NCBI GenBank assembly: GCA_015061665.1
Contig: SUWC01000003.1
Coordinates: forward strand, 23,292-87,291
Direction: 5' to 3'
Length of the DNA stretch: 64,000 nt
From: Lentisphaerota bacterium
Lineage (GTDB): Bacteria > Verrucomicrobiota > Kiritimatiellia > RFP12 > UBA1067
Shown: piece after piece, positions 1-64,000 of the stretch
Position numbering within the stretch: position 1 is the stretch's first letter
How the letters are laid out: every line of letters begins with the position of its first letter
Program-made: the position numbers and the translations under genes
The notes under the pieces: model-generated
Database searches by the model: none
What the model was told of the DNA's origin: nothing
The model's input: only the letters and a program-made list of their open reading frames with translations

Positions 1-2
1 AC

Positions 3-782
3 GAAGCATGGACCGAGTGGTTTAAAATCTGCTCGGTCCGCGGCTGTTCCGCCGCGGCGGCGTCCGCCCTGTCCGCGGAAGTCGAAAGCGCGATGTACGC
101 CAACCTCCAGCGCCACGGCATTTCGCGCGACGAGACGCAGGGCGAGGACCCGGTAGCGTTCTTCGACGCATACTTCCGGCTGCGCGGCGACAGGGAGGGC
201 AAGAAGCCGCTGAAGTCCTACTACGCCTACCGCATCCTCGTCGAAGGCAAATCCATGCGGGACTTCGTGTGCGGGACGCTCTTCGGCTCGGCGTCAGGGA
301 GGATCCGCGACATTGTCCTTGAATGGATCGCCGCGATAAAGGGATGGAAGGCCCGCACCGTGTCGCGCGAGGACGGTTCGCGCGGACTTGCCTGGGAGAA
401 CGCCGGATACGACGAATCCGGATCCGAACAGGGCGAAGAGTGCGACCCGGCCTCGTTCATCGACGAATCCGCGTATCGAATGGCTGCGCGAAACGCGATC
501 TCGCGTGTCGCAGCGAAAATAAAGGCGGAAAAATCGTCCGTCGCGCTTTGTTTATATGTGACGGCGATGGACATCTCCGTCACCGAGCCGGCCGTCCTGT
601 CGGCCCTTGGCCTCGCGAAGTCGCGCGCCTACGCGGTCAGGGACAAGGCGCTGGCATCGCTGGAAAAGGAGCTTGAGGACGCGGAGGGGTCGGACGATCC
701 GCTCTTCGCGCGCATATTGGTGGAAACGTGCGCCTCCATGATGGGCGAGGAAATGCGGGAAAAACTTGGAGTACAGGCATGA
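3..782 (+). CDS. Hypothetical protein with a sigma-factor region 4-like C-terminal HTH (5' partial)
   Basis: Frame is open from position 3. The C-terminal LGLAKSRAYAVRDKALASLEKEL resembles a sigma4 HTH. The stop overlaps the next ATG (ATGA). Confidence 0.45.
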   Translation, partial: EAWTEWFKICSVRGCSAAAASALSAEVESAMYANLQRHGISRDETQGEDPVAFFDAYFRLRGDREGKKPLKSYYAYRILVEGKSMRDFVCGTLFGSASGRIRDIVLEWIAAIKGWKARTVSREDGSRGLAWENAGYDESGSEQGEECDPASFIDESAYRMAARNAISRVAAKIKAEKSSVALCLYVTAMDISVTEPAVLSALGLAKSRAYAVRDKALASLEKELEDAEGSDDPLFARILVETCASMMGEEMREKLGVQA

Positions 783-1816
783 ACGAAATATTCCAGGAGG
801 AGTGGAAACTCTACAGGCGCGGCGTCGAAAGGCCGCAGCTGCGAGGCGAAAAGCCTCGCGGCAGCGCCGCCTTCGATCCTGACGTCCGCCCAGGGGACAT
901 CCGCATATTCGCGGACACGAATATTCCGCTTACCGCGCTCGTAGTCGACGACTGCGGTCTTTCAGGGCGCCGTATAGTCCCCGTGTCGCCTTTCAGCGTG
1001 CCGGCGTCTTCGCGCGAGATGACGGACGGCAGGCGCGTCTACCAGCTCTGGAACGCCACGCTCGTCTCCAGGCGCCTGACCGACCGCAGCTGGCTCGTCG
1101 AAAGGATTCCCGAGGACCTTCTTGCCGCAATCCGCGGCAGAATCGCCGCGGCGGCCCCCGGAAGGCTGACGTCGGGCGACGGACCGCAGGCCCGCTACGA
1201 GCGCGAGTTCCTTCTGACGGGCGGAAGCCTGGTTCCACTTGCGGGAAGGCGCGAGGCACCCGCCGCAGAGCGGTTCGGGGGGATCAGCGGCTGGGGGCTG
1301 GCGGCGTCCGTCGCGCTTCTCATCGGCATCGGAGCGACGATGGCGCTCTGGCGCGGGACCGTCGCTGGCAACCGCGAATACGCATACGACGTCTTTGCGA
1401 CGCAGGAGTACGAGACCGTGCAGCTCGTGGAGGCGGGGGACATGAAGCAGGACGACGCGCTGCGCGCGGAAGAGCCTTCCGTGGAGTTCGCGCTGGACGC
1501 CAGTGCGCCGAAGATCCCGAATCCGTCCGAGCCAAGGCAAGTCGAGGGGTTCTTTTCGCTTTCGCGCCTGGCGGCGATCATGTCGAAGTTTCCCAACATC
1601 TTCAAGAACTCGCACTACGGCGAACAATATGAAAAGGAAGACGGCGTACTGCCACTGGCAACGGCGAAGGACGGCGCGAAGGCGGGAAAACCCAAGCCCG
1701 TGGAGCCCGCCCCTGCTGCCGTTGCATCAGGGACGAACGTCCTGGACCACGCCAGGAAACCGCTCCTCAAGTCCGACACTTCCGACGACATACGCGTCGA
1801 CGTCAACTTCAAGTAG
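779..1816 (+). CDS. Hypothetical single-pass membrane protein (possible anti-sigma partner)
   Basis: ATG at 779 is coupled to the upstream stop. One hydrophobic segment, WGLAASVALLIGIGATMALW. Confidence 0.5.
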   Translation: MNEIFQEEWKLYRRGVERPQLRGEKPRGSAAFDPDVRPGDIRIFADTNIPLTALVVDDCGLSGRRIVPVSPFSVPASSREMTDGRRVYQLWNATLVSRRLTDRSWLVERIPEDLLAAIRGRIAAAAPGRLTSGDGPQARYEREFLLTGGSLVPLAGRREAPAAERFGGISGWGLAASVALLIGIGATMALWRGTVAGNREYAYDVFATQEYETVQLVEAGDMKQDDALRAEEPSVEFALDASAPKIPNPSEPRQVEGFFSLSRLAAIMSKFPNIFKNSHYGEQYEKEDGVLPLATAKDGAKAGKPKPVEPAPAAVASGTNVLDHARKPLLKSDTSDDIRVDVNFK

Positions 1817-1873
1817 CGACCGGCGCTGCCGGGGCGGCGTAAAAGCTCCACCGATGCAAAGGCACGCTTCTTG

Positions 1874-4800
1874 TCAGGACGCGTGCCACTCCTGCAGCGA
1901 GCGAGGAACGGAACCTTTCGCCGACGCGTCGGCCGCGATTCCACGGACAGCCTCGGCGAATCCTGCAAGCGTGGTCGTGACCGGCACGCCTGCGGCAACC
2001 GCCGCCGCGCGGATCTTCACGCTGTCGTGCGCAGCGCTCTCGCCCTCCTCGCGCGTGTTGACGATCCACTTCACCTTGCCGCGCTTTATCAAGTCGATTG
2101 TGTTGGGGCTCCCGAGCGGAATCTTGTAGAGCGCATTCGACTCGACGCCCGCGCGCCAGAGCGCGGTGGAAGTTCCGCGCGTCGCCCATATCTCGTAGCC
2201 CATCGCATCGAGCCGCTTCGCAAGTTCGACGACTTCGCCCTTGTCTTCGTCGCGAACGCAAAGGACGATTCCGCCCTGGCCCGGATGCGGCAGCGGACTC
2301 CCCGCCGCGGCCTGGCTCTTGTAGTACGCCGTCGCCGCGTCGACTCCGAACGACATCACCTCGCCCGTCGACTTCATCTCCGGCGTGAGCGTGATGTCCG
2401 CGCCAGGGAACTTCACGAACGGGAAGACCGCCTCCTTGGCGCAGAAATACGGTTTGGTGGTTTGGTGGTTAGGTAGTTGGGTGGGCAGTTGCTCGCCCGC
2501 CATCACCCGCGACGCCACGCCCGCAAGCGACCAGCCGACAGCCTTCGAGACGAACGGCACGGTGCGCGACGCGCGTGGATTCACCTCGATCATCCATACC
2601 TCGTTGTCTTTAACAGCCAACTGGATATTCATAAGTCCGACGACGTGCAACCGCTCCGCGAAAGTGCGGGCGATGCGTTCGACTTCGGCGATCGTCTCTT
2701 TCGATAGCGATACCGGCGGCGTAACCGCCGCGGCGTCGCCAGAGTGGCAGCCCGCCGCCTCGATGTGCTCGAGAATCGCGCCGACGACTGTCGTCTCTCC
2801 ATCCGACACGCAGTCGACGTCGAGTTCGATGGCATTGGTGAGGAACTTGTCGATGAGGATCGGACGCCCCTCCGATATCTTCACCGCCTCCTCGACGTAT
2901 TCCCTGAGGCGCTCCTCGTGGTAGACGATCGCCATGCCGCGTCCTCCAAGGACGAACGACGGACGCACGAGGACGGGATAGCCGATCTCCTGCGCGATCT
3001 TTAGCGCGTCGTCAACCGTGTGCGCGATGCCGCTCGGCGGCTGCTTCACGCCGACTTCATTCACAAGCGCGCGGAAGAAGTCGCGGTCCTCCGCAAGCGC
3101 GATGTCTTTGGGCGAAGTGCCGAGGATGTTTACGCCCGCCGCTTCGAGTTTTTCCGCGAGGTTGAGCGGGGTCTGTCCGCCGAACTGCACAATCGCGCCG
3201 TCGCACTTCTCGCGCTCGTAGATCTCCATCACGTCCTCGAATGTAAGCGGCTCGAAGTAGAGCTTGTCCGAAGTGTCGTAGTCGGTCGAGACAGTCTCTG
3301 GATTTGAGTTCACCATCACGACCTCGATGCCCATCTTGCGCAGCGCGAACGCGGCGTGGCAGCAGCACCAGTCGAACTCGATGCCCTGTCCGATGCGGTT
3401 CGGCCCCCCGCCCAAGACCATGATCTTCTTTTTGACAGGATTTACAGGATTCACAAGATTAGAAGAATTCGTTGGATGTGGTAATCTTGTAAATCTTGTT
3501 AATCCTGTCGAAAAACCGTAGCAGCTGTAGTAATACGGTGTCTTGGCCTCGAACTCGCCGGCGCAGGTGTCGACTTCGCCGAACTCGGGCCTTATGCCGA
3601 GGGCGAGGCGATTGTTCCGCACCGTAATCTCGTCGGAGCCGATCGCCGCGGCGATTTCCTTGTCGCTGAAGCCGAACACCTTGGCTTGGCGAAGGAGCAA
3701 GCTTGCTTCACGGTCTTTTTCGACAGGATTAACAAGATTTACATGATTATCTTTACTCATCAATCCTGTTAATCCTGTAAATCCTGTCAAAAGATTCTTC
3801 TGGCTCGCCAAGAACTTTCTGAACGCTTCGATTTCTTCGAGCTGCGCCCTGAACCACGGATCGAAGCTCGCGACGTCGTGTCCGGCGAGCGGCGCCTCGA
3901 GCGAGCGGACTGCCTTGAGGTATGCCTGCTTGAAGGTGCGTCCGATTGCCATCGCCTCGCCCACGGACTTCATTTGCGTGCCGAGGCGCGTGTCCGCTCC
4001 GTGGAACTTCTCGAAGGTGAAGCGCGGCACCTTGACTACGACATAGTCGAGCGCCGGCTCGAAGCAGGCGGGCGTAACTTCGGTAATGTCGTTCTTCAGC
4101 TCGTCGAGAGTATAGCCCACGGCGAGAAGGGCGGCGATCTTCGCGATCGGGAAGCCCGTCGCCTTCGAGGCGAGCGCGGAGGAGCGCGAGACGCGTGGAT
4201 TCATCTCGATGATGATGCGCCGCCCCGTCTTCGGATTGACGGCCCACTGGACGTTCGAGCCGCCCGTCGCAATTCCGATCGCCTCCAGGACGCGGATCGA
4301 GTCGTCGCGCATCGCCTGGTATTCGCGGTCGGTAAGTGTCTGTATCGGCGCGACGGTTATCGAGTCGCCGGTATGGACGCCCATCGGATCCATGTTCTCG
4401 ATGGAGCAGACGATTACGGCGTTTCCCGCCTTGTCGCGCATCACTTCCATCTCGAATTCCTTCCAGCCGATGAGAGACTCCTCGACAAGGACCTCGTGGT
4501 TGAGCGACGCCTCGAGCCCGCGCGAGACGATTTCGCGGAACTCGTCTGCGTCGTGCGCGATTCCGCCGCCAGTTCCGCCGAGGGTGAAGCCAGGACGGAT
4601 GATTAGCGGCCATGTGCCGATATCCTTTGCGATCGCTTCCGACTCTTCGAGCGAATGTGCGCTCCCCGATTTAGGCATGTCAAGTCCGAGCTTGCCCATC
4701 GCCGCCTTGAAGAGATTGCGGTCCTCCGCACGGGCTATCGCGTCAGCATCCGCGCCGATCATCTCGACGCCGCATTCTTCGAGGACGCCGGAGCGCTTCA

Positions 4801-5101
4801 GCTCCATCGCGAGGTTGAGCGCGGTCTGTCCGCCGAGCGTCGGGAGGAGCGCGTCCGGCTTTTCCTTTCGGATGATCGCCGAAACCGAATCGACGGTAAG
4901 CGGCTCGATGTATGTCGCCTCGGCCATTTCCGGATCGGTCATCACCGTCGCGGGGTTGGAGTTCACGAGGACGATTTCGTATCCTTCCTTGCGCAGGGCC
5001 TTCACGGCCTGGCAGCCGGAGTAGTCGAACTCGCATCCCTGTCCGATGACGATCGGACCCGATCCGATGACAAGTATCTTCTTCAAATCAGTGCGTTTCA
5101 T
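1874..5101 (-). CDS. carB: Carbamoyl-phosphate synthase large subunit, with 3 in-frame repeat insertions
   Basis: Motifs [54 protein letters not shown]. Start MKRTDLKK at 5101. Confidence 0.98.
3429..3515. repeat. Family A palindrome, in frame in carB
   Basis: TTTTTGACAGGATTTACAGGATTCACAAGATT...AATCTTGTAAATCTTGTTAATCCTGTCGAAAAA. Confidence 0.95.
3716..3792. repeat. Family A palindrome, in frame in carB
   Basis: Encodes [25 protein letters not shown]. Confidence 0.95.
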
Positions 5102-6923
5102 TTTTCTTTTCCTTAAGTGCGGTCGAGACGAGGCCGACAAACAGAGGATGCGGCGCGGTCGGGCGGGATTTGAACTCGGGGTGGAACTGGCATGCGATGA
5201 AGTAAGGATGCTTCGACTGCGGAAGTTCTACAATTTCGACGAGCTTGCCGTCGGGGGATGTTCCGCTGACCACCAGCCCCGCGGCCTCAAGCGCCTTCCT
5301 TGCCTCGCTGTCGTATGCGAGTTCGTAGCGGTGGCGATGTCGTTCGGAGATAACACCTGCGGAGTTGTTTTGTTTGACAGGATTTACAGGATTAACAGGA
5401 TTGAGTGTCTGGGGGATATCCCCAGGTAATCCTGTAAATCTTGTTAATCCTGTCAAAACTATTTTATAGAGCTTTGCGGCTAGGGTGCCTTTCTTGAGAA
5501 TGCATGGATAGGCGCCCAGGCGCATCGTGCCGCCTTTCTGCGTGATGCCGCGCTGCTCCTCCATAAGGTCGATGACGGGGTGCGTCGTACGTTCGTCGAA
5601 CTCCGTCGAGTTGGCGTCCTTCCATCCGAGCACGTCGCGCGCGTATTCGATCACCGTGCACTGCATCCCGAGGCAGATGCCGAGAAATGGGATCTTGTGC
5701 TCGCGCGCGTACTTTATCGCGGCGATCTTTCCCTCGACGCCGCGCGCACCGAATCCACCAGGCACCAAAATGCCGTCGATATCCCTCAGCGGATTGTTTT
5801 TGACAGGATTAACAAGATTTACATGATTAGAAGACTTCGCCAATCCTGTTAATCCTGTAAATCCTGTCTCCAACTCCTCGGATTCAACAGGAACAACTTC
5901 TACTTTGCAGTCCTTTGCCATGCCTGCGTGCTGGAGCGCTTCGTGCACCGACTTGTAGGCGTCGCGGATGGCGATGTACTTTCCGACGAGCGCGATGCGG
6001 CACTTCTTCTTCGGCTGCGTCGCCTTTCGCACGAGAGTGTCCCACACCGTGTGCTTTATGGGCCAGATGTCGAGGTGGAGATGGCGCAGAACCTGCTCGT
6101 CGAGCCCCTGCTTCCGGAGCTCCCGCGGCACGGCGTAAACGGAGTCCGTCACGTCCTTCTCCTCGATGACGCATTCGCGCTTCACGTTGCAGAAGAGCGC
6201 GAGCTTCTGGAGATGCTCCTCCGGAATCGTCATCTCGGTGCGGCAGACGAGGATGTCGGGAATGATGCCGATGTTGCGCAACTGTCCGACGGAATGCTGC
6301 GACGGTTTTGTCTTGAGCTCGCCCGCCGCCTTGAGATACGGGACGAGCGTGAGGTGCACGAAGCACGCGTTCTCGGATCCGACCTCGAAGCGGAACTGCC
6401 GCGCCGCCTCGAGGAAGGGGAGCGACTCGATGTCGCCGGAAACGCCGCCTATCTCGCAGAGGACGATGTCGGGAGGGTCGGGCTCTGTCCCGACCATGGC
6501 CGACACGGAGGTCGGCCCTCCCATGCCCGCGCTCCTGATCGCCGCCTTGATCTCGTCCGTTATGTGCGGCACGACCTGCACCGTTCCGCCGAGGTATCCA
6601 CCTGCGCGTTCGCGCGCGAGGACTGCGGAGTAGATGCGCCCTGAGGTGTAGTTCGACGCCTTCGTGCAGGTGACGCCGGCGAACCGCTCGTAGTGTCCGA
6701 GATCGAGGTCCGTCTCCGCGCCGTCGTCCGTCACGAACACCTCGCCGTGCTGGTACGGGGACATCGTGCCGGGGTCGACGTTGAGGTATGGGTCGAGCTT
6801 CTGCATGAAGACCTTGTAGCCGCGCGACTTGAGGAGAAGCGCGAGCGAGGCCGAGGTGATTCCCTTGCCGAGCGAGCTTACGACGCCGCCGGTGATGAAA
6901 ACGTATTTGACTTGTTTTTTCAT
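5088..6923 (-). CDS. pyrG: CTP synthase, with 3 in-frame repeat insertions
   Basis: Motifs [40 protein letters not shown] at 6923 overlaps the carA stop. Confidence 0.98.
5373..5458. repeat. Family A palindrome, in frame in pyrG
   Basis: Encodes [28 protein letters not shown]. Confidence 0.95.
5797..5868. repeat. Family A palindrome, in frame in pyrG
   Basis: Encodes [23 protein letters not shown]. Confidence 0.95.
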
Positions 6924-8200
6924 GGCTTGCTGGTTGTGGCTAGTGCCATTTCCCTGAATTGGCGGAAGAGGTAGTTCGAGTCGTGCGGGCCGGGGCAGGA
7001 CTCGGGGTGGTACTGCACCGAGAAGGCGGGGAGAGTCTTGTGGCGGATGCCCTCGATCGAATTGTCGTTGAGGTTTACGTGCGTCACTTCCAGGCAGTCC
7101 GGAACCGACTCGGGCACGACGGCGAAGTTGTGGTTCTGGCTGGTGATCTCGACCTTGCCCGTCGCGAGGTTCTTCACCGGATGGTTGCAGCCGTGGTGCC
7201 CGAACTTGAGCCGCGCCGTCTTCGCGCCGCATGCGAGCGCGAGCAGCTGATGCCCAAGGCAGATTCCCATGATGGGGATGATTCTGTTTTTGACAGGATT
7301 TACAGGATTAACAGAATTTGGGTTTTGAGGGGTTGCCCCAGATAATCCTGTAAATCTTGTTAATCCTGTCGAAAAAGACCTTAGTCCGAGGAACTTCTGA
7401 ATATTCTCGATTGCGTATGTCACTGCCGCGGGATCGGCCGGACCGTTGGATAGAAAGACGCCGTCGGGATTCATCGCGAGGACATCCTCGGCGGGAGTCT
7501 TCGCTGGAACGACCGTGACCTTTGCCCACGACGCGAGCGAGCGGAGGATGTTTGTCTTTACGCCGAAGTCGTAGCAGACGATGTGGGGCAAGGACTTCGG
7601 ACTTAAGGCTTCAGACTTCTGTTTTCGAAGTCCGAGGTCCGAAGTCTGAAGTCTAAACTCGTAACTCTTCTCGCAAGTCACCTTGGCGGCGTAGTCCTGT
7701 CCGTCAAGACCCTCCCATTCTCGCGCCTTGGCTATTGCCTCATCTTCCCCATTCCCCGTTCCCCATTCCCCAACACACAAATACGCCTTCCGGTTGCCGT
7801 GCTCGCGGAGGTGCAGCGTGAGCGCGCGCGTGTCCACGCCGTAGATGCCGGGGATGCCATTCTCGCGGAGATATTCGTCGAGGCTCTTTTCGCTGCGCCA
7901 GTTGCTGGGCTCGGTCAGATCGGCTATTACTAGTCCAGACAGAAAAAGGGCGCGTCTTTCAGTGTCCGCGCTGTTTACTCCGTAGTTGCCGACTTCGGCT
8001 GTCGTGAGGGTGACGAACTGTCCGGCGTAGGATGGGTCGGTAAGTATCTCCTGGTAGCCCGTCATGCCGGTGTTGAACACGACCTCGCCAAGAGTGTCCT
8101 TCTTCGCGCCGAACGCGACGCCGTGGAAGACCGTTCCATCGTCCAGTGCAAGGAACGCCGCCCTTTCGCGCTCCGCTTTCCATTTCTTCTCGTAGTTCAT
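6920..8200 (-). CDS. carA: Carbamoyl-phosphate synthase small subunit, with 3 in-frame repeat insertions
   Basis: Motifs [47 protein letters not shown]. Confidence 0.98.
7287..7376. repeat. Family A palindrome, in frame in carA
   Basis: Encodes [29 protein letters not shown]. Confidence 0.95.
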
Positions 8201-8215
8201 TTAATTTGCTCCATA

Positions 8216-10165
8216 TTAGTAAGATCTTTCATTCCTCTTGTCCAGGTAGTTCTCTAGCGCCTTGTGGAGAACCTTGTATCCGCCCGGCGTCGGGTAGTCG
8301 CCGGTGAAGTACCAGTCGCCGATGGAACTTGAAAGGACTTCTGACTTCGGACTTCCGACTTCCATTGCCGAGGTCGGATGTCCGAAGCCCGAAGTCAGGC
8401 ACCTTCTGAGATCCTCGACGGTCTGATACACCACTTTCACCTCTGCCTTCATCCCGGGAGGGGTGAGAAGGCGCGCGATTTCCGCACAGTGCTGCTCCTC
8501 GGTAAAGCGAGAATAGAGGGGAGCAAGTGGATTCAACTGGGGACGGCGTGCGCGGCGCGCCCGCCCTACCAGTGCTTCGCTCAATTCCCGCTCCCCGCTC
8601 CCCGTTCCCCGTTCCCCATTCATAAGATTGACGAGGGCGCGGAACGCGACGAGCTCGCCGAGCGTGGACATGTCGATGCCGTAGCAGTCGGGGTAGCGGA
8701 TGGGCGGCGCGGAGGATGCGATGACGATGCGCTTCGGTCCAAGCCGATCGAGCATCGGGAGAATCGCGTTCTTCATCGTGTTGCCGCGCACGATCGAATC
8801 GTCAAGGACGACGAGCGTGTCATTCTCCTTGACGAGTCCGTACGTGACGTCGTAGACGTGCTTGTAGAACTCGCGCCGCGCCGCGGCGTCCGCGATGAAC
8901 GTGCGGAACTTCGCGTCCTTCACTATCACCTCGCCGAAGCGGGGGATGCTTTTGACAGGATTTACAGGATTTACAAGATTTTTGGGGTCTGGGGGCATGC
9001 CCCCAGATAATCTTGTCAATCCTGTTAATCCTGTCGCAAAAACACGGGAGAAAAGTTCTTCCAGCAATCCGTGGAAGGCGATGCGCGCGGAGTTGGGGAT
9101 GTAGCTGAAGAAGATGTCCTCCATCGTCGCGTCCGCCGCCTCGAGTATGCGCGGCAGGAGCGCCGCGCCGAGCGCCTTGCGCTCGCGGTGGATGTCGGCG
9201 TCGTTCGCGCGGGAGAAATAAATTCTCTCGAACGAGCAAGGGCGAGGACGAGCATTGATGTCCGAACTCAGTTCGGACATCTGGACTTCGCCATCCGGCG
9301 AGACGACAAGCACCTCGCCCGGCGGCAGCTCCTTCACCGCCTCGGGCGGGACGTCGAACGCGGCCTGTATCGCGGGGCGCTCGCTCGCGACGACTACGAC
9401 GCGCTCGTCGATGTAGTAGAAGCCCGGCCTTATGCCGTTCGGGTCGCGCGTCGCGAACGCCCAGCCGTCCCCCGTCGCGCCGCAGAGCGTCCATGCGCCG
9501 TCGGCGTTCTTCAATGCATTTGCAAGGGCGTCGGCAACGGGAGGGCCGGGCTCTGTCCCGGCCGCGGCCGACACGGAGGTCGGCCCTCCCAGTTCCTTCG
9601 CGATCAGCTCGCAGATGAGGTAGCCGTCGGCCCTGCTCGTCGGAAACGATCCGTGTCGCGCGTAGTCGTCGAATAGCTCGTGCGCGTTCGTTAGGTTGAA
9701 GTTGCCTGCGAGAAGGAGCGTATGGGATAGCTCGCTTGACTCGTGCACGAACGGATGACAGAACGCCACGTCGTTTTTACCGAACGTGGCGTAGCGAAGA
9801 TGGCCGAGGAAAATCCTCTCAAATCTTGTGTGGACAGGATTTACAAGATTTACAGGATTTTGGGGGGCTGATGCTGTGCTCACAGATAATCCTGTCAATC
9901 CTGTCTGAACCTTACACCGCTTCGTCAGCATCCCCAACAGATCTGCAAGAGGTGTAGCGGAGGCGGACTTGGCGATCCAGTATGGCGTTTTGCCTGGCTC
10001 GGGATTGGCCGAGAGTATCGCCGCGCCCGCACCGTCCTGTCCGCGGTTGTGTTGTTTTTCCAGTAGAAGCGAAAGCTTCGTTCCGCCAAAGTCCGCCGTA
10101 GACGACGGTGGCTTTCTAAGGACCACCATCGCCACGGCGCATTCATGCTTTAGTTCGTCTGACAT
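8216..10165 (-). CDS. purF: Amidophosphoribosyltransferase (PurF family), with 6 in-frame repeat insertions
   Basis: MSDELKHEC propeptide/Ntn Cys, QHNRGQDGAG, GHLRYAT, CSFERIYF, PRT motif VLDDSIVRGNT, PDCYGIDM, FTGDYP. Confidence 0.9.
   Translation of the reverse strand: MSDELKHECAVAMVVLRKPPSSTADFGGTKLSLLLEKQHNRGQDGAGAAILSANPEPGKTPYWIAKSASATPLADLLGMLTKRCKVQTGLTGLSVSTASAPQNPVNLVNPVHTRFERIFLGHLRYATFGKNDVAFCHPFVHESSELSHTLLLAGNFNLTNAHELFDDYARHGSFPTSRADGYLICELIAKELGGPTSVSAAAGTEPGPPVADALANALKNADGAWTLCGATGDGWAFATRDPNGIRPGFYYIDERVVVVASERPAIQAAFDVPPEAVKELPPGEVLVVSPDGEVQMSELSSDINARPRPCSFERIYFSRANDADIHRERKALGAALLPRILEAADATMEDIFFSYIPNSARIAFHGLLEELFSRVFATGLTGLTRLSGGMPPDPKNLVNPVNPVKSIPRFGEVIVKDAKFRTFIADAAARREFYKHVYDVTYGLVKENDTLVVLDDSIVRGNTMKNAILPMLDRLGPKRIVIASSAPPIRYPDCYGIDMSTLGELVAFRALVNLMNGERGTGSGERELSEALVGRARRARRPQLNPLAPLYSRFTEEQHCAEIARLLTPPGMKAEVKVVYQTVEDLRRCLTSGFGHPTSAMEVGSPKSEVLSSSIGDWYFTGDYPTPGGYKVLHKALENYLDKRNERSY
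8950..9036. repeat. Family A palindrome, in frame in purF
   Basis: Encodes [28 protein letters not shown]. Confidence 0.95.
9833..9905. repeat. Family A palindrome, in frame in purF
   Basis: Encodes [24 protein letters not shown]. Confidence 0.93.
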
Positions 10166-10181
10166 TTCACGTCACTAACCA

Positions 10182-12311
10182 TTAGTACAGAAACAACATG
10201 TCGCGGTACTTCGGGAGCGGCCAGCGCGCGTCGGAGACGCGCTTCTCCATTGCGTCCACCGTAGTGCGAAGCGCCTTCATGGACGAAAGTATCTCGCCTT
10301 CGGCTGCTTCCGCGCACGCGGCCCTTCCGAGCGCGTCCTCGAGTTTGCCGATCTCGTTCCTGAGCGCGTCAAGCCCGGCACCGAGTTCGACGACGTTCTC
10401 GCGCAGCGCCAAGGTTCCTGACGCGATCCCCGCCTTGCCCGCCTTGCTGAACGCCTCGAGCGACTCGAGGTACTCCGCCTTGACGGCAGGGAAGATCATC
10501 TCGGACGCGATGTCGCGCGCGCATGCGCCTTCGATCCTGACTTTCTTCGCGTATTCCTCGAGGAAAATCTCGTGGCGGCTTTCGAGCTCGCGCTTCGTCA
10601 TGACGCCGAATTTCTCGAAGAGCGCCGCATTCTCGGGCTTTGCGAGCGCGGCGAGCGCGGAAGGCGTATCCGGCGCGTTGGGCAGTCCCCTTTTCTCGGC
10701 TTCCTTCGGCCACTCGGCCTCGTATCCGTTGCCGTTGAACACGACGCGCTTGTGGGCCTTGAGCGACGACTGAAGGACCTTCTGCAGGGTGTCGTGGAAC
10801 CTGGCAGTGTGCTCGCCTGGCTTGATTGAAGCGACGAACGACTCCCCTCCAAGCTCCTTCTCCAGCTCGCACGCTATGCGGTCGACGGATTCCGCGACGA
10901 TCGTGTTGAGCACGGTCATGGGACCCGAACAGCAGACGCTTGAGCCAGGCGCGCGGAACTCGAACTTATTTCCGGTGAACGCGAACGGCGACGTGCGGTT
11001 GCGGTCCGTCGCGTCCTTCGGCAGCGGCGGCAGGGTGTCCACGCCTATCTTCAGCGTGTCAGCCTTCTTTGCCTCGCCTGCGACGCCGCTCTCGATGCGG
11101 TCGACGACTTCTGCGAGCTGGTCGCCGAGGTAGATAGAGATCACTGCTGGCGGCGCTTCGTTAGCTCCGAGGCGATGGTCGTTGCCTGCGCCTGCGACGG
11201 AGGCGCGCAGGAGGTCCGCATGCTTGTCGACGGCTTCAATGACTGCGCAAAGGACCGTGAGGAAGACGGCGTTCTCGTGGGGATTGGTGCCGGGGTCGAG
11301 CAGGTTCTTGCCGCCATAGGCGACGGACCAGTTGTTGTGCTTGCCCGAGCCGTTGACCCCTGCATACGGCTTCTCGTGGAGCAGGCACTTGAGCCCGTGC
11401 TTCTCCGCTACGCCCCTGAGCGTGTCCATGACGAGCATGTTGTGGTCCGAGGCGAGGTTGAGTTCCTCAAACTGCGGCGCAAGCTCGAACTGCGCGGGCG
11501 CGACCTCGTTGTGGCGCGTTTTCGCCGGTATGCCGAGCTTCCAGAGATCCTTCTCGACGTCGTTCATGAACGAGAGCACGCGGTCGGGGATCGTTCCGAA
11601 GTAGTGGTCTTCGAGCTGCTGGCCCTTCGCGGACGGCGCGCCGAAGAGCGTTCGGCCCGTGAGGACGAGGTCGGGACGCTTCTTCCAGTATTCCTTGTCC
11701 ACGAGAAAGTACTCCTGCTCCGCGCCGAGCGTGCACGCCGAATGCGCCTCGGGGCGGCCGAACAGCTTCATGAGCCTCTTCAGCGACTTGTCCAGCGCCT
11801 GCATGGAACGGAGAAGCGGTGTCTTCTTGTCGAGCGATTCGCCGGTGTACGCGCAGAACGCGGTAGGGATGCACAAGGTCGCGCCGTTCGAGTGGCGCTT
11901 GATGAACGCAGGGGAAGTCGGATCCCACGCCGTGTAGCCGCGCGCCTCGAAGGTGGAGCGGATGCCGCCCGACGGGAACGAGCTCGCGTCCGGCTCGCCG
12001 ACGATGAGGTTCTTTCCGCTGAACTGCATGATAGGTTCGCCGTCCTTGAGCTCAAGGAACGAGTCGTGCTTTTCGGCCGTAGAGCCGGTCATGGGAAGGA
12101 ACCAGTGCGTGTAGTGAGTCGCTCCGCGGTCCATCGCCCAATGGCGGATTCCATGCGCGACCTCGCCCGCGATTGACGGATCAAGCGGCTTGCCTTCCCG
12201 AATCGTCGCCTGCAGCTTCTTCGCCGTATCCTTGCTCAGATATGTCTGTATCGCCTCTTCGCCGAACACGTCGGCGCCAAAGTCTGTCGCCTTCTTTGTC
12301 TCTTCAGTCAT
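10182..12311 (-). CDS. glnA: Glutamine synthetase type III
   Basis: Motifs THYTHWFLPMTGSTAEKHD, EPDASSFPSGGIRSTFEARGYTAWD, HEKPYAGVNGSGKHNNWS, DRNRTSPFAFTGNKFEFR. Confidence 0.97.
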   Translation of the reverse strand: MTEETKKATDFGADVFGEEAIQTYLSKDTAKKLQATIREGKPLDPSIAGEVAHGIRHWAMDRGATHYTHWFLPMTGSTAEKHDSFLELKDGEPIMQFSGKNLIVGEPDASSFPSGGIRSTFEARGYTAWDPTSPAFIKRHSNGATLCIPTAFCAYTGESLDKKTPLLRSMQALDKSLKRLMKLFGRPEAHSACTLGAEQEYFLVDKEYWKKRPDLVLTGRTLFGAPSAKGQQLEDHYFGTIPDRVLSFMNDVEKDLWKLGIPAKTRHNEVAPAQFELAPQFEELNLASDHNMLVMDTLRGVAEKHGLKCLLHEKPYAGVNGSGKHNNWSVAYGGKNLLDPGTNPHENAVFLTVLCAVIEAVDKHADLLRASVAGAGNDHRLGANEAPPAVISIYLGDQLAEVVDRIESGVAGEAKKADTLKIGVDTLPPLPKDATDRNRTSPFAFTGNKFEFRAPGSSVCCSGPMTVLNTIVAESVDRIACELEKELGGESFVASIKPGEHTARFHDTLQKVLQSSLKAHKRVVFNGNGYEAEWPKEAEKRGLPNAPDTPSALAALAKPENAALFEKFGVMTKRELESRHEIFLEEYAKKVRIEGACARDIASEMIFPAVKAEYLESLEAFSKAGKAGIASGTLALRENVVELGAGLDALRNEIGKLEDALGRAACAEAAEGEILSSMKALRTTVDAMEKRVSDARWPLPKYRDMLFLY

Positions 12312-12352
12312 TGTCGCGTTTTCCTTTCCGGGGCTTTCCCCGCAGAGCATGT

Positions 12353-12369
12353 AGCACACTCCGTGCCAA
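12353..12369 (-). promoter_or_regulatory. Sigma54 (-24/-12) promoter of the glnA-purF-carA-pyrG-carB run
   Basis: TTGGCACGGAGTGTGCT on the minus strand, with exact GG-N10-GC spacing, about 40 bp above the glnA ATG. Confidence 0.8.
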
Positions 12370-12614
12370 AGGCGTCCAAACGCAGCTTCAACGGAAATAT
12401 ATCGTTTTCTCCACCCCATCCTGACATTTTTTTGTCGAAAAGCAGGCAGTTCGTTACAAAAATTGTAATTGGCTGGTGGGATGCTGCCATAGACTCAAGC
12501 TATGGTTCGTCGAGCATGTTTCCGATTACCACTTCACCCGCCGGATTTGCGATAATGTCTGTGTTGTCCCCGCTCCACAAATCCCCACCCGGAGCGGGGC
12601 AACCTAACTGAACC

Positions 12615-14009
12615 ATGAGAGAAGAAAATACCATAGTTTCGGCCGCGCTCGACGCGCGCTTCTTCGCTCCTCTGCGGCGAGGGCGCACGCGGCGCGTTGG
12701 CGTCGAACTCGAGTTTCCGGTCTGGAATCTCGCGTCCGGAAGAGCAACCGACTTCGCCGCCGTTCACGAGGCGACCGGGGACTTCCTCTCTCGTTTTCCG
12801 TTTTCCGATCAGGTACGTGACGACCAGGGTGCCATATATCGCGCGACCGATCCGGCGACACGCGACGAGCTTTCCTTCGACTGCTCCTACAACACGCTGG
12901 AACTGTCGTTCGGTCCAGACGAGGACATAACCGCAACTCGCCGCCGCTTCATCGCCTACTACGCCGCGCTTCAGGAGGCGCTCGGACGCCACGGGCACGC
13001 CCTGACGGGAATGGGCATCAATCCGCGCTGGCGCGAGAACCGCCCCGAGCCGATCGGGAACGGACGATACAGAATGCTCCTCCACCACCTCAAGTCCTAC
13101 TCCAAGTACGGCGGCTCGCCGCAGTTCCACGACCATCCCGACTTCGGCCTCTTTTCCTGCTCTTCGCAGACACAGGTGGACGCGGACGAGGAGACGGTCG
13201 TCGCGACGATAAACGCCTTCAACCTCCTGGAGCCGTTTAAGGCGGTCCTCTTCGCGAACTCTCCCTTCGGACAGCGGCACGAGACGCTTTGCGGACGCGA
13301 CAGCCTGTGGAGCAGGAGCCTCCACGGACTCAACCCGCACAACTGCGGCATGTACGGCGTCACGATACGCTCGCTTTCAGACATCCTCGGCTATCTCGAG
13401 TCGACGAGCATCTACTGCGTCGAGCGCGGCGAAAAATACATCAACTTCCCGCCCGTTCCGCTGCGCGACTACCTCCGTCTCGGCGGCTTCTCCGGGGAGT
13501 ACTGGGACGCTGCGGCGAATGTGCACCTTCCGTGCATCGTGCGTCCGCAGCCCTCGGACGTCGCCTGGCTGCGTCCGTTCAAGTTCGAGGACCTCACCCA
13601 GCGAGGTACAGTTGAGTTCCGTTCAGTCTGCGAGCAGCCCGTCCGCGAGGCGTTCGCATCCGCCGCGTTCCACGCCGGACTCGCCGAGCGCGTCGACGAG
13701 CTTCTCGCGCTGCTGTCCGAGGACACGGTCCTATACGGACACGGCTACGGCGCGACGGAGCTGCGAGGAATGATGATATGCCGAGCCTGGCCGTCGTTCG
13801 TCGACCGCGCGGACCTCACGGCGCAGCTTCATCGCATCCTAGATATCGCCGAAAATGGACTCGCGCTCCGTGGATTCGGCGAAGAGCCGCTTCTCGCCCC
13901 GCTGCGCGAGCGAGCCGATACGCTCGCAAGCCCCGCGAGGGAGCATCTCTCCCGACTCGAGCGCGGCGAATCGCTCGACTCGATCGCAGTGGATTACGGC
14001 AGTCTGTAG
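12615..14009 (+). CDS. Glutamate-cysteine ligase (GCS2/GshA-like) family protein
   Basis: Motifs RVGVELEFP, LELSFGP, SSQTQVD, LFANSPF, GTVEFRS. Confidence 0.8.
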   Translation: MREENTIVSAALDARFFAPLRRGRTRRVGVELEFPVWNLASGRATDFAAVHEATGDFLSRFPFSDQVRDDQGAIYRATDPATRDELSFDCSYNTLELSFGPDEDITATRRRFIAYYAALQEALGRHGHALTGMGINPRWRENRPEPIGNGRYRMLLHHLKSYSKYGGSPQFHDHPDFGLFSCSSQTQVDADEETVVATINAFNLLEPFKAVLFANSPFGQRHETLCGRDSLWSRSLHGLNPHNCGMYGVTIRSLSDILGYLESTSIYCVERGEKYINFPPVPLRDYLRLGGFSGEYWDAAANVHLPCIVRPQPSDVAWLRPFKFEDLTQRGTVEFRSVCEQPVREAFASAAFHAGLAERVDELLALLSEDTVLYGHGYGATELRGMMICRAWPSFVDRADLTAQLHRILDIAENGLALRGFGEEPLLAPLRERADTLASPAREHLSRLERGESLDSIAVDYGSL

Positions 14010-14020
14010 GAGGCACCGCC

Positions 14021-15274
14021 ATGATAGACGTCAGACTTCCAGAGTTGCGGGCGTACGCGTTCGAGGGTAACTTCGGTCTCGAACGCGAGGCGCTGCGCGT
14101 GACGGGCGAGGGACGGATGGCGCACACGCCGCATCCGTTCTCCGCCGACCATCCGCGCATCGTCCGCGACTTCTGCGAGAACCAGACGGAGATCAACACG
14201 CGCGTCTGGCCGAGCGCAGAGGAGGCTGTGACGGAGCTTGAGGTGCTGAACGCGGACATGCTTCGGGAGATCGCCGCGAAGAACGGAGAGCTTCTGTGGC
14301 CGTTTTCGAATCCTCCTCCGCTCGGAGGCATTGAAGACGTCGTGCCCGCGAAGTTCACCGGACCGCTCGTCGGGAAGTCGGCGTATCGCGACTACCTTGC
14401 GGCGAAGTACGGACGCTACCTGATGACGTACTGCGGAATCCACGTCAACTTCTCCTTTGGCAAGCGCCTTCTCGCCGCGTCAGGTGTGGACAGAAACGCG
14501 CTTTATCTCCATGTCGCGTCCGAAGCGGTCGTCTGGGGTTGGATCGTCGTCGCCCTCACCGCGGCGAGTCCGGTTGCGGATTCGTCTCTGTTCCTTCTTG
14601 GCGGCGGAGGCGGCGATGTCTTCTCCGGCTTTGCGTCGCTGCGCTGCGGCGATCTCGGATACTGGAACCACTTTGCTCCTGTATACGACTACTCGGACGT
14701 AAAGGCATACGCCGACGCGATACGCGAATATGTTCGCCGAGGACTCATAGCCGCGCCGAGCGAACTTTACTATCCCGTGCGCCTCAAGCCGCGCGGCGCG
14801 AACAGACTCGAGACCCTGGAGGCGGAGGGAATCGATCACCTGGAGCTCAGATGCGTAGACCTGAATCCTCTTGCGCACGGACTCGTCGACGCGCGCGACA
14901 TAAGGTTCGTTCAGCTCTTTCTCCTGTGGTGCGCGGCGCGTCCGCAGGCGCGGCTCACCGAGTTCGTGCAGGTCCAGTCCGTGCGCAACTTCAAGAACGC
15001 CGCGCGCTACGACCTCGACCTCGCGAGCATCACGCTTCCCGACGGCGCGTCCGCGTCCGTCCGCGACACGGGGCTCAGGCTGCTCGACTCGATGGGCCGG
15101 TTCTTCGCGGACTTCCCGCGCAGCGAGGCGGCGGAGATAATTGCGTTCGAGCGCAGGAAGCTGGAGCACCCCAAAAGTCGCTACGCGGCGCAGGTCCTTG
15201 AGCGCTTCGGAGGAACGTATGCGGAAAAAGGGCTGGCGCTCGCCCGGAAGCTGACGGAGGACGCCAATGTGTGA
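14021..15274 (+). CDS. Glutamate-cysteine ligase (GshA-like domain)
   Basis: Motifs FGLEREALRV, DFCENQTEINT, CGIHVNFSF, ELYYPVRLK, HLELRCVDLNP. AGGAGG ribosome-binding site before ATG 14021. Confidence 0.85.
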   Translation: MIDVRLPELRAYAFEGNFGLEREALRVTGEGRMAHTPHPFSADHPRIVRDFCENQTEINTRVWPSAEEAVTELEVLNADMLREIAAKNGELLWPFSNPPPLGGIEDVVPAKFTGPLVGKSAYRDYLAAKYGRYLMTYCGIHVNFSFGKRLLAASGVDRNALYLHVASEAVVWGWIVVALTAASPVADSSLFLLGGGGGDVFSGFASLRCGDLGYWNHFAPVYDYSDVKAYADAIREYVRRGLIAAPSELYYPVRLKPRGANRLETLEAEGIDHLELRCVDLNPLAHGLVDARDIRFVQLFLLWCAARPQARLTEFVQVQSVRNFKNAARYDLDLASITLPDGASASVRDTGLRLLDSMGRFFADFPRSEAAEIIAFERRKLEHPKSRYAAQVLERFGGTYAEKGLALARKLTEDANV

Positions 15275-16043
15275 GCTTCTTGGGTTTTCATCGCGTCGGC
15301 GCAGAAACGCCACGCCACTCCTGCGGGAGTTCTTCTCGCACGCCGAGCGGCATCCGCACGGATGGGGCCTCGCGCGCTTCGAGAACGCGTCCGCTCCGCA
15401 GATCGAGAAGGAGCCGGTGAAGGCGACCGAGAGCGAGACTCTGCAGCAAATTCTAAACGAAGGCGTTGAGGCGCAAACGCTACTCGGGCACATTCGCCTC
15501 GCGACGGTCGGGACGATAGAATACGCGAACTGCCATCCGTTCTCAGAGGCGGACAACTACGGACGAGTCTGGACGCTCGTCCACAACGGGACTATTTTCT
15601 CGGGCGCGGCGCTCAACGGATATCTTGGCGTACAGTTCGGCGAGACGGACTCGGAGCGCGTCCTTCTCCACTTCATCGCGCGCGTCAACCGCCAGCAGAT
15701 CAGGCTGGGGCGTCCGCTCGACGAAAAAGAGCGCTTCGACGTCCTAGCCTCCGCAATAGCCGCGCTCGCGAAGGGAAACAAGCTCAACCTGCTGATATTC
15801 GACGGTGAGGTGATGTATGCGCACACAAACTACAAGGGGGCGCTTCATTTCCTGAAGGACGAAGACTCGATTGCTTTTTCCACGCAGCCGCTTTCCGACG
15901 GCGAATGGCATCCGGTGCCGTTCACCTGCCTCGTCGCGACGAAGGACGGGAGTGTCATCCGAGAAAGCGCGCCGCACGGAAACGAGTACATACACAATCC
16001 CGAAGACTATCAGATGGTATACATGAACTACTCGAGGCTGTAG
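15267..16043 (+). CDS. Class II glutamine amidotransferase (YafJ/EgtC-like)
   Basis: N-terminal MCELLG, plus HPHGWGLA, GHIRLAT, NCHPF, HNG and GETDSE. Confidence 0.9.
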   Translation: MCELLGFSSRRRRNATPLLREFFSHAERHPHGWGLARFENASAPQIEKEPVKATESETLQQILNEGVEAQTLLGHIRLATVGTIEYANCHPFSEADNYGRVWTLVHNGTIFSGAALNGYLGVQFGETDSERVLLHFIARVNRQQIRLGRPLDEKERFDVLASAIAALAKGNKLNLLIFDGEVMYAHTNYKGALHFLKDEDSIAFSTQPLSDGEWHPVPFTCLVATKDGSVIRESAPHGNEYIHNPEDYQMVYMNYSRL

Positions 16044-16152
16044 TGCCATATACCGAGCATTCGCCGCGTAAGATTACATTCTCTGAAAATCTTGTGTCAC
16101 TTACGAACGCGCAAATGTAAGATGCGACGTACCATCAGTGCGATTAAACCTT

Positions 16153-16169
16153 TTGGCACAGTTTTTGCT
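16153..16169 (+). promoter_or_regulatory. Sigma54 promoter of glnK-amtB
   Basis: TTGGCACAGTTTTTGCT, near-consensus. Confidence 0.85.
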
Positions 16170-16183
16170 AAGTGATGGGCATC

Positions 16184-16525
16184 ATGAAACTCATCATAGC
16201 ATACATTCAGCCCGAACGACTCAACGCCGTCAAGCAGGCGCTGTGCACTCGGGAAATATACAAGATGTCCGTCACGAACGCACTTGGGTGCGGACAGCAG
16301 GGCGGCTACCTTCACATGTACCGCGGCGCCGTCGAGGAGGTGACGCTCCACAAGAAGATGCGCCTTGCGATCGGCGTGAACGACGAATACGTCGACAAGA
16401 CGATCGAGGCCATAGTGGAAGGCGCTCGCACCGGCGAGATCGGCGACGGAAAGATATTCGTCCTGCCGATGGACGAGTGCGTGCGCATTCGAACCGGCGA
16501 GCGCGGCCCGGCGGGGATAGGGTAA
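16184..16525 (+). CDS. glnK: Nitrogen regulatory protein P-II
   Basis: [14 protein letters not shown]-loop [25 protein letters not shown]. Lies directly upstream of amtB. Confidence 0.93.
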
Positions 16526-16538
16526 ACAACAGAGAGTC

Positions 16539-16606
16539 TTAGACAGGATTCACAGGATTTACAAGATTTTAGGACAATCCTGTTAATCATGTAAATCCTG
16601 TCAAAA
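16539..16606. repeat. Family A palindrome, intergenic between glnK and amtB
   Basis: GACAGGATTCACAGGATTTACAAGATT...AATCCTGTTAATCATGTAAATCCTGTC. Confidence 0.95.
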
Positions 16607-16624
16607 AGAAGAAAGAACGAAAAC

Positions 16625-17920
16625 ATGGAACCTGAAATAACCACAGCAGCAGTCCAAACCAACCTCAACGTCGTCTGGACGCTTATCGCGGCAATACTTG
16701 TATTCACGATGCAAGCGGGCTTTGCGCTCGTCGAGACGGGCTTCACCCGCGCCAAGAACGCTGCGAACATCATGATGAAGAACCTGATGGACTTCGCTGC
16801 GGGCTCGCTCGCGTTCTACATCCTTGGCGCGGCGCTGATGTTCGGCGCAACTAAGGCGGCGGGATGGCTTGGATGGGGCGGACTCGGCATGCCGTCGCTC
16901 GCCAACGGCGAAGGCGTCTGGGACTGGACGTTCCTCTTCTTCCAGACTATGTTCGCCGCCACGGCCGCGACGATTGTCTCGGGTGCGGTCGCAGAGCGAA
17001 TCGAGTTCAAGAGCTACCTCATCTACTCGGTCATCATCTCGGCCATAGTCTATCCGATCAGCGGACACTGGATGTGGGGCTCGCTCGCGGGCGAGGCGTC
17101 GCAGGGCTGGATCGAGGCGCTCGGCTTCCACGACTTCGCCGGCTCGACCGTCGTCCACTCGGTCGGCGGTTGGATTGCGTTAGCGGGCGCGATCGCGCTC
17201 GGTCCGCGCATCGGCAAGTACCGCCACGACGGCAAGGCGAATCCGATCCCGGGGCACTCACTCGTCCTTGGAACGCTCGGCGTATTCCTTCTCTGGATCG
17301 GATGGTTCGGCTTCAACCCCGGCAGCTACACCCAGGGCATCGGCTCCATCGGACGCGTCGCGATGACGACAAACCTCGCCGCCTGCGCCGGCACGATATC
17401 CGCGCTCGTCACCGCTTGGGTCATCATGGGCAAGCCCGACCTCACGATGGCGCTCAACGGCTCGCTCGCGGGGCTCGTCGCGATCACCGCTCCGTGCGAC
17501 CTCGTGACGGCCAACGCCGCGATCGTCATCGGATTCGTCGGCGGCATATTCGCAGTCCTCTCGGTATTCGCGCTCGACAAGATGCACATCGACGATCCCG
17601 TCGGCGCCGTGTCGGTCCACTGCGTGAACGGCGTGTGGGGCACGCTCGCCGTCGGACTCTTCGCCGCGCCGTCAGCGGCGGGATACGGCAACGAGCTCGT
17701 CGGACTCTTCTACGGCGGCGGCTTCAAGTTCCTCGGCGTGCAGCTCCTCGGCGCGGGCGTCACCGCGGCCTGGGCGTTCGGCACGGGCGCGGCGATATTC
17801 TTCGCGCTGAAGAAGCTCGGCATCCTCCGCGTCAGCGCCACGACGGAACTGAAGGGACTCGACATCACCGAGCATGGACAGGACGCCTACGCCTCATTCC
17901 AGTTCTTCTCGAACACGTGA
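16625..17920 (+). CDS. amtB: Ammonium transporter
   Basis: Motifs MQAGFALVETG, DFAGSTVVHSVGG, LWIGWFGFNPGS, IDDPVGAVSVH. Confidence 0.97.
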   Translation: MEPEITTAAVQTNLNVVWTLIAAILVFTMQAGFALVETGFTRAKNAANIMMKNLMDFAAGSLAFYILGAALMFGATKAAGWLGWGGLGMPSLANGEGVWDWTFLFFQTMFAATAATIVSGAVAERIEFKSYLIYSVIISAIVYPISGHWMWGSLAGEASQGWIEALGFHDFAGSTVVHSVGGWIALAGAIALGPRIGKYRHDGKANPIPGHSLVLGTLGVFLLWIGWFGFNPGSYTQGIGSIGRVAMTTNLAACAGTISALVTAWVIMGKPDLTMALNGSLAGLVAITAPCDLVTANAAIVIGFVGGIFAVLSVFALDKMHIDDPVGAVSVHCVNGVWGTLAVGLFAAPSAAGYGNELVGLFYGGGFKFLGVQLLGAGVTAAWAFGTGAAIFFALKKLGILRVSATTELKGLDITEHGQDAYASFQFFSNT

Positions 17921-17966
17921 TGAAACTCCGTCATTCCAAATAGCACCTGTAAACATTAATCGCAAA

Positions 17967-18773
17967 ATGAAAATAACCACAGCATCAATGGCCGCCGTCT
18001 CGCTCGCGCTATGCGCGGGCGCAGCGGAGACAAACGAACTCACAAGCGCCGAGTCGTCCGGCGGATTCAAGGCCTCCGCAACAGTCGACTTCGTAAGCGA
18101 CGCCATGTGGCGCGGCATAATATACAACGACAACCCCGTCTGGCAGCCGTCCGCCACGATCGCCTACGACGCCGAGGAGCTCGGAACCGTCTCGGTCAAT
18201 GTCTGGGCAAGCCTCGATCTGACGCACAAGCGCGGAACGATGAACAAGTCGCGCAGGTCCTGCGGACTGCAGGAGATCGACTACACGCTCTCCTACGCGA
18301 ACAAGATTGGGCCCGTCGGCGTTGAAGCCGGACACATCTGGTACACGTTCCCGAACGACAACGGAGCATCCGACCAAGACCTCTACGCGACCGTCTCGTT
18401 CGACAACCCGGTGGCGACGCCATACGCGTCAGTCTACTGGAACTACTCGGACTCGTGCGGCAACGACACGTCCGCGGTATACTTCGACTTCGGCCTGTCG
18501 CGCGACTTCGAGCTGACCGAGGAGCTGACGCTCACGCCAAAGGCGACGCTTGGGTTCGGAGACCACGCGTACACCAACTCCAAGGGCGGGTCGGAGCTCA
18601 CCGACCAGACGCTCGGCGTTGCCGCAAGCTACGCTATCACGGAAAACCTATCTGTCGGCGCGCAGGTCAACTACACGTGGACACCTTCGCACACCCTCCG
18701 CAAGGAAGGATACATGGGCGAAGGCAAGGACCAGATCCTGTGGGGCGGTGTAAGCGTCTCAGTTGAGTTCTGA
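17967..18773 (+). CDS. Outer-membrane beta-barrel (TorF-like putative porin)
   Basis: Signal peptide, DFVSDAMWRG and EIDYTLSY, C-terminal Phe, and glnK-amtB context. Confidence 0.65.
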   Translation: MKITTASMAAVSLALCAGAAETNELTSAESSGGFKASATVDFVSDAMWRGIIYNDNPVWQPSATIAYDAEELGTVSVNVWASLDLTHKRGTMNKSRRSCGLQEIDYTLSYANKIGPVGVEAGHIWYTFPNDNGASDQDLYATVSFDNPVATPYASVYWNYSDSCGNDTSAVYFDFGLSRDFELTEELTLTPKATLGFGDHAYTNSKGGSELTDQTLGVAASYAITENLSVGAQVNYTWTPSHTLRKEGYMGEGKDQILWGGVSVSVEF

Positions 18774-18795
18774 CGCAGCCTTGAAACCAAATCTT

Positions 18796-18837
18796 GCCTG
18801 CGGCGGCGGTTTTCGTATTTGCACCGCCGCCGCAGGC
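18796..18837. terminator. Hairpin between convergent genes
   Basis: GCCTGCGGCGGCGGT...ACCGCCGCCGCAGGC, a 15-bp stem. Confidence 0.6.
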
Positions 18838-18879
18838 TCTTACCTATATCTGGGCCGCGTTAAAAAGCGACGTAAGCGT

Positions 18880-19515
18880 TTAGCGGAAAGAGATGTTCGC
18901 CGCGAGCACAATGACTACGGCGGCAAGCATGATGGCGGAAACAAGCTTCAGCGTAGCCGTTGCCTTCACGGACCCGACGAGCTTCGAGCGAAAGAAGTCT
19001 GCGGCGACGATGACCGGGAGATAGACGAACGGGACAAGCGCACAAAAGAGCGTCCCTAAGAGAAGCGTCTGGACGGCGGGCGGGAAAGACGAACTCGTGG
19101 ACGTGAAACTCGGCAGAAACGCCAGAAAAAAGAGAATGGTCAGCGGATTCGACATCGACATCGCGATTCCGCGAAGGACGAGGCGAAATCCGCGTGCCGT
19201 CGCGGGACGGAGGGCGTCAGGCGAAGAAGCTCGGAAGCTCCGAATGGCATCCGCGAATGAACAGTAGGCGAGATATGCGATATAAGCGGCGCCAACGACC
19301 TGTATTGCCGCCATTGTCGCCGGATGGGCGGTAAAGAACGAGGCGACGCCGGCAGTCAGCAGGAGTATCCAGAGCCAGCAGCCGGTCACAAGCCCCAGCA
19401 TCAGCGTCGCGGCACGGGCCTTGCCGTCCGACAGCGCCGTCGCGATGGTGCATGTAAGATCCGGCCCTGGCTTGACGATGAGCGCGAGCGAACCGATTAT
19501 GTAGGTGGTCAGCAT
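18880..19515 (-). CDS. LysE/RhtB family translocator
   Basis: Motifs KPGPD, GAAYIAYLAY, SNPLTILFFLAFLP. Confidence 0.88.
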   Translation of the reverse strand: MLTTYIIGSLALIVKPGPDLTCTIATALSDGKARAATLMLGLVTGCWLWILLLTAGVASFFTAHPATMAAIQVVGAAYIAYLAYCSFADAIRSFRASSPDALRPATARGFRLVLRGIAMSMSNPLTILFFLAFLPSFTSTSSSFPPAVQTLLLGTLFCALVPFVYLPVIVAADFFRSKLVGSVKATATLKLVSAIMLAAVVIVLAANISFR

Positions 19516-19942
19516 ACAGTTATTTTGTTTTTTTAGACGCACATTATATCATAATCCGCAGTGGTTTTGCTGCGATTCGCGAAAAACGAACTCCCCGGCG
19601 ATGTTTAAGGAAACACTATGCGCACATTCGACTATAGCCACATTCCTGACGAATTGCGAGACAACGATGGAGCGCACCCTCAAGCAATTCCTCGACTCCG
19701 GCCTTATCCGCAAGATCGGCGCCGGTCGTGGCGCGGCGTACAGCAAGTCGTAGAAGGCTGAGCCGACCCACATTTTGCAAATTGTGGGCCAGCCCGATCA
19801 CGCTACTTCACCGTCACGCGCAGGAAGAACACAGGTGCCATGCATTCTGCCAACCGCCAACCATCATCGGGCAGGTGTAGGCAATTGTTACACGCTCAAC
19901 AAGCAAGTGAACTCAAGCAATGACAAAGTGAAATACTAGGCA

Positions 19943-21424
19943 CTATTGGTTAGTGGATTCCGACTTATATAGCTCCTGTATCTCCTTCGCCGAAAGCGCC
20001 CGATTGAAAAGCCTGACATCGTCCATATCCCCAATGAAATATTCAGAGTTTACCAGTGGATCGTAGCCGATAAATAAGCTACATTTGTTCGGCTGCAAAT
20101 CTTTTCCAATCTGCCAAGCACCGATTAAAATGCCATTACGATAAAAGCACAAGCTCTTGCCACTTTCGTATATCAGCGCGATCTGCTGCCATTTGTTCAA
20201 CTCCAACCCAAGTTGCCCGCACTTCGCTGATATTCCATTATGAATACCATAACCTGATAGTGATACCACATTGGGCATCATACCGAATAGGTAGTTGACA
20301 TTCGTTTTATCACCTTTCTGCATAACGACTATCCAATGATTGTACCAATTATGTGGCTTTATCCAAGCGGTCATCGTAACCGCATGAATCATGTTCAATG
20401 ACTTCGAATGAGGCACTTCGATATAGCCAGACCCACTGAATCTATACGCCTTGTTGGCGTTTCCATGGCGGTCCTCTGTCTGGGTCACATCATGCAATAT
20501 CCCATTGTTGCGGTTCTTTGTCGCATCCTTAGCGTTGCCGTCAAAGGGCCAATACCCGACAAGACCCCGTTGCAGCCCGGCGCCAAGGGCGGAAGGCGTC
20601 GTCCGCTTTTGAGGGGTTGCAATTTCCGCAATTGCTTCAACCTCCGCCATACGCTGCTCGGCAAGCGTCTTTTGAAGGCCCTTGAGTTCATCGCGATCGA
20701 TTGCCTCGCGGTAAAGCGCGACGGCGTGACTACGGATTGCATCCTTAGCAGCGAGCTGCTGCGGCTTGTAGTTCCACCAAAAATCAGCCAACGTAGCGGT
20801 GGCGGCGGTACCATCAATCTCCTCTTGCGCCATCTTGCCTGCGACGCCACCGAGTTTCGCAAACAGGGAAAGTGCCCCTTCCCATTTTCCTGTTGCGGCA
20901 GTCAACTCCGCGCAACTGCGAACGAGCACCTTGTCAGTTGGATTCTTCTTGAGGTCGGACTCCATTGCCTTCAATGCCTTTGCCCCGTTCACCCGCGCCA
21001 TAACCGAATTATGAATGGCGAATAGTCGAGGCGCAACCTTGGGGTTCACCACCCTCTTTGCGCGAGTGGCTATGTCTAGAAGAATCTCCGGCTCAATGTC
21101 CGGAAATTGCACCATGATCGACTCGATCGTGTCGGCGGCCTTGTCGTACGACTTGTCGCGGACGTAATACGAAACAGCCCCTTTGAGAAACAGGAATTTT
21201 GCAGCCTCTGTTTCAGCCTCGCCGGAGAACTCCACTGCCTTATCGCCAACCTCCGTAGCGGACATTGTTCTATTCTTTAGTTCCGTGATACAGGGCTTCA
21301 TCAATTCATTTACAAGTGCCTGCTTCTGATCTAGCTCTTCTTTCGTGGGCATGGACAACGCGCCTATTACAAGCGCCACCACACCCCCAAGCGACAATAC
21401 AGCCTTCTTCATGTTTCTTTTCAT
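19943..21424 (-). CDS. Secreted protein with a C-terminal LamG/concanavalin-A-like domain
   Basis: Signal peptide. GLVGYWPFDGNAKD, TMTAWIK, FIGDMDDVRLFNRALSAKEI. Lower GC than the flanks. Confidence 0.85.
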   Translation of the reverse strand: MKRNMKKAVLSLGGVVALVIGALSMPTKEELDQKQALVNELMKPCITELKNRTMSATEVGDKAVEFSGEAETEAAKFLFLKGAVSYYVRDKSYDKAADTIESIMVQFPDIEPEILLDIATRAKRVVNPKVAPRLFAIHNSVMARVNGAKALKAMESDLKKNPTDKVLVRSCAELTAATGKWEGALSLFAKLGGVAGKMAQEEIDGTAATATLADFWWNYKPQQLAAKDAIRSHAVALYREAIDRDELKGLQKTLAEQRMAEVEAIAEIATPQKRTTPSALGAGLQRGLVGYWPFDGNAKDATKNRNNGILHDVTQTEDRHGNANKAYRFSGSGYIEVPHSKSLNMIHAVTMTAWIKPHNWYNHWIVVMQKGDKTNVNYLFGMMPNVVSLSGYGIHNGISAKCGQLGLELNKWQQIALIYESGKSLCFYRNGILIGAWQIGKDLQPNKCSLFIGYDPLVNSEYFIGDMDDVRLFNRALSAKEIQELYKSESTNQ

Positions 21425-21711
21425 TTTATTGCAACCCTTTCTTTTATTGTGTTTACCGCACGGCAGTCGAAACGAAAAGAAAACCTCTCTTCATATCTCT
21501 GGTGAGGCCGTGAGATTGCCTTGATGGAAATACGAAGAGAGGAAGTGCGTATGCACTTTCTCTGCAATGTATCGTCCATCTAAAAACTTCTCACGGTTTC
21601 ACCAGACGACTGCTTTGCAGCGATGCAAATTGTTTGCGGCGTTCGGGGGTGGATCCGCCTCCGCCTTGCGGCTTCAGCGCGATGAACGAGGATGTCGGCT
21701 CACACGAAGTA

Positions 21712-21808
21712 GCTTGACGCTCCTGATCAGTTCCCGAACTATGGCTTGCCTGCGGGTGCTCACCCGAAGACATTCATACTATAGCAAAACCGCCACGCTT
21801 GAGTCAAG
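21712..21808. repeat. Direct repeat of about 97 bp, copy 1 (promoter plus leader); copy 2 at 22521-22617
   Basis: GCTTGACGCTCCTGATCAGTTCCCGAACTAT...CATACTATAGCAAAACCGCCAC occurs on both sides of the toxin-antitoxin pair. Confidence 0.9.
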
Positions 21809-21825
21809 TGCGGCGGTTTGGAGAT

Positions 21826-22221
21826 TTATAAAAAGTCGGCCATGTTTGATGGCGGTTGCGTCGGCTCTGGAGGCAAGGTGGCTGCGATTGCTTTCAATTT
21901 AACGTATGCATCTGGGATGTCGTTCTGCAGAATATCCCAAATGGTGTCATAGTCAATGTCAGCATAGTCATGCACAATCTTGTGCCTGACGCCAGACAGA
22001 CCCTTCCAATTAAGTTCTGGATGTTTAGCCGCGAATTTCCTCGTCACGTTATTAGCCGCTTCGCCCACGATCATAAGGTTGAATAGTATACTTTCAGTCT
22101 TGCCTTCGTGCCGCTGCAATTGCCCCCTAGCCAAGCCTTCAGAGACATAGACTATCCATTCAACCGCATCCAACATGTGTCGAACACGAGATTCGTCGCG
22201 ATAGAGGGATGAGTCCTTCAT
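21826..22221 (-). CDS. HEPN (DUF86/HepT-like) RNase toxin
   Basis: Motifs IVGEAANNV, WKGLSGVRHKIVHDY (RX4HXY), WDILQNDIP. Confidence 0.9.
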   Translation of the reverse strand: MKDSSLYRDESRVRHMLDAVEWIVYVSEGLARGQLQRHEGKTESILFNLMIVGEAANNVTRKFAAKHPELNWKGLSGVRHKIVHDYADIDYDTIWDILQNDIPDAYVKLKAIAATLPPEPTQPPSNMADFL

Positions 22222-22517
22222 ACAGGAACAGCCTCCCTACAGACGCGATGGGCAAAACCAAGAGAGCGCGGAAGAACCCGCGAGGAAACCAAGTCCACAT
22301 TCCTTCCCAGAAGTGCTTTATAAGCTTCTGTCATAGAGCACTCATTTTGCCAGCTATATCCGCCAGGCTCCCATTTAACAAGGAAATCCACATCGCTATC
22401 AGGGCGCTCCTCCCTACGGGCGCAAGAACCAAAGACCCAAAGCTTTTCGGCTTTGTGCCCTCTTGCGATAGCACGAATTTCATCACGTTTCGCACGTATC
22501 TGGTCCAACATGCACAT
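22218..22517 (-). CDS. Minimal nucleotidyltransferase (MntA-like) antitoxin
   Basis: VFGSCARREERPDSDVDFLV motif. Overlaps the HEPN gene start. Confidence 0.9.
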   Translation of the reverse strand: MCMLDQIRAKRDEIRAIARGHKAEKLWVFGSCARREERPDSDVDFLVKWEPGGYSWQNECSMTEAYKALLGRNVDLVSSRVLPRSLGFAHRVCREAVPV

Positions 22518-22520
22518 CTG

Positions 22521-22617
22521 GCTTGACGCTCCCGATCAGTTCCCGAACTATGTCTTGCCTGCGGGCTCTCGCCCGAAGACATTCATACTATAGCAAAACC
22601 GCCACTGTAGAGTCAAG
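22521..22617. repeat. Direct repeat of about 97 bp, copy 2; contains a sigma70-like TTGACT...TATAGT promoter on the minus strand
   Basis: Near-identical to 21712-21808. Confidence 0.9.
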
Positions 22618-22708
22618 GGTTGAGGTTTATTTGAGCAATTTACCGTACCCATGCAATACGCCCGAGTATAATTTACGTATTATGTAACAAATGGCAACGT
22701 TTCGGCAG

Positions 22709-22724
22709 TGGCACGTGAAATGCA
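22709..22724 (+). promoter_or_regulatory. Sigma54 promoter upstream of nadE
   Basis: TGGCACGTGAAATGCA, with GG-N10-GC spacing. Confidence 0.65.
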
Positions 22725-22772
22725 TACAAAATCAAAAGCAAGACAACTGTCCACTAGAGATGGAGGCAAGCT

Positions 22773-23918
22773 ATGAATGGATTCTTCAAAATTGCAGCGG
22801 CGACGCCGCGGCTGAACCTGGGCGATCCAGCGGCTAATGCAAAGGAACTCGCGCGCATCGCGAAGGAAGCCGCAAAGGACGGCGCTGCGGCCATCGTCTT
22901 CCCCGAACTGTGCCTTACGGGATACACGTGCGGCGATATGTTCTTCCGCGAAGAGCTGCTCCAGGCCGCGTCCGATTCCGCGAACGCATTCGCCGCGAAG
23001 ACCGCAAAGCTCCCAATCGTCTCCATCGTCGGGCTGCCCATTGCCGAAGGCGCGGCGATATACAATGCCGCTGCTGTCGTTCACGGAGGGAAAATCGTCG
23101 GCATTGTGCGAAAGCGCGCGCTCCCGAACTACGGCGAATACTACGAGCGCCGCCAGTTCACGCCTGCGCAAGCCGACGAACCAGTCACCGTGTTCGACGT
23201 CGGCGGATTCAGGTTCGGTGTCGAGATATGCGAAGACCTATGGACGCCTATTCCCCCAAGTTCACTGATGGCCGGCGAAGGCGTGGACATGATTTTCAAT
23301 CTTTCGGCAAGCACGGATTTCCTCGGCAAGTCGCAGAAGCGGAAATCCCTCGTAGAACAGCAGAGCCTGCGACTCGGCTGCGCATACGCAATGGCATGCG
23401 CGGGAACGGGCGAATCGAGTTCGGACGCAGTGTTCGGCGGCGGATCGCTTATTGCGGCCGAGGGCAAGACAGTCGCCGAAATAAAGCTTTTCAGCGGTTC
23501 GCCGAAAATCGTCGCGGCAAACGTAGACGTCTCCGCGATGCGGCACAGAAGGCGAAGCTCGTCGTCGGTCTACTGCGCACATTCCGTGCTGGGTGCGCAG
23601 CGCCGCGTTGTGTCTCTTCCTGTCAACCTTCCAGATTCCGCGCCTACAGATGTCTCCCGCTCTCCGTTCCTCGATGAATACGGAGAGGACCGCTGGTGGA
23701 GCAAAATCTTGGACATACAGTCCGCCGGACTCGCAAGGCGAATGGCGAGTGCTGTCGCCGGAAAGCTCGTCATAGGAGTTTCGGGCGGAGCGGACTCCGC
23801 GCTCGCTTCCTCGGCTCCGCAAGGGCAGCCGCCTACCTCAAGCTCGCCTCCGCCTTTATGCTCGCGGCGGTGTCGCTTGTCCTTCTCATGCAGGTCAGGC
23901 TCCCCTGACTGGGCATAG
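22773..23918 (+). pseudogene. nadE: Glutamine-dependent NAD synthetase, truncated just after the SGGxDS motif
   Basis: Nitrilase domain (FPELCLTGYTCGD, LPNYGEYYERRQF, EICEDLW), then GVSGGADSALA, then unrelated sequence. Most of the synthetase domain is missing. Confidence 0.85.
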
Positions 23919-24015
23919 GCTTTTCCTATTCCCGTTTGCGTTTATTTCCGATTACCAGTTGCTTCCTGCGATGTGCGATAATATTGCCGTTGAACCAAAA
24001 GAAAGGAACGCAACC

Positions 24016-24897
24016 ATGAACAAGATCAACAGCAGCAACATCGTCCGCACCATAGCCGCAGCAGCAACAGTCGTCGGAATCGCTTCCGCCGCCCATGCAG
24101 GGGTTCCGCTGAACAACCTGCAAGGTTCGGGAGGCATCGCCTTCAACCCGCTGGCGTATACATCCGGTCTGCCGTGGGACGGAGGCGATACGAACGCCCT
24201 CAACGACATCGTCAGCAGGCCCCAGGTCGGCGCGTGGTACGTGAACCTAAACGACGCGGACATCAACTGGTACGCGGGGTCTGCGTCGCTCACGCTCTTC
24301 AAGCGCCTCGAAATCTCATACGGCTACGGGTTCATAAACGCGCACCGCTACGGGGACAAGTCCATCGAGACGCACAACGTCGGCGCCAAGCTTCGCCTTC
24401 TCGACGAGAACGCCTTCGACACGTCGTGGCTCCCCGCCATCGCAGTCGGCGGCGTCTGGAAGTACACCGACTCGAAGACCGTTGACGCGCTCAATCTTGA
24501 CGACAACGGATTCGACGCGTACGTCGTCGCCTCCAAGCTCGTCACCCAGACTCCCGTCCCAGTGCTTCTCTCCGCAGGCCTACTCTACACGGACGAAGTG
24601 GTGAACGGCGTTGTCGGACACAACCACTACGACCTCGTCGCGTTCGGCAACATCGACATCCTTCCCGCCGAGAACGTCGCAATCGGCTTTGAGTACAAAC
24701 AGGGTGCGCGCGTCGGGGACGGAATCCGCAACCACGACTACTACGACGGACACGTCGCCTGGTTCGTCAACAAGAACCTGACGCTCGTCGCGGCCTTCGC
24801 CGAAACAGGAGACAAGGACAAGTTCACGCGCGACGGCTCCACCAAGAACCTCGGCGTCGGCTCTGGCCTCGTGCTAAGCGTCCAGTACCAGTTCTAA
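24016..24897 (+). CDS. DUF3034-like outer-membrane protein
   Basis: Signal peptide, GSGG near the N-terminus, PAIAVGG, beta-strand pattern ending SVQYQF. Confidence 0.6.
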
Positions 24898-24917
24898 CCC
24901 TATCATCGGAGAGAGAA

Positions 24918-25790
24918 ATGAACGACAGGCAGGAACTGAACCGCAATCTCGCGCAAATGCTCAAGGGCGGCGTGATAATGGACGTCACGACGCCCGAGCA
25001 GGCGAAGATCGCCGAGCAGGCCGGCGCATGCGCGGTGATGGCTCTTGAACGCATACCCGCCGACATACGTGCGGCGGGAGGCGTCTCGCGCATGAGCGAC
25101 CCTGCGATGATCAAGGGCATACAGGCGGCGGTGTCGATTCCGGTTATGGCGAAGTGCCGCATCGGACACATCGCCGAGGCGCGCATCCTGGAAGCGATCG
25201 AAATCGACTACATCGACGAGTCGGAGGTGCTTTCCCCCGCCGACGACGTGCGCCACATCGACAAGAACAAGTTCAGCGTTCCGTTCGTCTGCGGCGCACG
25301 CGACCTCGGCGAGGCTCTTCGCCGCATCGGGGAGGGCGCGACGATGATCCGCACGAAAGGCGAACCGGGGACGGGCGACGTCGTGCAGGCCGTTAGGCAC
25401 ATGCGCAAGATGCAGAGCGAGATTCGCCGCGTCGTGTCGCTCCGCGAGGACGAGCTCTACGAGGCGGCGAAGGAACTTGCCGCGCCGCTCGACCTCGTCA
25501 GGTTCGTACACGAGAACGGCAAGCTCCCCGTCGTGAACTTCGCGGCAGGCGGAGTCGCGACGCCCGCGGACGCCGCGCTCATGATGGAGCTGGGGGCTGA
25601 AGGCGTGTTCGTGGGCTCGGGAATCTTCAAGTCGGGCGATCCCGCGAAGCGCGCTTCCGCAATCGTGCAGGCCGTCACGAACTGGCAGGACTCGAAGCTT
25701 CTCGCGAAGCTCTCCGAGAACCTCGGCCCCGCGATGGTAGGCATCAACGCCGACGAAATCGAAACCATCATGGAAGAGCGAGGGAAGTAG
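24918..25790 (+). CDS. pdxS: Pyridoxal 5'-phosphate synthase lyase subunit
   Basis: Motifs [41 protein letters not shown]. Confidence 0.97.
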
Positions 25791-25791
25791 C

Positions 25792-25866
25792 TTTTTGACA
25801 GGATTTACATGATTTACAGGATTGTTGGTGGTTCATACTAATCTTGTGAATCCTGTTAATCCTGTC
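25792..25866. repeat. Family A palindrome, intergenic between pdxS and pdxT
   Basis: TTTTTGACAGGATTTACATGATTTACAGGATT...AATCTTGTGAATCCTGTTAATCCTGTC. Confidence 0.95.
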
Positions 25867-25885
25867 TGAAAACTGGTATGACGAG

Positions 25886-26440
25886 ATGAGAGTAGGTGTG
25901 TTATCTGTTCAGGGGGCGTTCGCCGAGATGGCGGCGCACTGGCGCGCGCGATGCGCGGAAGTGTTCGAGATCAGGCAGCTCGCCGATCTCGAACGCGCCT
26001 TCGATCTGCTCGCACTCCCAGGAGGCGAGTCGACGGTGCAGGGAAAGCTGCTGAAGGATCTGGGGCTCTTCGGTCCGCTCAAGGCTAAGATCGACGGCGG
26101 ACTTCCCGTGTACGCGACATGCGCGGGGTTAATACTCCTTGCAGAGAAAATAGACGATCCGGGGCGGCGCGACGACACACGACCCGAGATGTGGTTCGGC
26201 ACACTTCCCGTCGAAGTCAGGCGCAATGCCTACGGACGCCAGCTCGGCAGCTTTGTGACGGTCGGCACGTTCGACGGCAAACCGGGCGTTCAGATGACAT
26301 TCATCCGCGCGCCTGCGATCACCTCCGTCTTGTCGCCCGAAGTAAAGGTCCTTTCAACGTTCAACGGCTCGCCAACCTCCGTCCGCTGGCGAAACATTAC
26401 CGCCTTCACCTGGCATCCCGAGCTTACCGGTTGTCCCTAA
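25886..26440 (+). CDS. pdxT: Pyridoxal 5'-phosphate synthase glutaminase subunit
   Basis: Motifs PGGEST, TCAGLILLA, RNAYGRQLGSF, FIRAP, HPELT. Confidence 0.95.
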   Translation: MRVGVLSVQGAFAEMAAHWRARCAEVFEIRQLADLERAFDLLALPGGESTVQGKLLKDLGLFGPLKAKIDGGLPVYATCAGLILLAEKIDDPGRRDDTRPEMWFGTLPVEVRRNAYGRQLGSFVTVGTFDGKPGVQMTFIRAPAITSVLSPEVKVLSTFNGSPTSVRWRNITAFTWHPELTGCP

Positions 26441-26535
26441 GCCGTCAATGCGCGACGTTACAAGATTACAACCGCATAACCGAGAGAGATTACAAAAACT
26501 GTAAAAAGGTGAGCGGATAGACGTGGTTTTGCCCT

Positions 26536-26552
26536 TTGGCATAGGTTGTGCT
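26536..26552 (+). promoter_or_regulatory. Sigma54 promoter of gltD-gltB
   Basis: TTGGCATAGGTTGTGCT, with GG-N10-GC spacing. Confidence 0.78.
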
Positions 26553-26566
26553 AAGTTGCATCCGAT

Positions 26567-27946
26567 ATGCAACGAATACACGACATCTACCGTCCGACAG
26601 AAGAACGTGCGCACGACTGGCGCGAAGTCGAGCGCATGCTGACCGAAGACGAACTGAAAGCGCAGACTACGCGCTGCATGAACTGCGGGCAGCCCTTCTG
26701 CCACGCCTACGGGTGTCCGCTCGGCAACCGCGTCCCAGACCAGAACCGCGCAGTGGCCCAGGGCAACTGGCGCCGCGCGTACGAGCTTCTCGCGGCTAAC
26801 TCGGACTTCCCGGAATTCACGTCGCGCATCTGCCCAGCGCTTTGCGAGGCGAGCTGCGTTCATGGACTCGACGAAGAGTCGGTTATGGTGCGCCAGTCGG
26901 AGAAGCGCATCATCGAGACAGCCTTCGCCAACGGATGGGTCGTGCCGCGTCCGCCGGAAAAGGAGAACGGCAAGTCCGTCGCCGTTATCGGCGCGGGGCC
27001 GGCCGGACTTTCCGCCGCCGTGACGCTGCGCCGTCGCGGATTTGCGGTTACGGTCTACGAACGCCGGGCCAACATCGGCGGACTCCTCCGCTACGGCATT
27101 CCATGCTTCAAGCTCGACAAGTCGCTCATCGACCGCAGACGTGCCGTGATGGAAGCGGAAGGCATCCGCTTCGTCACCGGATGCGAAGTCGGCAACGACG
27201 TCTCGGCGGAATGGCTCGCCAAGCGCCACGACGCCGTTGTCGTCGCGATTGGAACGCCCGCCGCCCGCGATCTCAAGATACCTGGACGAGAACTCGGCGG
27301 CATACATCTCGCCCTGGAGCTGCTGGAAGGGCAAAACCGCTTCCTTACGGGAGAAATCGCGGAGCCGCCGATCAGCGCGAAGGGAAAGAACGTTCTGGTT
27401 ATAGGCGGAGGCGACACAGGCTCGGACTGCGTAGGCACGTCAATCCGCCAGGGAGCGGCGAGCGTGACGCAGATCGAGATAATGCCGAGGCCGCCGGACG
27501 TGCGCGACGCCTCCACGCCGTGGCCGCTCTGGCCGTACATGCTGCGCACGAGCTCCAGCCACAAGGAGGGATGCGAAAGGCGCTGGAACTTGAACTCGCT
27601 GCGGTTCATCAGTAGGGACGCCGTTCCATCGGCGTTCGCATGCGTCACGGGTGTTGAAGTCGAGACTGTTGAATGGGAGCTCTCCCCGGAGGGTCGTCCG
27701 ATGAAGTTCCAAAGCGTGCCGAACTCGAAGGAAGTCATCAAGGCCGACCTCGTATTCCTCGCGATGGGTTTCACCGGCGTGCCGGCGGACAACCCTATCG
27801 TCAAGCAACTCAAACTCGCGCAGACTCCGCGAACCGCCTTGGTGCAGGACTCTTCGCGAAACATCTACTGCGCAGGCGACTGCGCATCGGGAGCATCCCT
27901 CGTCGTGAGGGCGCTCGCCAGCGGAAAGAACATACCCCTTAACTGA
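26567..27946 (+). CDS. gltD: Glutamate synthase small subunit
   Basis: Motifs RCMNCGQPFC, FPEFTSRICPALCE, GAGPAG, IGGGDTGSDC. Confidence 0.96.
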   Translation: MQRIHDIYRPTEERAHDWREVERMLTEDELKAQTTRCMNCGQPFCHAYGCPLGNRVPDQNRAVAQGNWRRAYELLAANSDFPEFTSRICPALCEASCVHGLDEESVMVRQSEKRIIETAFANGWVVPRPPEKENGKSVAVIGAGPAGLSAAVTLRRRGFAVTVYERRANIGGLLRYGIPCFKLDKSLIDRRRAVMEAEGIRFVTGCEVGNDVSAEWLAKRHDAVVVAIGTPAARDLKIPGRELGGIHLALELLEGQNRFLTGEIAEPPISAKGKNVLVIGGGDTGSDCVGTSIRQGAASVTQIEIMPRPPDVRDASTPWPLWPYMLRTSSSHKEGCERRWNLNSLRFISRDAVPSAFACVTGVEVETVEWELSPEGRPMKFQSVPNSKEVIKADLVFLAMGFTGVPADNPIVKQLKLAQTPRTALVQDSSRNIYCAGDCASGASLVVRALASGKNIPLN

Positions 27947-27958
27947 AGGACTAAGGAC

Positions 27959-30900
27959 ATGAACCAGCAAGCCAAATACGAACAGCAAGGGCTCTACAGG
28001 AGCGAATACGAACACGATGCGTGCGGCGTCGGAATGGTCGCAAACCTCTCCGGCGAGGCGAGCCACGACATTGTCCAGAAGGGAATGACGATTCTCAAGC
28101 GCCTGATGCACCGCGGCGCGACGGGGAACGATCCGGAGACTGGCGACGGCGCAGGGCTCCTCATGAAGATTCCGCATGCGTTCTTCAGGAAGGCTTTAGC
28201 CGCAAAGAACGCAAAGAACGAAGAGCCATTCGCCGTCGCGATGATCTTCGGCGGAGAAGGCGAAGAGGACAAGATCGAGGCGGCCGTCAAGGGCGAGGGG
28301 TGCAAGGTCCTCGCATGGCGCGACGTTCCGACAAACCCCGACGCGATCGGACGCGACGCGCGCAGCGTAATGCCGCGGATAAGGCAGGTGTTCATCGGGA
28401 CTTCAGACTTCGGACCCAAGACTTCTGCTGCTGACGTCCAATGTCTGAAGTCCGAAGTCTCTTCCTTCGAACTTCAACTCTACGTCATCAGACGCCTGAT
28501 AGAGAAAAACACCAAGAACACATACGTCTGCTCCTGCTCGTCGCGCACCGTCGTCTACAAGGGGCTTCTTCTTGCGACTCAGATCGAGAAGTTCTACCCC
28601 GACCTCTCCGACCCCGACTTCGTCTCGCCGTTTGCAATAGTGCACCAGCGCTACTCGACGAACACCTTCCCGTCGTGGGAGCTCGCGCACCCCTTCCGCG
28701 CAATCGCGCACAACGGCGAGATCAACGCGCTCAAGGGCAACCTCAACGCTCTTGCGGCGCGAGAGCCGTCGCTCAGGTGGCCGGAAGCGGGGCGGCCGGA
28801 GTCCGCCCCCTACCAGGTGGACCTTAAGAAGATTCTGCCGCTGATCGACAAGGGGCAGTCCGACTCGGCTTCGCTGGACAACATCTTCGAGCTCCTGGTA
28901 GCGGCGGGACGCGACGCGCCGCACGCGATGATGATGCTCGTCCCGCAGGCGTGGGGCAGGAAATACCACATGGGACACGACGTGCGCGCGTTCTACGAGT
29001 ACCACTCCGCGCTGATGGAGCCTTGGGACGGACCGGCCGCGCTCGCCTTCACCGACGGCATCAGCCTCGGTGCCGCCCTCGACCGCAACGGGTTGCGCCC
29101 TGCCAGGTGGACGCTTACAAGGGACGGCCTTTTCGTCCTCGCGTCGGAAACAGGCGTGCTTGACATCGCGCCCGAAAACATAGCGCGCCACGGCAGGCTG
29201 AAGCCCGGTTCGCTTCTCTGGCTCGACCTCGCGAAGCACCGCCTGATGGAGGACGCCGAGCTCAAGACGTACTGCGCGCGCCGCAGACCATACCGCCGCT
29301 GGGTGAAGGAGAACCACATCCCCGTCACGGGACTATTCACCGAAATCGTGCCGTCGAAATTGGGGAATGGGGAATGGGGAATGGGGAATGGGATTGCACG
29401 CGAACAAAACCGCTTTGGCTGGACGCTGGAGGACATCGAGCTAATTCTCCGCCCGATGGCGGAAACGGGACACGAACCGGTTGGCGCGATGGGAAACGAC
29501 GCCGCGCTTGCGGCGCTCTCACGCAAGCCGCGCATTCTCTTCGACTACTTCCACCAGCTCTTCGCTCAGGTCACGAACCCGCCGATCGATCCGATCCGCG
29601 AGGAACTCGTGATGTCGATCATGACCTACATCGGAAACGAGGGGAACATACTCGCCGAGACTCCGGCGCACGCTCGTCTCGTGAAGATGACGCGACCGGT
29701 CCTGACCGACGACGAACTCGCGCGACTCAGGAACATCCCCGATTTCCCTGCGAAGACGCTTTCAATGTGCGTCGGGGAATGGGAAACTGGGAATGGGGAA
29801 CCGGGGTGGCTGAAGGCCGCGCTTGACAGGCTTGCCGCCGACGCGATTGAAGCAGTGAAGGAAGGCGCGAAGATAGTTATCCTTTCCGATAGGAAATTGC
29901 TTTCGCCGCTGGGAGATAAGGAGACTAGGAGTTTGGGAGATTCTGAGGAAAGATCTCCAAGTCTCCCAAACTCCAAAACTCCAAGTAGCGAAAGCAAAAA
30001 GCGAATCCCGTCCCTCCTCGCGGTTGCCGCGGTGAACAAGGCGCTCGTCGAAGCGGGGGCGCGTCCGTCAGTCGGCATCATCGTTGAATCCGGCGAGGTG
30101 CGCGAAGTGCACCACTTCGCCGTCCTGCTCGGCTTCGGCGCAACGGCCGTCAACCCGTGGCTTGCCCTTGCGACAGTATCCGAGATCGGGAAGTCCGACA
30201 CAGTGAAGGCAGCTGCGAACTACGTGTCCGCAGTCTGCAAGGGCCTGATGAAGATCATGTCGAAGATGGGCATCTCGACACTGCGCTCCTACCGCTCGGC
30301 GCGCATCTTCGAGGCCGTCGGCCTCGGTCCGAAGATCGTCGCCGAGTATTTCACCGGCGTCACATCGCCCGTGGGCGGACTGGAGCTGGAGGATATCGAG
30401 AAGATAGCTGGAGTGAAAAGTTGGAGTTCGAGAAATGAAGAAAACAACTCCACTCTCGAACTCCAACTCGAAACTCCAACTCTCCCTCCCGGCGGCGAGT
30501 ATCGCTTCCGCAAGGGCGGCGAGGAGCATCTCTGGTCTCCGCAGCGGCTCGTCGACTTCCGCGAGTCCGTGCGCCACAATGACTACGCGCGCTTCCACCG
30601 CTATACCGACGACATTGACTCCAATAGCCATGTCACATTGAGATCTCAACTGGAATTTAAGAGTTCGACAGGATTTACAGGATTGGAAAGCGTAAACAAT
30701 CCTGATAATCCTGTAAATCCTGTCAAAAACAACATCGAGTCCGTCGACTCCATAGTGAAGCATTTCGTTGGCGGGGCGATGTCGCTCGGCTCGCTTTCCC
30801 CTGAGGCGCACGAGACGATCGCGCTCGCGCTGAACGGACTCAGCACGATGTCCAACTCCGGCGAAGGCGGCGAAAACCCAGAGCGCTTCGGCACGGAAAA

Positions 30901-32605
30901 GAACAGCGCCATCAAGCAGGTGGCGTCCGGACGCTTCGGCGTGACGATCGAGTACCTTCGCAGCGCAAAGGACCTCCAGATCAAGCTCGCGCAGGGCGCG
31001 AAGCCGGGCGAGGGCGGACAGCTCCCCGCGCACAAGGTAAACGAGTTCGTCGCGCGCCTGAGGCATGCGAAGCCCGGCACGACGCTGATCTCGCCTCCGC
31101 CGCACCACGACATCTACTCGATCGAGGACCTCGCGCAACTGATATACGACCTCAAGTGCGCGAACCCCGCCGCGCGCGTCTCGGTGAAGCTTGTTTCCGA
31201 AGCGGGCGTGGGAACGATCGCGGCAGGCGTCGCGAAGGCGCACGCGGACGTAATCGTGATATCCGGCTTCGACGGCGGTACGGGCGCCGCTCCGCTTACT
31301 TCGATGAAGCACGCGGGACTTCCATGGGAAGTCGGTCTTGCCGAGGCGCATCAGACGCTCGTAAAGAACAACCTGCGCGACCGCGTGAAGCTCCAGGTCG
31401 ACGGACAGCTCCGCACCGGACGCGACATCGTCATCGCCGCGATGCTCGGCGCGGACGAGTTCGCGTTCGGCACCTCGATGCTCGTCGCGCTCGGGTGCGT
31501 GCAGTGCCGCAACTGCAACCTCAACTGCTGCCCCGTCGGAATCGCGACGCAGAAGGAGGAGCTTCGCTGCAAATTCGCAGGAAAGCCAGAACATCTGCAG
31601 TCCTACTTCCGCTTCCTCGCCGAGGAGGTTCGCGAGCATCTCGCCGCGCTGGGACTGAAGTCGCTCGCCGAGGCACGCGGACGCGCCGATCTCCTGAAGG
31701 CGAAGGACGGCTCGAGATTTGACTTTGCCGCGCTGCTGGCAAAGGAAGGGACTTCAGACCTCGGACTTCAGACTTCAGTTGTCGAAAGTCCGAAGTCCGA
31801 GGTCTCGTGGCTTCAAAACTACGACTTCCGCGAGCTAATACCTGCGGTCGAGAAAGGCGAGACGCGACTCGAGCGCACAATCTCCAACAGCGACCGCTCC
31901 GTCGGCGCTGCGCTCTCGGGCTGGCTTGTCGCCAATCGTTGCTCCGATGGACAAGTTCCCAGTCCTGACGGTCGAACTGCGTTCGACCTATCCATAGCCT
32001 TCGCCGGCGTGGCCGGCCAGTCGTTCGGCGCTTTCCTCGCCAAGGGCGTAACCTTCGACCTCTCGGGCGAAGCCAACGACTACATCGGCAAGTCGCTCTC
32101 CGGCGGCGTGATAACGATAAGGCCGCCGAAAGGCGCGGCGTTTCCGCCAGAGGGCAACGTCATCGCGGGCAATGTGGTCGCCTACGGCGCGACGTCGGGC
32201 GGGATATTCGTCAACGGCCTCGCAGGCGAGCGCTTCGGCATCAGGAATTCCGGCGCGACGCTCGTCGCAGAGGGCGTTGGAGACCACGGCTGCGAATACA
32301 TGACGGGCGGCAAGGTCGTGATCATCGGCCCTGTCGGCGTCAACTTCGCGGCTGGCATGACTGGCGGCGTAGCGTACGTCTACGACGAAAAGGCGACGCT
32401 CGACCTCAACTGCAACCTGGATTCAGTCGATCTCTTCCCCGTGGAGGAGAACTCCGATGACGAAGCGGCGCTCATCGCCCTTCTGAAGGAGCACTTCGTC
32501 CGCACAAGCTCTCCCAAGGCGAAGCGGATACTCGAAGACTGGGACACCGAGCGCCCGAAATTCGCCAAGGTTCTCCCTATCGCAACCGGGAGAAGTATGG
32601 TATAA
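27959..32605 (+). CDS. gltB: Glutamate synthase large subunit, with at least 8 in-frame repeat insertions
   Basis: Motifs EHDACGVG, HQRYSTNTFPSW, FAQVTNPPIDPIRE, QGAKPGEGGQLP, GCEYMTGG. Confidence 0.98.
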   Translation: MNQQAKYEQQGLYRSEYEHDACGVGMVANLSGEASHDIVQKGMTILKRLMHRGATGNDPETGDGAGLLMKIPHAFFRKALAAKNAKNEEPFAVAMIFGGEGEEDKIEAAVKGEGCKVLAWRDVPTNPDAIGRDARSVMPRIRQVFIGTSDFGPKTSAADVQCLKSEVSSFELQLYVIRRLIEKNTKNTYVCSCSSRTVVYKGLLLATQIEKFYPDLSDPDFVSPFAIVHQRYSTNTFPSWELAHPFRAIAHNGEINALKGNLNALAAREPSLRWPEAGRPESAPYQVDLKKILPLIDKGQSDSASLDNIFELLVAAGRDAPHAMMMLVPQAWGRKYHMGHDVRAFYEYHSALMEPWDGPAALAFTDGISLGAALDRNGLRPARWTLTRDGLFVLASETGVLDIAPENIARHGRLKPGSLLWLDLAKHRLMEDAELKTYCARRRPYRRWVKENHIPVTGLFTEIVPSKLGNGEWGMGNGIAREQNRFGWTLEDIELILRPMAETGHEPVGAMGNDAALAALSRKPRILFDYFHQLFAQVTNPPIDPIREELVMSIMTYIGNEGNILAETPAHARLVKMTRPVLTDDELARLRNIPDFPAKTLSMCVGEWETGNGEPGWLKAALDRLAADAIEAVKEGAKIVILSDRKLLSPLGDKETRSLGDSEERSPSLPNSKTPSSESKKRIPSLLAVAAVNKALVEAGARPSVGIIVESGEVREVHHFAVLLGFGATAVNPWLALATVSEIGKSDTVKAAANYVSAVCKGLMKIMSKMGISTLRSYRSARIFEAVGLGPKIVAEYFTGVTSPVGGLELEDIEKIAGVKSWSSRNEENNSTLELQLETPTLPPGGEYRFRKGGEEHLWSPQRLVDFRESVRHNDYARFHRYTDDIDSNSHVTLRSQLEFKSSTGFTGLESVNNPDNPVNPVKNNIESVDSIVKHFVGGAMSLGSLSPEAHETIALALNGLSTMSNSGEGGENPERFGTEKNSAIKQVASGRFGVTIEYLRSAKDLQIKLAQGAKPGEGGQLPAHKVNEFVARLRHAKPGTTLISPPPHHDIYSIEDLAQLIYDLKCANPAARVSVKLVSEAGVGTIAAGVAKAHADVIVISGFDGGTGAAPLTSMKHAGLPWEVGLAEAHQTLVKNNLRDRVKLQVDGQLRTGRDIVIAAMLGADEFAFGTSMLVALGCVQCRNCNLNCCPVGIATQKEELRCKFAGKPEHLQSYFRFLAEEVREHLAALGLKSLAEARGRADLLKAKDGSRFDFAALLAKEGTSDLGLQTSVVESPKSEVSWLQNYDFRELIPAVEKGETRLERTISNSDRSVGAALSGWLVANRCSDGQVPSPDGRTAFDLSIAFAGVAGQSFGAFLAKGVTFDLSGEANDYIGKSLSGGVITIRPPKGAAFPPEGNVIAGNVVAYGATSGGIFVNGLAGERFGIRNSGATLVAEGVGDHGCEYMTGGKVVIIGPVGVNFAAGMTGGVAYVYDEKATLDLNCNLDSVDLFPVEENSDDEAALIALLKEHFVRTSSPKAKRILEDWDTERPKFAKVLPIATGRSMV
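30664..30729. repeat. Family A palindrome, in frame in gltB
   Basis: Encodes STGFTGLESVNNPDNPVNPVK. Confidence 0.93.
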
Positions 32606-32612
32606 TCTTCAC

Positions 32613-33539
32613 ATGACTCTTCAGCAGCTAAAATACTCCGATGCTGTGGCGACGTGCGGCTCGATAAGCGAAGCCGCGCGCCGCTGCTTTGTCACACAAC
32701 CATCCCTGACCGAGGCGCTGCACGCGCTTGAAGAGGAACTGCGGATCGCGATCTTCACGCGCTCAAGCCGCGGAGTGACGATAACGCACGAAGGTGAGGA
32801 ATTCCTGGCGTCCGCGCGCCAGATACTCGACGACGTCGCGCGAATCCAGGAGAAGTACACGGGCAAGGCCGTGCGCCGCCCGCAGTTTGCCGTATCCTGT
32901 CAGCACTACGCCTTTGCAGTCGAGGCGTTCATGGAGGTCGTGAAGTCAAACGACGCAAAATCCTACGACTTCACGCTCCGCGAGACCGTTACAAGCGAAA
33001 TAATAGACGATGTCGCACACCACCGCAGCGAAGTCGGGGTCCTATACCTCTCAAACAGGAACGAGCGCGCCATAAGGAAGCTCCTCCGGAACGAAGGTCT
33101 CCACTTCGAGGAACTATTTGCGTCGCATCCCCATGCATTCCTCGGCAGGCGGCATCCGCTCGCCCAGAAAAGTTCCATTACCATAGGGGAGCTGGACGAC
33201 TTTCCCTACATAACCTTCGAACAAGGGACTGAAAACGCCCTTTACTTCGCGGAGGAAATCGTGCCGGCGATCGACAGGCCAAAGAACATCCGGGTGCGCG
33301 ACCGCGCGACAATGACAAACCTGATCCTCGGGCTGAACGGCTACACGATTGCATCGGGGGCGCTTTCGCGCGAGCTCAACGGACCGGATGTCGTCGCCGT
33401 CGAACTCGAAAGCGACGACATCATCCACGTTGGCCTGATATTCTGCGCCGGAATCGGGCGCTCCGTAGCATGCACCAACTTTGTTGATTCCATACGCAGA
33501 TGCTGCGTCGACCGAAGCTTCGAGGACTCCGGTCTGTGA
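32613..33539 (+). CDS. LysR family transcriptional regulator
   Basis: N-terminal HTH MTLQQLKY..GSISEAARRCFVTQPSLT. Confidence 0.93.
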   Translation: MTLQQLKYSDAVATCGSISEAARRCFVTQPSLTEALHALEEELRIAIFTRSSRGVTITHEGEEFLASARQILDDVARIQEKYTGKAVRRPQFAVSCQHYAFAVEAFMEVVKSNDAKSYDFTLRETVTSEIIDDVAHHRSEVGVLYLSNRNERAIRKLLRNEGLHFEELFASHPHAFLGRRHPLAQKSSITIGELDDFPYITFEQGTENALYFAEEIVPAIDRPKNIRVRDRATMTNLILGLNGYTIASGALSRELNGPDVVAVELESDDIIHVGLIFCAGIGRSVACTNFVDSIRRCCVDRSFEDSGL

Positions 33540-33590
33540 CACCCGCCAGAGGCCCGTCCCCGCTACGGGGACAGGCCCTGGCTGTCGCCG

Positions 33591-36167
33591 TTACTTGGCG
33601 CTGACCCCGTTGCGAGTAGCCTTGATGAACGGAATCGAGCCGTCGGGGTTGCGGACGTAGCGCTCGATGCAGGCGCTGCGACGACAGTCCGCCCCGCCCT
33701 CAAGCGTCGCGTTGTGGTAAAGCAGGTACCACTCGCCCTTGAAAAAGACGCTTCCGCCGTGGATCGTGCCTGTTCCCTCGGCGCAGTCCATAATCTTGCC
33801 GCCGTACGTCCACGGGCCGTGGATCGACTTCGCGGTGGAATACGCCCAGTGCTCCGGCACTCCGCCTGCCGCGTACTCGAGATAGTACGTGTCGCCGAGC
33901 TTGTATATCCACGGAGCCTCCTCGAAGTTCGTGTCGATCGGCTTGCGCGCACCGGCGCCGCGCGTCTTCTTGAGCGGCTTTCCGAACGCGGACTCCTCCA
34001 TCAGCCCGGGAATGGGCTTCACTTCGGAGGCGAGCTCGACCATGTTCTCCTTCAGCTCCGCGTACCAGCATCCGGGCGTGCCGCCGCAGTTGCCCCAGAA
34101 GAGATACGCCTTGCCGTCGTCGTCGATGAAGACCGAGGGATCGATAAATCCCGCGCCAGGTCCAACGAGCGGCTTTCCGATCGGGTCGGTCCAGGGACCC
34201 TCCGGTTTGTCCGCAACGGCAACGCCGATGCAGTCGCCGCGCGGATCAAGCCCGAATACCGCGACGTACCAGTACCACTTGCCGTCGCGCTTGATGGCCT
34301 GGCTGGCCCACGCGCGGTTGTTGCCAAGAGCCCACTTGAAGACCGCCGGAGTCATCACGGGACCAAGATCCTCCCACTCCTGCATGTCCTTCGTGCGGAC
34401 AACGCCCCAGTCGCGCATCGTGTAGCCGCCTGCATCGGGCTCGTCGTGTCCGGAGAACACATAGAGCCAATCGCCGTCGACGACCGCAGCTGGATCGGGG
34501 GTGAAGCGCGTCTTCACGATCGGATTGGATCCGTCGGACGTAAACGGCGCGTCGTCGCGCGGCGCGACGCGGAGATAGTCGAAGTCGGCGAAACCACCGA
34601 CTCCTTCGGCGGACGTCGAGAAGCAGCAGAGTCCGAACCTGTAGCCGATGAAGTGCGGAATCGTGTAGACGAGGTCGAACGCATCGCCGAACGGCGTCCA
34701 TCCCTTGCCGTCGAACGAGTAGTAGAACTTGCCCTTGTCGGTCGAAGCGGGAATCCCGCTGTAGTTAAGACTATCGCCCGGCGTGAAATCGCACACGGCC
34801 TTGAGCCAAACCTTCGTCGCGCCGTCCGGCAGCGCAACCTTCTGGCGCTCGCGAACCGCGCGGTTGATGCGCACGTTCTGCTTGTCGCGGCTCGGCACGA
34901 CGTCGGGCGACCAGAGGACAAGTTCCTTCTTTCCGCCGCGCACCCTGACCGCGACGAGCCCGTAGAGCTTCTGTATGAGCGTAAGTCCCGCGACATCGCC
35001 TTCCCTGAGGCCGGAGACGTCGATGCACGTCTCGCCTTCGCACGCGGGGCCGAACGTGCGCTGCGTAAGCGTGTTGCGCGCCTTGAGGAGATCGCCGTCT
35101 ACGCGCCCCGCCCTGATGCGCATGAAGCCGGGCCTTTCGGAGAGCGACCAGTTGGCGTCGTCCGGATTGTGGTTCCACTGCCACTGGAGTCCGAGCGTCG
35201 TGCCGTCGAATTCGTCGCTCGCGACACATCCGGGAACCTTCGCGCTGGTATCGCCCGATGCGTCCCTGACCTCGCGCGGCTGCACGACGGGCCAGTCGTC
35301 GACCCACTCCGTCTCGAGGATGTACGGGATGCGTCCGACGGCTCCGCGGTCTCCGAAGAGAACCGCCACCCAGCTGCCGTCGGGACGGTCGATGAAGGAA
35401 CCCTGCGCGATTCCCTCGCGCTCGAAGACGATGCGGCCCTCCCACGGTCCGTCGATCTTGCGCGAGCGGTGTACTATCACGCAGCGGCACGAGTTCTTCG
35501 GCCAGCCGATGTTGACGATGTAGTACCATCCGTTGCGCTTGAACACCTGCGTGCCCTCGCCGAGCCCGCTGCCTCCTGCGCAGTCCGTGACGTTGTCGAG
35601 GATGATCCGCCCGCCGTCGACGAAACCGGAGAAGTCCGGCTTCATCTCCGTGAGGCGCACCTTGTACGGACGCCCCGGAACCGTCGCGAAGACATAGAAG
35701 CGTCCATCCTCGATCCACAGCGACTCGTCGTACTGCTTGGGCGAGAGGCGGAAGAACTCCCAGTCGGACTTCGTCGGATCCTTCGTGCGGAAGAGGTACG
35801 TCGAGTTCACCTTGTTGTTGAAGCTCGTAACGTAGAAGAACCCGTCCTTCTCGTTGTAGCGTATCGACGACGCCCAGGTGCCGAGCCCGTAGTCGCTCGC
35901 GCCGTTCTCAAGCCTGTCCTGCGGACGGTCCTCGATCGTCTTGTAGCAGTAGCTTATGGTCTTCCAGTTGACGAGGTCCTTCGACGCCATCACCGGCACC
36001 CCGGGGTTGAAGTGCATGGTAGTGGAGACCATGTAGTACGTGTCGCCGACGCGAAGCGGCGCGACGTCGGGAACATCCGCCCACATCGCGGGCTCCAGCT
36101 GTGCCTGCGCCGTGAGCGCGAACAATGCGGACAAAGCCGCAAGAGAGGTTAGAATTGTGTTTTTCAT
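33591..36167 (-). CDS. Secreted tandem GH43 glycoside hydrolase (xylosidase/arabinofuranosidase-like)
   Basis: Signal peptide. First GH43 module (DVPD..YYMVSTTMH, WASSIR), a beta-sandwich (LQWQWNHNP), and a second GH43 module (TPDPAAVV, WASQ, IDPSVFIDDDG, FEEAPW). Confidence 0.92.
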   Translation of the reverse strand: MKNTILTSLAALSALFALTAQAQLEPAMWADVPDVAPLRVGDTYYMVSTTMHFNPGVPVMASKDLVNWKTISYCYKTIEDRPQDRLENGASDYGLGTWASSIRYNEKDGFFYVTSFNNKVNSTYLFRTKDPTKSDWEFFRLSPKQYDESLWIEDGRFYVFATVPGRPYKVRLTEMKPDFSGFVDGGRIILDNVTDCAGGSGLGEGTQVFKRNGWYYIVNIGWPKNSCRCVIVHRSRKIDGPWEGRIVFEREGIAQGSFIDRPDGSWVAVLFGDRGAVGRIPYILETEWVDDWPVVQPREVRDASGDTSAKVPGCVASDEFDGTTLGLQWQWNHNPDDANWSLSERPGFMRIRAGRVDGDLLKARNTLTQRTFGPACEGETCIDVSGLREGDVAGLTLIQKLYGLVAVRVRGGKKELVLWSPDVVPSRDKQNVRINRAVRERQKVALPDGATKVWLKAVCDFTPGDSLNYSGIPASTDKGKFYYSFDGKGWTPFGDAFDLVYTIPHFIGYRFGLCCFSTSAEGVGGFADFDYLRVAPRDDAPFTSDGSNPIVKTRFTPDPAAVVDGDWLYVFSGHDEPDAGGYTMRDWGVVRTKDMQEWEDLGPVMTPAVFKWALGNNRAWASQAIKRDGKWYWYVAVFGLDPRGDCIGVAVADKPEGPWTDPIGKPLVGPGAGFIDPSVFIDDDGKAYLFWGNCGGTPGCWYAELKENMVELASEVKPIPGLMEESAFGKPLKKTRGAGARKPIDTNFEEAPWIYKLGDTYYLEYAAGGVPEHWAYSTAKSIHGPWTYGGKIMDCAEGTGTIHGGSVFFKGEWYLLYHNATLEGGADCRRSACIERYVRNPDGSIPFIKATRNGVSAK

Positions 36168-36228
36168 GCCCCTATTTTAGCATTTTCGCACAATGCGAGC
36201 CACCCCCCATTTGGGGAGTACGCCAATT

Positions 36229-36849
36229 TCAGGAAAAATGCGCTTGCAGAGCGCCAAGAAGCCCGTCTAGCAGCTCAAGGGACTTCACGCCCGGGGATGT
36301 TTCGATTGAGCTGTTGACGTCAAGCACGTCCGCACCGGTCGCAGCCGCGTCGGCGATGTTGGCGGACGACAGTCCTCCCGCCAGGACGACGCGCCTGTTG
36401 GCGCGCTTCAGCTCCCCGACAAGCGACCAGTCCGCCCGCATCCCAGTCCCGCCGCAGCGCGCGCCGTCGCGTCCGTCAAGGAGAACTGCGTCTGCGGCCG
36501 TGTTCGCCGCGGCGTCCTGCGATTGAAGGAGCCAGACCTCATGGCCCCTCGATTTCAGGAAAGCGACGTCTTCAGCCGTGTATTCGCCGTGGAGCTGTGC
36601 AACGTCCAACTTTACGGACGACGCGATTTCGGCGATATCCGATGCGGAATGCCTTACGAAAACTCCGACAAAGCGCGGCAGATCTGCCGCGGACGCTCGC
36701 ACGGCGTCGACTATCCGCCGCGCCGCCTCGACGGAGACGCACCGCGGCGATTTTGCCGCGAAGATGAGCCCAAGGTAGTCGACGCCGCGCCGCGCCGCCT
36801 CGACTGCGAACGCGGCGTCGTTTATTCCGCACACCTTCAGGCGAGGCAT
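36229..36849 (-). CDS. trpF: Phosphoribosylanthranilate isomerase
   Basis: Motifs KVCGI, QLHGE, GGTG, LAGGL, DVNSSIE. Confidence 0.93.
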   Translation of the reverse strand: MPRLKVCGINDAAFAVEAARRGVDYLGLIFAAKSPRCVSVEAARRIVDAVRASAADLPRFVGVFVRHSASDIAEIASSVKLDVAQLHGEYTAEDVAFLKSRGHEVWLLQSQDAAANTAADAVLLDGRDGARCGGTGMRADWSLVGELKRANRRVVLAGGLSSANIADAAATGADVLDVNSSIETSPGVKSLELLDGLLGALQAHFS

Positions 36850-37592
36850 GGCTTCTTCCCGTCGGCTACGAGCTTCACCAGCGCGGAGCCGACAATGTAT
36901 CCATCGGCGTGGCGCGAAACCTCCTCGCCCTGCGCCTTCGTCGAGATGCCAAAGCCGGCCGCGACGGGAAGGTGCGACACGGCGCGGATCGACTCGAGGC
37001 GAGACGCGAGGTCGGCAGGCAGCTCGGTTCTCGCGCCGGTCGTGCCCTTTACGGTGATCACGTACAGGAACGAGTTGTCGAGCCCCTTCTCGCTTTCCCT
37101 GACACGCTCAATAGGCGTATTCGGCGCGATGAGCGGAATGTATCCGATTCCGTACGACCTGAGGACGCTCAGCAGCTCCTCCCGCTCCTCAAGCGGAAGG
37201 TCAACCGCGAGGACAGCGTCAACGCCAGCGTCCGCCGCGGCCTTCGCGAAGGTCTCGAGCCCCTTCGAGAAGATGAGGTTGTAGTACGAGAACAGGACGA
37301 ACCCAGTCTCGGGATGGCGGGCGCGGAGCCGCTTCGTAAGCTCCAGCACTCCGTCCAGCGTCGTGCCCTGCTTGAGGGCCTCGTACGCCGCCGAGCGGAT
37401 AACCCCGCCGTCCGCGAACGGATCTGAGAACGGGACGCCCAGTTCCACGATGTCGGCTCCCGATGCGATTACGTCGTCGATCGCCTGTTCGCTCTTTTCC
37501 ATCGTCGGGAAGCCAACTGTGAGATACGCGACAAAGGCGCCGCGCCCTTCCGACTTCGCCCTCGCGAAGGACTCTGTTATTCTCTGCTTCAT
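36837..37592 (-). CDS. trpA: Tryptophan synthase alpha chain
   Basis: Motifs ELGVPFSDPFADGGVI, GFGIST, IVGSA. Confidence 0.96.
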   Translation of the reverse strand: MKQRITESFARAKSEGRGAFVAYLTVGFPTMEKSEQAIDDVIASGADIVELGVPFSDPFADGGVIRSAAYEALKQGTTLDGVLELTKRLRARHPETGFVLFSYYNLIFSKGLETFAKAAADAGVDAVLAVDLPLEEREELLSVLRSYGIGYIPLIAPNTPIERVRESEKGLDNSFLYVITVKGTTGARTELPADLASRLESIRAVSHLPVAAGFGISTKAQGEEVSRHADGYIVGSALVKLVADGKKPCLA

Positions 37593-37604
37593 GTTCAAAT
37601 TTCC

Positions 37605-38780
<1,176 letters not shown>

Positions 38781-38807
38781 AGTAACTGATCTAGCTGATT
38801 ATTGTGG

Positions 38808-39614
38808 TTAAAACTTCTTTGCCATCTGCACCTGACTGATTAGTTCTTTGAGTTTGGCCCCTGGCCATCGCTCGCGCATCAGCGCGGTGCCGACAAGGAA
38901 GCCGTCCGCGCCGGCGTCCCGAGCGCGGGCTATCGCCTCGGCGGAGTGCATCCCCGACTCGGCGATCCTCACGCACGGGCGCGGGATGCGCCCGATGAAA
39001 GTCTCGAGCCGCGACACGTCGCACTTGAAGTTGCGGAGATTCCTGCAGTTCACGCCGATCATCTTCGCGCCGACTCCGACCGCGCGGTCGATTTCGTTCT
39101 CGTCGTGCGTCTCCACCAGCGCCGCGAGCCCAAGCTCGTGCGCGAAGGCAAGGAGGTCAGAGAGCTTCGCGTCGTCCAGAACCGCCGCGATGAGCAGAAC
39201 CGCATCAGCCCCCGCCGCGCGCGCAGCCGCGATCTGGTAGGGCGACGAAAGGAAGTCCTTGTAGAGGATCGGAAGACCGACGACGCCGCGCACCGACTTC
39301 AGGTAGTCCTCGCTTCCGAGGAAGCGGTGCGGCTCGCAGAGGACCGACAGCGCGGCCGCGCCAGCGGACTCAAGCTCCTTGGCAAGTTCAAGCGGACGGA
39401 AGTCTTCTCGGATCATCCCCTCGGACGGCGACGCGCGCTTCAGTTCCGAGATGACGCGCGGCGTCCGCCCTTCGCCCCTGAACGCGCCGATGAAGTCGCA
39501 CGGCGCCGGCGCGGCGGAAGCGCGGCGCATCATCTCGTCGAACGAGACCTCCGCCTCGCGCAGCTCCGCGTCCCTGCGGCGCATGGCCGTGAGTTCTTCG
39601 AGTATGTCGCTCAT
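38808..39614 (-). CDS. trpC: Indole-3-glycerol phosphate synthase
   Basis: Motifs ELKRASPSEG, KDF, GVNCRNL, AESG. Confidence 0.95.
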   Translation of the reverse strand: MSDILEELTAMRRRDAELREAEVSFDEMMRRASAAPAPCDFIGAFRGEGRTPRVISELKRASPSEGMIREDFRPLELAKELESAGAAALSVLCEPHRFLGSEDYLKSVRGVVGLPILYKDFLSSPYQIAAARAAGADAVLLIAAVLDDAKLSDLLAFAHELGLAALVETHDENEIDRAVGVGAKMIGVNCRNLRNFKCDVSRLETFIGRIPRPCVRIAESGMHSAEAIARARDAGADGFLVGTALMRERWPGAKLKELISQVQMAKKF

Positions 39615-41221
39615 CGCATCGCCTCCAGCATCGCATGGAGCTTCGCGAAAGCGCGACCGGAGTCTACGGACTCCTTTGCCGCCGCAACGGAGTCCGCGTA
39701 GCTTGACGCCTTGTCCGCCACGAGAATCGCGGCAGCTGCGTTTTCAACCGCAGCGGCGCGGCGCGCCCCGCGGTCCTCGCCCTTCAGAACGCCCAGCAGG
39801 AGCTTCGCGTTCTCCTGCGCGTCGCCGCCCTTGATCGCGTCTAGCCCGAATCGCTCGCCGTATTGCCCGCCAGCGTCCAGAAGCGTGTTCTTGACGAGTC
39901 CGTGTTCCAGGGTGGAGACGAAGGTGAATCCGTCGGGGCTTATCTCGTCAAGTCCGCCCGACCCGCACACGACCATCGCGCGCTTCGAGCCGAGCCTCGC
40001 GAGCGCATTGGCGAGGACCATCGTGAGCTTCTCCTGCGGCACGCCGATCACGTGGCGTTTCGCGCCCGCGGGGTTCGTGAGCGGGCCAAGGAGGTTGAAG
40101 ACCGTCCGGAAGCCGAGCGTACGCCGGACGGACGCGGCGAACCGCATAGCGGGATGGAGATTGCGGCAGAAGAGGAACCCGACGCCCGTGCGCTTGACGC
40201 AGTCGGCCATCTTTTCCGCCCCCGCGGCAAGGTTGAGGCCGAGCGCGCCGAGCACATCCGCCGAGCCGCACATCGAAGTGGACGCGATGTTGCCGTGCTT
40301 TGCGATCGTGACCCCCGCGCCTGCTGCGATGAACGCCGCGGTCGTGGAGACGTTGAAGGAGTTGGATCCGTCGCCGCCGGTCCCAACGATGTCGACGGCA
40401 TCGAGTCCGCCGAGGTCGACTTTGACCGCGGCGTCGCTCATCGCCCGCGCCGCGCCCGCCAAAGCCTCCGGCGTAACGGGATTGCGCGCGATCGCCGTGA
40501 GAAAGGCGGCGAGTTCAGGCTCGCTGACCTCTCCGGAGAGAATGGACGCGAAGAAGCCCTCGGACTCCTCCTCTCCAGGCGTTGCGCCGTCGAGGGCTCG
40601 CGCGATCACGGCCTTGCGGACGGACTGCGTCAGCGTCTTGTGCGTGCGCCGGCCGATGGCCATCTCGAGAAAGTTGGCGAGCTGCTTCACGCCCTGGGGG
40701 GTGCCGATGGACTCGGGGTGGTACTGGAGCGACTCGATCGGCAGCGTCTTGTGGCGCAGTCCCATGATTTCGCCGTCCTCGCTTTCGGCGGATACCTCGA
40801 AGCAGTCGGGGAGCGTCGCGCGCTCGACCGCAAGCGAGTGGTAGCGCATGGCGGAGAAGCCCTGGTCGAGTCCGGCGAACAGCCCCTTTCCGTCATGGCG
40901 GATGCGGCTCGTCTTGCCGTGCATCAGGCGCTTGGCGCGGACTATGCGTCCGCCGAAGGCCTGGGCTATGGACTGGTGCCCCAGGCAGATGCCGAGGAGC
41001 GGCACCTTGCCGGCGAAAGCCTTGACCGCCTCGAGCGTCACGCCGGCGGAGTCCGGATTGCCGGGCCCCGGCGAGAAGACGATCGCCTGCGGGTTGAGCG
41101 CGGCGATTCCCGCCACGTCGATCTTGTCGTTTCTGACGACCTTCATGTCCGCGCCTAGCGCGCGTATCATCTGCACGAGATTGTACGTGAAGGAGTCGTA
41201 GTTGTCGATCATCAGTATCAT
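39611..41221 (-). CDS. trpGD: Fused anthranilate synthase component II / anthranilate phosphoribosyltransferase
   Basis: MILMIDNYDSFTYNL, GICLGHQ and QYHPES, followed by DIVGTGGDG, KHGN and FNLLGPLTNP. Confidence 0.95.
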   Translation of the reverse strand: MILMIDNYDSFTYNLVQMIRALGADMKVVRNDKIDVAGIAALNPQAIVFSPGPGNPDSAGVTLEAVKAFAGKVPLLGICLGHQSIAQAFGGRIVRAKRLMHGKTSRIRHDGKGLFAGLDQGFSAMRYHSLAVERATLPDCFEVSAESEDGEIMGLRHKTLPIESLQYHPESIGTPQGVKQLANFLEMAIGRRTHKTLTQSVRKAVIARALDGATPGEEESEGFFASILSGEVSEPELAAFLTAIARNPVTPEALAGAARAMSDAAVKVDLGGLDAVDIVGTGGDGSNSFNVSTTAAFIAAGAGVTIAKHGNIASTSMCGSADVLGALGLNLAAGAEKMADCVKRTGVGFLFCRNLHPAMRFAASVRRTLGFRTVFNLLGPLTNPAGAKRHVIGVPQEKLTMVLANALARLGSKRAMVVCGSGGLDEISPDGFTFVSTLEHGLVKNTLLDAGGQYGERFGLDAIKGGDAQENAKLLLGVLKGEDRGARRAAAVENAAAAILVADKASSYADSVAAAKESVDSGRAFAKLHAMLEAMR

Positions 41222-42648
41222 TACAGTTCCTCCGCAAACTTGACGGCCTCGAAGACGGCCTTGGACTTGTTGACTGTCTCCTCGTATTCCTTTTCGGGAT
41301 CGGAGTCCGCGACGATCCCCGCTCCGGCGCGCATCATTATGCCGTCGCCTTCCTTGAGAAGGGTCCGGATGACGATGGCGAAGTTCATGTCGCCTGTAAG
41401 CGAGAAATATCCGGCGGCACCGCCGTAGACTCCGCGCGGGGACTTCTCGTACTCGGCGAGCAGCTCCATGGCGCGAATCTTGGGCGCGCCCGAGAGAGTC
41501 CCTGCGGGGAACGTCGCCTTGAGCAGGCCAAATGCATCGTACTCCTTGTCGAGCGTGCCGGAGACGTTGCTTACGAGATGCATGACGTGCGAGTAGCGCT
41601 CGACATGGGCGAGCCCCGAGACCTTGACGCTGCCCGTCTCGCAGACGCGCCCGAGGTCGTTGCGCCCGAGGTCGACGAGCATGACGTGCTCCGCGTTCTC
41701 CTTCTCGTCCGCCTTGAGTTCGCGCTCCAGCTCCGCGTCGAGCGCGGCGGTTTTGCCGCGCGGACGCGTTCCGGCGATCGGCGCGGTCGAGGCGGTGCGT
41801 CCGTCGAGCTTCACGAGCTCCTCCGGCGAGGAGCCGATCAGCGTCTTTCCGCCGAGGCGCATGAAGAAGTTGTATGGCGACGGATTGATCATCCTGAGTG
41901 CGCGGTACAGCGCGAGGTCGGAGACGGAAGAGCGCGCGAGGAACTTCTGCGACGGCACGATCTGGATCACCTCGCCGGCCGCGATCGCCTCCTTGCACTT
42001 CGCGACCATCGCGCAGAACTCATCGCGCGTCATCTCGCTGACGAACTCCGATGCGGGGCCTCTTGAGGCGCGCGGCTTCGGAGCGCCTGCAAGGCGGGCG
42101 ATAGAATCCGCGCTCAGCATCTTCGCGTAGATGCGCTCTATCTGCGCCATGGCGTCCGCATAGGCGCCATCCTTCGACGCGTCTGCGATGACTACGATCG
42201 TAACCGTTCCGCGGACATTGTCGAACACAAGGAACTTGTCGCAGACGAGGAACGACATCAGAGGGGTCCCTTCGGCGCTCTTGGTCCTGATCCGAGGCTC
42301 GAAGATTCGTACTGCGTCGTAGGAGACATACCCGACCGCGCCGCCCTGGAAGGAAGGTATTTCGGGCGCGGGGTTGTAGCGCAGCGACGAAAAGCGCGCG
42401 CGGAGCTCCTCCAGCGCGGACTCTCCTTCAACGCGGCCGCACGGCTCGAGACCGAGGTAGGAGTAGCGTCCGCGCGTCTCCCCGCCGGCGACGCTTTCGA
42501 GCAGAAAGGCCTCCTCCGAGTCGTCGAGGCGCGAAAGCGCGGCGACTGGTGTCTCGCGGTCGGACAGGAACTCCTTGAATACCGCGACGCGGTCGGCATT
42601 CGCCGCGCGGCGGACGTATTCTTCTTCTGTAAGGATTTTCATGCTCAT
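41221..42648 (-). CDS. trpE: Anthranilate synthase component I
   Basis: Motifs LLESV..GRYSY, PIAGTRPRG, EHVMLVDLGRND, FPAGTLSGAPK. Confidence 0.96.
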   Translation of the reverse strand: MSMKILTEEEYVRRAANADRVAVFKEFLSDRETPVAALSRLDDSEEAFLLESVAGGETRGRYSYLGLEPCGRVEGESALEELRARFSSLRYNPAPEIPSFQGGAVGYVSYDAVRIFEPRIRTKSAEGTPLMSFLVCDKFLVFDNVRGTVTIVVIADASKDGAYADAMAQIERIYAKMLSADSIARLAGAPKPRASRGPASEFVSEMTRDEFCAMVAKCKEAIAAGEVIQIVPSQKFLARSSVSDLALYRALRMINPSPYNFFMRLGGKTLIGSSPEELVKLDGRTASTAPIAGTRPRGKTAALDAELERELKADEKENAEHVMLVDLGRNDLGRVCETGSVKVSGLAHVERYSHVMHLVSNVSGTLDKEYDAFGLLKATFPAGTLSGAPKIRAMELLAEYEKSPRGVYGGAAGYFSLTGDMNFAIVIRTLLKEGDGIMMRAGAGIVADSDPEKEYEETVNKSKAVFEAVKFAEEL

Positions 42649-42695
42649 GAGGTTTTCTTTGCCTTTTTGATTATGTCGTTTTTCGGAAAAACAAA

Positions 42696-42727
42696 TCGGG
42701 CCGAGTCTCCTAGGAGATCCGGCCCGA
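42696..42727 (-). terminator. trp attenuator terminator hairpin
   Basis: Minus strand reads TCGGGCCGGATCTCCTAGGAGACTCGGCCCGA followed by TTTGTTTTT. Confidence 0.8.
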
Positions 42728-42752
42728 GCTTTCGCGCTTACATGGATTTCAA

Positions 42753-42830
42753 CTATATGAGGAAGCGCACCGCAAGACCAGATCCGCAGTGGCGCCACCA
42801 GTAGTTGTAAACGCATGTTTTGTTCTTCAT
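42753..42830 (-). CDS. trpL: trp operon leader peptide MKNKTCVYNYWWRHCGSGLAVRFLI
   Basis: 25-codon ORF with tandem TGG TGG, directly upstream of the terminator hairpin and trpE. Confidence 0.85.
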   Translation of the reverse strand: MKNKTCVYNYWWRHCGSGLAVRFLI

Positions 42831-42891
42831 GCCCTATATTGTAGCATTTCCCCGCGCAGAGCGCAATGGGGGTCCTGATAGTTTTTTTTTC

Positions 42892-44637
42892 TTATTCGGC
42901 GGCGACGGGCATTGGCGCGATGGCGTCAAAGTCGACGACGGACGAAACGTAGCCGCTCTTCGCCTTCGCGAGCTCGGCGCGGAACGTCGGGTACTTCGTC
43001 TTGAGCCAGTAGTCAAGCACGACCTTCTTCTCGGGGAACTTCGCCGCGAAGCGCACGAACAGCGCTCCGACGACGACACCGATTGCGCCGTCAACAAGCT
43101 GGCGCGCGTGCAGGTCGTGGTAGGTCTTCCCGTCGGGATGCGCCTTGACGAACTCGACTGCGGAGTCGAGCTCGGCCGAAAGCGCGTTGACCTCCGCAAG
43201 CGCGGGAAGCAGGTCGGCGGGGATTTCGACGCCTTCCGTGATATCGGCGACGACGTCCCTGTAGAGCCCTGCCATCACGCCTGCGATAGCGGCAACGACC
43301 TGAAGCTGCGAGGTGCCCTCGTAGATGGACGTGATGCGCGCGTCGCGCAGATAGCGCTCGACGGGATAGTCCTTCATGTAGCCCGAGCCGCCGAGAACCG
43401 CGACAGCGCCGTTGGAGACGCGCGTGGACATCTCGGAGGCGTAGTACTTCGCCATTGGCGTGAGCATCTTGTTGAAGCCGGCGTACTTCTTCATGCGCTT
43501 GCGGACGTCCTGCGCCTCGGGAGAGCCCTTCATCGACTCGAACTTGCGCGTCAGGCCGTTTTCGAGGTCGACGGACTTCGAGGAATAGTAGGCGAGCGTG
43601 CGGGACGCCTGGAGGTCGACGGACATGTCGCTCATCAGCTCGCGGAGGGCGGGGAAGGTGTCGATCGTCACGCCGAACTGCCTGCGGCTCGCGCCGTATT
43701 CGCGCGCCGCGCGGTATGCGGCCTCGCCGATGCCCGTTCCCTGCGCGGAGATGCCGACGCGCGCGCCGTTCATAAGCGACATGACGTAGGTGATGAGTCC
43801 GCGCTTGCGCTGCCCGATCAGCTTCGCCGGCGCATTGTCGAACACCATCTCGCATGTGGGCGAGCCGTTGATGCCGAGCTTGTGCTCGAGACGGCGAACG
43901 CGGACCTGCGGGCACTTCTCGACGAGCAGGCAGCTGAGTCCAGCGCCGTTCGTCGTGCCGGGTTCGGTGCGGGCGAGCACGAGAAGCACGTCGCCGCAGC
44001 CGTTGGTGATGAAGCGCTTAACGCCGTTGACGAACCAGTTGCCGTTCTCGTCCTGCCAGGCCGTGGTCTTGACGCTCTGCAGGTCGCTGCCCGCGTCGGG
44101 CTCGGTGAGGACCATCGCGCCGGTCCAAGTTCCGTCGCAGAGGTTGGGAACGTACTGTTTCTTGATATCCTCGGACGCGAACTGGTTGATCGTCTCGGCT
44201 ATGCCCTGGAGCCCGAAGATGTTCATGAGCGCGGCGTCAGCGCGGCTGACGATGTCGTTGCAGGCCGTGAGGATCGTGCAGGGCATGTTGAGCCCGCCGA
44301 GGTAGTACGGAATCGTGCATCCGGAGAGGCGCGACGACCCGAGGAGCTTGACGGCCTGGGCGATGCCCGGGGTGTAGGTGACCGAGCCGTCCTCGTTCAG
44401 GACGTTGCCCAGCCTGTCCGTCTCCTCCGCAGTAGGCGCGATGCGGTTGCCGCAGATGTCCCCGCAGACGTCGAGAGCGCGCTTGTAGTTGTCGATCGCG
44501 TCCGCCGCGTCGGTCGGCGCAAAGTCGTATTCCTTCGCGTAGGAGAAGCCGTTTTCGAGAAGCTCGGCGACCTCTGAAAGGTCGAGCATGTCGATCGTCT
44601 TTGCGATATCCGGATTGTCTTTGTAGAAGTTGCTCAT
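42892..44637 (-). CDS. Acyl-CoA dehydrogenase family protein
   Basis: Motifs LTEPDAGSDL, GVKRFITNG, KLGINGSPT, RDARITSIYEGTSQLQ. Confidence 0.95.
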   Translation of the reverse strand: MSNFYKDNPDIAKTIDMLDLSEVAELLENGFSYAKEYDFAPTDAADAIDNYKRALDVCGDICGNRIAPTAEETDRLGNVLNEDGSVTYTPGIAQAVKLLGSSRLSGCTIPYYLGGLNMPCTILTACNDIVSRADAALMNIFGLQGIAETINQFASEDIKKQYVPNLCDGTWTGAMVLTEPDAGSDLQSVKTTAWQDENGNWFVNGVKRFITNGCGDVLLVLARTEPGTTNGAGLSCLLVEKCPQVRVRRLEHKLGINGSPTCEMVFDNAPAKLIGQRKRGLITYVMSLMNGARVGISAQGTGIGEAAYRAAREYGASRRQFGVTIDTFPALRELMSDMSVDLQASRTLAYYSSKSVDLENGLTRKFESMKGSPEAQDVRKRMKKYAGFNKMLTPMAKYYASEMSTRVSNGAVAVLGGSGYMKDYPVERYLRDARITSIYEGTSQLQVVAAIAGVMAGLYRDVVADITEGVEIPADLLPALAEVNALSAELDSAVEFVKAHPDGKTYHDLHARQLVDGAIGVVVGALFVRFAAKFPEKKVVLDYWLKTKYPTFRAELAKAKSGYVSSVVDFDAIAPMPVAAE

Positions 44638-44734
44638 TGTTTATCTCCATGTCAGTGATACAGGCAGAACAACGAGCTGCCTCCCCACTACTTATCTTAA
44701 TAGTATATCAAAAAATCGGCCTCAATGCAGAAAC

Positions 44735-45072
44735 TACGGCCAAAGCATTAAAAGCCGATCCTTCCCCTTCGGGGCCCCTGGATCGTTTTTAATGCGTTGG
44801 AAGTGTCTCAGCAACCATCAGCCAGTAGCGCAGTGTCCAATCCGAATGGTCGTGGCGCGTCTAGTGCGACCCTAGGACATACTAGGGGCAACAAATCGGC
44901 CGCGCCCGATGAATGCGCCTTGGACGCCTCCTGAAAGTCCAAGATGCGCGCCACGACCGCCCGGATTGGGCGCTGATCGCTGGTTGTTGGCTGCTGAAAC
45001 ACTTCCAACGCATCAAAAATTCGTTCTACACCGCGTCAGCGGGGGGAAGGAATTTTTGATGCGTTGGCCGTA
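44735..45072. mobile_element. 338-bp palindromic MITE with a 10-bp target-site duplication
   Basis: Termini TACGGCCAAAGCATTAAAA / TTTTGATGCGTTGGCCGTA, flanked on both sides by ATGCAGAAAC (44725-44734 and 45073-45082). Confidence 0.85.
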
Positions 45073-45073
45073 A

Positions 45074-45486
45074 TGCAGAAACCTAGCGAGGTGGGCGCAT
45101 GGTGCTTCCAGAGACCTATGCGACAGGAAAGAGCGTTTCACCTGCATCGGACCAATCTGCGAGGCAGGTGAAAACTTCGTCCGAGGCGCGTAAAATCAAG
45201 TGTTTTGAGCCGGATCGGCAAAAGGTTTTGAGAACTCCGACGGTTGAAAAAATCGGCTCCGTTACCACTTCGCCTTAGCTCCGCGTCGCGCAACCACAAT
45301 TTTGCCTCCGACTAGATTTCCTATATCTGGGGGCACCGCCCCCAGACCCCCAAAGCCGTCGCTGCAAATTTCATGCGGCTGAGCAGCGCGAAGCTCAGGG
45401 CGCAACGTTAGTGAAGCCTCTTTGCCAGCCGTCGGAGTTCCAATACCCTCCCGACCCTTTATCCGCTTGATAGCCGCTTCGACCGC
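45074..45486. repeat. Direct repeat of about 410 bp, copy 1 (copy 2 at 50934-51341); includes a hairpin of about 205 nt
   Basis: Near-identical outer parts with a more divergent centre. Confidence 0.9.
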
Positions 45487-45558
45487 GGCCGAGCGCCGTG
45501 CAGCGCCCAACTCGTTCACCATCGCGCCCAGATGTTGAATACAGTAATCAACGTCCAA
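45428..45558 (-). pseudogene. Internally deleted fragment of the HEAT-like gene at 59180-60304
   Basis: DYCIQHLGAMVNEL is joined directly to ARRSAAVEAAIKRIKGRE; both peptides occur in 59180-60304. Confidence 0.85.
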
Positions 45559-45591
45559 ATGATTCTCTTCACGTCAATATACCCTATACCA

Positions 45592-45942
45592 TCACTTGTA
45601 TTCCCGGGTTCTCATCGATGGAAACCAAACCGAAAACGCCCCTTTTGCGATGCGCCCTTCATGCAACGTCAAATACACAACAACACTGCTATCATAGCCA
45701 CACAAACTCAAAATAGGCGATACTATCCGTTTTCTCCCAATCATCACAACCTTACCCTTTCTTGATGCATTTCGTGGGAAGCGCTTATAAATTTCATTTT
45801 CAGATCGACCTTCCAGCAAAAGAGCCGCATGGACAAAATGCCTTTCCCTGTATAAATCTAGAAAAAGTATACCTGCAAACAGCACCGACAGAAATGCTGT
45901 TGCCATTATGTACTTATTGCGGAATACATTCATGACATTCAT
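45592..45942 (-). CDS. Hypothetical AT-rich membrane-anchored protein (orphan immunity-like)
   Basis: ORF with an N-terminal hydrophobic segment in the Rhs region. Confidence 0.4.
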   Translation of the reverse strand: MNVMNVFRNKYIMATAFLSVLFAGILFLDLYRERHFVHAALLLEGRSENEIYKRFPRNASRKGKVVMIGRKRIVSPILSLCGYDSSVVVYLTLHEGRIAKGAFSVWFPSMRTREYK

Positions 45943-46189
45943 AGGAGACCATAAAGCCTATTGCATAAGTTAGCGGCATTCGGGTCAGAGCTTATTAATA
46001 CAATCATTACACAACGATTTCTTTTCATAGCCAACGCCTTATTTCAAGCAACCGGCACAGCCCGTGGTGATCAGCGTGGGCGTAGCGGCGGACGCAGAGA
46101 TTGCCGCGCGCGCCGCGGCTGCGGCAATCAAGACCGCAAACAGATTTTCATCCTTGCGAACACTGGTTCAACTCCGCAAATTTACCTCG

Positions 46190-49153
46190 TCACTTTTCAC
46201 TTGATCCCGCCGCGGGAATACGGCGATAGCGGTAGCCGGAGAACGCCGTGTTTTTGAAGACTTTCCATACCGGATAAATCGTCCCGTCAGGGCGCACACG
46301 TTCCTGGTACAAGTCAATTCCCATGATCTCGTCCATGCTTGCCGAGAACACTTCATTGCCGTCGACAGTAATTGTCATCCGGTCCTTGCCCGCGGCAAGG
46401 CGGAAAGAGTGCGAATCCTTTTTCTCAAGATCCCCTTTGCTGACCACGAACTTCGGAGACCAACCCTCCTCGCTCTTGTCCTCGAACTTTACAGAATCCG
46501 GGATGGCAAGGTTCTTCCTTGTATACGATTCCACATGGTAGTGGTCACCAGATTCGTCACGCCAAAACCTTATGTACGGGAATGCCCACGAGTTTGAATC
46601 CATGCAAAAACCTACATAGGGGTGCGACCAGCCCCACCCGATGTTCCAGTATTTCTGCTTCGGATCCTTGTCCTCGAAGTGGATCGTCGCCTCGTATTCA
46701 TAGCCCAATCCTGGAAGAGGCGTCTGGATTCGGTAATACCCCCGCTTGTCATTGCGGAGCCGTGCACGGCCATCTTTAGCCGTTCCAGTCATTCCCCACC
46801 AGTTGACAGCCTCGTTTCCCGTGGGGGTCGGCATCGCATCCACCCATCCGCCGGCAGCCTCCTGCAGCGCCTTCCTCGCCCGGTAATAGCTGCGGGACGC
46901 AATCACGGATGCCTCCTCGCGAAGCCGTGGTGTATTAAGCATTTTCTCAGAAATCTTGAACACAGACTGCATGTCGCCTTTAGACATCGACTCCCCTAGG
47001 CGCAAAACGTCTTCGCGGGTTCTGCTGTCAGCCAAGGCAAGGAACATGTTTATCTGAGTCACATACTCTCCGTTTGGCGCGGCAAACCTCAGCCAGAGTG
47101 CGTCATGCCAGTCGAAGACGGATGCCTTGATCTGCGAAGCATAATGCCGTACCTTTTCCCAGTCGTCTAGCTGCATTGCCAGAGACATCGCCATGCTGCG
47201 GAATGTGTCGACGGACGGCATCAGCGGCTGCTCACCGGCCGCGATATACGCGTCGAACATCTTGAAAAGAGAATTTCGAAGTTCGGGTCCGATCACGTAG
47301 TCGCAGATGTTTGTATCGGTCGGGACGTGCTCAACTTCCCATCTATAAATGTTTTTCAACGCTGCTGCAGCTACCCGATACGAAAACGTCGAATCTGTAC
47401 GGACGTTGGCAACTGCGTTCGAGGCGACGGAATATAGATACTCCGTCGACCCGCCCCAGCGCGTCGTCTGCCCTTGAAGAACATTCGACAGATTCCACAC
47501 CGCGCCGTCGAGAGAGTTAGACACAGCCCTGTTAAACCACATCGCCCCATTGCCGCCACATCGAAAGCCGTAGTACTTAGCTAGCGCCATCATGGCGACG
47601 GCGCCGTCAGGCTTGATCTTCACAGCTTCAAGGAGGTTGGTCTCTCCACCGTCCTGTATTAGAGCCAGATACCTGTTTCCGACCTTCTCACCTGCCTTGG
47701 GGTCGGGACAACCCAGAGTGTCAAGCTTCTCCAATATGCGGCAGTCCGCCTCCTTGAACAACTGGGCGATCTTGTCAAACGCCGTTGCACGCTCGTCGAA
47801 TATCGACTTGTAGCTTTCGGACTTCTCCCGCTTGTTCATGTCAAGCCGCTTGTACACCCACTTGGCATGCCCCCAGCGCAACAGATAGCCCAACATCGGC
47901 TCTGCTCCGTCGTCATGCTTGGCAATCATCTCCTTGAACATCTTACCGCCCTGCCAGTATTGGGGCTCGCTCGCCATGCCCAAGTAACGAAGCAAACCGA
48001 CCGCCGCATCGCGGCACTTGGCCTTGTTCCACAGTTTGTCCGCCTCTGCGAATTCGGCACTAGTCGGGAACTCCTCGCGCGCCGTAGCAAGCTTGCGCAC
48101 AAGCGCTTCGCGCACCTTGACGATGCTAGCCGCCGTCTTTTCGTCCATTCCCTCCGGCGCATGAAATGAATCCACAATGTGCTTGCGCCAGAACGGCACG
48201 GCGACTTTTTCGAAGAATTCGGCGTCAGTGTGGGCATCCTCCGGCTTCGGCGAAACGAAAACCGGGCCTCGCCTTACCGGTTCCTCTTCATCATCTTCGT
48301 CGTCTTCTTCCTCTCCTTCATCGGCGTCGAGCTTGCCGGACTTCTTCTCCTCCTCGAATGCCTTGAGGGCCGACTTGAGCATCTCGAAGCGCGCTTCCTG
48401 TTCGCCGACGAGCTTCTGCTTGCGCGCCTCCATGTGTTCAGGGACCTTCATCGCCTTCGCTTCGGCGAAAGCCCGGTCATAGAGAGGAACGTACTTGGAA
48501 TAGACAGTGTCGAACAAGGCGATTTGCACTGCCTTCATCGCCTTGCGGAAGAACTTGCGCTGTTCCGACTTGGATGCATTCTTGTCCGGCTGCGGCAGCG
48601 TCGCCCTTGCCTTTTCCATCGCCGCTTTCGACTCTTCTTCCATCTGCTTGTCGTAGCGGTTGAGCACGTCCTCGATGGGCTTGATGTACTTCTTGACGTC
48701 CGGCGCGTCGCGGATTTCCGCGTCGAGCTTTTCGACATACTTTTCAGGGCCGCCTTCCGCGTAGCCAAGCCTCGTCACCTCCTCGCCCTTGGCATCGAGC
48801 ACGATGACGGTCGGGAATCCCGCAACACGGTACTTTTCGACGAGCTTCGGATTTTCCTCGGCGGCCTTCGGGGTAAGAAGCGCCTTGTCCATCGGAGAGT
48901 CGACCATCAAGAGGACGTACTTCTCGGCGGCGGCCTTGCGGAAGACTTCGGTCGCAAACACCTCCTTGTCGAGGCGCTTGCACCAGCCGCACCAGTCGCT
49001 GCCGGAGAAATCGGCGACGACGTGCTTGTTCTCGGCCGCAGCCTTCTTCAGCGCGGCATCGTAGTCGTCGAGCCAGCCCTCTGGCGTCGACGTCGCAGCA
49101 AAAGTCGCAAGCGAAAACATTGCGACGGACAATGCAGATATTGCTTTCATCAT
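46190..49153 (-). CDS. Large secreted protein with an N-terminal thioredoxin-fold (CxxC) domain
   Basis: Signal peptide, DFSGSDWCGWCKRL, GFPT cis-Pro motif, acidic linker, and about 700 aa I do not recognise. Confidence 0.75.
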   Translation of the reverse strand: MMKAISALSVAMFSLATFAATSTPEGWLDDYDAALKKAAAENKHVVADFSGSDWCGWCKRLDKEVFATEVFRKAAAEKYVLLMVDSPMDKALLTPKAAEENPKLVEKYRVAGFPTVIVLDAKGEEVTRLGYAEGGPEKYVEKLDAEIRDAPDVKKYIKPIEDVLNRYDKQMEEESKAAMEKARATLPQPDKNASKSEQRKFFRKAMKAVQIALFDTVYSKYVPLYDRAFAEAKAMKVPEHMEARKQKLVGEQEARFEMLKSALKAFEEEKKSGKLDADEGEEEDDEDDEEEPVRRGPVFVSPKPEDAHTDAEFFEKVAVPFWRKHIVDSFHAPEGMDEKTAASIVKVREALVRKLATAREEFPTSAEFAEADKLWNKAKCRDAAVGLLRYLGMASEPQYWQGGKMFKEMIAKHDDGAEPMLGYLLRWGHAKWVYKRLDMNKREKSESYKSIFDERATAFDKIAQLFKEADCRILEKLDTLGCPDPKAGEKVGNRYLALIQDGGETNLLEAVKIKPDGAVAMMALAKYYGFRCGGNGAMWFNRAVSNSLDGAVWNLSNVLQGQTTRWGGSTEYLYSVASNAVANVRTDSTFSYRVAAAALKNIYRWEVEHVPTDTNICDYVIGPELRNSLFKMFDAYIAAGEQPLMPSVDTFRSMAMSLAMQLDDWEKVRHYASQIKASVFDWHDALWLRFAAPNGEYVTQINMFLALADSRTREDVLRLGESMSKGDMQSVFKISEKMLNTPRLREEASVIASRSYYRARKALQEAAGGWVDAMPTPTGNEAVNWWGMTGTAKDGRARLRNDKRGYYRIQTPLPGLGYEYEATIHFEDKDPKQKYWNIGWGWSHPYVGFCMDSNSWAFPYIRFWRDESGDHYHVESYTRKNLAIPDSVKFEDKSEEGWSPKFVVSKGDLEKKDSHSFRLAAGKDRMTITVDGNEVFSASMDEIMGIDLYQERVRPDGTIYPVWKVFKNTAFSGYRYRRIPAAGSSEK

Positions 49154-49543
49154 TTTTTCCCGATATGTCAGTGTTTAGTGGAATTGCCAATCTATTGGCT
49201 GAATATTATACCACAACTCGAGGCACTCCCTGCTGGCATTCGACGCCTGCGAACCCTTACCAGAACGCCCAGTTCCCTGTCACGACAACTTGAATTCCGA
49301 GAACGAGATTCGTGACGGAATGGGCGACGATCGCCGGGACAAGTCCGCAGCGGACGGCCAGCAATGCGTAGGCCGCGCCGGCCATCGCGCCCGCGAGCCA
49401 GCGATTGTGCTCCAAGGCGAAAAGCCCCGTCGTCCAAAGAAACGCCTGCCAGTCAAACCGCGTGGACGCGGAGTCCAGCCAGTCGCGATTCGCGATCCTC
49501 CTGTCTCCTCTCGCAACATTCCCATGATCCTATTATATCAGAC

Positions 49544-50302
49544 TTATTTGTCGTCTGGAAGCTGGTCATTGATCTCTCGCTCGCTGTCAGTCAAGAAAAT
49601 GAGTTCAGTTACGGTATCTTCGGCGCAACTCGTGAAGTTGGTGATGACGACACCTTTTTCTTTGACCTTATACAGACTGACATAGTTGTTGGTCACAATC
49701 GAGCCATCTTCCTGAACGACGCCAATGAGTTGACTACTCGTTATCTCATCTCGTTCTCCGCATGTGATGGAGTTCGTCGACCGACAGTCAAGGCACTTCG
49801 CCTTCCCCTGTGCCATCGCCATTGCCCAGGCTTCAGTGGCCGGATCTTCGCTTATGCATTTCCGCGCCAACTCTTCCGCCCGTTGCTGCTTAATGGCGAG
49901 ATCCTCCGGACTCCCCGGTTCGATGCATCTAACTTCAACCCGAATCATAAACACATTCATTAACGCGACAATCACAAGCAAGGCGATTGTCAGTGCCTTG
50001 CGCTGATACAACCGATGCTTGATATACCAATAGGAACAGGCAACACAAAGCGCCCAGACAGGGAATGGACAAACATATTGAAGCACCCACGAAGGGCACT
50101 GGTGCATAAACACCCCCCACACCAAGTCCTGCCAAACATCAAAGACACAGCAGACAGGTGTTCCCCATGCAAGGCCTCCGAAGAAATGGTAAATCGTGGC
50201 GCAAGGCCGCAAAAGCGCCATCGCCATCACGACCATCCACAACCCAGTATTAACGCTCCGCTGGGGAGACACCCCTTTCTCGCTGTCATTTTCTGTCGCC
50301 AT
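49544..50302 (-). CDS. Hypothetical membrane protein
   Basis: ORF with three hydrophobic segments. Confidence 0.45.
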   Translation of the reverse strand: MATENDSEKGVSPQRSVNTGLWMVVMAMALLRPCATIYHFFGGLAWGTPVCCVFDVWQDLVWGVFMHQCPSWVLQYVCPFPVWALCVACSYWYIKHRLYQRKALTIALLVIVALMNVFMIRVEVRCIEPGSPEDLAIKQQRAEELARKCISEDPATEAWAMAMAQGKAKCLDCRSTNSITCGERDEITSSQLIGVVQEDGSIVTNNYVSLYKVKEKGVVITNFTSCAEDTVTELIFLTDSEREINDQLPDDK

Positions 50303-50311
50303 ATTGCTCTT

Positions 50312-50614
50312 TTAGGGTCGTTTGGCGGTAATCGAGTGGATGTAGATATCCGTCGGATGTTCGCCGCCGAAGACGGTGTGCATGACATTGCAGAGCCAAG
50401 CGATCTGGACGCCTTCCTGTCCGGCGGCCTTGGTGTGCTGCGGGACATCTGCGAACCACTCCGTGCCGGAGCGGTAGAAGCGAATTTCCTTGCGAACGGT
50501 CGAAGTGTCGACGCCGGTCGTCCGCGAGCGCAGAAAACAGCACGCAAGAAGCGCGCCTATTACAACCGTTCCGACAACCGCGCAAACCGCAATACGCAAC
50601 AATGATATTTTCAT
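50312..50614 (-). CDS. Hypothetical small membrane-anchored protein
   Basis: ATG at 50614 follows a TGCTATAAT extended -10 element. Confidence 0.4.
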   Translation of the reverse strand: MKISLLRIAVCAVVGTVVIGALLACCFLRSRTTGVDTSTVRKEIRFYRSGTEWFADVPQHTKAAGQEGVQIAWLCNVMHTVFGGEHPTDIYIHSITAKRP

Positions 50615-50722
50615 GGCTACATTATAGCACAATCCCACGCTGCGCGGCGAAGGAAAGTTGTATAATCTCGTGGGTCAAATTGGAAGGGCAAGCTGTCGAG
50701 GCAGCTCAAAAGGGTCTGAGCT

Positions 50723-50909
50723 GAATGCCGCTAACTTAAGGCGATAATTGGCGATAATGTCGCAATAATCAATGATAGGTGAAAGCAAGCCGAGAAATGA
50801 TTCGCATGCCTACAAAACCAGGTTCGTCTTCCATTTTGTGCTATGAACATTCAGATCCGATGAAATGTCGGCAAAAAATTCGTTCTTTTCGCTTAAGTTA
50901 GCGGCATTC
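50723..50909. mobile_element. 187-bp IS4-family-like MITE
   Basis: Perfect 18-bp inverted repeats GAATGCCGCTAACTTAAG, flanked by 11-bp GGGTCTGAGCT / GGGTCAGAGCT. Confidence 0.8.
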
Positions 50910-50933
50910 GGGTCAGAGCTTATTAATACACAC

Positions 50934-51341
50934 TGCAGAAACCTAGCGAGGTGGGCGCATGGTGCTTCCAGAGACCTATGCGGCAGGCGAGAGCGTTTCA
51001 CCCGCATCGGACCAATCTGCGAGGCTGGTGAAAACTTCGTCCGAGGCGCGTAAAATCGAGGGTTTTGAGCCGGATCGGCAAAAGGTTTTGAGAACTCCGA
51101 CGGTTGAAAAAATTGGCTCCGTTACCACTTCGCCTTAGCTTCGCGCATCACAACCACACTTAGAGCCGTCACTAAAGTGTTTTGACCTGGGGCTCTGCCC
51201 CAGACCCCAACTTATCACATACACCACATGCGGCTGGAACGCGCGAAGCATATGGCGAAACGTTAGTGAAGCCCTTTTTCAAGCCGTCGGAGTTCCAATA
51301 CCCTCCCGACCCTTTATCCGTTTGATCGCCGCTTCAACCGC
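50934..51341. repeat. Direct repeat of about 410 bp, copy 2
   Basis: Matches 45074-45486. Confidence 0.9.
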
Positions 51342-51909
51342 CCTGGGCAGCGCCCCTCGCACACCGCCATCCGGTAGGGCGCGATCACCGAGCGCGCCGC
51401 AACGGCTATGCCAAGTCCGCCTCGGCAACCGAAAAGCGACCGACTATGCTCATATCGACATCGCATGAATTAATCACATTTATGACAAACAGGGAACCTA
51501 TCTTTTACAATCGGTATTGGATCGCCTGTCCTCACAGCCTTCTGAAGACCAAGAGGAATCAGCGTAGGCTTATAGTGCTTCAGTTTCCCCTTTCGCTTTC
51601 CGCGCTTCATGCGCGTCTTTCCCGACTGCCGCTTAGCCTCAATCAGTTTCGCCGTGCGCCTGCGAAATTCATCGCGACTCTGCGATCTAATCCCCCATAC
51701 AACTGCCAATATAATCAGTGCGGCGATGAACTGGCGCGGAAGCACAAAGAGCCACACAATACAAACAATCAATAGAAGACCATAGCCCATCGCACGGTCT
51801 AGCCTATTGGCGACTTTAGCTTTATGTTTACGAGCAGGCATTGTTGCGGTTTTATTACGTTTTATCTGTATTGTAATCACAGGCAATATAATTGTAAACT
51901 GCCACATCC

Positions 51910-52368
51910 CTACTCAGTTCCTCCTTGAAATCTATATTGAGGAGAAGTAATAACTTGCCATTCATTATTTGTGACGCCATCACATAACACAACCTCGGCA
52001 TAAAAAGCACATGTACTGATATCTTGCGGCATTAAAACTGAAAAGCGACATTCAGCGCCAGCTAAAACAATCAGCTTACCCTGATCAGAAGCCATCCCTC
52101 CAGATGAGCATCCACGTATCCATTCGCCTCCCTGCTTTATGTAAAAAACTAAAAATGGATGTTCCCTTCCTAGCAAGAATTTAGCAGTATTGGCCTTATT
52201 TGTAAATACGAACTCGCACTTGTATACGTCCGCCGCCTTAGAAACTTTTTCCAGCAACAAGCAATACTCTTTTTGCCGCGATGCACTCATTAACAAGGTT
52301 AAACACACCATAAGAACCGGTGCAACTACAAGAAGCGCTAGCGCAGTTCGCTTACCTCGCCTTGACAT
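51910..52368 (-). CDS. Hypothetical AT-rich membrane-anchored protein (orphan immunity-like)
   Basis: Follows an Rhs fragment. GGAGG ribosome-binding site and an N-terminal hydrophobic helix. Confidence 0.5.
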   Translation of the reverse strand: MSRRGKRTALALLVVAPVLMVCLTLLMSASRQKEYCLLLEKVSKAADVYKCEFVFTNKANTAKFLLGREHPFLVFYIKQGGEWIRGCSSGGMASDQGKLIVLAGAECRFSVLMPQDISTCAFYAEVVLCDGVTNNEWQVITSPQYRFQGGTE

Positions 52369-52439
52369 AGCGGAAATGCCTCCCCCCATTACCTTCGGTC
52401 TCCAGACTATATCCATTGTTTCTATACCAGCGAGCAAAA

Positions 52440-53270
52440 CGTGAATCAAAATGCCGATAGTTGTAATAAATCAGAGATGTGTCATCGTCAGCATACTCGC
52501 TTGAGAATCGCCAGAAGTTGCGATACGCGCTTTCGCCGACAGCCTGCGACATAGCTCCGAATGGTGCGTATTCGTAATGAGCCTCAATCTTTTTGTCCGT
52601 ATCGACGACCTCGCTTACATTCTTGTTGCCATCATGCGTATAGATCGATGATGCGCCACTACGATTCCAAACAAGCGGTCTGGTAGCGACGGGTTCTGTC
52701 GGATCCCAGATGAATAGTTGTGAGTTTGTAGCAGAAACATCAAAGCTGGCGACCTGCAAATAGCCGTCATAGACAAACCGCTGGTTGTTCTTCGTCACGC
52801 GGCGGCCCTGACGGTCGAAGGACATGGAAATGAGTGTGGGAGTGGAGGAGTTGGGAGTGGAGGAGTTAATAAGGGTCCACAACACAGGACGGTTTTCGCC
52901 GTTGTACTGAACCTGCCAGATGCCGGTCGCGGTCTTGACGAGGGTCTGGTTGCCATCGTCGTCGAACTGGGGAGAAAAGCTGGAAGTCTGAAGTCCGACG
53001 TCTGAAGTCAAAGTCGTTATCGAGCAATACCAGTTGAGCTGATTTGCCACGTAGACGGCATTGGTGCCGCGCTCGGATGATGTCTCGCGATTGCCGATGT
53101 CGTCAAAGTCGTAGGCGTAGCGGTATTCAGCATCAATCGCCGCTACAGCATTCGTAAGCTCGCTGCGAGTGTTGTTGGCGTAGGCAAAACAGCCGTCCCA
53201 CGCCGTGGCAGTCACCTGCCCGGCGAGATTTTCGAGCGACGTGCGCTTACCCTGTTCGTTGTATGTCATG
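52440..53270 (-). pseudogene. Orphan Rhs core fragment
   Basis: YAYDFDDIGNRETSSERGTN, FDDDGNQTL, THDGNKNVS, HYEYAPFG and YYNYRH, paralogous to the Rhs gene at 61349+. It lacks the N-terminus and the toxin tip. Confidence 0.88.
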
Positions 53271-53337
53271 CGGTTATACGGTATACGGTTCGTCACTGCA
53301 GACACTCTTCTGAATTTAAATTTCAATGCCTACGTTC

Positions 53338-53901
53338 TCATTCCTCAGACCATTTGGATCTGCATGGAATGAAACATACTCCTTCATCGTCGCAGACACC
53401 TACGGCAACAGCCAAAAGCCCACCTAGAATACGCTCAATTTGAGCATAAGTAACATTATCCCCTTTCATGAATTTGGATTCACCCCCTGAGATCAGGCAC
53501 ATAAGCATAAATCGGTTGGCTGTTTTAATCGTATTTGCAATTTGCACATCATCACTTGACCCGTCTATAATATAAAAAATATCATCACCCGCAAATACCA
53601 TAGCACTTTGTTCGAGAGCCATGCAAGGGTCATTCTTCTTAAAATCACATTCCCTGAAAAGACAAAATACGCCGTCACACTTCAGATTTCGCTTTATCTC
53701 AGACGCAAATGCCATCCACCCTCCACAAAACTGCTCGTCAGCAGGCAAACCACAGGGAAAATCCCAGTCACGGGCTGCTTCTGGGAAAACTTTTGCTGCC
53801 GAGAAATCAAGCAAAGCTTTTCGGGCCAGCAACAGTTTTCCCAAAGGGCCACTTCCTGCAAGCGCCTCCAGCAGCCAAGTTATTTGATTATGCGACAACA
53901 T
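53338..53901 (-). CDS. Hypothetical AT-rich protein (orphan immunity-like)
   Basis: AGGAGG ribosome-binding site and an ORF of 187 aa. Confidence 0.55.
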   Translation of the reverse strand: MLSHNQITWLLEALAGSGPLGKLLLARKALLDFSAAKVFPEAARDWDFPCGLPADEQFCGGWMAFASEIKRNLKCDGVFCLFRECDFKKNDPCMALEQSAMVFAGDDIFYIIDGSSDDVQIANTIKTANRFMLMCLISGGESKFMKGDNVTYAQIERILGGLLAVAVGVCDDEGVCFIPCRSKWSEE

Positions 53902-53997
53902 GACCCATCCCCTCCTAAAGTTCAGTTGAACAGGACGCATTCTTCATAATCTTTTGAACCAGCTGATGGACTCGACAGCATAACAACACGGGAGCCA

Positions 53998-54230
53998 ACA
54001 GGGTCAGACCTGATTGCCACAGTAAATTGCCACAGTAGGTTTTCCTTGTCATTGCGGCGCGCCCCTCTCGATCCATCCATTGCTTACCATAAAACGCGCG
54101 ATAGGCAATGCGGTCGATCTGGCGACAGCATCGGTTAGGAAGATTTGCCCGGCTACGTCTCATGTCTAATATCACATCCCTATCTCTTGTTAGTGTGGCA
54201 TTTTACTGTGCTAACCATGTCTGACCCTGT
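53998..54230. mobile_element. 233-bp miniature derivative of the element at 55705-56325
   Basis: Same 40-bp inverted ends, and it retains the decayed transposase start MRRSRANLPNRC. Confidence 0.8.
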
Positions 54231-54240
54231 AGCCCCCATT

Positions 54241-54579
54241 CTAGAAGTAAAATGCATGCCCCGTATGATACCATATTCCGTTCTTAAGAGGGTCAGCCAA
54301 GAGTCTGCTGGCAATGTCGTTATCACCGTATATTTCCTTTTGTATCTCGGCTTCCGGAATAACACCACTCCAGTCATATTCTATTGCCTTTATTTTCGCC
54401 ATTGGAATCTCCTTAAAAATATGTTCTTCTACCATTCCCTTTGCGGCATGAAGGGACTCTGCAGTGCAACCAAACTCCTGCACGAACCCAATCATTGGCT
54501 TAGCACTAACAAAGAGCATTCCCGAGATGTCCGTCATAGGCATCACAAATGAAACATCAACATTTATATAATAAATCAT
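54241..54579 (-). CDS. Hypothetical AT-rich protein
   Basis: ORF MIYYINV...GIWYHTGHAFYF between repeat ends. Confidence 0.5.
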   Translation of the reverse strand: MIYYINVDVSFVMPMTDISGMLFVSAKPMIGFVQEFGCTAESLHAAKGMVEEHIFKEIPMAKIKAIEYDWSGVIPEAEIQKEIYGDNDIASRLLADPLKNGIWYHTGHAFYF

Positions 54580-54786
54580 TTTAACGCACGGTGGGCGACG
54601 CGGCTTATCAGGTGATGGCATCGGTTTGGAAGACCTATCCTGCAACGCCTCATGCCGAACAGTATATCATAAACTCCCGCTACTGTGGTAATTTACAGTG
54701 GTAACGATGTCTGACCCTGTAGCCTCCGGCGAATGAGAAAAGCGCCAACGCGGCTATGTTAGCCGACAATTTCAGGCACCGGCCGT

Positions 54787-55680
54787 TCATTGTTTGCTGC
54801 GTTCAACCAGCATACGGCCTATCTCGGTTTTGAAATCATCCAGCCCGCTTATCGGCTCGAACAGCTCGGGATGGCGTTTGCAGAGCTCCGGATACTTCGA
54901 GACCTTGCCGTCCCGGTGCCAGAGCCAATAAACGATTTCGGAAATCTCGCGGGCGTTAAGAATCACATCCGATAAGTATATCTGTCTGTCCCACTTCTTT
55001 TTCACGATCCGTGCATTTGTGCCGACATTTTCGCCCACTAGACTTAGAGCAGTCGCATAGTCAACAATAAATCCTCCACCATCACACATCTTAAAAACAC
55101 GCGCCTTAAACTCACTCATGAAATTATTTCTATTGATACTAAAAACATCAAAGAAACGTTCAAATGGCACTTTCGCTGCATTTAAGACATAATCGCTTTC
55201 GCTGAATCGCTCCTTAATTGGTGTTGTCTGCCTTTCAAGAAACACAATTCGACAAATTCCATATTCAAAAATGGGAGAACCAACATAGCCTGAAGGCGGA
55301 TGATTCAAATCGACCTTTGTATGTCTATCTGACTCATATACAAGCAATAGGCCAGGTTCTTGAGCAGGTGGAACTATATTGTCAAAAAGCCTCGAGTCTA
55401 CAATGCTGTCGGTCTCTTCCAATCCAAACCGCCAGGCAAAAGGTATAACCGAATCTGCCCTTGCAACGATGTTTGGTTTTTTCACTGTGATTGCAAACGT
55501 CACATTTGTTGCATATCGTTCAATAGAGTTTACCACAGACTCTCTCATGGCACTCTCCAAAGTATCGAACAGCATGGCACCTGCCGCATAACGCGAAACG
55601 AGCACGCAGAGCAATGTGAACAAGAATCTATTGCGCATATGCGTGTAATTATCATTGATACGCTTCATGTTTTTCCCCAA
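54787..55680 (-). CDS. Hypothetical secreted AT-rich protein
   Basis: Signal-peptide-like N-terminus, about 290 aa. Confidence 0.55.
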   Translation of the reverse strand: MGKNMKRINDNYTHMRNRFLFTLLCVLVSRYAAGAMLFDTLESAMRESVVNSIERYATNVTFAITVKKPNIVARADSVIPFAWRFGLEETDSIVDSRLFDNIVPPAQEPGLLLVYESDRHTKVDLNHPPSGYVGSPIFEYGICRIVFLERQTTPIKERFSESDYVLNAAKVPFERFFDVFSINRNNFMSEFKARVFKMCDGGGFIVDYATALSLVGENVGTNARIVKKKWDRQIYLSDVILNAREISEIVYWLWHRDGKVSKYPELCKRHPELFEPISGLDDFKTEIGRMLVERSKQ

Positions 55681-55704
55681 CTTTAGGGCATTTGATGAGA
55701 GCCA

Positions 55705-56325
55705 ACAGGGTCAGACCTGATTGCCACAGTAAATTGCCACAGTAGGTTTTCCTTGTCATAGCGGCGCAACCCTTTCGATTCGCCGCCTGCCGTCCTTCGT
55801 CAAGACGTATTTCTGCTGCGGCGAGTTTGGGTGCACGGGGTCGCTGCGCTCAATCAACCCCGTCTCCATCAGCGGACGGAGATACGCCTTCGTGAAGTAC
55901 TCCCGGCTCGCGATACCAAGCGTCGTGCGCAGATATGCCGGCGACTTCGGCTCCCACTGAAGAAGCTGCATAAGCCTGACTGCGCGGACGTCGTCGCCCT
56001 TCGCGATGACCTGCGGTATATACCCCGGCGTCTCAATCCCAGCCGCAAATGTCTTGCCGCGCCAGTCCGGACGCTTGTTCGCCCGCGCCAGCTCGAATTC
56101 ATGCCCGTCCGGCCAGTCCACAATCCCGGCGTTGACGGGGTTGGCGTCCACGTAACCGCTTTCCGCCAGCATCATTACGCACTCTGTGTACGCGCGCAGG
56201 TGATAGCAACGATTGGGAAGATTTATCCTGCAACGTCTCATGCCGAACAGTATATCATAAACTCCCGCTACTGTGGTAATTTACTGTGGCAACCATGTCA
56301 GACCCTCAACCATGTCAGACCCTGT
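55705..56325 (-). mobile_element. Inverted-repeat-flanked element with an internally deleted RAYT-like (Y1 HUH) transposase fused to a Fic-C-like winged helix
   Basis: ORF 55756-56241: MRRCRINLPNRCYHL, YVDANPVNAGIV (YxxxNPV motif), YLRPLMETGLIE..P..PNSPQQKY. Inverted ends of about 40 bp. Confidence 0.7.
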
Positions 56326-56329
56326 AGCC

Positions 56330-57229
56330 TCCGGGTTCCTGACGACGGCCAGCGCGCGTCTCGGGGAGAAGGCACGCGAAAAGGACCGTCGAGCCTGCGG
56401 AGAGGCAGGAGAACGCACACAGCACCGCACCCGGCCCGAAGGCACGCGCCGCGGGCTGGTAGGCGGCGACGACGGCGCAGGACGCGACGTGGCTGCCAAG
56501 AGCCGCGAGCGCAAGCCCCCAGCTGCACGACTCCTCGGGCAGCAGCTCGCCAGGGACGAGCGCCGGAATCGCGACGGCCAACAGGACACGAGCGGAAGGC
56601 CGCGCACGGACGCCGTCTGCGGCGGGCTGCGCAACTGGCGCGGAATGCGGGACGGACTTCGGAAGCCGCAAGGCGAGGAATCCGACAAGAACCGCAAACG
56701 GCACGGACGCGAGATAGTCCGCACGCCAGGCCGATTCCGAGGCGAGGAAGCGCGTCGCCGCAAGGCCGACGGCCGAACCAAGGGCGAGCCCTGCCGTAAC
56801 CATCAACTGGAAGAAGACGCCGAGGCGCCCCCTGATTGCCTCCGGGCTTCTCCCAGCTATCATATACGGAAGGACGACGAATACGGCCCCAGCGCCCAGG
56901 CCGTGTACAAATCGTCCGAGCAGAAGCCCGGGGATCCAACCGCCCGAGAACGCCACCGCAATGCATCCCGCGACCGCGGCCGTCATGCCAACGACGAGAG
57001 TACGTCTATCTCCGATGCGCGGAAGGCACCAGCCCGTCCATGCGGTCGAAAGCGCAAGTCCGACGAGATAGAGCGCCATGAAGGCCGACTCTGCCTACGC
57101 CGAGAGTCCGGCTTCCGCACGTATTCCCGGAAGCGCCGCCCCGACAAGGCTTGAATCGATGCAGGCAAAAGCCCCCGCCGCGACAATCGTGAAAACAAAC
57201 AACACCATGGGCATAAGCATCGGTTTCAT
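56330..57229 (-). pseudogene. MFS sugar-porter pseudogene
   Basis: MFS motifs RIGDRR, GRFVHGLGAG, SPEAIRGRL and LPET. In-frame TAG at 57095-57097, and too short for 12 TM helices. Confidence 0.8.
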
Positions 57230-57291
57230 GCCGCATATTATACAATATTCGAACCAATGGGGTCAAACGTCTGACCCTGTAGCCTCTTGAA

Positions 57292-57912
57292 TCAGCCGAT
57301 CAGCGGTGGAATCAGATCCACGACAATCGACCTCCCTGGATGCGCGATGTGGTTGACAAGATACCGGACCGCACGACCGGCTATCCTCTTCATGTCTGGC
57401 ACAATGCCCACGACTGTCGGGGACTGCTCCATGCCCGCGCAGTTCTCCGAGCCATCTACGAAGAGCATCCCGACGGACTCGTAGACCATGCCCAGCGCGC
57501 CCATGGCGGCGAGATTCCTCACCGCCCTCCTCACTTCGGCGAACGTCTTCTGCCGGGACGGCGAGACGCAGTCATGCAGGGACAGCGAATAGCCGCGACT
57601 GGACACCGACCGCGCGATTTCGCCGCCAGCTTCGCGGAACGCCGAGACTGCGGCGCTGTCGCAGAGGACCGCCCCGATTATCCCAGAGCCCCTGCCCGCC
57701 TGCGGTGCAAGAAACGTCCCTGCGCCCCTGCGGCTTGCTATAAGGCCTGCCGACTTCAGGCAGGACGTGGCCTCCCTTGCGGTTGCTCGCGAAACGCCGA
57801 ACCGCTGCGCTATGTCACGGTCGCACGGGAATGAGAAATCGGACTTGAACACCCCAGCCCGTATTTCACACACAAGCTCCTTGACGACGTCTTCACTCTT
57901 GTACTTCAGCAT
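57292..57912 (-). CDS. GntR-family regulator with a shortened effector domain (possibly degenerate)
   Basis: HTH PCDRDIAQRFGVSRATAREA...RRGAGTF. Confidence 0.75.
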   Translation of the reverse strand: MLKYKSEDVVKELVCEIRAGVFKSDFSFPCDRDIAQRFGVSRATAREATSCLKSAGLIASRRGAGTFLAPQAGRGSGIIGAVLCDSAAVSAFREAGGEIARSVSSRGYSLSLHDCVSPSRQKTFAEVRRAVRNLAAMGALGMVYESVGMLFVDGSENCAGMEQSPTVVGIVPDMKRIAGRAVRYLVNHIAHPGRSIVVDLIPPLIG

Positions 57913-57921
57913 CCCGGCCCC

Positions 57922-59175
57922 CTACCTCAATGCGACATGCAGCAAGATCGCGCCCAACACCGCGAAGACGACGCCGAGGGCGATCTTCGCGGGGATGACG
58001 TTGCGCGACGACCACTGCGCCATCTGGAAGGCATCGGTTGTTTTAGAAGCCAAGACGAACACTGCAACAAGAGGCGCGATGAAGGCGAGGTTGTAGACGA
58101 CAAGGAGCACGAATGAACGCCACGCACCAGGCTCGCGCGAGATGAGCGCAAGGACCGGCACATAGACCTGTCCAGTGCAGAGCGAATCGAGCAGCGTGAT
58201 CAGGAAGCCGCAGCCTAGCCCTGCGAGAACGACAGTCGGACCGCTCCAGCTGGACATCGCGATTTGTCGTATAAGATTCTTCACAGGTTCGGGCAGCTTC
58301 AGAGTTACGACGGAAAATACAGGTATCTTGCGGAACTTGACTGCGTCACGGAAGCTGAGGAACGAGAGAATGAAGAGCGAAAGAGCGAGAATGGCCGTCA
58401 CGATGTCACGGACAACATGTAGCCCCGCCAAAGCTTTCAGTGCCTGCATAAGCCCGAGACCCATGAGCATGTAGGTAAGGAACGAGCCCACGCAAAAAGC
58501 AAGGCCACCCAATATGCGAGCGCGGCGTTTGCGTCCACCGATGGCGAGGATACCGGCAAGCGAGATCATGATGGCGAACGAACACGGGTTGAATCCGTCG
58601 ACGATACCGGCGAGGACGACAGTCGGCAGCGTCCATCGCGAGGCTGCGGTGACCGACTCAGATTCAACGGCAGAGCCTGTAACGGGGATTACGTAGATTG
58701 GAGACTCTGGGTCATCGCAGTAGATGCGGACGGACTTCGAGAACTCTCCAGGCAGCTGCGGCTTGAGCGAGACCGAAAGCGTCGTAGTTGTGCCTGGAGC
58801 AATGCGCATAGCCGACAATGTAGCTTCCGCACCACAACATGGCTTAACCAGTGAAACTGCGATAGGCGCGGATGAGACGTTAAGAAGGTCAATAGACTTC
58901 TCCAGTGCCTCGCCTGCGGCAATCTCGCCGAACACCACGCCTTCAGGTGGGATGGACAGACGTGATGATGCAATCGCAGAAAGGATTGAAAACCAAACTA
59001 TGCAAGAGAAAACCGCTTTGCGCAGACTGCAGTTATCTGCGATGACTGGGGGAAGCGGCGTCCCGCCGCTTCGAGGCAGTACGAAAGAGTTCTTCGTTTC
59101 AGAAGCGGCGGGACGCCGCTTCCCCCAGTCAACACGGGCACTCCAGCCCTGTTGACAGTCATAGATGCCACTCAT
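57922..59175 (-). CDS. DUF1573-like Ig domain plus a CcdA/DsbD-like transmembrane domain (start uncertain)
   Basis: VKPCCGA..IAPG Ig-like motif, AGIVDGFNPC and DSLCTGQVY. Confidence 0.75.
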   Translation of the reverse strand: MSGIYDCQQGWSARVDWGKRRPAASETKNSFVLPRSGGTPLPPVIADNCSLRKAVFSCIVWFSILSAIASSRLSIPPEGVVFGEIAAGEALEKSIDLLNVSSAPIAVSLVKPCCGAEATLSAMRIAPGTTTTLSVSLKPQLPGEFSKSVRIYCDDPESPIYVIPVTGSAVESESVTAASRWTLPTVVLAGIVDGFNPCSFAIMISLAGILAIGGRKRRARILGGLAFCVGSFLTYMLMGLGLMQALKALAGLHVVRDIVTAILALSLFILSFLSFRDAVKFRKIPVFSVVTLKLPEPVKNLIRQIAMSSWSGPTVVLAGLGCGFLITLLDSLCTGQVYVPVLALISREPGAWRSFVLLVVYNLAFIAPLVAVFVLASKTTDAFQMAQWSSRNVIPAKIALGVVFAVLGAILLHVALR

Positions 59176-59179
59176 ATTA

Positions 59180-60304
59180 TTAGTGCTGATTCTCATTGTC
59201 TGAGCTAAATCCTTGTCTAAAAACACCGACTTCCTCCCGACCCTTTATCCGCTTTATCGCCGCCTCGACCGCGGCAGAGCGCCGTGCGTCGCCCTTGAAG
59301 CGCTCTATAAGCGCGATGTCATCCGCGTTGCCAAGAAGCCCGATGGAGCCGATGCAGACCGTGTCGAGAACGGCGTCGCGCTTTTCACCAGAAAGCGTCT
59401 CGCGCAAGACCGGCAGAACCTCGACGTATCCTCGCTGCCCCGCAAGCTGTATCGCCGCGATGCGCGCGCCGTTGTGGGCGCAAGGCTTGCAGAGCGCGAG
59501 CGTCAGCCGCTTCAGCACCCCTTCTTCCGCAGCAGTCGCTCGCTTGTCCTCCGCGAGCGAATAGAGCGCAGTCCCTGCGTATGGCTTAGTCTTCTCGCGT
59601 GCCGCCTTCACCAATACTCCGCGCACACGCGCCCGTCTTTCGTCATCCAACTCATTCACCATCGCCCCCAAATGCTGAATACAGTAGTCGATCACAACCG
59701 GCGGATGTATGGTGTTACCCGGTAGGGACGGCGTTCCATCGCCGTCCGTATCACGTGACCGCGCCGGTAGGGTCGCCGTTCCATCGACGACCGCGGCTGG
59801 CGATGGAACGCCAGCCCTACCCGGCCCGATATTTCCCTCTATCATCGCCATCAACGTCTCCGCTAATCCTTCCACCATCGGCTCCTGACGCCGCAACAAA
59901 TTCATCACGTCATTCTTAAGCGCAGCCACTCGCTCGACCCGCATCGCATCGTCCGCCCGGCGCAGATACGCCATCAACGCCGCGACATCATCTTTCGCCA
60001 AATCCCTCCGTCGCGCAATCGACCTGAGCGCGTCGTTCCGCGCCTCGTATCGGTAGGCAGTCGCGGAATCCGCCCCGCAGACGATTGCGACGGCAGCAGA
60101 CGCTTCGACGACTTCATGATCCACCGTCTCCGTCTTCCGCTCCACCGCCTTGACGCGCACCTCGGCGGGCGTCTGCGACACCGATGCTTCCGGCATCGGC
60201 AGTGCCGGCTGCCGCTCGCGAATCGCAACCACAACCGCCGCCGCAATCAGCAGCGCAGTCCCGCAGGCAATTACTGTTATCCGAAATTTCATCTTACAAT
60301 TCAT
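59180..60304 (-). CDS. Membrane-anchored HEAT-like repeat protein with an in-frame triple GTAG-palindrome insert
   Basis: N-terminal TM helix and helical repeats (RIAAIQLAG, CIGSIGLLG). Confidence 0.65.
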   Translation of the reverse strand: MNCKMKFRITVIACGTALLIAAAVVVAIRERQPALPMPEASVSQTPAEVRVKAVERKTETVDHEVVEASAAVAIVCGADSATAYRYEARNDALRSIARRRDLAKDDVAALMAYLRRADDAMRVERVAALKNDVMNLLRRQEPMVEGLAETLMAMIEGNIGPGRAGVPSPAAVVDGTATLPARSRDTDGDGTPSLPGNTIHPPVVIDYCIQHLGAMVNELDDERRARVRGVLVKAAREKTKPYAGTALYSLAEDKRATAAEEGVLKRLTLALCKPCAHNGARIAAIQLAGQRGYVEVLPVLRETLSGEKRDAVLDTVCIGSIGLLGNADDIALIERFKGDARRSAAVEAAIKRIKGREEVGVFRQGFSSDNENQH

Positions 60305-60379
60305 AAAGCCTCACAGCTCAACTTCTCAGCAATCTACAGTCGAGCATATACAGTAAAACTTATACAGAAAAGCCCGACC

Positions 60380-60672
60380 CTTTTGTCTTCCGCAATCGAC
60401 CTGAGCGCGTCATTCCGCGCCTCGTAGAGGTCTGCGGTCGCCTCGTCCATGCCACACACGATGGCGACAGCGGCGGACGCCGCGGCCACCTCACCCTGCT
60501 CCACCGGCCCCGTCTTCCGCTCCACCGCCTTGACGCGCACATCGGCTGGCGTCTGCGCCACCGGCACCTCCGGCGACGGCAATGGTTGCCGGCGCTCGCG
60601 CAAAGCAACCACAACCGCCGCCGCAATCAGAAGCGCAATTCCGAATGCAACCACTATCTTCCGTCTAATCAT
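60380..60672 (-). pseudogene. Truncated duplicate of the 5' part of 59180-60304
   Basis: LLIAAAVVVA..VRVKAVERKT..YEARNDALRSIA is shared. Confidence 0.85.
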
Positions 60673-60767
60673 CTTGCTGTTCGCGCAATCCCAATAATGC
60701 CATCGCCTATAGTCAAGTATATGCAGTGATACTTATACAAAATGTTCTGACCTTTTCAGGCTATCAT

Positions 60768-61352
60768 TCACATGGTTAGCTTCGCACTATAGTACCTTCT
60801 GTCTACAACCCCTGTCATCTCGTACCCCCTCAAAAAGCCATATCCTCCGACAACCAACCGGTTGCCATTCACTTCAATGACTCTAGTCGCATTCACAGAC
60901 CCATTTGTCACACACATAGAAAATTCGTCATTAGTAATCCGCTCCACGACAGGACAGGCTTCCCGGTTCGAGCTGGAATTATCCCGCCAATCGCATGTTA
61001 TTCTAAACAATTCCCGCTCACTCTCTCGCGCAGTGTGCAAGGCAATTAGCGCCCCTTTTTGCGGAGTCCGCCACCAGATAGTGCTTCTACCATCATGAAA
61101 CGACACGAGCAAATGAGTATGTGGATCGGACTTGCCGTCAGAGTCTCCGTGAACAATGCTAAACGGGCAAACAATGCCTTGCTCGGATAGATACACTTCT
61201 TGATCGTAATAACTTTTCCCCATGAAATCAGGGTTGGGATTACCCTTCGTGTATGGTAGTTTGCACCATGAGACGCGAATTGGATATTCCGGGGCTATTG
61301 GCTCATCGCAACCAATAATGAAAGCAAATGCCAAGATACATAACCGTTTCAT
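60768..61352 (-). CDS. Putative cognate immunity lipoprotein
   Basis: Start overlaps the Rhs stop. Lipobox-like LAFAFIIGC and AT-rich. Confidence 0.6.
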   Translation of the reverse strand: MKRLCILAFAFIIGCDEPIAPEYPIRVSWCKLPYTKGNPNPDFMGKSYYDQEVYLSEQGIVCPFSIVHGDSDGKSDPHTHLLVSFHDGRSTIWWRTPQKGALIALHTARESERELFRITCDWRDNSSSNREACPVVERITNDEFSMCVTNGSVNATRVIEVNGNRLVVGGYGFLRGYEMTGVVDRRYYSAKLTM

Positions 61353-64000
61353 TTCTTATCGCCTCCCTTAGCCGTTGAACTTGTCGGAGAGGGTGCCTTT
61401 AGTTCAACACCCCCTTTACTCAGCAATTGATCAGCCATATCCTTAGGATTTGGACACTTTTGATTAGGGATAAAGATACTTACTTCAATCTCGCCCTCCC
61501 CTTTTGGAACATCTATGCCGTGTCCTATCAAGAACGTCACGGTCTCTGTAGTACAATAAGTTGAAAGCGAAAAGTTGGGCTGATACCACTTAGCCATGCT
61601 ATCTTTGATTGCTTTGCATTTTTTCGAATCAAGCGAATAGCATTTTTTCACAACCTTATACTCCTTCAAATTAGAATATGTGGAAACATCCCAATAACCT
61701 GACGGAACACCTATTTCGAGAGCCTCCTTACTATTTCCTCCACTTATAGGACCGAATGAAAAAGTATTCTCCTCATCAACATCAACAAAACCATTTTCAT
61801 CTGTATTACAACCCTCTACTTGGAACCAAGTATGGCCACTCCAGCCTCCGCTAAGAGAAAGAGGACCAGGGCCGGAGTGAGTTCGTTTAATAGCGGAATA
61901 AACACAAACTTTGCAACAGCAGTCTTCAAGGCCTAGCAAGTCGATTGAAATTGTATTTTTCACGAAAGCAATCAAATTCAACCCAGATGCCTCTCCCCCC
62001 GGATCCCTGCTTAACCACCTTCCCGCCACATGATCATATTGGCGATAGTTGTAGTAGACGAGGTAAAGGTCGGCTTCGGAAAATTCAGAACTGAAGCACC
62101 ATGGATTCGCGGCGGAGGAATCTCCAGAGGAAAATATCACCGCGCCGAACGGAGCATAGTCATAGTGCGCCGTAGTTGTTCCGTTGACGTCGACCACATC
62201 ACTCACGTTCTTGTTGCCGTCATGAGTGTAGAAGCTAATAGTTGGTGATTGGTGCTTGGTCCACGTGAGCGGTCGGGTTGCAACAGTCTCAGTCGGATCC
62301 CAGACATATGCATTGCCGTTGTTGTCTACGATCTGAAGGTAATCGTCATAAACGAACCGCCTTTCGTTCTTCGCTACACGCCGTCCAATTCGATCAAAGG
62401 ACATCGTGATGACGGCATCGCCGCTCTTCCAGCGCACCGGACGATTCTCGCCATTGTAGGTGACTGACCAGATGCCAGTCACGGTCTTGATGAGGGTCTG
62501 GTTGCCATCGTCATCGAACTGGGGGATGAAATCATCGACGACAGTATACTGGTTAAGCGAGTTAGCCGTGTAGACGGAATTGGTTCCGCGTTCGGACGAT
62601 GTCTCGCGGTTGCCGATGTCGTCGAAGTCGTAAGCGTAGCGGTAGTCTGAGTCAACGGCAGCTACGGCGTTTGTCAATTCACTGCGATTGTTGTAGCCGT
62701 ACGAGAGAGTGTCGTTCTTCGCGAATGCGCTTCCGGACTTCCCGCAAGCGACACGGCGACCAGCAGCATCATAGGTGTAATCGTACTGCGAAATGATATT
62801 GGTCGGAGTCGCATTGCAGACCTGAAGCAACAGGTTGTTGGCATCATAAGTCCAAGTGGCGGTAAGACCGTTGGGGTAAGCGAGGGAGGACTTGAGATCG
62901 GAGCCGTCAAGATAGTTCCACACAAACGAAGTTTCGCTTCCGTCGGCGAGCATCGACGCGAGACGGCCGGTGGCGGAATCGTAGGCGAGGGTGGACTGGC
63001 GCTGCGGCTGGCAGGGGGCTGCCAGCCCTACCAAACTGTAGCCTTGTGAACGGCCATAGTTATCCCAATGGCGTATGATCGTGTTCGTGCCAGCGACGCC
63101 GATCACGGTTTCATTGGTAAGCGAGCCGAAGGAGTCATAGAGGAGGGTTGTCACACCAGCTGCGTCATGGGCTTCTACTTGATGTCCCATTGCGTCGTAG
63201 AATAGCGAAACGGATGGGGTGTCATCGGAGTATACGGTGTTCGTAAGATTGTTCCAACCGTCGTACGTATAATCCGTCACGATTCCTCGCGCCCATGTGC
63301 GCCGAGAGAGTTTGCCATAAGGCGTATAGCTATACGTCGGGCCTTTACCGTCAGCGTAGACCTTGTTCGTCATACAACCAGAACCTTCATCGTAGAGCCA
63401 AGTAGTTAAATCACCTGAGTCAGGTCCTATCGACTCGTTGCGATAGGTCATCATCGTGGTCTTGTTGCCGAAGATGTTGTATGTGTAGCGCACAGGGTAG
63501 GTTGCGCCACCTTCATAGGACTTGCGGCCACGGAGATCGTATTCGTAGATTGTGGCGTGGCCGAGAGGATCGGTGACCGAAGCGAGATTGCCGAACTGGT
63601 CGTAGGCGTAGGTTGTGCGGTTGCCGAGGGCATCGATGGATGCGGATTGTTGGCCAAGGGAGTTGTACTCGGTGTGGCGTGTGTTGCCACGACCGTCGGT
63701 GTGAGAGATTGCGCGGCCGAGAGAGTCGTAGGCGACTGTATTAGTGACGGCAGAAACGGAAACATCCATCATGGAGACACCATAACGGGAAACCGAAAGC
63801 GGCTTGTTGGTTGCGTATGGAAGCGTTTGCCGGGAGGCAACAATCGCCGAACCTATAAGAGTCTCGTTTTCAGTCACATTGCCGCGGATGTCAGTCGAAC
63901 GCGAACGAGCGGGAAGCGCGGGGGTGAGGCCAGTGAGTTGGCGCTCGGAGGAAGTGAGGAGCGGCGCGATGGCGGCATCGGAACAGGAGACGATGTTGGT
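61349..64000 (-). CDS. Rhs/YD-repeat polymorphic toxin (5' partial)
   Basis: YD repeats, YYNYRQYD..GRWLSRDP, DLLGL cleavage motif, AT-rich C-terminal tip. The frame is open to the window end. Confidence 0.95.
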   Translation of the reverse strand, partial: TNIVSCSDAAIAPLLTSSERQLTGLTPALPARSRSTDIRGNVTENETLIGSAIVASRQTLPYATNKPLSVSRYGVSMMDVSVSAVTNTVAYDSLGRAISHTDGRGNTRHTEYNSLGQQSASIDALGNRTTYAYDQFGNLASVTDPLGHATIYEYDLRGRKSYEGGATYPVRYTYNIFGNKTTMMTYRNESIGPDSGDLTTWLYDEGSGCMTNKVYADGKGPTYSYTPYGKLSRRTWARGIVTDYTYDGWNNLTNTVYSDDTPSVSLFYDAMGHQVEAHDAAGVTTLLYDSFGSLTNETVIGVAGTNTIIRHWDNYGRSQGYSLVGLAAPCQPQRQSTLAYDSATGRLASMLADGSETSFVWNYLDGSDLKSSLAYPNGLTATWTYDANNLLLQVCNATPTNIISQYDYTYDAAGRRVACGKSGSAFAKNDTLSYGYNNRSELTNAVAAVDSDYRYAYDFDDIGNRETSSERGTNSVYTANSLNQYTVVDDFIPQFDDDGNQTLIKTVTGIWSVTYNGENRPVRWKSGDAVITMSFDRIGRRVAKNERRFVYDDYLQIVDNNGNAYVWDPTETVATRPLTWTKHQSPTISFYTHDGNKNVSDVVDVNGTTTAHYDYAPFGAVIFSSGDSSAANPWCFSSEFSEADLYLVYYNYRQYDHVAGRWLSRDPGGEASGLNLIAFVKNTISIDLLGLEDCCCKVCVYSAIKRTHSGPGPLSLSGGWSGHTWFQVEGCNTDENGFVDVDEENTFSFGPISGGNSKEALEIGVPSGYWDVSTYSNLKEYKVVKKCYSLDSKKCKAIKDSMAKWYQPNFSLSTYCTTETVTFLIGHGIDVPKGEGEIEVSIFIPNQKCPNPKDMADQLLSKGGVELKAPSPTSSTAKGGDKK

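Follow-up and report, generated by a model that had tools for sequence, protein, structure and literature searches.

The window, i.e., the whole stretch of 64,000 nucleotides that was analysed, contains the genes carB, pyrG, carA and purF, which are located on the minus strand together with a gene for a type III glutamine synthetase (GS-III), and the genes gltD and gltB on the plus strand (Table 1). Six of these genes carry short repeats that are inserted in frame: three inserts are found in carB (one of them, at most a remnant), three in pyrG, three in carA, five to six in purF, eight to ten in gltB and one in gltD. The total of about 24 to 26 inserts belongs to at least six repeat families, and all host reading frames are open across them. 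Most inserts are hairpins, the arms of which consist of tandem units of 7 to 10 nt. The arms of family A contain two to three copies of ACAGGATTN and an inverted partner, and the element is translated into TG[LF]TGL...NPVNPVK. Arms of GACTTCR heptamers and of GGAGAYN-type heptamers characterize families B and E, respectively; family C consists of GGGGAAY heptamers, family D is a GC-rich compound hairpin, and families F and G are built of CGCAAAG and GAGTT-type units. RNA folding of 18 elements revealed stems of about -22 to -51 kcal/mol with z-scores between -2.4 and -9.8; 16 of them were beaten by none of 200 shuffled sequences, and the other two were matched by three and four shuffles. The possible carB remnant is present at a single locus in this genome, and PNHQTT-type peptides resembling it occupy insert loops in purF, gltB and gltD of relatives. 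The family A site of carA is also filled in a Kiritimatiellia metagenome-assembled genome (locus L075).

Table 1. Host genes and repeat elements of the window (kcal/mol and z, RNA folding).
Feature	Position	Strand	Remarks
carB (carbamoyl-phosphate synthase large chain)	1874..5140	-	Pfam CPSase_L_D2/D1, MGS
Possible remnant insert in carB	2441..2485	-	alignment block at aa 881; coordinates derived by hand
Family A palindrome in carB	3420..3517	-	directly N-terminal to second synthetase half; -34 kcal/mol, z -7.9
Family A palindrome in carB	3708..3796	-	orthologue alignment; z -6.4
pyrG (CTP synthase)	5088..6920	-	Pfam CTP_synth_N, GATase
Family A palindrome with nested inner hairpin, pyrG site 2	5362..5462	-	z -8.7
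Family A palindrome, pyrG site 1	5788..5876	-	alignment
Family D GC-rich compound hairpin in pyrG	6470..6529	-	repeat search and alignment
carA (CPS small chain, amidotransferase)	6920..8200	-	Pfam
Family A palindrome in carA	7278..7378	-	immediately ahead of GICLGHQ nucleophile strand
Family B palindrome in carA	7587..7667	-	repeat search, alignment, RNA fold
Family C array in carA	7743..7773	-	translates GEWGTGNGE
purF (amidophosphoribosyltransferase-like)	8216..10165	-	Pfam GATase_6/7, weak
Family B palindrome in purF	8330..8397	-	z -5.9
Family C array in purF	about 8597..8640	-	translates NGERGTGSGERE
Family A palindrome with nested inner hairpin in purF	8940..9043	-	-51 kcal/mol, z -9.8
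Family D hairpin in purF	9532..9591	-	common to 1 of 9 relatives
Family A palindrome in purF, degenerate	9819..9904	-	z -2.4
Glutamine synthetase type III (GS-III)	10182..12419	-	Pfam; same operon, internal control
Family A palindrome, intergenic, P-II gene / amtB	16528..16610	+	
Family A palindrome, intergenic, ORFs 24918-25790 / 25886-26440	25783..25874	+	
gltD	26567..27946	+	Pfam
Small hairpin insert in gltD	27571..27641	+	about 6 aa longer than relatives; 4 loci genome-wide
gltB (glutamate synthase large chain)	27959..32605	+	Pfam
Family F single arm in gltB	28195..28216	+	CGCAAAG units
Family B palindrome in gltB	28393..28460	+	alignment, RNA fold
Family C array in gltB	29348..29393	+	translates GNGEWGMGNG
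Family C array in gltB	29774..29814	+	translates GEWETGNGEPG
Family E palindrome in gltB	29897..29997	+	-51.5 kcal/mol, z -8.2
Family G hairpin in gltB	30419..30468	+	z -7.1
Family A palindrome in gltB	30653..30732	+	z -8.4
Family B palindrome in gltB	31744..31805	+	z -5.1

Insert boundaries were defined by alignment with orthologues from 6 to 11 genomes of the same genus, and each insert corresponds to a gap in the most compact orthologue. The alignments comprise carB orthologues from seven genus genomes, 11 genus sequences of pyrG (mean column identity of PyrG, 80%), ten sequences of carA, ten of purF, whose products range from 518 to 674 aa, and nine of gltB. Two of the gltB sequences stem from other families of the order, and the gltB inserts are absent from both. 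In carB, pyrG, carA, purF and gltB, the same loops hold different families, or nothing, in different species. At pyrG site 2, for instance, the element is present in three of the 11 genus sequences, replaced by a different family in one and absent from seven, and at site 1 other species carry other families or a single arm. Some inserts of pyrG, carB and carA are common to several species. The insert boundaries are fuzzy, and no target-site duplication was seen when alleles with and without an insert were compared at two sites of pyrG. Alignments, open frames and hairpin folds bear out a preliminary description of this DNA, which had reported about 24 in-frame inserts of several families.

The inserts are also found in independent sequence data. 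Contigs of run X1, which may be the source sample, span seven inserts (5535-5924, 7529-7787, 8099-8441 and 9506-10007) with 0 differences, and parts of the stretch are found in runs from 14 studies. Run X6, which stems from another study and contains a related strain, carries most inserts; in this strain, the pyrG insert at 5349-5464 is absent, with 14 other letters in its place, and pyrG site 1 is shorter by one 9-nt unit at 5842. Contigs from the RNA libraries X15 and X16 lack 63 nt of purF at 8330-8397. X1 and X6 speak against the concern, raised at the outset, that the inserts could be an assembly artefact. A second concern was that clean paralogues exist elsewhere. For pyrG, carA and gltB, the search revealed no further copy in the genome. 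Contig C36 encodes a carB paralogue (48% identity) that is devoid of family A inserts, and contig C166 a second, partial purF (64% identity), in which the same loops are occupied by other inserts.

Gene-less copies land or arise all over the genome, which is available as a 177-contig assembly with an estimated completeness of 92%. BLAST searches identified about 30 loci of family A, about 55 of family C, 15 to 18 of family D and 12 of family F; contig C166 is possibly derived from a co-binned relative, and some genome-wide counts may therefore mix two organisms. Family A has 34 arm loci and 16 full palindromes, ten of which lie in the window, and 22 of the 46 family C arrays are located in coding sequence. 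Tandem arrays with a period of 7 are by far the most frequent (79 versus 0 to 10 for periods 5, 6 and 8 to 12). A strict census yielded 59 elements in frame in coding sequence, 144 in non-coding sequence and 28 at contig edges, compared to 62% coding for random positions in the same test; these coding and non-coding counts are approximate, because the gene calls are based on a home-made codon-usage score. Nine of the 59 in-frame elements are found between 1874 and 32605, i.e., in 0.9% of the genome, and both this value and the accumulation of family A palindromes in the window agree with the uneven spread that had been proposed. The enrichment is real but limited to certain genes and does not follow a theme. 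In family A, one frame meets TAA in both arms if the spacer base is an A (CAG GAT TAA, ATC CTG TAA). In the coding copies examined, the second arm is always read as NPV and the first arm as TG[LF], with a single exception on contig C157. The frame pattern looks filtered rather than designed.

The preliminary description had associated the inserts with glutamine and nitrogen metabolism, an idea that several internal controls fail to support. GS-III, which is encoded in the same operon, has a repeat insert in none of the seven species aligned; its only two indels are 5 to 6 aa long, and neither is a repeat insert in this genome. The TrpG-TrpD amidotransferase contains no insert and shows no length change compared to all four full-length orthologues, three from this genus and one from a different family of the order; four more genus genomes, in which trpG and trpD are separate genes, agree in this respect. 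Nor does an insert occur in any of five further genes of the amidotransferase family that were checked in this genome. Inserts are also absent from the amtB and P-II genes, and no strong element is present in the coding regions from 12534 to 26440, as had been stated for the intervening genes. The suggested link to sigma-54 is weak: seven promoter matches were found versus 3.7 expected, a number equalled by 7 of 100 shuffles, and the sole perfect -24/-12 match (16154-16168) precedes glnB-amtB. No evidence was found for nitrogen regulation by the inserts or for a peptide-writing system.

Beyond the genus, a family A pattern with 24 specified bases has at least 120 matches, which are distributed over many phyla. 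Among the 120 loci listed, 44 are short palindromes and nine are arm pairs that are separated by 120 to 3000 nt; four of the nine pairs enclose a GxxExxY gene (Verrucomicrobiota, Acidobacteriota in two cases and Kiritimatiellota). In many phyla, the 9-mer arm is identical in every letter and flanks GxxExxY genes. Outside the lineage, family A is nearly always intergenic, an open frame spanning 5 of 41 evaluable palindromes, four of which belong to Kiritimatiellia relatives. No transposase recurs near the arms among the 120 loci listed, and none lies between separated arms in this genome. The repeats match no Rfam family, no rRNA family reaches the gathering score in the window, and no paper containing these repeat sequences was found, in line with the initial impression that they had not been described for this lineage.

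The arm families of the inserts also flank small gene-carrying cassettes, and this link provides a new lead to the origin of the inserts. In this genome, all three PF13366 genes and both PF05635 genes sit between inverted arms of such units. According to NCBIfam, the cassette proteins belong to TIGR04256 (GxxExxY) and TIGR02436 (four helix bundle), respectively. The cassette gene on contig C108 is flanked by GGGGAAY arrays of family C and the GxxExxY gene on contig C78 by CGCAAAG units of family F; no GxxExxY gene of this genome has family A arms, which are found on five PF13366 genes of the genus. Across the genus, arms are present at 19 of 24 evaluable PF13366 genes, or at 18 of 23 since one case is an artefact of N letters, and at 20 of 28 evaluable PF05635 genes, compared to 5% of 200 random controls. 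Family G-like units flank four-helix-bundle genes in relatives, and 16 of 28 PF05635 genes of the phylum have arms, 12 of which have a period of 7. The two types of cassettes differ in their arms: those with a GxxExxY gene have units of 8 to 10 nt, including family A, and the four-helix-bundle or 23S rRNA intervening-sequence (IVS) cassettes have heptamers, including family C. In a tree of GxxExxY proteins, which covers 19 of the 26 extracted proteins with the seven that lack an assigned arm type omitted, the arm type changes three times, which is the minimum possible (shuffled mean 8.9; 0 of 200 shuffles as low); this association may only reflect the shared ancestry of near-copies. The four-helix-bundle protein is no enzyme, and the cassette genes may therefore be cargo rather than the mobilising machinery.

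On balance, the inserts are probably gene-less copies of several selfish hairpin-repeat families, similar to Rickettsia palindromic elements (RPE), whose arms flank the cassettes and whose presence in genes is filtered by selection. The arms of each element are inverted relative to each other and consist of units of 7-10 nt in tandem, and in the cassettes the same arm families enclose one gene in the 'loop'. This gene encodes either a GxxExxY protein with a PD-(D/E)XK nuclease fold or a four-helix-bundle protein of the '23S rRNA intervening-sequence' type. Copying might proceed via nuclease-initiated repair or template switching at the hairpins. Within genes, the survivors would be in-frame, stop-free copies in tolerant loops, and such a filter would make the inserts look 'designed' to preserve the frame. 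Only a few loops of carB, pyrG, carA, purF and gltB are likely to tolerate inserts, whereby putative tolerant surface loops are recognized solely as alignment gaps, and occupied loops may become landing pads, which together would explain why different families occupy the same loops across species. The inserts would be translated as additional loop peptides. The selection filter alone leaves unexplained that many families gather in five genes, and no movement of an element was observed.

Alternatively, the repeats could have grown in situ by slippage and fold-back template switching at fragile, tolerant sites, followed by gene conversion and without any transposition. Tandem units would form first and palindromes next, and gene conversion from other copies would provide the family sequence. 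This scenario fits the single arm and the full palindrome found at one pyrG site in different species, the unit missing from the X6 strain, the fuzzy boundaries, the lack of target-site duplications at the two pyrG sites and the repeated use of the same loops. However, dozens of unlinked loci, and genomes of many phyla, share identical arms of 24 bases, which requires copying between loci or genomes. Furthermore, the two arms of family A do not pair at their spacer bases, and neither arm is thus a simple fold-back copy of its partner. Arms and cassette genes also travel together. We consider growth in situ unlikely.

It is also rather improbable that the inserts are functional elements, i.e., mRNA hairpins or peptide loops that tune the enzymes, for example via RNase III cleavage, and that are positively selected in nitrogen-assimilation genes. 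No particular peptide or hairpin is conserved, as the same loops hold unrelated families or nothing, and GS-III, amtB, P-II, TrpGD and the other amidotransferases do without inserts; in addition, family A is rarely spanned by an open frame outside the lineage. A function would be in agreement with the long, stable stems within coding sequence, with the sharing of some inserts by several species and with the two intergenic family A copies in nitrogen gene clusters (Table 1). Moreover, RNase III cleaves hairpin elements of 23S rRNA that carry a gene of the same type (PMC4990558).

The preliminary description had further suggested a templated-synthesis system, which could consist of a reverse transcriptase and an Avd-like helper as in diversity-generating retroelements. 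The only hint of such a system is the resemblance of the four-helix-bundle cassette protein to the Avd model of these retroelements, which lies far below threshold (E 4.6e-4; 20.5 bits versus a cut-off of 80). That the sequence in a given loop is rewritten from species to species would also fit this idea. On the other hand, the inserts represent copies of repeat families that are dispersed in the genome instead of variants of one template, and a pairing of template and variable repeats was not seen; a dedicated synthesis system is considered very improbable. Assembly errors or dead genes with clean paralogues, which the fragmented assembly, the carB paralogue and the partial purF might have indicated, are largely refuted and deserve next to no credence in view of the X1 and X6 contigs, the orthologues in 7 to 11 other genomes that carry inserts at the same sites, the open frames and highly conserved alignments, the missing second copies of pyrG, carA and gltB and the distinct inserts of the C166 purF.

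If the inserts are indeed selfish hairpin repeats, the RPE phenomenon of selfish DNA within protein-coding genes would extend to a free-living gut lineage, and at an unusual density, as many as about ten inserts being found in a single enzyme. It would have a testable origin in tiny cassettes, the gene of which encodes either a PD-(D/E)XK-fold protein or a four-helix bundle resembling Avd. The phenomenon would thereby be connected with the 23S rRNA intervening sequences, which have long lacked an explanation, and with two 'hypothetical' protein families that are very common. The sister species represent a natural experiment, with different peptides in the same loops, and the hot loops would mark insertion-tolerant sites in CarA, CarB, PyrG, PurF and GltB. 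The repeats also inflate protein lengths and may confuse the annotation and binning of metagenome-assembled genomes. More tentatively, and with doubts that outweigh our confidence, it can be speculated that PF13366 and PF05635 genes in inverted short-tandem arrays form a widespread, undescribed class of minimal mobile hairpin cassettes of bacteria and archaea, of which the 23S rRNA IVS is one special case and whose gene-less derivatives feed the dispersed heptamer and nonamer palindromes that, in this genus, invade core enzymes. In that case, peptide loops added to core enzymes would turn over between species, and the cross-phylum ACAGGATT nonamer arm would mark the recognition site of a conserved protein, perhaps the GxxExxY nuclease.

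Several known systems share features with the elements described here. Dispersed heptanucleotide tandem arrays, such as the 79 arrays of period 7, are reminiscent of the STRR heptamers of cyanobacteria and the small dispersed repeats of Nostoc, for which Elhai et al. (2008) reportedly described tandem heptanucleotide arrays throughout the genome and very small hairpin repeats that enter other repeats and sometimes genes. The phylum and the unit sequences differ, and we know of no description that links STRR to GxxExxY or four-helix-bundle cassettes or to an in-frame crowding of core enzymes. MITEs and REP/REPIN-RAYT elements (PMC10969869, PMC3116915) are likewise short, non-autonomous, hairpin-forming dispersed repeats with many copies, some of them within genes. 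Terminal inverted repeats are common to MITEs and to the elements studied; an assignment to MITEs was rejected, as no target-site duplication was seen (two pyrG sites only) and the search for a transposase-bearing parent insertion sequence with matching ends found none in this genome or near the 120 family A loci. REP/REPIN-RAYT was rejected as well: the genome contains five weak PF01797 (Y1) matches, whose flanks hold repeats other than families A to G, with at most a single one-off motif match to any of these families.

The resemblance to RPE proposed in the preliminary description is confirmed, as palindromic repeats are present in frame in protein-coding genes and the host open reading frame is retained. 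RPE are multi-family palindromic repeats of about 150 nt, which are found in frame in unrelated metabolic genes (Ogata et al. 2000, as summarized in PMC10969869). According to this account, too, the insertions preserve the host frame and contribute a peptide typical of their family, and they are not associated with any known transposase. Compared to the same account, the elements described here are shorter (50 to 100 nt) and built of tandem 7-10 nt units, the likeness being one of description. Whereas RPE reside in an obligate intracellular alphaproteobacterium, the host is here a free-living gut lineage of the Kiritimatiellia, whose nearest named relatives are Kiritimatiellia metagenome-assembled genomes. 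Furthermore, up to six to ten elements occur in one gene, sister species fill the same loops with different families, and the arms are common to gene-carrying cassettes.

The 23S rRNA IVS (PMC4990558, PMC11270868) have terminal inverted repeats that form a long stem with a PF05635-family gene in the loop; short gene-less versions exist, few sites in essential, conserved genes are tolerated, and the sporadic distribution suggests horizontal transfer. Long-stem PF05635 cassettes, gene-less forms, few tolerated sites in essential genes and a sporadic distribution are also found here, and a PF05635-family open reading frame lies within stem-forming terminal inverted repeats in 2 of 2 cases in the genome, 20 of 28 in the genus and 16 of 28 in the phylum. 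In contrast to IVS, which are located in a helix of 23S or 16S rRNA, the elements studied sit in protein-coding genes and intergenic DNA: the cassettes are intergenic, and the gene-less forms within protein-coding genes would have to be translated instead of being excised. In addition, the arms are composed of short units repeated in tandem, and a second type of cassette carries a gene with the GxxExxY nuclease fold.

The assembly comprises 3.44 Mb on 177 contigs, with the window on contig C152, and the identities of the host genes are confirmed by Pfam. Repeat finding, translation combined with local GC content, a 14-mer census and a hairpin scan revealed short foreign segments within these enzyme genes, which were sorted into families A to G; an 11-mer census was dominated by GC-rich words, and de novo single-linkage clustering, which merged 454 of 694 repeat loci into one cluster, was not used. 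The arms of family A contain the nonamer ACAGGATTN two or three times and are followed by a loop and inverted arms; the element is translated as TG[LF]TGL...NPVNPVK, and family C is formed by arrays of the heptamer GGGGAAY, translated as G[TM]GNGE[RW]G. Family B has arms of GACTTCR heptamers, family D is a GC-rich compound hairpin, family E possesses GGAGAYN-type arms, and families F and G are built of CGCAAAG and GAGTT-type units, respectively. Protein alignments with 6-10 same-genus genomes per gene locate the segments where the most compact orthologue has gaps, and the resulting tally (see the table) agrees with the figure of about 24 inserts in the preliminary description. Its claim of in-frame insertion from several families holds as well. 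All host genes keep an open reading frame. The observation of in-frame inserts is confirmed.

Positions of genes and other features in the window, with the number of inserts per host gene
Feature	Position	Strand	Inserts	Remarks
carB	1874-5140	-	3 (one a remnant only)	Pfam; part of operon-like row
pyrG	5088-6920	-	3	Pfam; part of operon-like row
carA	6920-8200	-	3	Pfam; part of operon-like row
purF	8216-10165	-	5-6	Pfam; part of operon-like row
GS type III	10182-12419	-		Pfam; part of operon-like row
Sigma-54 site, one mismatch	12354-12368	-		5' of GS type III
Sigma-54 site, perfect -24/-12 consensus	16154-16168	+		just 5' of P-II gene and amtB
P-II gene	16172-16525
gltD	26567-27946	+	1	Pfam
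gltB	27959-32605	+	8-10	Pfam
TrpG-TrpD	39611-41200
Other repeat family	44700-45465			unrelated to A-G
Other repeat family	51027-51401			unrelated to A-G
Other repeat family	59041-59132			unrelated to A-G; 92-nt palindrome
Other repeat family	59721-59812			unrelated to A-G
Large RHS-repeat protein gene	61349-64000	-		extends past window end; lower-GC region

Predicted RNA folds of 18 elements had z-scores of -2.4 to -9.8, and 16 of them were beaten by 0 of 200 shuffles. In the folds of family A (e.g., 5362-5462 and 8940-9043), every ninth position, the spacer between the ACAGGATT cores, is unpaired, so neither arm is a fold-back copy of the other; several copies contain a nested hairpin (CTGGGGG..CCCCCAG) inside the loop. 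The conserved 8-nt core of family A resembles a sequence that a protein would read. A scan of the window against Rfam gave nothing at the gathering score and, under an E-value threshold, solely chance-level matches to microRNA hairpins far under the cut-offs; Rfam contains no family that matches the inserts. An AlphaFold2 prediction of PyrG from an alignment of 11 sequences had a mean pLDDT of 37.6 and was unusable as a model.

An assembly artefact or dead genes, both of which had been considered earlier, could explain such segments, but contigs of two sequencing runs and the conservation of the orthologues argue against them. Portions of the window are present in runs from 14 studies. Contigs of run X1, which is possibly the source sample, cover seven inserts with 0 differences, and contigs of run X6, from another study, represent a related strain that has most of the inserts. 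In the X6 strain, the pyrG insert at 5349-5464 is missing, with 14 other letters in its place, and one nonamer fewer is present at 5842. Outside the inserts, the genus orthologues are strongly conserved (mean column identity of PyrG, 80%). A search of this genome for a second pyrG, carA or gltB found none. A carB paralogue without family A inserts is located on contig C36 (38528-41767, 48% amino acid identity), and a second, partial purF with 64% identity lies on contig C166 (12.9 kb) and has, in the same loops, different inserts of its own. C166 also carries the start of a gltD with 83% identity (C166 coordinates 45-1142 and 12668-12862 for purF/gltD) and either comes from a co-binned relative or represents a paralogous stretch. 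Contigs of the bovine-gut RNA libraries X15 and X16, which are only 90-98% like the window, mostly end at insert sites or differ there. At one point these contigs join 8318 to 8382 and thereby skip 63 nt of the family B hairpin in purF; the same 63 nt are retained in the DNA contigs of X1 and X6. The join could be a strain variant or a result of RNA processing.

A strict census of the genome yielded 231 elements, of which 59 are in frame in coding sequence, 144 lie in non-coding DNA and 28 at the edges of contigs; 51 genes are affected, with gltB first in rank. The stretch 1874-32605, which makes up 0.9% of the genome, contains 9 of the 59 in-frame elements where arithmetic predicts about 0.5, a comparison that rests on home-made gene calls and on a window picked because of its inserts. 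The spread is uneven. BLAST located about 30 loci of family A, about 55 of family C, 15-18 of family D and about 12 of family F. Family A is represented by 34 arm loci and 16 full palindromes, 10 of which lie within the window. Tandem arrays of heptamers characterize this genome: there are 79 arrays of period 7 versus 0-10 each for periods 5, 6 and 8-12. GGGGAAY arrays account for 46 loci, and 20 of the 22 coding arrays are read on the G-rich strand.

The glutamine and nitrogen theme of the preliminary description does not explain this enrichment. The type III glutamine synthetase (GS-III) gene, located in the same operon as the carB-purF row, is insert-free in 7/7 species, and TrpG-TrpD shows no length change compared with four of four full-length orthologues (three from this genus, one from another family of the order) or with the split trpG and trpD of four further genus genomes. 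Five other amidotransferase-family genes in this genome are element-free. The proposed link to sigma-54 is weak and not significant: a perfect consensus precedes the P-II gene and a site with one mismatch precedes GS-III, but the total of matches is not above chance. Since GS-III shares the operon and is nevertheless clean, neither local hopping nor transcription level suffices as the only cause of the pattern.

Across the genus, orthologue alignments show that inserts appear and disappear and that the family occupying a given loop differs from one species to the next. At pyrG site 1, where this genome has family A, a CACAAAG-type palindrome is found in two species, a CGCGGAG-type palindrome in one, GGAGAAC-type units in one, and a single arm only, of CGCAAAG or CGCAGAG units, in four. 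The same turnover of families occurs at the carB junction preceding the second synthetase half, in the carA loop preceding the catalytic GICLGHQ strand, at six purF sites and at about ten gltB sites. These loops are free of inserts in two gltB orthologues that come from other families within the order. Among named records, Kiritimatiellia/Kiritimatiellae MAGs of animal-gut origin are the nearest, with 84-92% DNA identity over the matching parts. In one relative (locus L015, G003:C3), about 3.4 kb of extra DNA is located between purF (3582-5603) and carA (9024-10304), which adjoin in the other genomes.

At least 120 stretches (loci L025-L144) from many bacterial phyla match a family A pattern of 24 specified bases, for which a chance expectation of about 0.004 in 596 Gb was calculated. 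The hosts include Proteobacteria, Chloroflexota, Acidobacteriota, Verrucomicrobiota, Bacteroidota, Firmicutes, Chlamydiota and one archaeal (Methanoperedens) MAG, and the arm GACAGGATTNACANGATTNACAGGATT is conserved without a single changed letter in these at least 120 stretches (window example, 5373-5457). Within the genus, the arm is present in 66 of 101 genomes and a reversed control pattern in 0. In most cases the element is a palindrome between genes, flanked by a T-run and an A-run; the 120 matches listed comprise 44 short palindromes and nine arm pairs that are 120-3000 nt apart, four of which enclose a GxxExxY gene. An open frame runs across 5 of 41 evaluable palindromes, and four of these five affect the same genes in relatives from Kiritimatiellia. 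As palindromes are rarely frame-spanned outside these relatives, in-frame invasion is characteristic of this lineage, although the element as such has a very wide distribution. Single family A arms often stand immediately 5' of a ribosome-binding site and its start codon (...ACAGGATTAAGAAAGGAG..ATG), e.g., on contigs C16 (1783-4718), C113 (1638-6962) and C121 (5361-9842) of this genome (G000) and at loci L066, L071, L077 and L080; the genes 3' of such arms encode small exported proteins or belong to polysaccharide loci of Kiritimatiellia and Lentisphaerae MAGs. This arrangement gives the impression that expression signals lie in the arm or next to it.

In this genome, all PF13366 (GxxExxY, TIGR04256) genes and all PF05635 (four helix bundle, TIGR02436) genes are located between inverted arms composed of tandem units of the same kinds. 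PF05635/TIGR02436 is the family to which the ORFs of 23S rRNA intervening sequences (IVS) belong. The flanks are GGGGAAY arrays for the cassette gene on contig C108, CGCAAAG units on C78 and TTGCCAA heptamers on C33. In the genus, arms with units of 8-10 nt flank 19 of 24 evaluable PF13366 genes, or 18 of 23 after removal of one artefact of N letters, and five genes have family A arms. For PF05635, arms, mostly of period 7, are found at 20 of 28 genus genes versus 5% of 200 random controls, and at 16 of 28 genes of the phylum (period 7 in 12). When arm types were mapped onto the GxxExxY protein tree, three label changes were needed, the minimum possible (shuffled mean 8.9, 0/200 as low), although relatedness inflates this test and 7 of 26 proteins without an assigned arm type were left out. 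This association of arms with cassette genes is the main new lead on the origin of the repeats, and the putative link from the inserts to IVS-like mini-cassettes is promising.

In this genome, the ORFs that separate family A arms include no transposase and are ordinary genes, for example glycosyltransferases and an epimerase, and clustering of all ORFs at the 120 family A loci in other phyla revealed no recurrent transposase. An integron attC reading was rejected on architecture only, with single arms inverted on both sides of the gene. The Y1 transposase-like genes of this genome associate with repeats other than families A to G. The words of the 92-nt palindrome occur about 30 times in the genome, and its sequence also flanks a gene on contig C24 that resembles Y1 transposases; this pattern points to a REP/RAYT-like system of the classical type.

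As the data show, the inserts represent copies of hairpin families dispersed in the genome and differ among species and among strains. They share their arms with small one-gene cassettes, and they concentrate in particular loops of particular proteins. The gene-less copies may derive from the cassettes or move by the same means, and selection would purge intragenic copies unless the frame is kept, stops are absent and the loop is tolerant. Where the spacer base of family A is A, a TAA stop arises in both arms in one of the reading frames; in the coding copies listed, the second arm always reads NPV, and the first reads TG[LF] in all but the copy on contig C157. Loops once occupied may act as landing pads, which would account for families replacing one another at fixed sites. 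A comparison of filled and empty alleles at two pyrG sites revealed no target-site duplication. The inserts are filed as in-frame palindromes resembling Rickettsia palindromic elements (RPE); the earlier interpretation is partly supported, in that the real, in-frame, multi-family and RPE-like nature stands, and the glutamine/nitrogen theme and the sigma-54 link find no support.

Heptamer STRR repeats and small dispersed repeats of Nostoc were reportedly described by Elhai in 2008. The family A strings had no match in a literature search, and the available portions of the literature on RPE, MITE, IVS and REPIN, whose supplements may bear on the point, contain no link between the cassette genes and tandem-repeat arms or in-frame inserts. 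PDDEXK_3 is listed as a family of unknown function with multiple transfers (PMC3424549). The behaviour of the inserts matches that of RPE (PMC10969869). The architecture of the cassettes matches that of the 23S rRNA IVS with an S23p ORF, whose stems are cleaved by RNase III and whose origin is still called unclear (PMC4990558; PMC11270868).

Follow-up and report, generated by a model that had tools for sequence, protein, structure and literature searches.

The window analysed here, a stretch of 64,000 nucleotides from a Lentisphaerota bacterium (assembly GCA_015061665.1, denoted G000; contig SUWC01000003.1, positions 23,292–87,291), carries an operon for a carB paralog, pyrG, carA and a purF-like glutamine amidotransferase, as well as glutamine synthetase, ammonium-transporter, pdxS, pdxT and gltB genes. 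Ten copies of a palindromic element, family A, are situated in or between these genes (Table 1). Both the positions of the copies and their architecture, (ACAGGATTW)n-spacer-(AATCCTGTW)n with two or three units per arm, were re-derived as given in the first-pass annotation. Exact matches to the unit ACAGGATTW number 29 in the window, all of them inside the ten clusters, compared to 0.48 on average and 4 at most in 100 dinucleotide shuffles of the window. Ten of the seventeen two-armed copies of G000 are in this one 27-kb nitrogen-metabolism cluster, where a uniform spread predicts about 0.13. The host ORFs of the eight coding copies, which encode essential enzymes of nitrogen metabolism, are intact. 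A second carB is found on contig C36 of the same assembly (92% complete), while only one copy each of pyrG and carA was found.

Table 1. Family A copies and surrounding genes (window coordinates; the strand of a coding copy is that of its host gene)
Feature	Position	Strand	Location or product	Spacer, nt	Remarks
Copy 1	3429..3510	-	carB paralog, aa 545-569	22	
Copy 2	3716..3790	-	carB paralog, aa 452-473	13	ACATGATT unit read as NHV
Copy 3	5373..5455	-	pyrG	25	GC hairpin in spacer; RNA fold -43.1 kcal/mol, z -9.7
Copy 4	5797..5869	-	pyrG	13	loop of GATase domain
Copy 5	7287..7371	-	carA	25	
Copy 6	8950..9036	-	purF-like gene	28	RNA fold -49.3 kcal/mol, z -10.3
Copy 7	9829..9904	-	purF-like gene		
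Copy 8	16539..16606		intergenic	7	19 nt upstream of ammonium-transporter ORF (16625-17920)
Copy 9	25792..25870		intergenic, pdxS (24918-25790) / pdxT (25886-26440)	16	
Copy 10	30664..30729	+	gltB (27959-32605)	13	2 + 3 units; read STGFTGLESVNNPDNPVNPV
Host operon	1874..10165	-	carB paralog, pyrG, carA, purF-like gene		7 of 10 copies
carB paralog ORF	1874-5140	-			copies 1, 2
pyrG ORF	5088-6914/7232	-			copies 3, 4
carA ORF	6920-8200	-			copy 5
purF-like ORF	8216-10165	-	glutamine amidotransferase (GATase_6)		copies 6, 7
Glutamine synthetase	10182-12419		type III		next after purF-like gene

The insert length is 66–87 nt, with 56–93 bp between the outermost units. An arm of about 27–30 nt consists of three 9-mers, G-ACAGGATT-W-ACARGATT-W-ACAKGATT, and a short spacer separates the two arms, which are in inverted orientation. 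Rather than being uniform arrays, the arms represent a conserved three-unit sequence whose position-specific variants are common to many phyla. The termini had been described as mostly T/A-tracts, and such runs are indeed present on both sides of six copies, but on one side only in three and on neither side in one. Similarly, the spacers are literally different in each copy, but they are not unrelated: a GGGGTCTGGGGG..CCCCCAG hairpin core is common to the spacers of copies 5373, 7287, 8950, C137:949 and C31:32457, and AGAAGAMTTCG to those of copies 3429 and 5797. The copy at 9829 has extra upstream units, with the host-frame translation unbroken, and is absent from the nine measured spacer lengths. 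RNA folding yields hairpins of -25 to -49 kcal/mol (z -5.6 to -10.3). Whichever way the element is oriented, A's rather than U's come after the hairpin, which rules out an intrinsic terminator.

Reading frame of the inserts

The nine measured spacer lengths all equal 1 modulo 3, and thus the TG(F/L)-phase left arm and the NPV-phase right arm fall in one frame in all ten copies. The host ORF uses this very frame in each of the eight coding copies of the window, as proposed earlier, and stops interrupt the two remaining frames of each strand. The ACATGATT variant in carB and pyrG (units at 3723 and 5803) is, as noted before, oriented so that it is read as NHV, the reverse strand yielding TGA. 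Both intergenic copies were said to carry a stop in the TG(F/L)/NPV frame; stops are found there in all six frames over 16543–16601 and 25798–25865. Four further coding copies outside the window reside in MFS, ADH/GFO oxidoreductase, metallophosphoesterase and UxuA genes, with the ORFs open in the sole frame free of stops. Genome-wide, all twelve coding copies are thus open and in frame, but the single-frame statement has to be qualified, as two of those outside the window, C151:85563 and C157:5472, read DRI.../NPV. Because two of the three frames carry stops, a single-frame bias is what survivorship predicts, and we rejected this bias as a sign of design.

The lengths of family A inserts change in 9-nt, in-frame steps, and orthologous ORFs with the same insert remain open in sister species. 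The insertion sites are loops between secondary-structure elements of solved CarA and PyrG homologues; in particular, the carA insert maps between residues 259 and 263 of the E. coli protein. Coding copies persist only in tolerant surface loops and in the one stop-free frame. With pyrG and carA being single-copy and the sites being surface loops, translation is the only workable reading. From this indirect evidence we infer, in agreement with the first-pass annotation, that the inserts are translated as 20–30 extra residues of the form TG(F/L)TG(F/L)...NPVNPV, probably forming a protruding hairpin loop.

The same sites in sister species

Seven orthologous insert sites were compared in up to eight genomes of the same genus. 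The same loops in these species are empty, or contain family A, or contain a different tandem-repeat palindrome. At 3429, the same element is seen in G018 (81/82 identical positions) and G008 (70/82), and other repeat families in G013, G003 and G012. At 3716, family A is present in G018, G003 and G008, and the site is empty in G013, G006 and G011. The 5373 copy is identical in G012 (83/83), the site being empty in G013 and G016 and occupied by another family in G018 and G003. The 5797 copy is present in G018 (73/73) and G016 (70/73), with other families in G013, G012 and G008; an independent DNA contig from a related strain is shorter by 9 nt inside this copy, the deletion being at 5842. At 7287, G018 has the element (80/85), and G013 and G012 have another family. 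At 8950, G018 has it (85/87), G013 and G008 have other families, and G012 is empty. At 9829, G018 has one extra 9-nt unit (78 versus 69 nt between the flanks), and G012 is again empty. A site of a 7-mer family at 8319 features the same pattern of presence, absence and replacement, and is also empty in G012. Orthologous family A copies share spacers.

These empty sites bear on the possibility that the inserts are not translated at all, being removed from RNA or bypassed by the ribosome, or that the host genes are pseudogenes. RNA contigs from runs X15 and X17 do join across 9814–9929, 8941–9059 (X17 only) and 8318–8382. However, similar skips occur in DNA, both in a contig of run X6 that lacks the 5373 copy (joining 5348–5465) and in G012 at the three sites just mentioned, and most of the RNA contigs are only 90–95% similar to the window and hence come from relatives. 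Moreover, if the inserts were removed or bypassed, neither frame nor stops would be constrained, whereas all twelve coding copies are open and in frame and the lengths change in 9-nt steps; the host genes are also intact and conserved, with no second pyrG or carA found. We consider this explanation hardly credible.

The arms are more conserved than their surroundings. For carB, the identity at 4-fold sites between G000 and G008, G016, G003 or G012 is 0.46–0.52, that is, about the neutral level of 50%. In five element pairs between G000 and these four genomes, third codon positions of the arm cores are identical in 59 of 60 cases, compared to 21/25 for the W positions and 22/31 for the spacer third positions. 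In part, this could reflect recent exchange of insert-bearing alleles between species; the 5373 copy, identical in G012 but replaced by another family in the closer G018, would fit such exchange.

Conservation of synonymous sites would also be expected if the hairpins were functional cis-elements of a nitrogen/glutamine regulon (carB, pyrG, carA, the purF-like gene, gltB, amt, pdxST), acting on mRNA stability as RNase III targets or serving a DNA- or RNA-binding regulator as repeated sites, and kept for co-regulation. The clustering of the copies, the very high stability of the RNA hairpins, and half-elements on contig C16 located between a TATAAT-like box and a ribosome-binding site are consistent with such a role. 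However, the sister species keep the operon while the sites are empty or have unrelated arm sequences, other copies lie in the unrelated MFS, oxidoreductase, phosphoesterase and UxuA genes, and across phyla these arms turn up in unrelated contexts. A search for a csrA gene in G000 produced none, and no Rfam family matched. Hence a regulatory role is improbable.

Distribution of the arms and the nuclease genes

Family A arms are present in 19 of 31 related genomes, at no fewer than 120 loci from many phyla, and on plasmids of the isolate Spirosoma oryzicola. Of the two kinds of arm-flanked gene suggested earlier, a nuclease or a transposase, the former was found: in other genomes, arms with the same 27–30-nt sequences as in the window enclose PDDEXK_3 genes (loci L018, L043/L193, L184, L194, L186, L187), while no arm-flanked transposase was found. 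The nuclease is a PD-(D/E)XK protein of about 125 amino acids (Pfam PDDEXK_3, NCBIfam "GxxExxY protein"). In 24 sequences the G-x-x-E-x-x-Y motif, D67, E77 and K79 are invariant or nearly so, and the modelled structure shows a PD-(D/E)XK fold with confidence, its nearest matches being Cas4, a Spirosoma restriction-endonuclease-like protein and Hjc. When flanking inverted repeats of 25 PDDEXK_3 genes with sufficient flanks were scored against 200 random control intervals, 20 exceeded the 95th percentile and 12 the maximum of the controls. On the nuclease tree, the arm family changes 15 times, compared to a mean of 22.1 after shuffling (none of 200 shuffles being as low), and five of the six family A sequences form one clade with support 97/98. 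This association could mean that arms and gene travel together rather than that the nuclease recognises the arms.

The enclosed genes also bear on the origin proposed in the first-pass annotation, de novo assembly of each copy or spacer capture rather than simple copying. Assembly could proceed by templated 9-mer addition at both ends of a break, and capture would take place between pre-formed arms, in either case with no master being copied. Copies 3716 and 5797, with identical arms and 13-nt spacers agreeing at only 4 of 13 positions, speak for this model, and the polarity of the arms relative to the flanks is that expected from addition to both 3' ends of a break. On the other hand, the spacers can be sorted into groups of related sequences, orthologous copies inherit theirs, the arms keep their position-specific variants across phyla, and no associated reverse transcriptase or similar enzyme was found. 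The shared spacers and the nuclease-enclosing arms fit a mobile element that is copied along with its gene-less derivatives, and we regard de novo assembly as very improbable.

On balance, we lean towards family A being a selfish, non-autonomous palindromic repeat, the window copies being gene-less, MITE-like derivatives of mini-cassettes that hold the small nuclease gene between the same inverted arms. An arm-specific GxxExxY nuclease would mobilise or homogenise the copies in trans, for instance by cutting at the arms or at an extruded cruciform, after which host repair would copy or paste the element. Loops would be re-occupied either due to the small number of insert-tolerant sites or because existing palindromes attract new ones. 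None of the three PDDEXK_3/GxxExxY genes of G000 has family A arms; thus present-day mobility in this genome is unsupported, and its copies may now be stranded. As the insertion sites are hypervariable linkers, neither a target-site duplication nor an exact insertion boundary can be defined. The clustering of the copies in one 27-kb region is left unexplained by this model.

A possible, though rather unlikely, alternative is that mobility or recombination resides primarily in the palindrome, which another enzyme or host recombination would move, and that the nuclease is a secondary passenger or homing gene in the spacer, as the "IVS protein" may be. Most family A copies are gene-less: nuclease neighbours accompany a few per cent of arm pairs, with a PDDEXK_3 ORF at 5 of the 120 cross-phylum loci listed. 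Single arms also border unrelated cassettes (AbiE, HipA, MGMT), and hence the arms could serve as junction modules of a general kind that hold several cargoes, the nuclease being one of them. At L129, whole palindromes are situated on both sides of the nuclease gene. Genes of PF05635, the family of the "IVS protein" or four-helix bundle, are flanked by analogous inverted tandem-repeat arms, whose units are mostly 7-mers and differ in sequence from family A; of 20 such genes, 15 score 11 or more and 8 lie above the control maximum. However, neither transposases nor other recurrent genes are enriched around the 120 cross-phylum arms listed (the best unrelated family is seen at 8), the Y1 transposase-like genes of G000 have no family A arrays nearby, and the nuclease subfamily tracks the arm family, which an unspecific passenger would not need to do.

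The inserts and the nuclease-armed forms point to a widespread, undescribed kind of selfish DNA. The new features are the presence of the arms in many phyla, their enclosing a nuclease, the replacement at the same sites among sister species, and the conservation of third codon positions in the arms.

Comparison with known repeats

PARCELs resemble family A in being dyad-symmetric coding DNA that has spread horizontally between distant microbes. They are, however, tandem 25-residue domains of surface proteins, unrelated in sequence to family A, and not single hairpins inserted into housekeeping enzymes. The REP/REPIN-RAYT system shares with family A inverted pairs of a conserved unit around a variable spacer, the non-autonomous state and a single-gene helper elsewhere; however, according to the available text of PMC3733652, the REP unit itself is a GC-rich hairpin tagged with GTAG or CGTC, and REPINs are extragenic and species-specific, whereas family A arms consist of AT-rich 9-mers in tandem and have no internal dyad symmetry.

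MITEs are similarly small, gene-less, multi-copy, bounded by inverted repeats and hairpin-forming, with occasional in-frame fusions to host ORFs. Unlike them, family A has no definable target-site duplication, no cognate DDE or other transposase with family A ends was found, and the gene-bearing relative encodes only the nuclease, which is of no known transposase type.

The intervening sequences (IVSs) of 23S rRNA form stems, have inverted ends, sit in those tips of an essential gene product where inserts are tolerated, and can include a small ORF. Family A resembles them as a stem-forming insert with inverted ends in such tips, and in the relatives searched both the IVS-type PF05635 genes and the GxxExxY genes have inverted tandem-repeat arms. 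However, IVSs are part of rRNA, from which RNase III excises them, whereas family A is situated in mRNA coding sequence, where it would have to be translated, and the PF05635 arms are mostly other 7-mers.

Family A is also similar to the Rickettsia palindromic elements (RPEs; Ogata et al. 2000), which, in the available text of PMC1779305 and PMC10969869, are short palindromic repeats of 100–150 bp confined to Rickettsiales. Like family A, they are found both between and inside coding genes, in frame in unrelated, often essential metabolic genes, where the protein surface is believed to tolerate them, and form several families with lineage-specific spread and no known transposase. The same text describes no enclosed PD-(D/E)XK nuclease gene for RPEs, in contrast to family A arms. 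By description, family A is further set apart as a shorter element with arms of three 9-mers, residing in a Kiritimatiellae-type gut bacterium, and with the same arms found in many phyla.

Architecture, reading frame and host genes of family A

A family A palindrome has the form (ACAGGATTW)2-3–spacer–(AATCCTGTW)2-3, W being a variable ninth base. The window contains 29 occurrences of ACAGGATTW, whereas shuffled sequences average 0.48 and never exceed 4. The first-pass annotation, made from the sequence alone, placed them in ten clusters, and every match indeed falls inside one of these clusters. For each copy the inverted arms of two to three units around a spacer could be rebuilt with at most one mismatch per unit. 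The spacers of the nine copies measured range from 7 to 28 nucleotides, all being equal to 1 mod 3; in the copy at 9829 extra upstream units disturb the spacer offset, while the host-frame translation is continuous. Such spacer lengths put ACA-GGA-TTW of the left arm and AAT-CCT-GTW of the right arm in one frame in all ten copies. The spacers had been described as different in each copy; literally this is correct, but a GGGGTCTGGGGG…CCCCCAG hairpin is common to several of them, and AGAAGAMTTCG occurs in two. Spacers equal to 1 mod 3 are also seen in 16 of 31 cross-phylum copies; as three of these 16 come from a near-identical relative (locus L077), the bias outside coding regions is unconvincing.

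In the window the palindrome is found both in intergenic regions (two copies) and inside ORFs (eight copies). All eight coding copies lie in long ORFs and are read in the shared TG/NPV frame, as had been proposed. The alternative frames are closed by TGA, produced by TTGACA or by ACATGATT, and by TAA, produced by GTAAATC. Two ACATGATT units in coding copies are read on the host strand as N-H-V, again in agreement with the annotation, and both intergenic copies, in which stops had been noted, are closed in six of six frames.

The assembly of the source genome, G000 (3.44 Mb, 177 contigs, 59.8% G+C, 92% complete), contains 17 two-armed family A copies and a roughly equal number of single arms. 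Ten of the 17 crowd into a 27-kb nitrogen-metabolism region. The hosts in this region are listed in the table; one of the intergenic copies is situated directly upstream of an ammonium transporter gene, the other between pdxS and pdxT. Outside the window, the coding hosts are an MFS-family gene, a Zn-ADH/GFO-IDH-MocA oxidoreductase, a metallophosphoesterase and the UxuA mannonate dehydratase. The expectation of a single frame genome-wide was borne out in part: the ORF is always open, but two coding copies outside the window are read as DRI…/NPV. The constraints on frame and stops are satisfied in 12 of the 12 coding two-armed copies of G000. No second pyrG or carA gene was found in the assembly; carB has a second paralog, 50% identical, on contig C36. 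The glutamine-centred operon of the window, comprising a carB paralog, the sole pyrG and carA, a divergent purF-like amidotransferase and type III glutamine synthetase, is a hotspot of palindrome insertion in all same-genus genomes examined.

Location of family A copies, their hosts and further repeat features (bare coordinates refer to the window; C, contigs, of G000 unless another genome is named; L, fetched loci)
Feature	Location	Content	Annotation
Family A copies (starts)	3429, 3716, 5373, 5797, 7287, 8950, 9829, 16539, 25792, 30664	palindromes
ACATGATT units	3723, 5803
Carbamoyl-phosphate synthase large subunit		2 family A copies	NCBIfam/Pfam
CTP synthase		2 family A copies	NCBIfam/Pfam
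Carbamoyl-phosphate synthase small subunit		1 family A copy	NCBIfam/Pfam
purF-like class II glutamine amidotransferase		2 family A copies	NCBIfam/Pfam
Glutamate synthase large subunit		1 family A copy	NCBIfam/Pfam
Glutamine-centred operon	1874-12419	insertion hotspot
7-mer palindromes	8319-8381; 31750-31804	in purF-like; in gltB
GC-rich hairpin	59045-59131	probably another repeat family
Single arms in 5' leaders	C16 1783-1808, 4693-4718 (L008)	between -10 box and ribosome-binding site
Inverted single arms	C121 5361-7934 (L002 2362-4935)	MGMT, YkgJ-like, AbiEi, AbiEii block
Single arm in paralogous ORFs	C113 4667-4683; C18 56222-56247	LDRIN(R/K)IDR(V/I)(E/N)W
GGGGAAY array host	C47 ORF 23779-25137	tyrosine integrase
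Family A arms enclosing PDDEXK_3	L018, L043/L193, L184, L194; degenerate: L186, L187	mini-cassettes
PDDEXK_3 in long frame	L177 (G020:C51) 1495-2685, - strand	397-aa frame

The crowding of copies in the nitrogen-metabolism region could be accounted for if they served to regulate that metabolism. Such a role is argued against by the sites in sister species, which are empty or filled otherwise, by the unrelated host genes elsewhere, and by the absence of CsrA, the lack of an Rfam family and the A's, rather than U's, following the hairpin. In relatives the same operon is loaded by other arm families. The family A unit resembles the CsrA-type CAGGAUG; CsrA/Rsm-type GGA sites were rejected, as G000 (92% complete) yields no PF02599 match and the control genomes do. 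When the entire window was compared with Rfam at E ≤ 1, none of the ten copies had a hit.

That the inserts are translated, as the annotation held, is suggested by the 12 open and in-frame coding copies together with the inserts in the only pyrG and carA. Translation is the only reading under which the cell retains PyrG and CarA enzymes, and the argument is indirect. Excision from RNA or bypass by the ribosome would place no such constraints on frame and stops. RNA contigs of two metatranscriptomes do contain joints across some elements, and they are mostly 90–95% identical to the window; the element-skipping joints are also known as DNA alleles. As the contigs come mostly from relatives and the same skips occur in DNA, the joints are uninformative on splicing and expression. 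Public metatranscriptome contigs cover the operon, and their joints are indistinguishable from empty-site strains. The search with insert-region peptides in a set of 5.8 billion proteins yielded 42 candidates, 38 of them at E ≤ 1, its word filter making it a weak test of prevalence. The 38 are 28 CTP synthases and ten other proteins, nine of the latter with glutamine-amidotransferase domains; the source names, where given (three), are Kiritimatiellae/Kiritimatiellia.

Insertion sites, turnover and conservation of the arms

By alignment to solved homologues, the CarA insert falls between residues 259 and 263 of the E. coli protein, immediately before the strand leading to the catalytic cysteine, and the PyrG inserts fall in two loops of the glutamine amidotransferase domain. 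Both CarB inserts fall in linkers variable in every orthologue. Hence the inserts appear to occupy structurally tolerant surface or loop positions.

The flanks of seven sites were projected onto same-genus genomes. Three outcomes were observed: the same element (e.g. 81/82, 73/73 and 83/83 identical positions), an empty site (G013, G016, G012, G006, G011), or another palindrome in the same place. The orthologous ORFs are stop-free throughout this comparison. Moreover, in independent public DNA contigs one allele lacks the 5373 copy and another has the 5797 copy shorter by one 9-nt unit, and G018 has one extra unit in the 9829 copy. Length steps of 9 nt keep the frame. When filled and empty sites were compared for target-site duplication, the flanks turned out to be hypervariable linkers, and the T-run/A-run may belong to the palindrome itself.

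At the 5373 site the element is identical in the distant G012, another family is present in the close G018, and the site is empty in G013 and G016. A distribution as patchy as this speaks for a degree of turnover or exchange. In 60-nt bins flanking the elements similarity is not unusual.

The 4-fold degenerate sites of carB are 46–52% identical between G000 and four related genomes (G008, G016, G003, G012). We considered the five element pairs of equal length shared with these genomes, leaving out pairs of unequal length. Third codon positions of the arm cores are identical in 59 of 60 cases, first positions in 85 of 90 and second positions in 86 of 90; the ninth base W is retained in 21 of 25 cases and spacer third positions in 22 of 31. 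As ACA, GGA and CCT keep the synonymous base at 60% G+C, the conservation of the arms is not explained by the peptide. It has one of three causes: the arms are under selection at the nucleotide level, or they are re-copied time and again from a conserved source, or alleles with the insert are exchanged between species.

Folded as RNA or DNA, the elements form hairpins of -25 to -49 kcal/mol (z from -5.6 to -10.3), in which 8-bp helices alternate with a mismatch at every W. Complementary W pairs number 0 of 22 in G000 and 17 of 62, about random, in the cross-phylum copies; the latter value being near chance, the W positions make no case for or against selection.

Two further gene-less palindromes, of 7-mers (GACTTCN/NGAAGTC) lie in frame in the purF-like gene and gltB. 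At the 8319 site the same element is present in G018, other families in G013 and G008, and the site is empty in G012; the RNA contigs of two runs have an exact joint across 8318-8382. Against an Rfam model of a microRNA precursor, the GC-rich, near-perfect hairpin …GGGGGAAGCGGCGTCCCGCCGCTTC…GAAGCGGCGGGACGCCGCTTCCCCC… scores 44.9 bits, below the gathering score of 86. The commonest tandem repeat of G000 is the 7-mer GGGGAAY/CCCCRTT, with at least 50 arrays, translated as GERGTGNGER-like peptides in a tyrosine integrase, a phosphoesterase and UxuA (contigs C47, C157 and C31).

Arms across taxa and the nuclease cassettes

A pattern of two and a bit units of the arm matched 14 of 18 same-genus genomes and 4 of 12 genomes of the other families of the order, and a backwards-read control pattern had no match in the same set. 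The exact three-unit arm is found at 120 or more loci of a species-representative collection. Among the matches listed are Chloroflexota, Verrucomicrobiota, Kiritimatiellia, Syntrophobacteraceae, Bacteroidales, Gammaproteobacteria (including the isolate Thiobaca trueperi), Acidobacteriota and others; the arm is also carried by plasmids of Spirosoma oryzicola, an isolate, where it lies between annotated genes. Across phyla the order of units is ACAGGATT, ACARGATT, ACAKGATT. As these position-specific variants are kept, the arm is a conserved sequence of about 27 nt and not a product of slippage. Phages show no sign of being the main carrier: a 97-nt copy had no blastn match in 50,697 phage records, and the viral-contig collection yielded just 14 exact arm matches. 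None of four 17-mers of the arm occurred in the main texts of the papers searched.

Single arms occur in several contexts. Two arms on contig C16 sit in the 5' leaders of downstream genes, with a TGGTATAAT-like -10 box before them and the ribosome-binding site after them. One subfamily has an extended outer end, GTCGCGGGAAGGTTTTTAG, which also occurs in G013 and in L041, a Kiritimatiellae MAG. On C121 inverted single arms bracket a block of four genes, and on the related contig L050 arms set HipA-like and small lipoprotein genes apart from a conserved neighbour; at both places the arms lie at the edges of variable defence or toxin-antitoxin cassettes. Finally, in two paralogous ORFs, which we take by eye to be putative glycosyltransferases, a single arm is read at the same position; it may either be older than the duplication or have replaced a native segment.

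We collected 3,154 ORFs from 120 listed cross-phylum loci and clustered them all against all. The largest cluster near the arms is the GFO/IDH/MocA oxidoreductases (8 loci). The sole small recurrent neighbour, among the loci listed, is a protein of about 125 aa from the PDDEXK_3, or 'GxxExxY', family, small PD-(D/E)XK nucleases. The first-pass annotation had raised a nuclease or transposase gene flanked by the same arms; the former exists, and a transposase was not found. At L018 and L043 the nuclease gene lies exactly between the left and right family A arms, and the frame runs from stop to stop as TGLTGL…nuclease…NPVNPVNPV. Nuclease genes with family A arms are also present in G013, G015 and G021, from the same genus or order, and decayed ones in G012 and G018.

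As a rule, PDDEXK_3 genes are flanked by inverted tandem-repeat arms. We took 27 loci from 31 related genomes, 25 of them with enough flank. Compared with 200 random 340-bp intervals of G000, a control of arbitrary intervals rather than matched small genes, flanking inverted repeats score above the 95th percentile at 20 of the 25 loci and above the maximum at 12. The arms are tandem 8–9-mers (CACGAAGG, CACAGAG, CGCGGAG, CGCAAAG, CACGGATT and family A), and these families are the ones that fill the loops of carB, pyrG, carA and the purF-like gene in sister species. Mapped onto a maximum-likelihood tree of 30 nucleases, the arm families are clustered: they require 15 changes, the shuffled mean being 22.1, and none of 200 shuffles is as low. 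Five of the six family-A-armed nucleases form a single clade (support 97/98), and the sixth is the tree neighbour of two genes adjoining family A palindromes.

Virtually no variation is seen in the GxxExxY motif and the D…ExK catalytic residues. The fold is predicted with confidence (pLDDT 93) and is similar to Cas4, a Spirosoma restriction-endonuclease-like protein, Hjc resolvase and lambda exonuclease (TM 0.4–0.56). None of the solved structures is a sequence relative of the family, which is also missing from PADLOC and PHROGs. A 2012 superfamily survey describes the function of PDDEXK_3/GxxExxY proteins as unknown and notes multiple transfers between divisions (PMC3424549). We found no published link of GxxExxY genes to repeats and no account of these arms, in a search of largely open-access main texts; a look there for IVS proteins, or for nucleases together with MITEs, brought up nothing relevant.

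The tie between nuclease and arms is a correlation, consisting of the clustering by arm family on the tree and the conserved catalytic residues. The main rival to a helper nuclease is that the palindrome is the primary module and the nuclease a lodger. G000 has three GxxExxY genes, none with family A arms. In the orthologue comparison of the G013 cassette (L184) with C16 of G000 there is no direct sign of internal deletion of a cassette, and the short element on C16 matches the second short element of G013, not the L184 cassette.

Genes of PF05635 ('23S rRNA IVS protein', a four-helix bundle) are likewise flanked, mostly by 7-mer arms: 15 of 20 loci score at least 11, and 8 exceed the control maximum. 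A GGGAACA-type 7-mer (GGGAACAGGGAACGGGGAAC), related to the GGGGAAY repeat, forms the arms of a PF05635 gene in G017 (L210).

At L177 an ORF, whose upstream part we take by eye to be HisA-like, runs stop-free through a CACAGAG-type arm into PDDEXK_3, with no intervening ATG. Several further PDDEXK_3 matches lie within open frames of 220–1011 aa. Hence some nucleases may be C-terminal fusions.

Proposed origin of the inserts and relation to known systems

In our model, the family A copies would be gene-less members of a class whose full form encodes an arm-specific GxxExxY nuclease. The nuclease would mobilise or homogenise the copies, possibly by cleavage of arms or cruciforms, which the host would then repair. 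Landing would be broad, and selection would then keep the copies that sit in tolerant loops with stop-free frames, the re-use of the same loops being part of the model; the 9-nt period would render later slippage harmless, and the inserts would be translated as short loops. The chain as a whole seems to us somewhat the better bet, and its first half deserves greater confidence. As the three GxxExxY genes of G000 have other arms, its family A copies may be stranded. De novo assembly, suggested by the annotation, is not needed.

More tentatively, and here we lean slightly to doubt, there could be a pan-bacterial, hitherto undescribed class of mobile mini-cassettes, with either the ~125-aa nuclease (8–9-mer arms) or the 'IVS protein' (7-mer arms) between co-evolving inverted arrays, whose gene-less forms repeatedly colonise, and replace each other in, the small number of loops that tolerate them in essential proteins and in rRNA. 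Such a class would mean that new surface loops are continuously written into core enzymes, and would both assign a function to two large protein families now 'unknown' and explain where rRNA intervening sequences come from. If the nuclease–arm link alone is true, it defines a new small mobile element, gives selfish DNA a route to add loops to essential enzymes and explains recurrent 'hypothetical' low-complexity peptides of metagenomes. The arms being nearly invariant across phyla and conserved synonymously, a sequence-specific partner is implied. As the arm families of sister species occupy the same loops, site choice and turnover are directly testable.

Integrons, CRISPR and iterons were rejected on the architecture, as no integrase, cas or replication gene recurs nearby. 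REP/REPIN-RAYT systems do not fit either, the arms being AT-rich tandem 9-mers rather than short GC-rich hairpins tagged with GTAG/CGTC; G000 has five Y1_Tnp-like matches, with no family A arrays within 1.5 kb of them. Like MITEs, family A elements are small, multi-copy, bounded by terminal inverted repeats and devoid of coding capacity of their own. However, no parent IS or transposase recurs near the arms at the loci listed, and only PDDEXK_3 lies between the same arms. In logic, family A resembles the 23S rRNA intervening sequences.

The closest parallel is the Rickettsia palindromic element (RPE), whose coding-palindrome behaviour (PMC1779305, PMC10969869) family A shows in another phylum. 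According to a review, in-frame 'coding palindromes' have mostly been regarded as a Rickettsia curiosity; RPE-like behaviour now extends to the PVC group, to a free-living gut bacterium whose sole CTP synthase and sole carbamoyl-phosphate synthase small subunit carry the inserts. As taxon, length and arm structure differ, we set family A apart from RPE by description. Unlike RPE, it is far more widely distributed, is replaced recurrently at the same loops and has a candidate helper gene, the GxxExxY/PDDEXK_3 nuclease, whose cassettes have the same arms. The cassette class itself stands a substantial chance of being new.

Follow-up and report, generated by a model that had tools for sequence, protein, structure and literature searches.

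Results

The 64-kb stretch of DNA analysed here (the window) carries five copies of a short repeat, family B, of the general form (GACTTCN)n–loop–(NGAAGTC)n, four of which are palindromes and one a 27-nt single arm. A search for GACTTCNGACTTC with at most one mismatch returned 20 matches in the window, against 0.54 expected and a maximum of 3 in 100 dinucleotide shuffles, an excess over the shuffles of about 37-fold; 19 of these matches lie inside the five elements and one is a stray at 14027. The palindrome in carA spans 7593–7653, within a 63-nt coding insert (7592–7654) that is read on the minus strand. It has four-unit arms and a 7-nt loop (ΔG −15, z −3.7), and its insert encodes 21 residues in slot 2, the linker that joins the N-terminal domain to the amidotransferase domain. 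A second palindrome, at 8336–8396 (TSGFGHPTSAMEVGSPKSEV; ΔG −19.9, z −5.3), occupies the C-terminal slot of a purF-like gene on the minus strand. Two more lie in gltB, namely a partly decayed copy on the plus strand at 28399–28459 in slot 1 (TSDFGPKTSAADVQCLKSEV; z −3.0) and a palindrome at 31750–31804 in slot 2 (TSDLGLQTSVVESPKSEV; ΔG −18.5, z −4.7). The single arm, at 52983–53009 on the minus strand of an RHS/YD-repeat fragment, consists of four units without an inverted partner and encodes TSDVGLQTS. When folded as single-stranded DNA, the four palindromes gave −12.8 to −19.9 kcal/mol (z −3.0 to −5.3), whereas the single arm gave no fold (z +0.69). All five copies are read through in frame.

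These elements had been proposed in an earlier note made from the sequence alone; the positions were borne out, with slightly refined limits, and the peptides quoted there were correct on translation. The hosts that it named could be accepted in part. carA (TIGR01368, 448.9 bits) and gltB are firmly identified, but purF can be called only purF-like, its TIGR01134 score of 132.8 bits being under the cut-off of 350, and the Rhs fragment is recognised by a YD repeat that exceeds its cut-off, the Rhs core falling slightly under its own.

Other short-unit elements share the window with family B. Family A, which is built of a 9-nt unit, follows the same plan, as the same note had stated: units in tandem, a spacer that varies and the units again in inverted orientation. 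The arms measure about 27 nt in either family, and further 7-, 8- and 9-mer families also have this architecture. Family A palindromes were found in carB (3718–3792), twice in pyrG (5373–5457 and 5802–5868), in slot 3 of carA (7289–7372), in the middle slot and slot 1 of the purF-like gene (8951–9034 and 9833–9907), in the intergenic spacer upstream of amtB (16542–16602) and in gltB (30665–30727; STGFTGLESVNNPDNPVNPVK). gltB also carries a further short-unit palindrome with GGAGAYT-type units (29903–30001). A GGGGAAY heptamer tandem run without an inverted arm lies in carA slot 1 (7745–7771, minus strand; GEWGTGNGE), a GGGGAAC/GGGGAGC run in the purF-like gene (8585–8617, minus strand; GERGTGSGERE) and a GGGGAAT run in gltB (29363–29392, plus strand; GNGEWGMGNG). 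Families A and B crowd one 30-kb nitrogen-metabolism gene cluster, at the genes of the glutamine-using enzymes carB, pyrG, carA, purF-like and gltB; family B matches were found on the gltB contig of at least one other genome, G033.

The source genome (G000) is a gut/rumen Kiritimatiellia MAG of 3.44 Mb in 177 contigs. The genome-wide motif search that the earlier note called for detected 12 clusters of at least three hexamers, nine of which were judged to be family B, five of them in the window; with a short arm at C111:4489 this makes 10 family B loci on five contigs. Eight of the 10 are intragenic, and all eight are open in frame, in carA, the purF-like gene, gltB (twice), a GH3 gene, a GT4-WecG fusion, UxaC and the RHS fragment, hosts that are functionally unrelated. 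The elements are 55–84 nt long with variable loops, and their peptides are cyclic readings of the heptamer. Within the genus, 21 of 101 genomes carried the family B pattern; at class level the count was 24 of 301, spread over 14 of 142 genera. The reversed pattern, used as a control, gave 0–4 matches per genome. Palindromic copies also occur in a second genus of the family (G354). At least 13 copies in G034 have an identical loop and flanking modules. Unit number differs between otherwise near-identical copies in this genome, and these are embedded in longer modular repeats and adjoin long multi-copy sequences; what looks like a burst of the hairpin may instead be that of a larger unit. Loops and flanks were likewise copied together with the arms in G064, and many copies in G033, G060 and G064 are perfectly palindromic through the centre. 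Family B copies are dispersed over unlinked loci and many species.

Arrays of at least three approximate units numbered 160 at period 7, 26 at period 8 and 39 at period 9 in the source genome, compared with 16, 0 and 0 in a triplet shuffle. They sort into many unit families, with 44 heptamer unit labels, and several families occur together in this one genome. A hairpin scoring at least 12 contains 54 of the 225 arrays, and many arrays are plain tandem runs without an inverted arm. Intergenic copies are present, and intergenic DNA strings different heptamer runs end to end. Using a conservative classifier, we placed 44 of 144 heptamer arrays in confidently coding DNA, compared with 308 of 600 random sites, so that arrays are rarer there. 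The elements of this class measure 55–105 nt, have arms of tandem 7–9-nt units and comprise dozens of families in the genus; nested elements and remnants were seen, including one family within the loop of another.

We looked among orthologues for the same peptides in the absence of the DNA repeat, an observation that the earlier note said would speak against its reading. The peptides were absent from such orthologues, which had short loops or other fillers at the carA, purF-like and gltB sites, so that the repeats are insertions and not ancestral protein sequence. In coding DNA, family B copies are real insertions, translated in frame. Outgroups lack the inserts, and so does E. coli CarA (carA comparison alone).

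The loops and linkers concerned in carA, purF and gltB, here called slots, are filled by families that differ from species to species. A tandem run or hairpin was present at carA site 1 in 32 of 120 genus-level loci (1 of 38 outgroup loci), at site 2 in 67 of 132 (1 of 19) and at site 3 in 54 of 129 (0 of 21), and the fillers of site 2 bore 33 unit labels, representing roughly 25 families. Sites 2 and 3 are occupied in at least half of the species; the load per genome is about 200 elements. Slot 3 of carA, held by family A in the window, has other families in other species, and family B in other genomes occupies slots held by family A here, namely the middle slot (G060, G354) and slot 1 (G033) of the purF-like gene. 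The family B insert in gltB slot 1 is common to G014 and G064, and a short loop is found in G013 and G016; that in gltB slot 2 is common to G012, G014 and G033, with other families in G003, G008, G013 and G018. The purF-like C-terminal copy is orthologous to one in G018.

Unrelated fillers stand between flanks that are 93–99% identical over 300 nt, and the fillers of close relatives have neither sequence nor unit length nor peptide in common; in some relatives the loop is short and free of repeats. The units are unlike the sequence of empty sites, and no direct repeat, as a target-site duplication would leave, was found at the junctions when filled and short sites were compared. Fillers at times overwrite adjacent native codons (loci L254, L251 and L010). 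An allele of the purF-like gene that is 63 nt shorter (8319–8381 absent, with CCGA microhomology) was detected in contigs from two RNA-library runs, and a contig from an independent study spans the purF-like element. Orthologous carA copies of equal length range in fold from z −7.9 to z 0.0. A family can be scattered over the carA tree, which is weakly supported, and this scatter could reflect recombination instead of repeated insertion.

The earlier note had suggested that heptamer arms might flank a small gene. In the source genome, a fragmented MAG, we found no gene enclosed by heptamer arms or by same-family inverted arrays, and 17 Y1-transposase (Y1_Tnp) genes in G000, G033, G034, G060 and G064 were all without a family B arm within 1.5 kb. 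The source genome has five Y1-transposase-like genes, three of which (on C168, C71 and C24) are flanked by GC-rich palindromic repeats with sequences different from that of family B. Neither an enzyme nor a donor copy nor any transposition event came to light. The sole reverse transcriptase found in the genome adjoins an HRDC-domain gene, a pairing known from some diversity-generating retroelements. Classical DDE transposition does not fit the lack of target-site duplication. That one mechanism works with different units, as the note put it, is supported in part. The common plan, the common loop sites across species and the occurrence of families nested in or beside one another make it fair to suppose that the different units are handled by one process. 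No heptamer-flanked gene or Y1 link lends it support, and the phenomenon is wider than the note stated, taking in plain tandem runs and intergenic copies.

Discussion

The closest known relatives of family B are the STRR hairpins of cyanobacteria and the palindromic elements of Rickettsia. STRR families are composed of tandem 7-bp units, with several unit families dispersed per genome, and occupy intergenic DNA of filamentous cyanobacteria. Tandem runs of 7-bp units are found in both systems (heptamer arrays are ten times the shuffle here), as are several dispersed unit families per genome (44 heptamer labels, with family B on five contigs) and inverted runs that fold as hairpins (z −3.0 to −5.3); runs are also strung together in intergenic DNA here, and function and spread are unexplained for STRR too. 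According to PMC2670836, the inverted runs of STRR can form hairpins, for which an effect on transcript stability has been proposed. Whereas STRR are intergenic, the five window copies and eight of the 10 family B loci are intragenic, beside some intergenic copies, and the host belongs to the Kiritimatiellia (PVC group) rather than the filamentous cyanobacteria. Here, moreover, 8- and 9-nt units act like 7-nt ones, and many copies lie in frame in core enzyme genes, at recurrent loop slots and with fast turnover, a kind of copy for which we found no description for STRR in the literature searched.

Rickettsia palindromic elements are described as in-frame palindromic inserts in unrelated metabolic genes, translated as an extra peptide where the fold permits (PMC10969869). 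Both systems place a palindromic repeat in frame in unrelated protein genes, but the Rickettsia elements, from another lineage, are about 100–150 bp long with a conserved family peptide, whereas those described here are 55–105 nt long, with tandem-unit arms and dozens of families that replace one another at slots. Family B resembles the REP/REPIN-RAYT repeats in being a short, dispersed, imperfect palindrome without target-site duplication. REPs are extragenic and lack a tandem-unit build, whereas family B is mostly intragenic and made of tandem units; the RAYT-linked repeats of the source genome are unlike family B, and none of the 17 Y1_Tnp loci holds a family B arm. The SDR repeats of Nostoc (Elhai et al., 2008) are reportedly mobile repeats of 21–27 nt, linked to hairpins and runs of heptamers, that insert into one another and for which no enzyme is known. 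One family nested in the loop of another was seen here too, but units and lineage differ. HIP1 has been reported as a possible insertion site of SDR5 (PMC5861425). MITEs are small, non-coding, multi-copy elements with inverted-repeat ends that at times lie in frame in genes (PMC10969869). The terminal inverted repeats are matched by the arms of about 27 nt in family B, but family B junctions have no target-site duplication, its loops vary freely between copies, and a parent element sharing its ends was not detected among same-family inverted arrays of the source genome or at the 17 Y1 loci of five genomes, all fragmented MAGs.

We lean towards the view that family B is a selfish, STRR-like hairpin microrepeat that spreads without target-site duplication, is kept in coding DNA only if in frame, stop-free and structurally tolerated, and turns over by nested insertion, deletion at microhomologies and recombination. 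On this view family B belongs to a large class of such elements in gut Kiritimatiellia. Each consists of a tandem series of units of 7, 8 or 9 nt, in many cases paired with an inverted series, so that it can form a hairpin when single-stranded. It would be spread, with no target-site duplication left behind, by a process that acts in trans or is tied to replication, slippage would alter its unit number, and selection would retain only copies that keep the frame, contain no stop codons and lie in a permissive loop or linker. A loop once opened may become a neutral slot where later elements land, preferably in or beside the existing hairpin, and old elements would be lost by microhomology deletion or swapped by recombination between species, so that the slot would last while its filler changes. 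Neither the hairpin nor the encoded peptide would have a conserved function. This selfish-element model leaves the concentration of families A and B in the nitrogen-metabolism cluster unaccounted for, which counts against it. So does slot occupancy, which is far above what random insertion and selection from about 200 elements per genome would give and requires a targeting or rewriting step.

An unlikely alternative is templated or reiterative writing, in which a polymerase, reverse transcriptase or primase-like activity would add runs of a lineage-specific unit at break or stall sites and fold-back copying would produce the inverted arm, the slots being fragile sites and the families templates. 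It would accommodate the refilling of the same slots with unrelated units, sharply bounded between near-identical flanks, as well as the overwritten native codons, the end-to-end strings of different runs in intergenic DNA, the missing target-site duplication and the perfect central palindromes of G033, G060 and G064, which are expected from fold-back copying. However, no candidate enzyme is linked to the repeats, several families in one genome would need several templates, and the copying of loops and flanks with the arms in G034 and G064 resembles whole-element copying, not unit-by-unit synthesis. Even less credence can be given to a purely local origin, by which a 7–9-nt string multiplies in place through replication slippage and the palindrome arises through intramolecular template switching, with no movement between loci. 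Variable unit number, the central symmetry of many copies and the commonness of arrays without an inverted arm agree with such an origin, but it is already strained by the dispersal data, one heptamer unit recurring at 10 loci of the source genome and in 21 of 101 genus genomes, and at least 13 copies in G034 having a common loop and flanking modules. The units are, in addition, unlike the empty-site sequence, and the mismatch repair genes mutS and mutL are present in 39 and 40 of 41 relatives, respectively, so that a general slippage phenotype is not indicated.

The strength of the hairpins and the crowding of families A and B at glutamine-using enzyme genes could instead point to a functional element, the hairpin acting in RNA or DNA (on transcript stability, pausing or regulation of the nitrogen cluster) or the peptides being under selection, either as flexible linkers or because they diversify exposed loops. 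An effect on transcript stability has been proposed for the cyanobacterial STRR hairpins (PMC2670836), and diversifying selection is conceivable as a cause of the fast turnover at fixed loops. We nevertheless judge this improbable: orthologous copies decay to no fold with their length unchanged, the other family B hosts (GH3, glycosyltransferase, UxaC) are functionally unrelated, the fillers of close relatives are wholly different, and some relatives have short loops and no repeat. The fragmented MAG and a second, divergent purF-like fragment on C166 might raise the suspicion of an assembly or binning artefact, but the same elements recur at identical positions in MAGs that were assembled independently and in metagenome contigs of many projects, they are present in contigs of other sequencing runs, and all genic copies keep open reading frames, which reduces the chance of an artefact to almost nothing.

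More tentatively than the selfish microrepeat that we favour, one can envisage a structure-directed 'slot and filler' system, in which an activity in this Kiritimatiellia lineage writes or inserts short-unit hairpin DNA of any unit into existing hairpin slots, including those in essential enzyme genes, so that fixed protein loops are overwritten again and again in genes that otherwise hardly change. Such a system, if real, would add a new way of moving DNA or of synthesising repeats from a template, and it could account for the long-unexplained spread of STRR-type repeats.

The inserts have practical consequences: they break assemblies and lower family scores in annotation, as in the purF-like gene (132.8 bits against a cut-off of 350). 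If the preferred reading of family B as a selfish hairpin repeat holds, core-enzyme loops throughout a genus of uncultured bacteria from gut and rumen would be colonised by dozens of micro-repeat families that change faster than the surrounding genes, among them loops of carbamoyl-phosphate synthase, glutamate synthase, an amidophosphoribosyltransferase-like enzyme and CTP synthase. These loops would amount to a map, made by nature, of where well-studied enzymes tolerate insertions, and to a dense, datable record of how very small repeats are gained, decay and disappear; the genus would offer a non-cyanobacterial system for learning how heptamer (STRR-type) repeats spread, a question unexplained since their first description.

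Family B palindromes and their host genes

The five heptamer-repeat stretches reported in the earlier note were all found in the sequence as described, in carA, in a purF-like gene, twice in gltB and in an RHS/YD-repeat fragment. The hosts named carA (TIGR01368, 448.9 bits) and gltB were confirmed, and the Rhs host corresponds to the RHS/YD-repeat fragment, but the gene named purF scores under the family cut-off (132.8 vs 350 bits) and can be called only purF-like. Two adjacent units (GACTTCNGACTTC, at most one mismatch) occurred 20 times in the 64-kb window, 19 of these matches being accounted for by the five elements, and 100 shuffles of the window gave a mean of 0.54 and a maximum of 3. Four of the elements are palindromes in which three to four heptamer units are separated from their inverted counterparts by a 7–20-nt loop, with folding energies as single-stranded DNA of −12.8 to −19.9 kcal/mol (z −3.0 to −5.3); the fifth, in the RHS/YD-repeat fragment, is a single arm of 27 nt with no fold. 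The reading frame continues through all five. Because 7 and 3 have no common factor, a heptamer run passes through all three reading phases; each copy therefore encodes the same seven residues in some cyclic order, and its inverted arm a second set. These predicted peptides follow directly from the nucleotide sequence.

Both family B and family A, the related palindromes built from a 9-nt unit, are concentrated in one nitrogen-metabolism cluster in the window (1874–32605), which comprises carB, pyrG, carA, the purF-like gene, a type III glutamine synthetase, two glutamate-cysteine-ligase-like genes, a class II amidotransferase, amtB, pdxS/pdxT, gltD and gltB, and is followed by a trp operon (36229–42816). 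Nowhere in the genome are repeats packed more densely than in the pyrG-carA-purF stretch, with seven elements in 4.5 kb. The gltB contig of the relative G033, at least, also has family B matches. A functional theme shared by the hosts was considered and rejected, since GH3, glycosyltransferase and UxaC genes outside the nitrogen/glutamine-enzyme cluster carry family B as well. A second, divergent purF-like fragment in the host genome (contig C166, 39–1142) is 74–77% identical to the window copy but has no counterpart of that copy's first family A insert. The fragment is a paralogue, or else a related strain's contig binned into the metagenome-assembled genome (MAG). The longest called ORFs of trpE and trpGD (41221–42816 and 39611–41998) overlap by about 780 nt, the trpGD ORF having 795 codons for amino acids.

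The elements are insertions in their host proteins

The host MAG comprises 3.44 Mb in 177 contigs, and its close relatives are Kiritimatiellae/Kiritimatiellia of rumen and gut. Comparison of carA from 18 relatives placed the family B element (site 2) in a stretch that varies, with a conserved block on either side; the corresponding part of E. coli CarA (1cs0_B and others) is the linker joining the two domains. Five members of the order's other families have a native linker of 21 residues at this site, and some members of the genus have 8–10 repeat-free residues. Compared with E. coli CarA, the carA family A element (site 3) has been inserted between residues 259 and 263. Likewise, gltB slot 1 holds twenty residues in the window genome vs four in two relatives (G013 and G016), and the C-terminal slot of the purF-like protein holds 33 vs 12–13 in most of 98 loci. 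The earlier note had named, as what would refute it, the presence of the same peptides in orthologues that lack the DNA repeat; given the short loops and native linkers of the relatives, such orthologues lack the peptide too, and the note's observation stands up to this check. The family B segments of the window are thus insertions and not old protein sequence.

The same slots are filled by different repeat families

The most striking result is that the same sites have been taken repeatedly by different repeat families. Site 2 of carA is occupied by family B in the window genome, G012 and G014, by family A in G018, by an 8-mer palindrome in G008, by a 9-mer palindrome in G003 and by plain tandem runs in G009, G011 and G013; this site alone accounts for 33 unit labels, or roughly 25 families. 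A survey took in 177 genomic and metagenomic carA loci, which were assigned to groups by how closely they matched the query, without regard to the feature itself. A tandem run or hairpin was present in 32/120, 67/132 and 54/129 genus-level loci at sites 1, 2 and 3, respectively, and in 1/38, 1/19 and 0/21 outgroup loci. Refilling by different families was also seen at both gltB slots and three purF-like slots, and slots filled by family A in the window genome hold family B in G033, G060 and G354.

The carA tree (FastTree) left 38 of 107 inner branches unsupported, and pairwise comparison of flanks was therefore used as the main basis. Unrelated fillers with sharp boundaries occur in pairs of carA genes that share 93–99% identity over 300 nt of flank (for example 296/300 and 282/300, or 292/300 and 282/300), and some fillers also replace seven adjacent native codons. 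Composite states were found in which the loop of an 8-mer palindrome contains a family A arm, or in which lone leftover units of one family adjoin a full element of another.

Short-unit repeats in the genome and their distribution

Approximate arrays of at least three units were counted genome-wide and compared with a triplet shuffle. Arrays were strongly in excess at periods 7 (160 vs 16), 8 (26 vs 0) and 9 (39 vs 0), the count at period 5 being 1064 vs 1068. The heptamer arrays sort into 44 unit labels, family B contributing nine arrays and the family A unit being a 9-mer; arms are about 27 nt long in both families, and a hairpin of score 12 or more was found in 54 of 225 arrays. The largest heptamer group, GGGGAAT/GGGGAAC, has 62 arrays on either strand, mostly without an inverted arm. 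Its runs lie in the window at 7745–7771, 8585–8617, 29363–29392 and 29774–29800; those with four G-tracts and 3-nt spacers are candidate G-quadruplexes by sequence. Several repeat families occur within the same protein in the window, and unlike heptamer runs are joined end to end in intergenic DNA upstream of genes. The coding/non-coding classifier used for the arrays is conservative, calling 308 of 600 random sites coding, and its figures are relative only.

Two further palindromes are dispersed in the host genome. A 62-nt terminator-like hairpin (about 17 copies, for example C108:61–122, C140:32–93, C153:61–122 and C56:194–255) adjoins AGCAGCC heptamer runs and often lies 30–250 nt from a contig end, and it therefore probably breaks the assembly. 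The other measures about 77 nt, its 26-nt arms being GC-rich and its 25-nt loop conserved, and is often near GGGGAAY runs (C160:2001–2077, C174:34072–34148, C53:39496–39572, C76:18951–19023 and C31:13998–14073).

With a pattern of three units and at most one mismatch, family B was detected in 21 of 101 genus genomes, with up to 56 matches per genome vs 0–4 for the reversed control pattern, and in 24 of 301 genomes and 14 of 142 genera of the class. Palindromic copies are also present in G354, from a different genus of the same family, and none matching the strict pattern was found in three genomes of other families.

Decay and loss of the elements

At carA site 2, orthologous family B copies of equal length vary between an intact hairpin (z −7.9) and no hairpin (z 0.0), which shows that the fold is not being preserved. 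In one study, two RNA-library runs yielded contigs that are 97–98% identical to the window but lack 63 nt (8319–8381); the missing segment takes in the greater part of the purF element plus 17 nt of flank, and a 4-nt repeat bounds the gap. DNA contigs of two other runs are unbroken across it; all four runs were available as contigs, for which depth and uncovered parts are uninformative. The cut is not symmetric to the hairpin, and for this reason another strain's allele made by microhomology deletion seems the more likely explanation, RNA-level removal being the other. The carA element is spanned unbroken by an RNA-library contig (X16 record 17), and the purF element by a contig of an independent DNA study (X5 record 25). 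Joints around other fillers (8518–8624, 8941–9059 and 9814–9929) are most simply attributed to other strains with other fillers, not to splicing. A metagenome scan for close strains gave nothing above 80% protein identity, in a collection from which near-identical records may be missing.

Candidate agents of spread

No target-site duplication was detected at the element junctions when the carA and gltB slots were compared among relatives. The earlier note had suggested that heptamer arms might flank a small gene; a search of the host genome for pairs of same-family arrays lying within 6 kb of each other found no such gene. A RAYT/REP link for family B was rejected, as no family B arm was found when the 1.5 kb around each of 17 Y1 genes was searched in five genomes. 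Three of the five Y1-transposase (RAYT-like) genes of the host genome (C168:10871–11149, C71:6400–6621 and C24:42137–42358, the others being C4:800–967 and C177:9493–9660) are flanked by their own GC-rich palindromic repeat arrays, so that the genome harbours a REP/RAYT-type system alongside its heptamer repeats. The genome also encodes a lone reverse transcriptase of 478 residues with RVT_1 only (C6:21119–21727; locus L300, 883–2319, minus strand), adjoined by an HRDC-domain protein (L300, 2343–3188), a pairing known from some diversity-generating retroelements; it lies on another contig, and no link to the repeats was seen.

Loss of mismatch repair as the cause of slippage was rejected, mutS being present in 39 and mutL in 40 of 41 relatives (23/24 and 24/24 within the genus). 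The hairpin nuclease SbcD was found in 8 of 41 genomes (5/24 in the genus, 3/16 in the order's other families) and, with the query used, not in the host genome; its loss is not informative as a cause, because its distribution is patchy in repeat-rich and repeat-free lineages and the family-B-rich G033 has it.

The relative G034 has at least 13 family B copies with a common loop and flanking modules and differing unit numbers, which looks like copying plus slippage. These copies are embedded in longer modular repeats beside long multi-copy sequences at contig ends, and a larger unit may therefore be what multiplied. Two such multi-copy sequences lie 100–300 nt from family B hairpins (loci L101, L106, L113 and L115; L103, L105 and L119), one of them containing 24-nt tandem repeats and a 12-nt palindrome in several copies. 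The two may mark the termini of a large transposon inserting near, or carrying, repeat clusters. In G033, G060 and G064, many family B copies are perfectly palindromic through the centre.

Relation to known systems and interpretation

A literature search for repeats like the present ones in Kiritimatiellia found no description. Small dispersed repeats were reportedly the subject of a study by Elhai et al. in 2008. The closest described systems are the cyanobacterial STRR hairpins, which are hairpin-capable 7-bp repeats of unknown function (PMC2670836), and the Rickettsia palindromic elements, which are palindromic inserts that lie in frame in metabolic genes (PMC10969869). The present elements differ from STRR in location and lineage, from Rickettsia palindromic elements in size and peptide, from MITEs in the duplication feature and from REPs in RAYT linkage.

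We favour, with moderate confidence, the reading that the elements are selfish hairpin micro-repeats akin to STRR, whose spread leaves no target duplication and which turn over in tolerated in-frame slots. The observations show that they are dispersed and inserted, occupy slots, turn over and decay; the mode of spread and a preference for existing hairpins are inferred. Two facts are not accounted for by this reading: the very high slot occupancy, given about 200 elements per genome, and the clustering of families A and B among the nitrogen-metabolism genes. Because of these, we keep in mind the bolder and rather improbable idea that some activity writes short-unit hairpins into existing slots. 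On the favoured reading of selfish micro-repeats, slippage would alter their unit number, and survival in a gene would require a copy that keeps the frame, brings no stop codon and is tolerated by the host. A slot, once opened, would then be neutral, and its fillers would turn over by nested insertion, microhomology deletion and between-species recombination.
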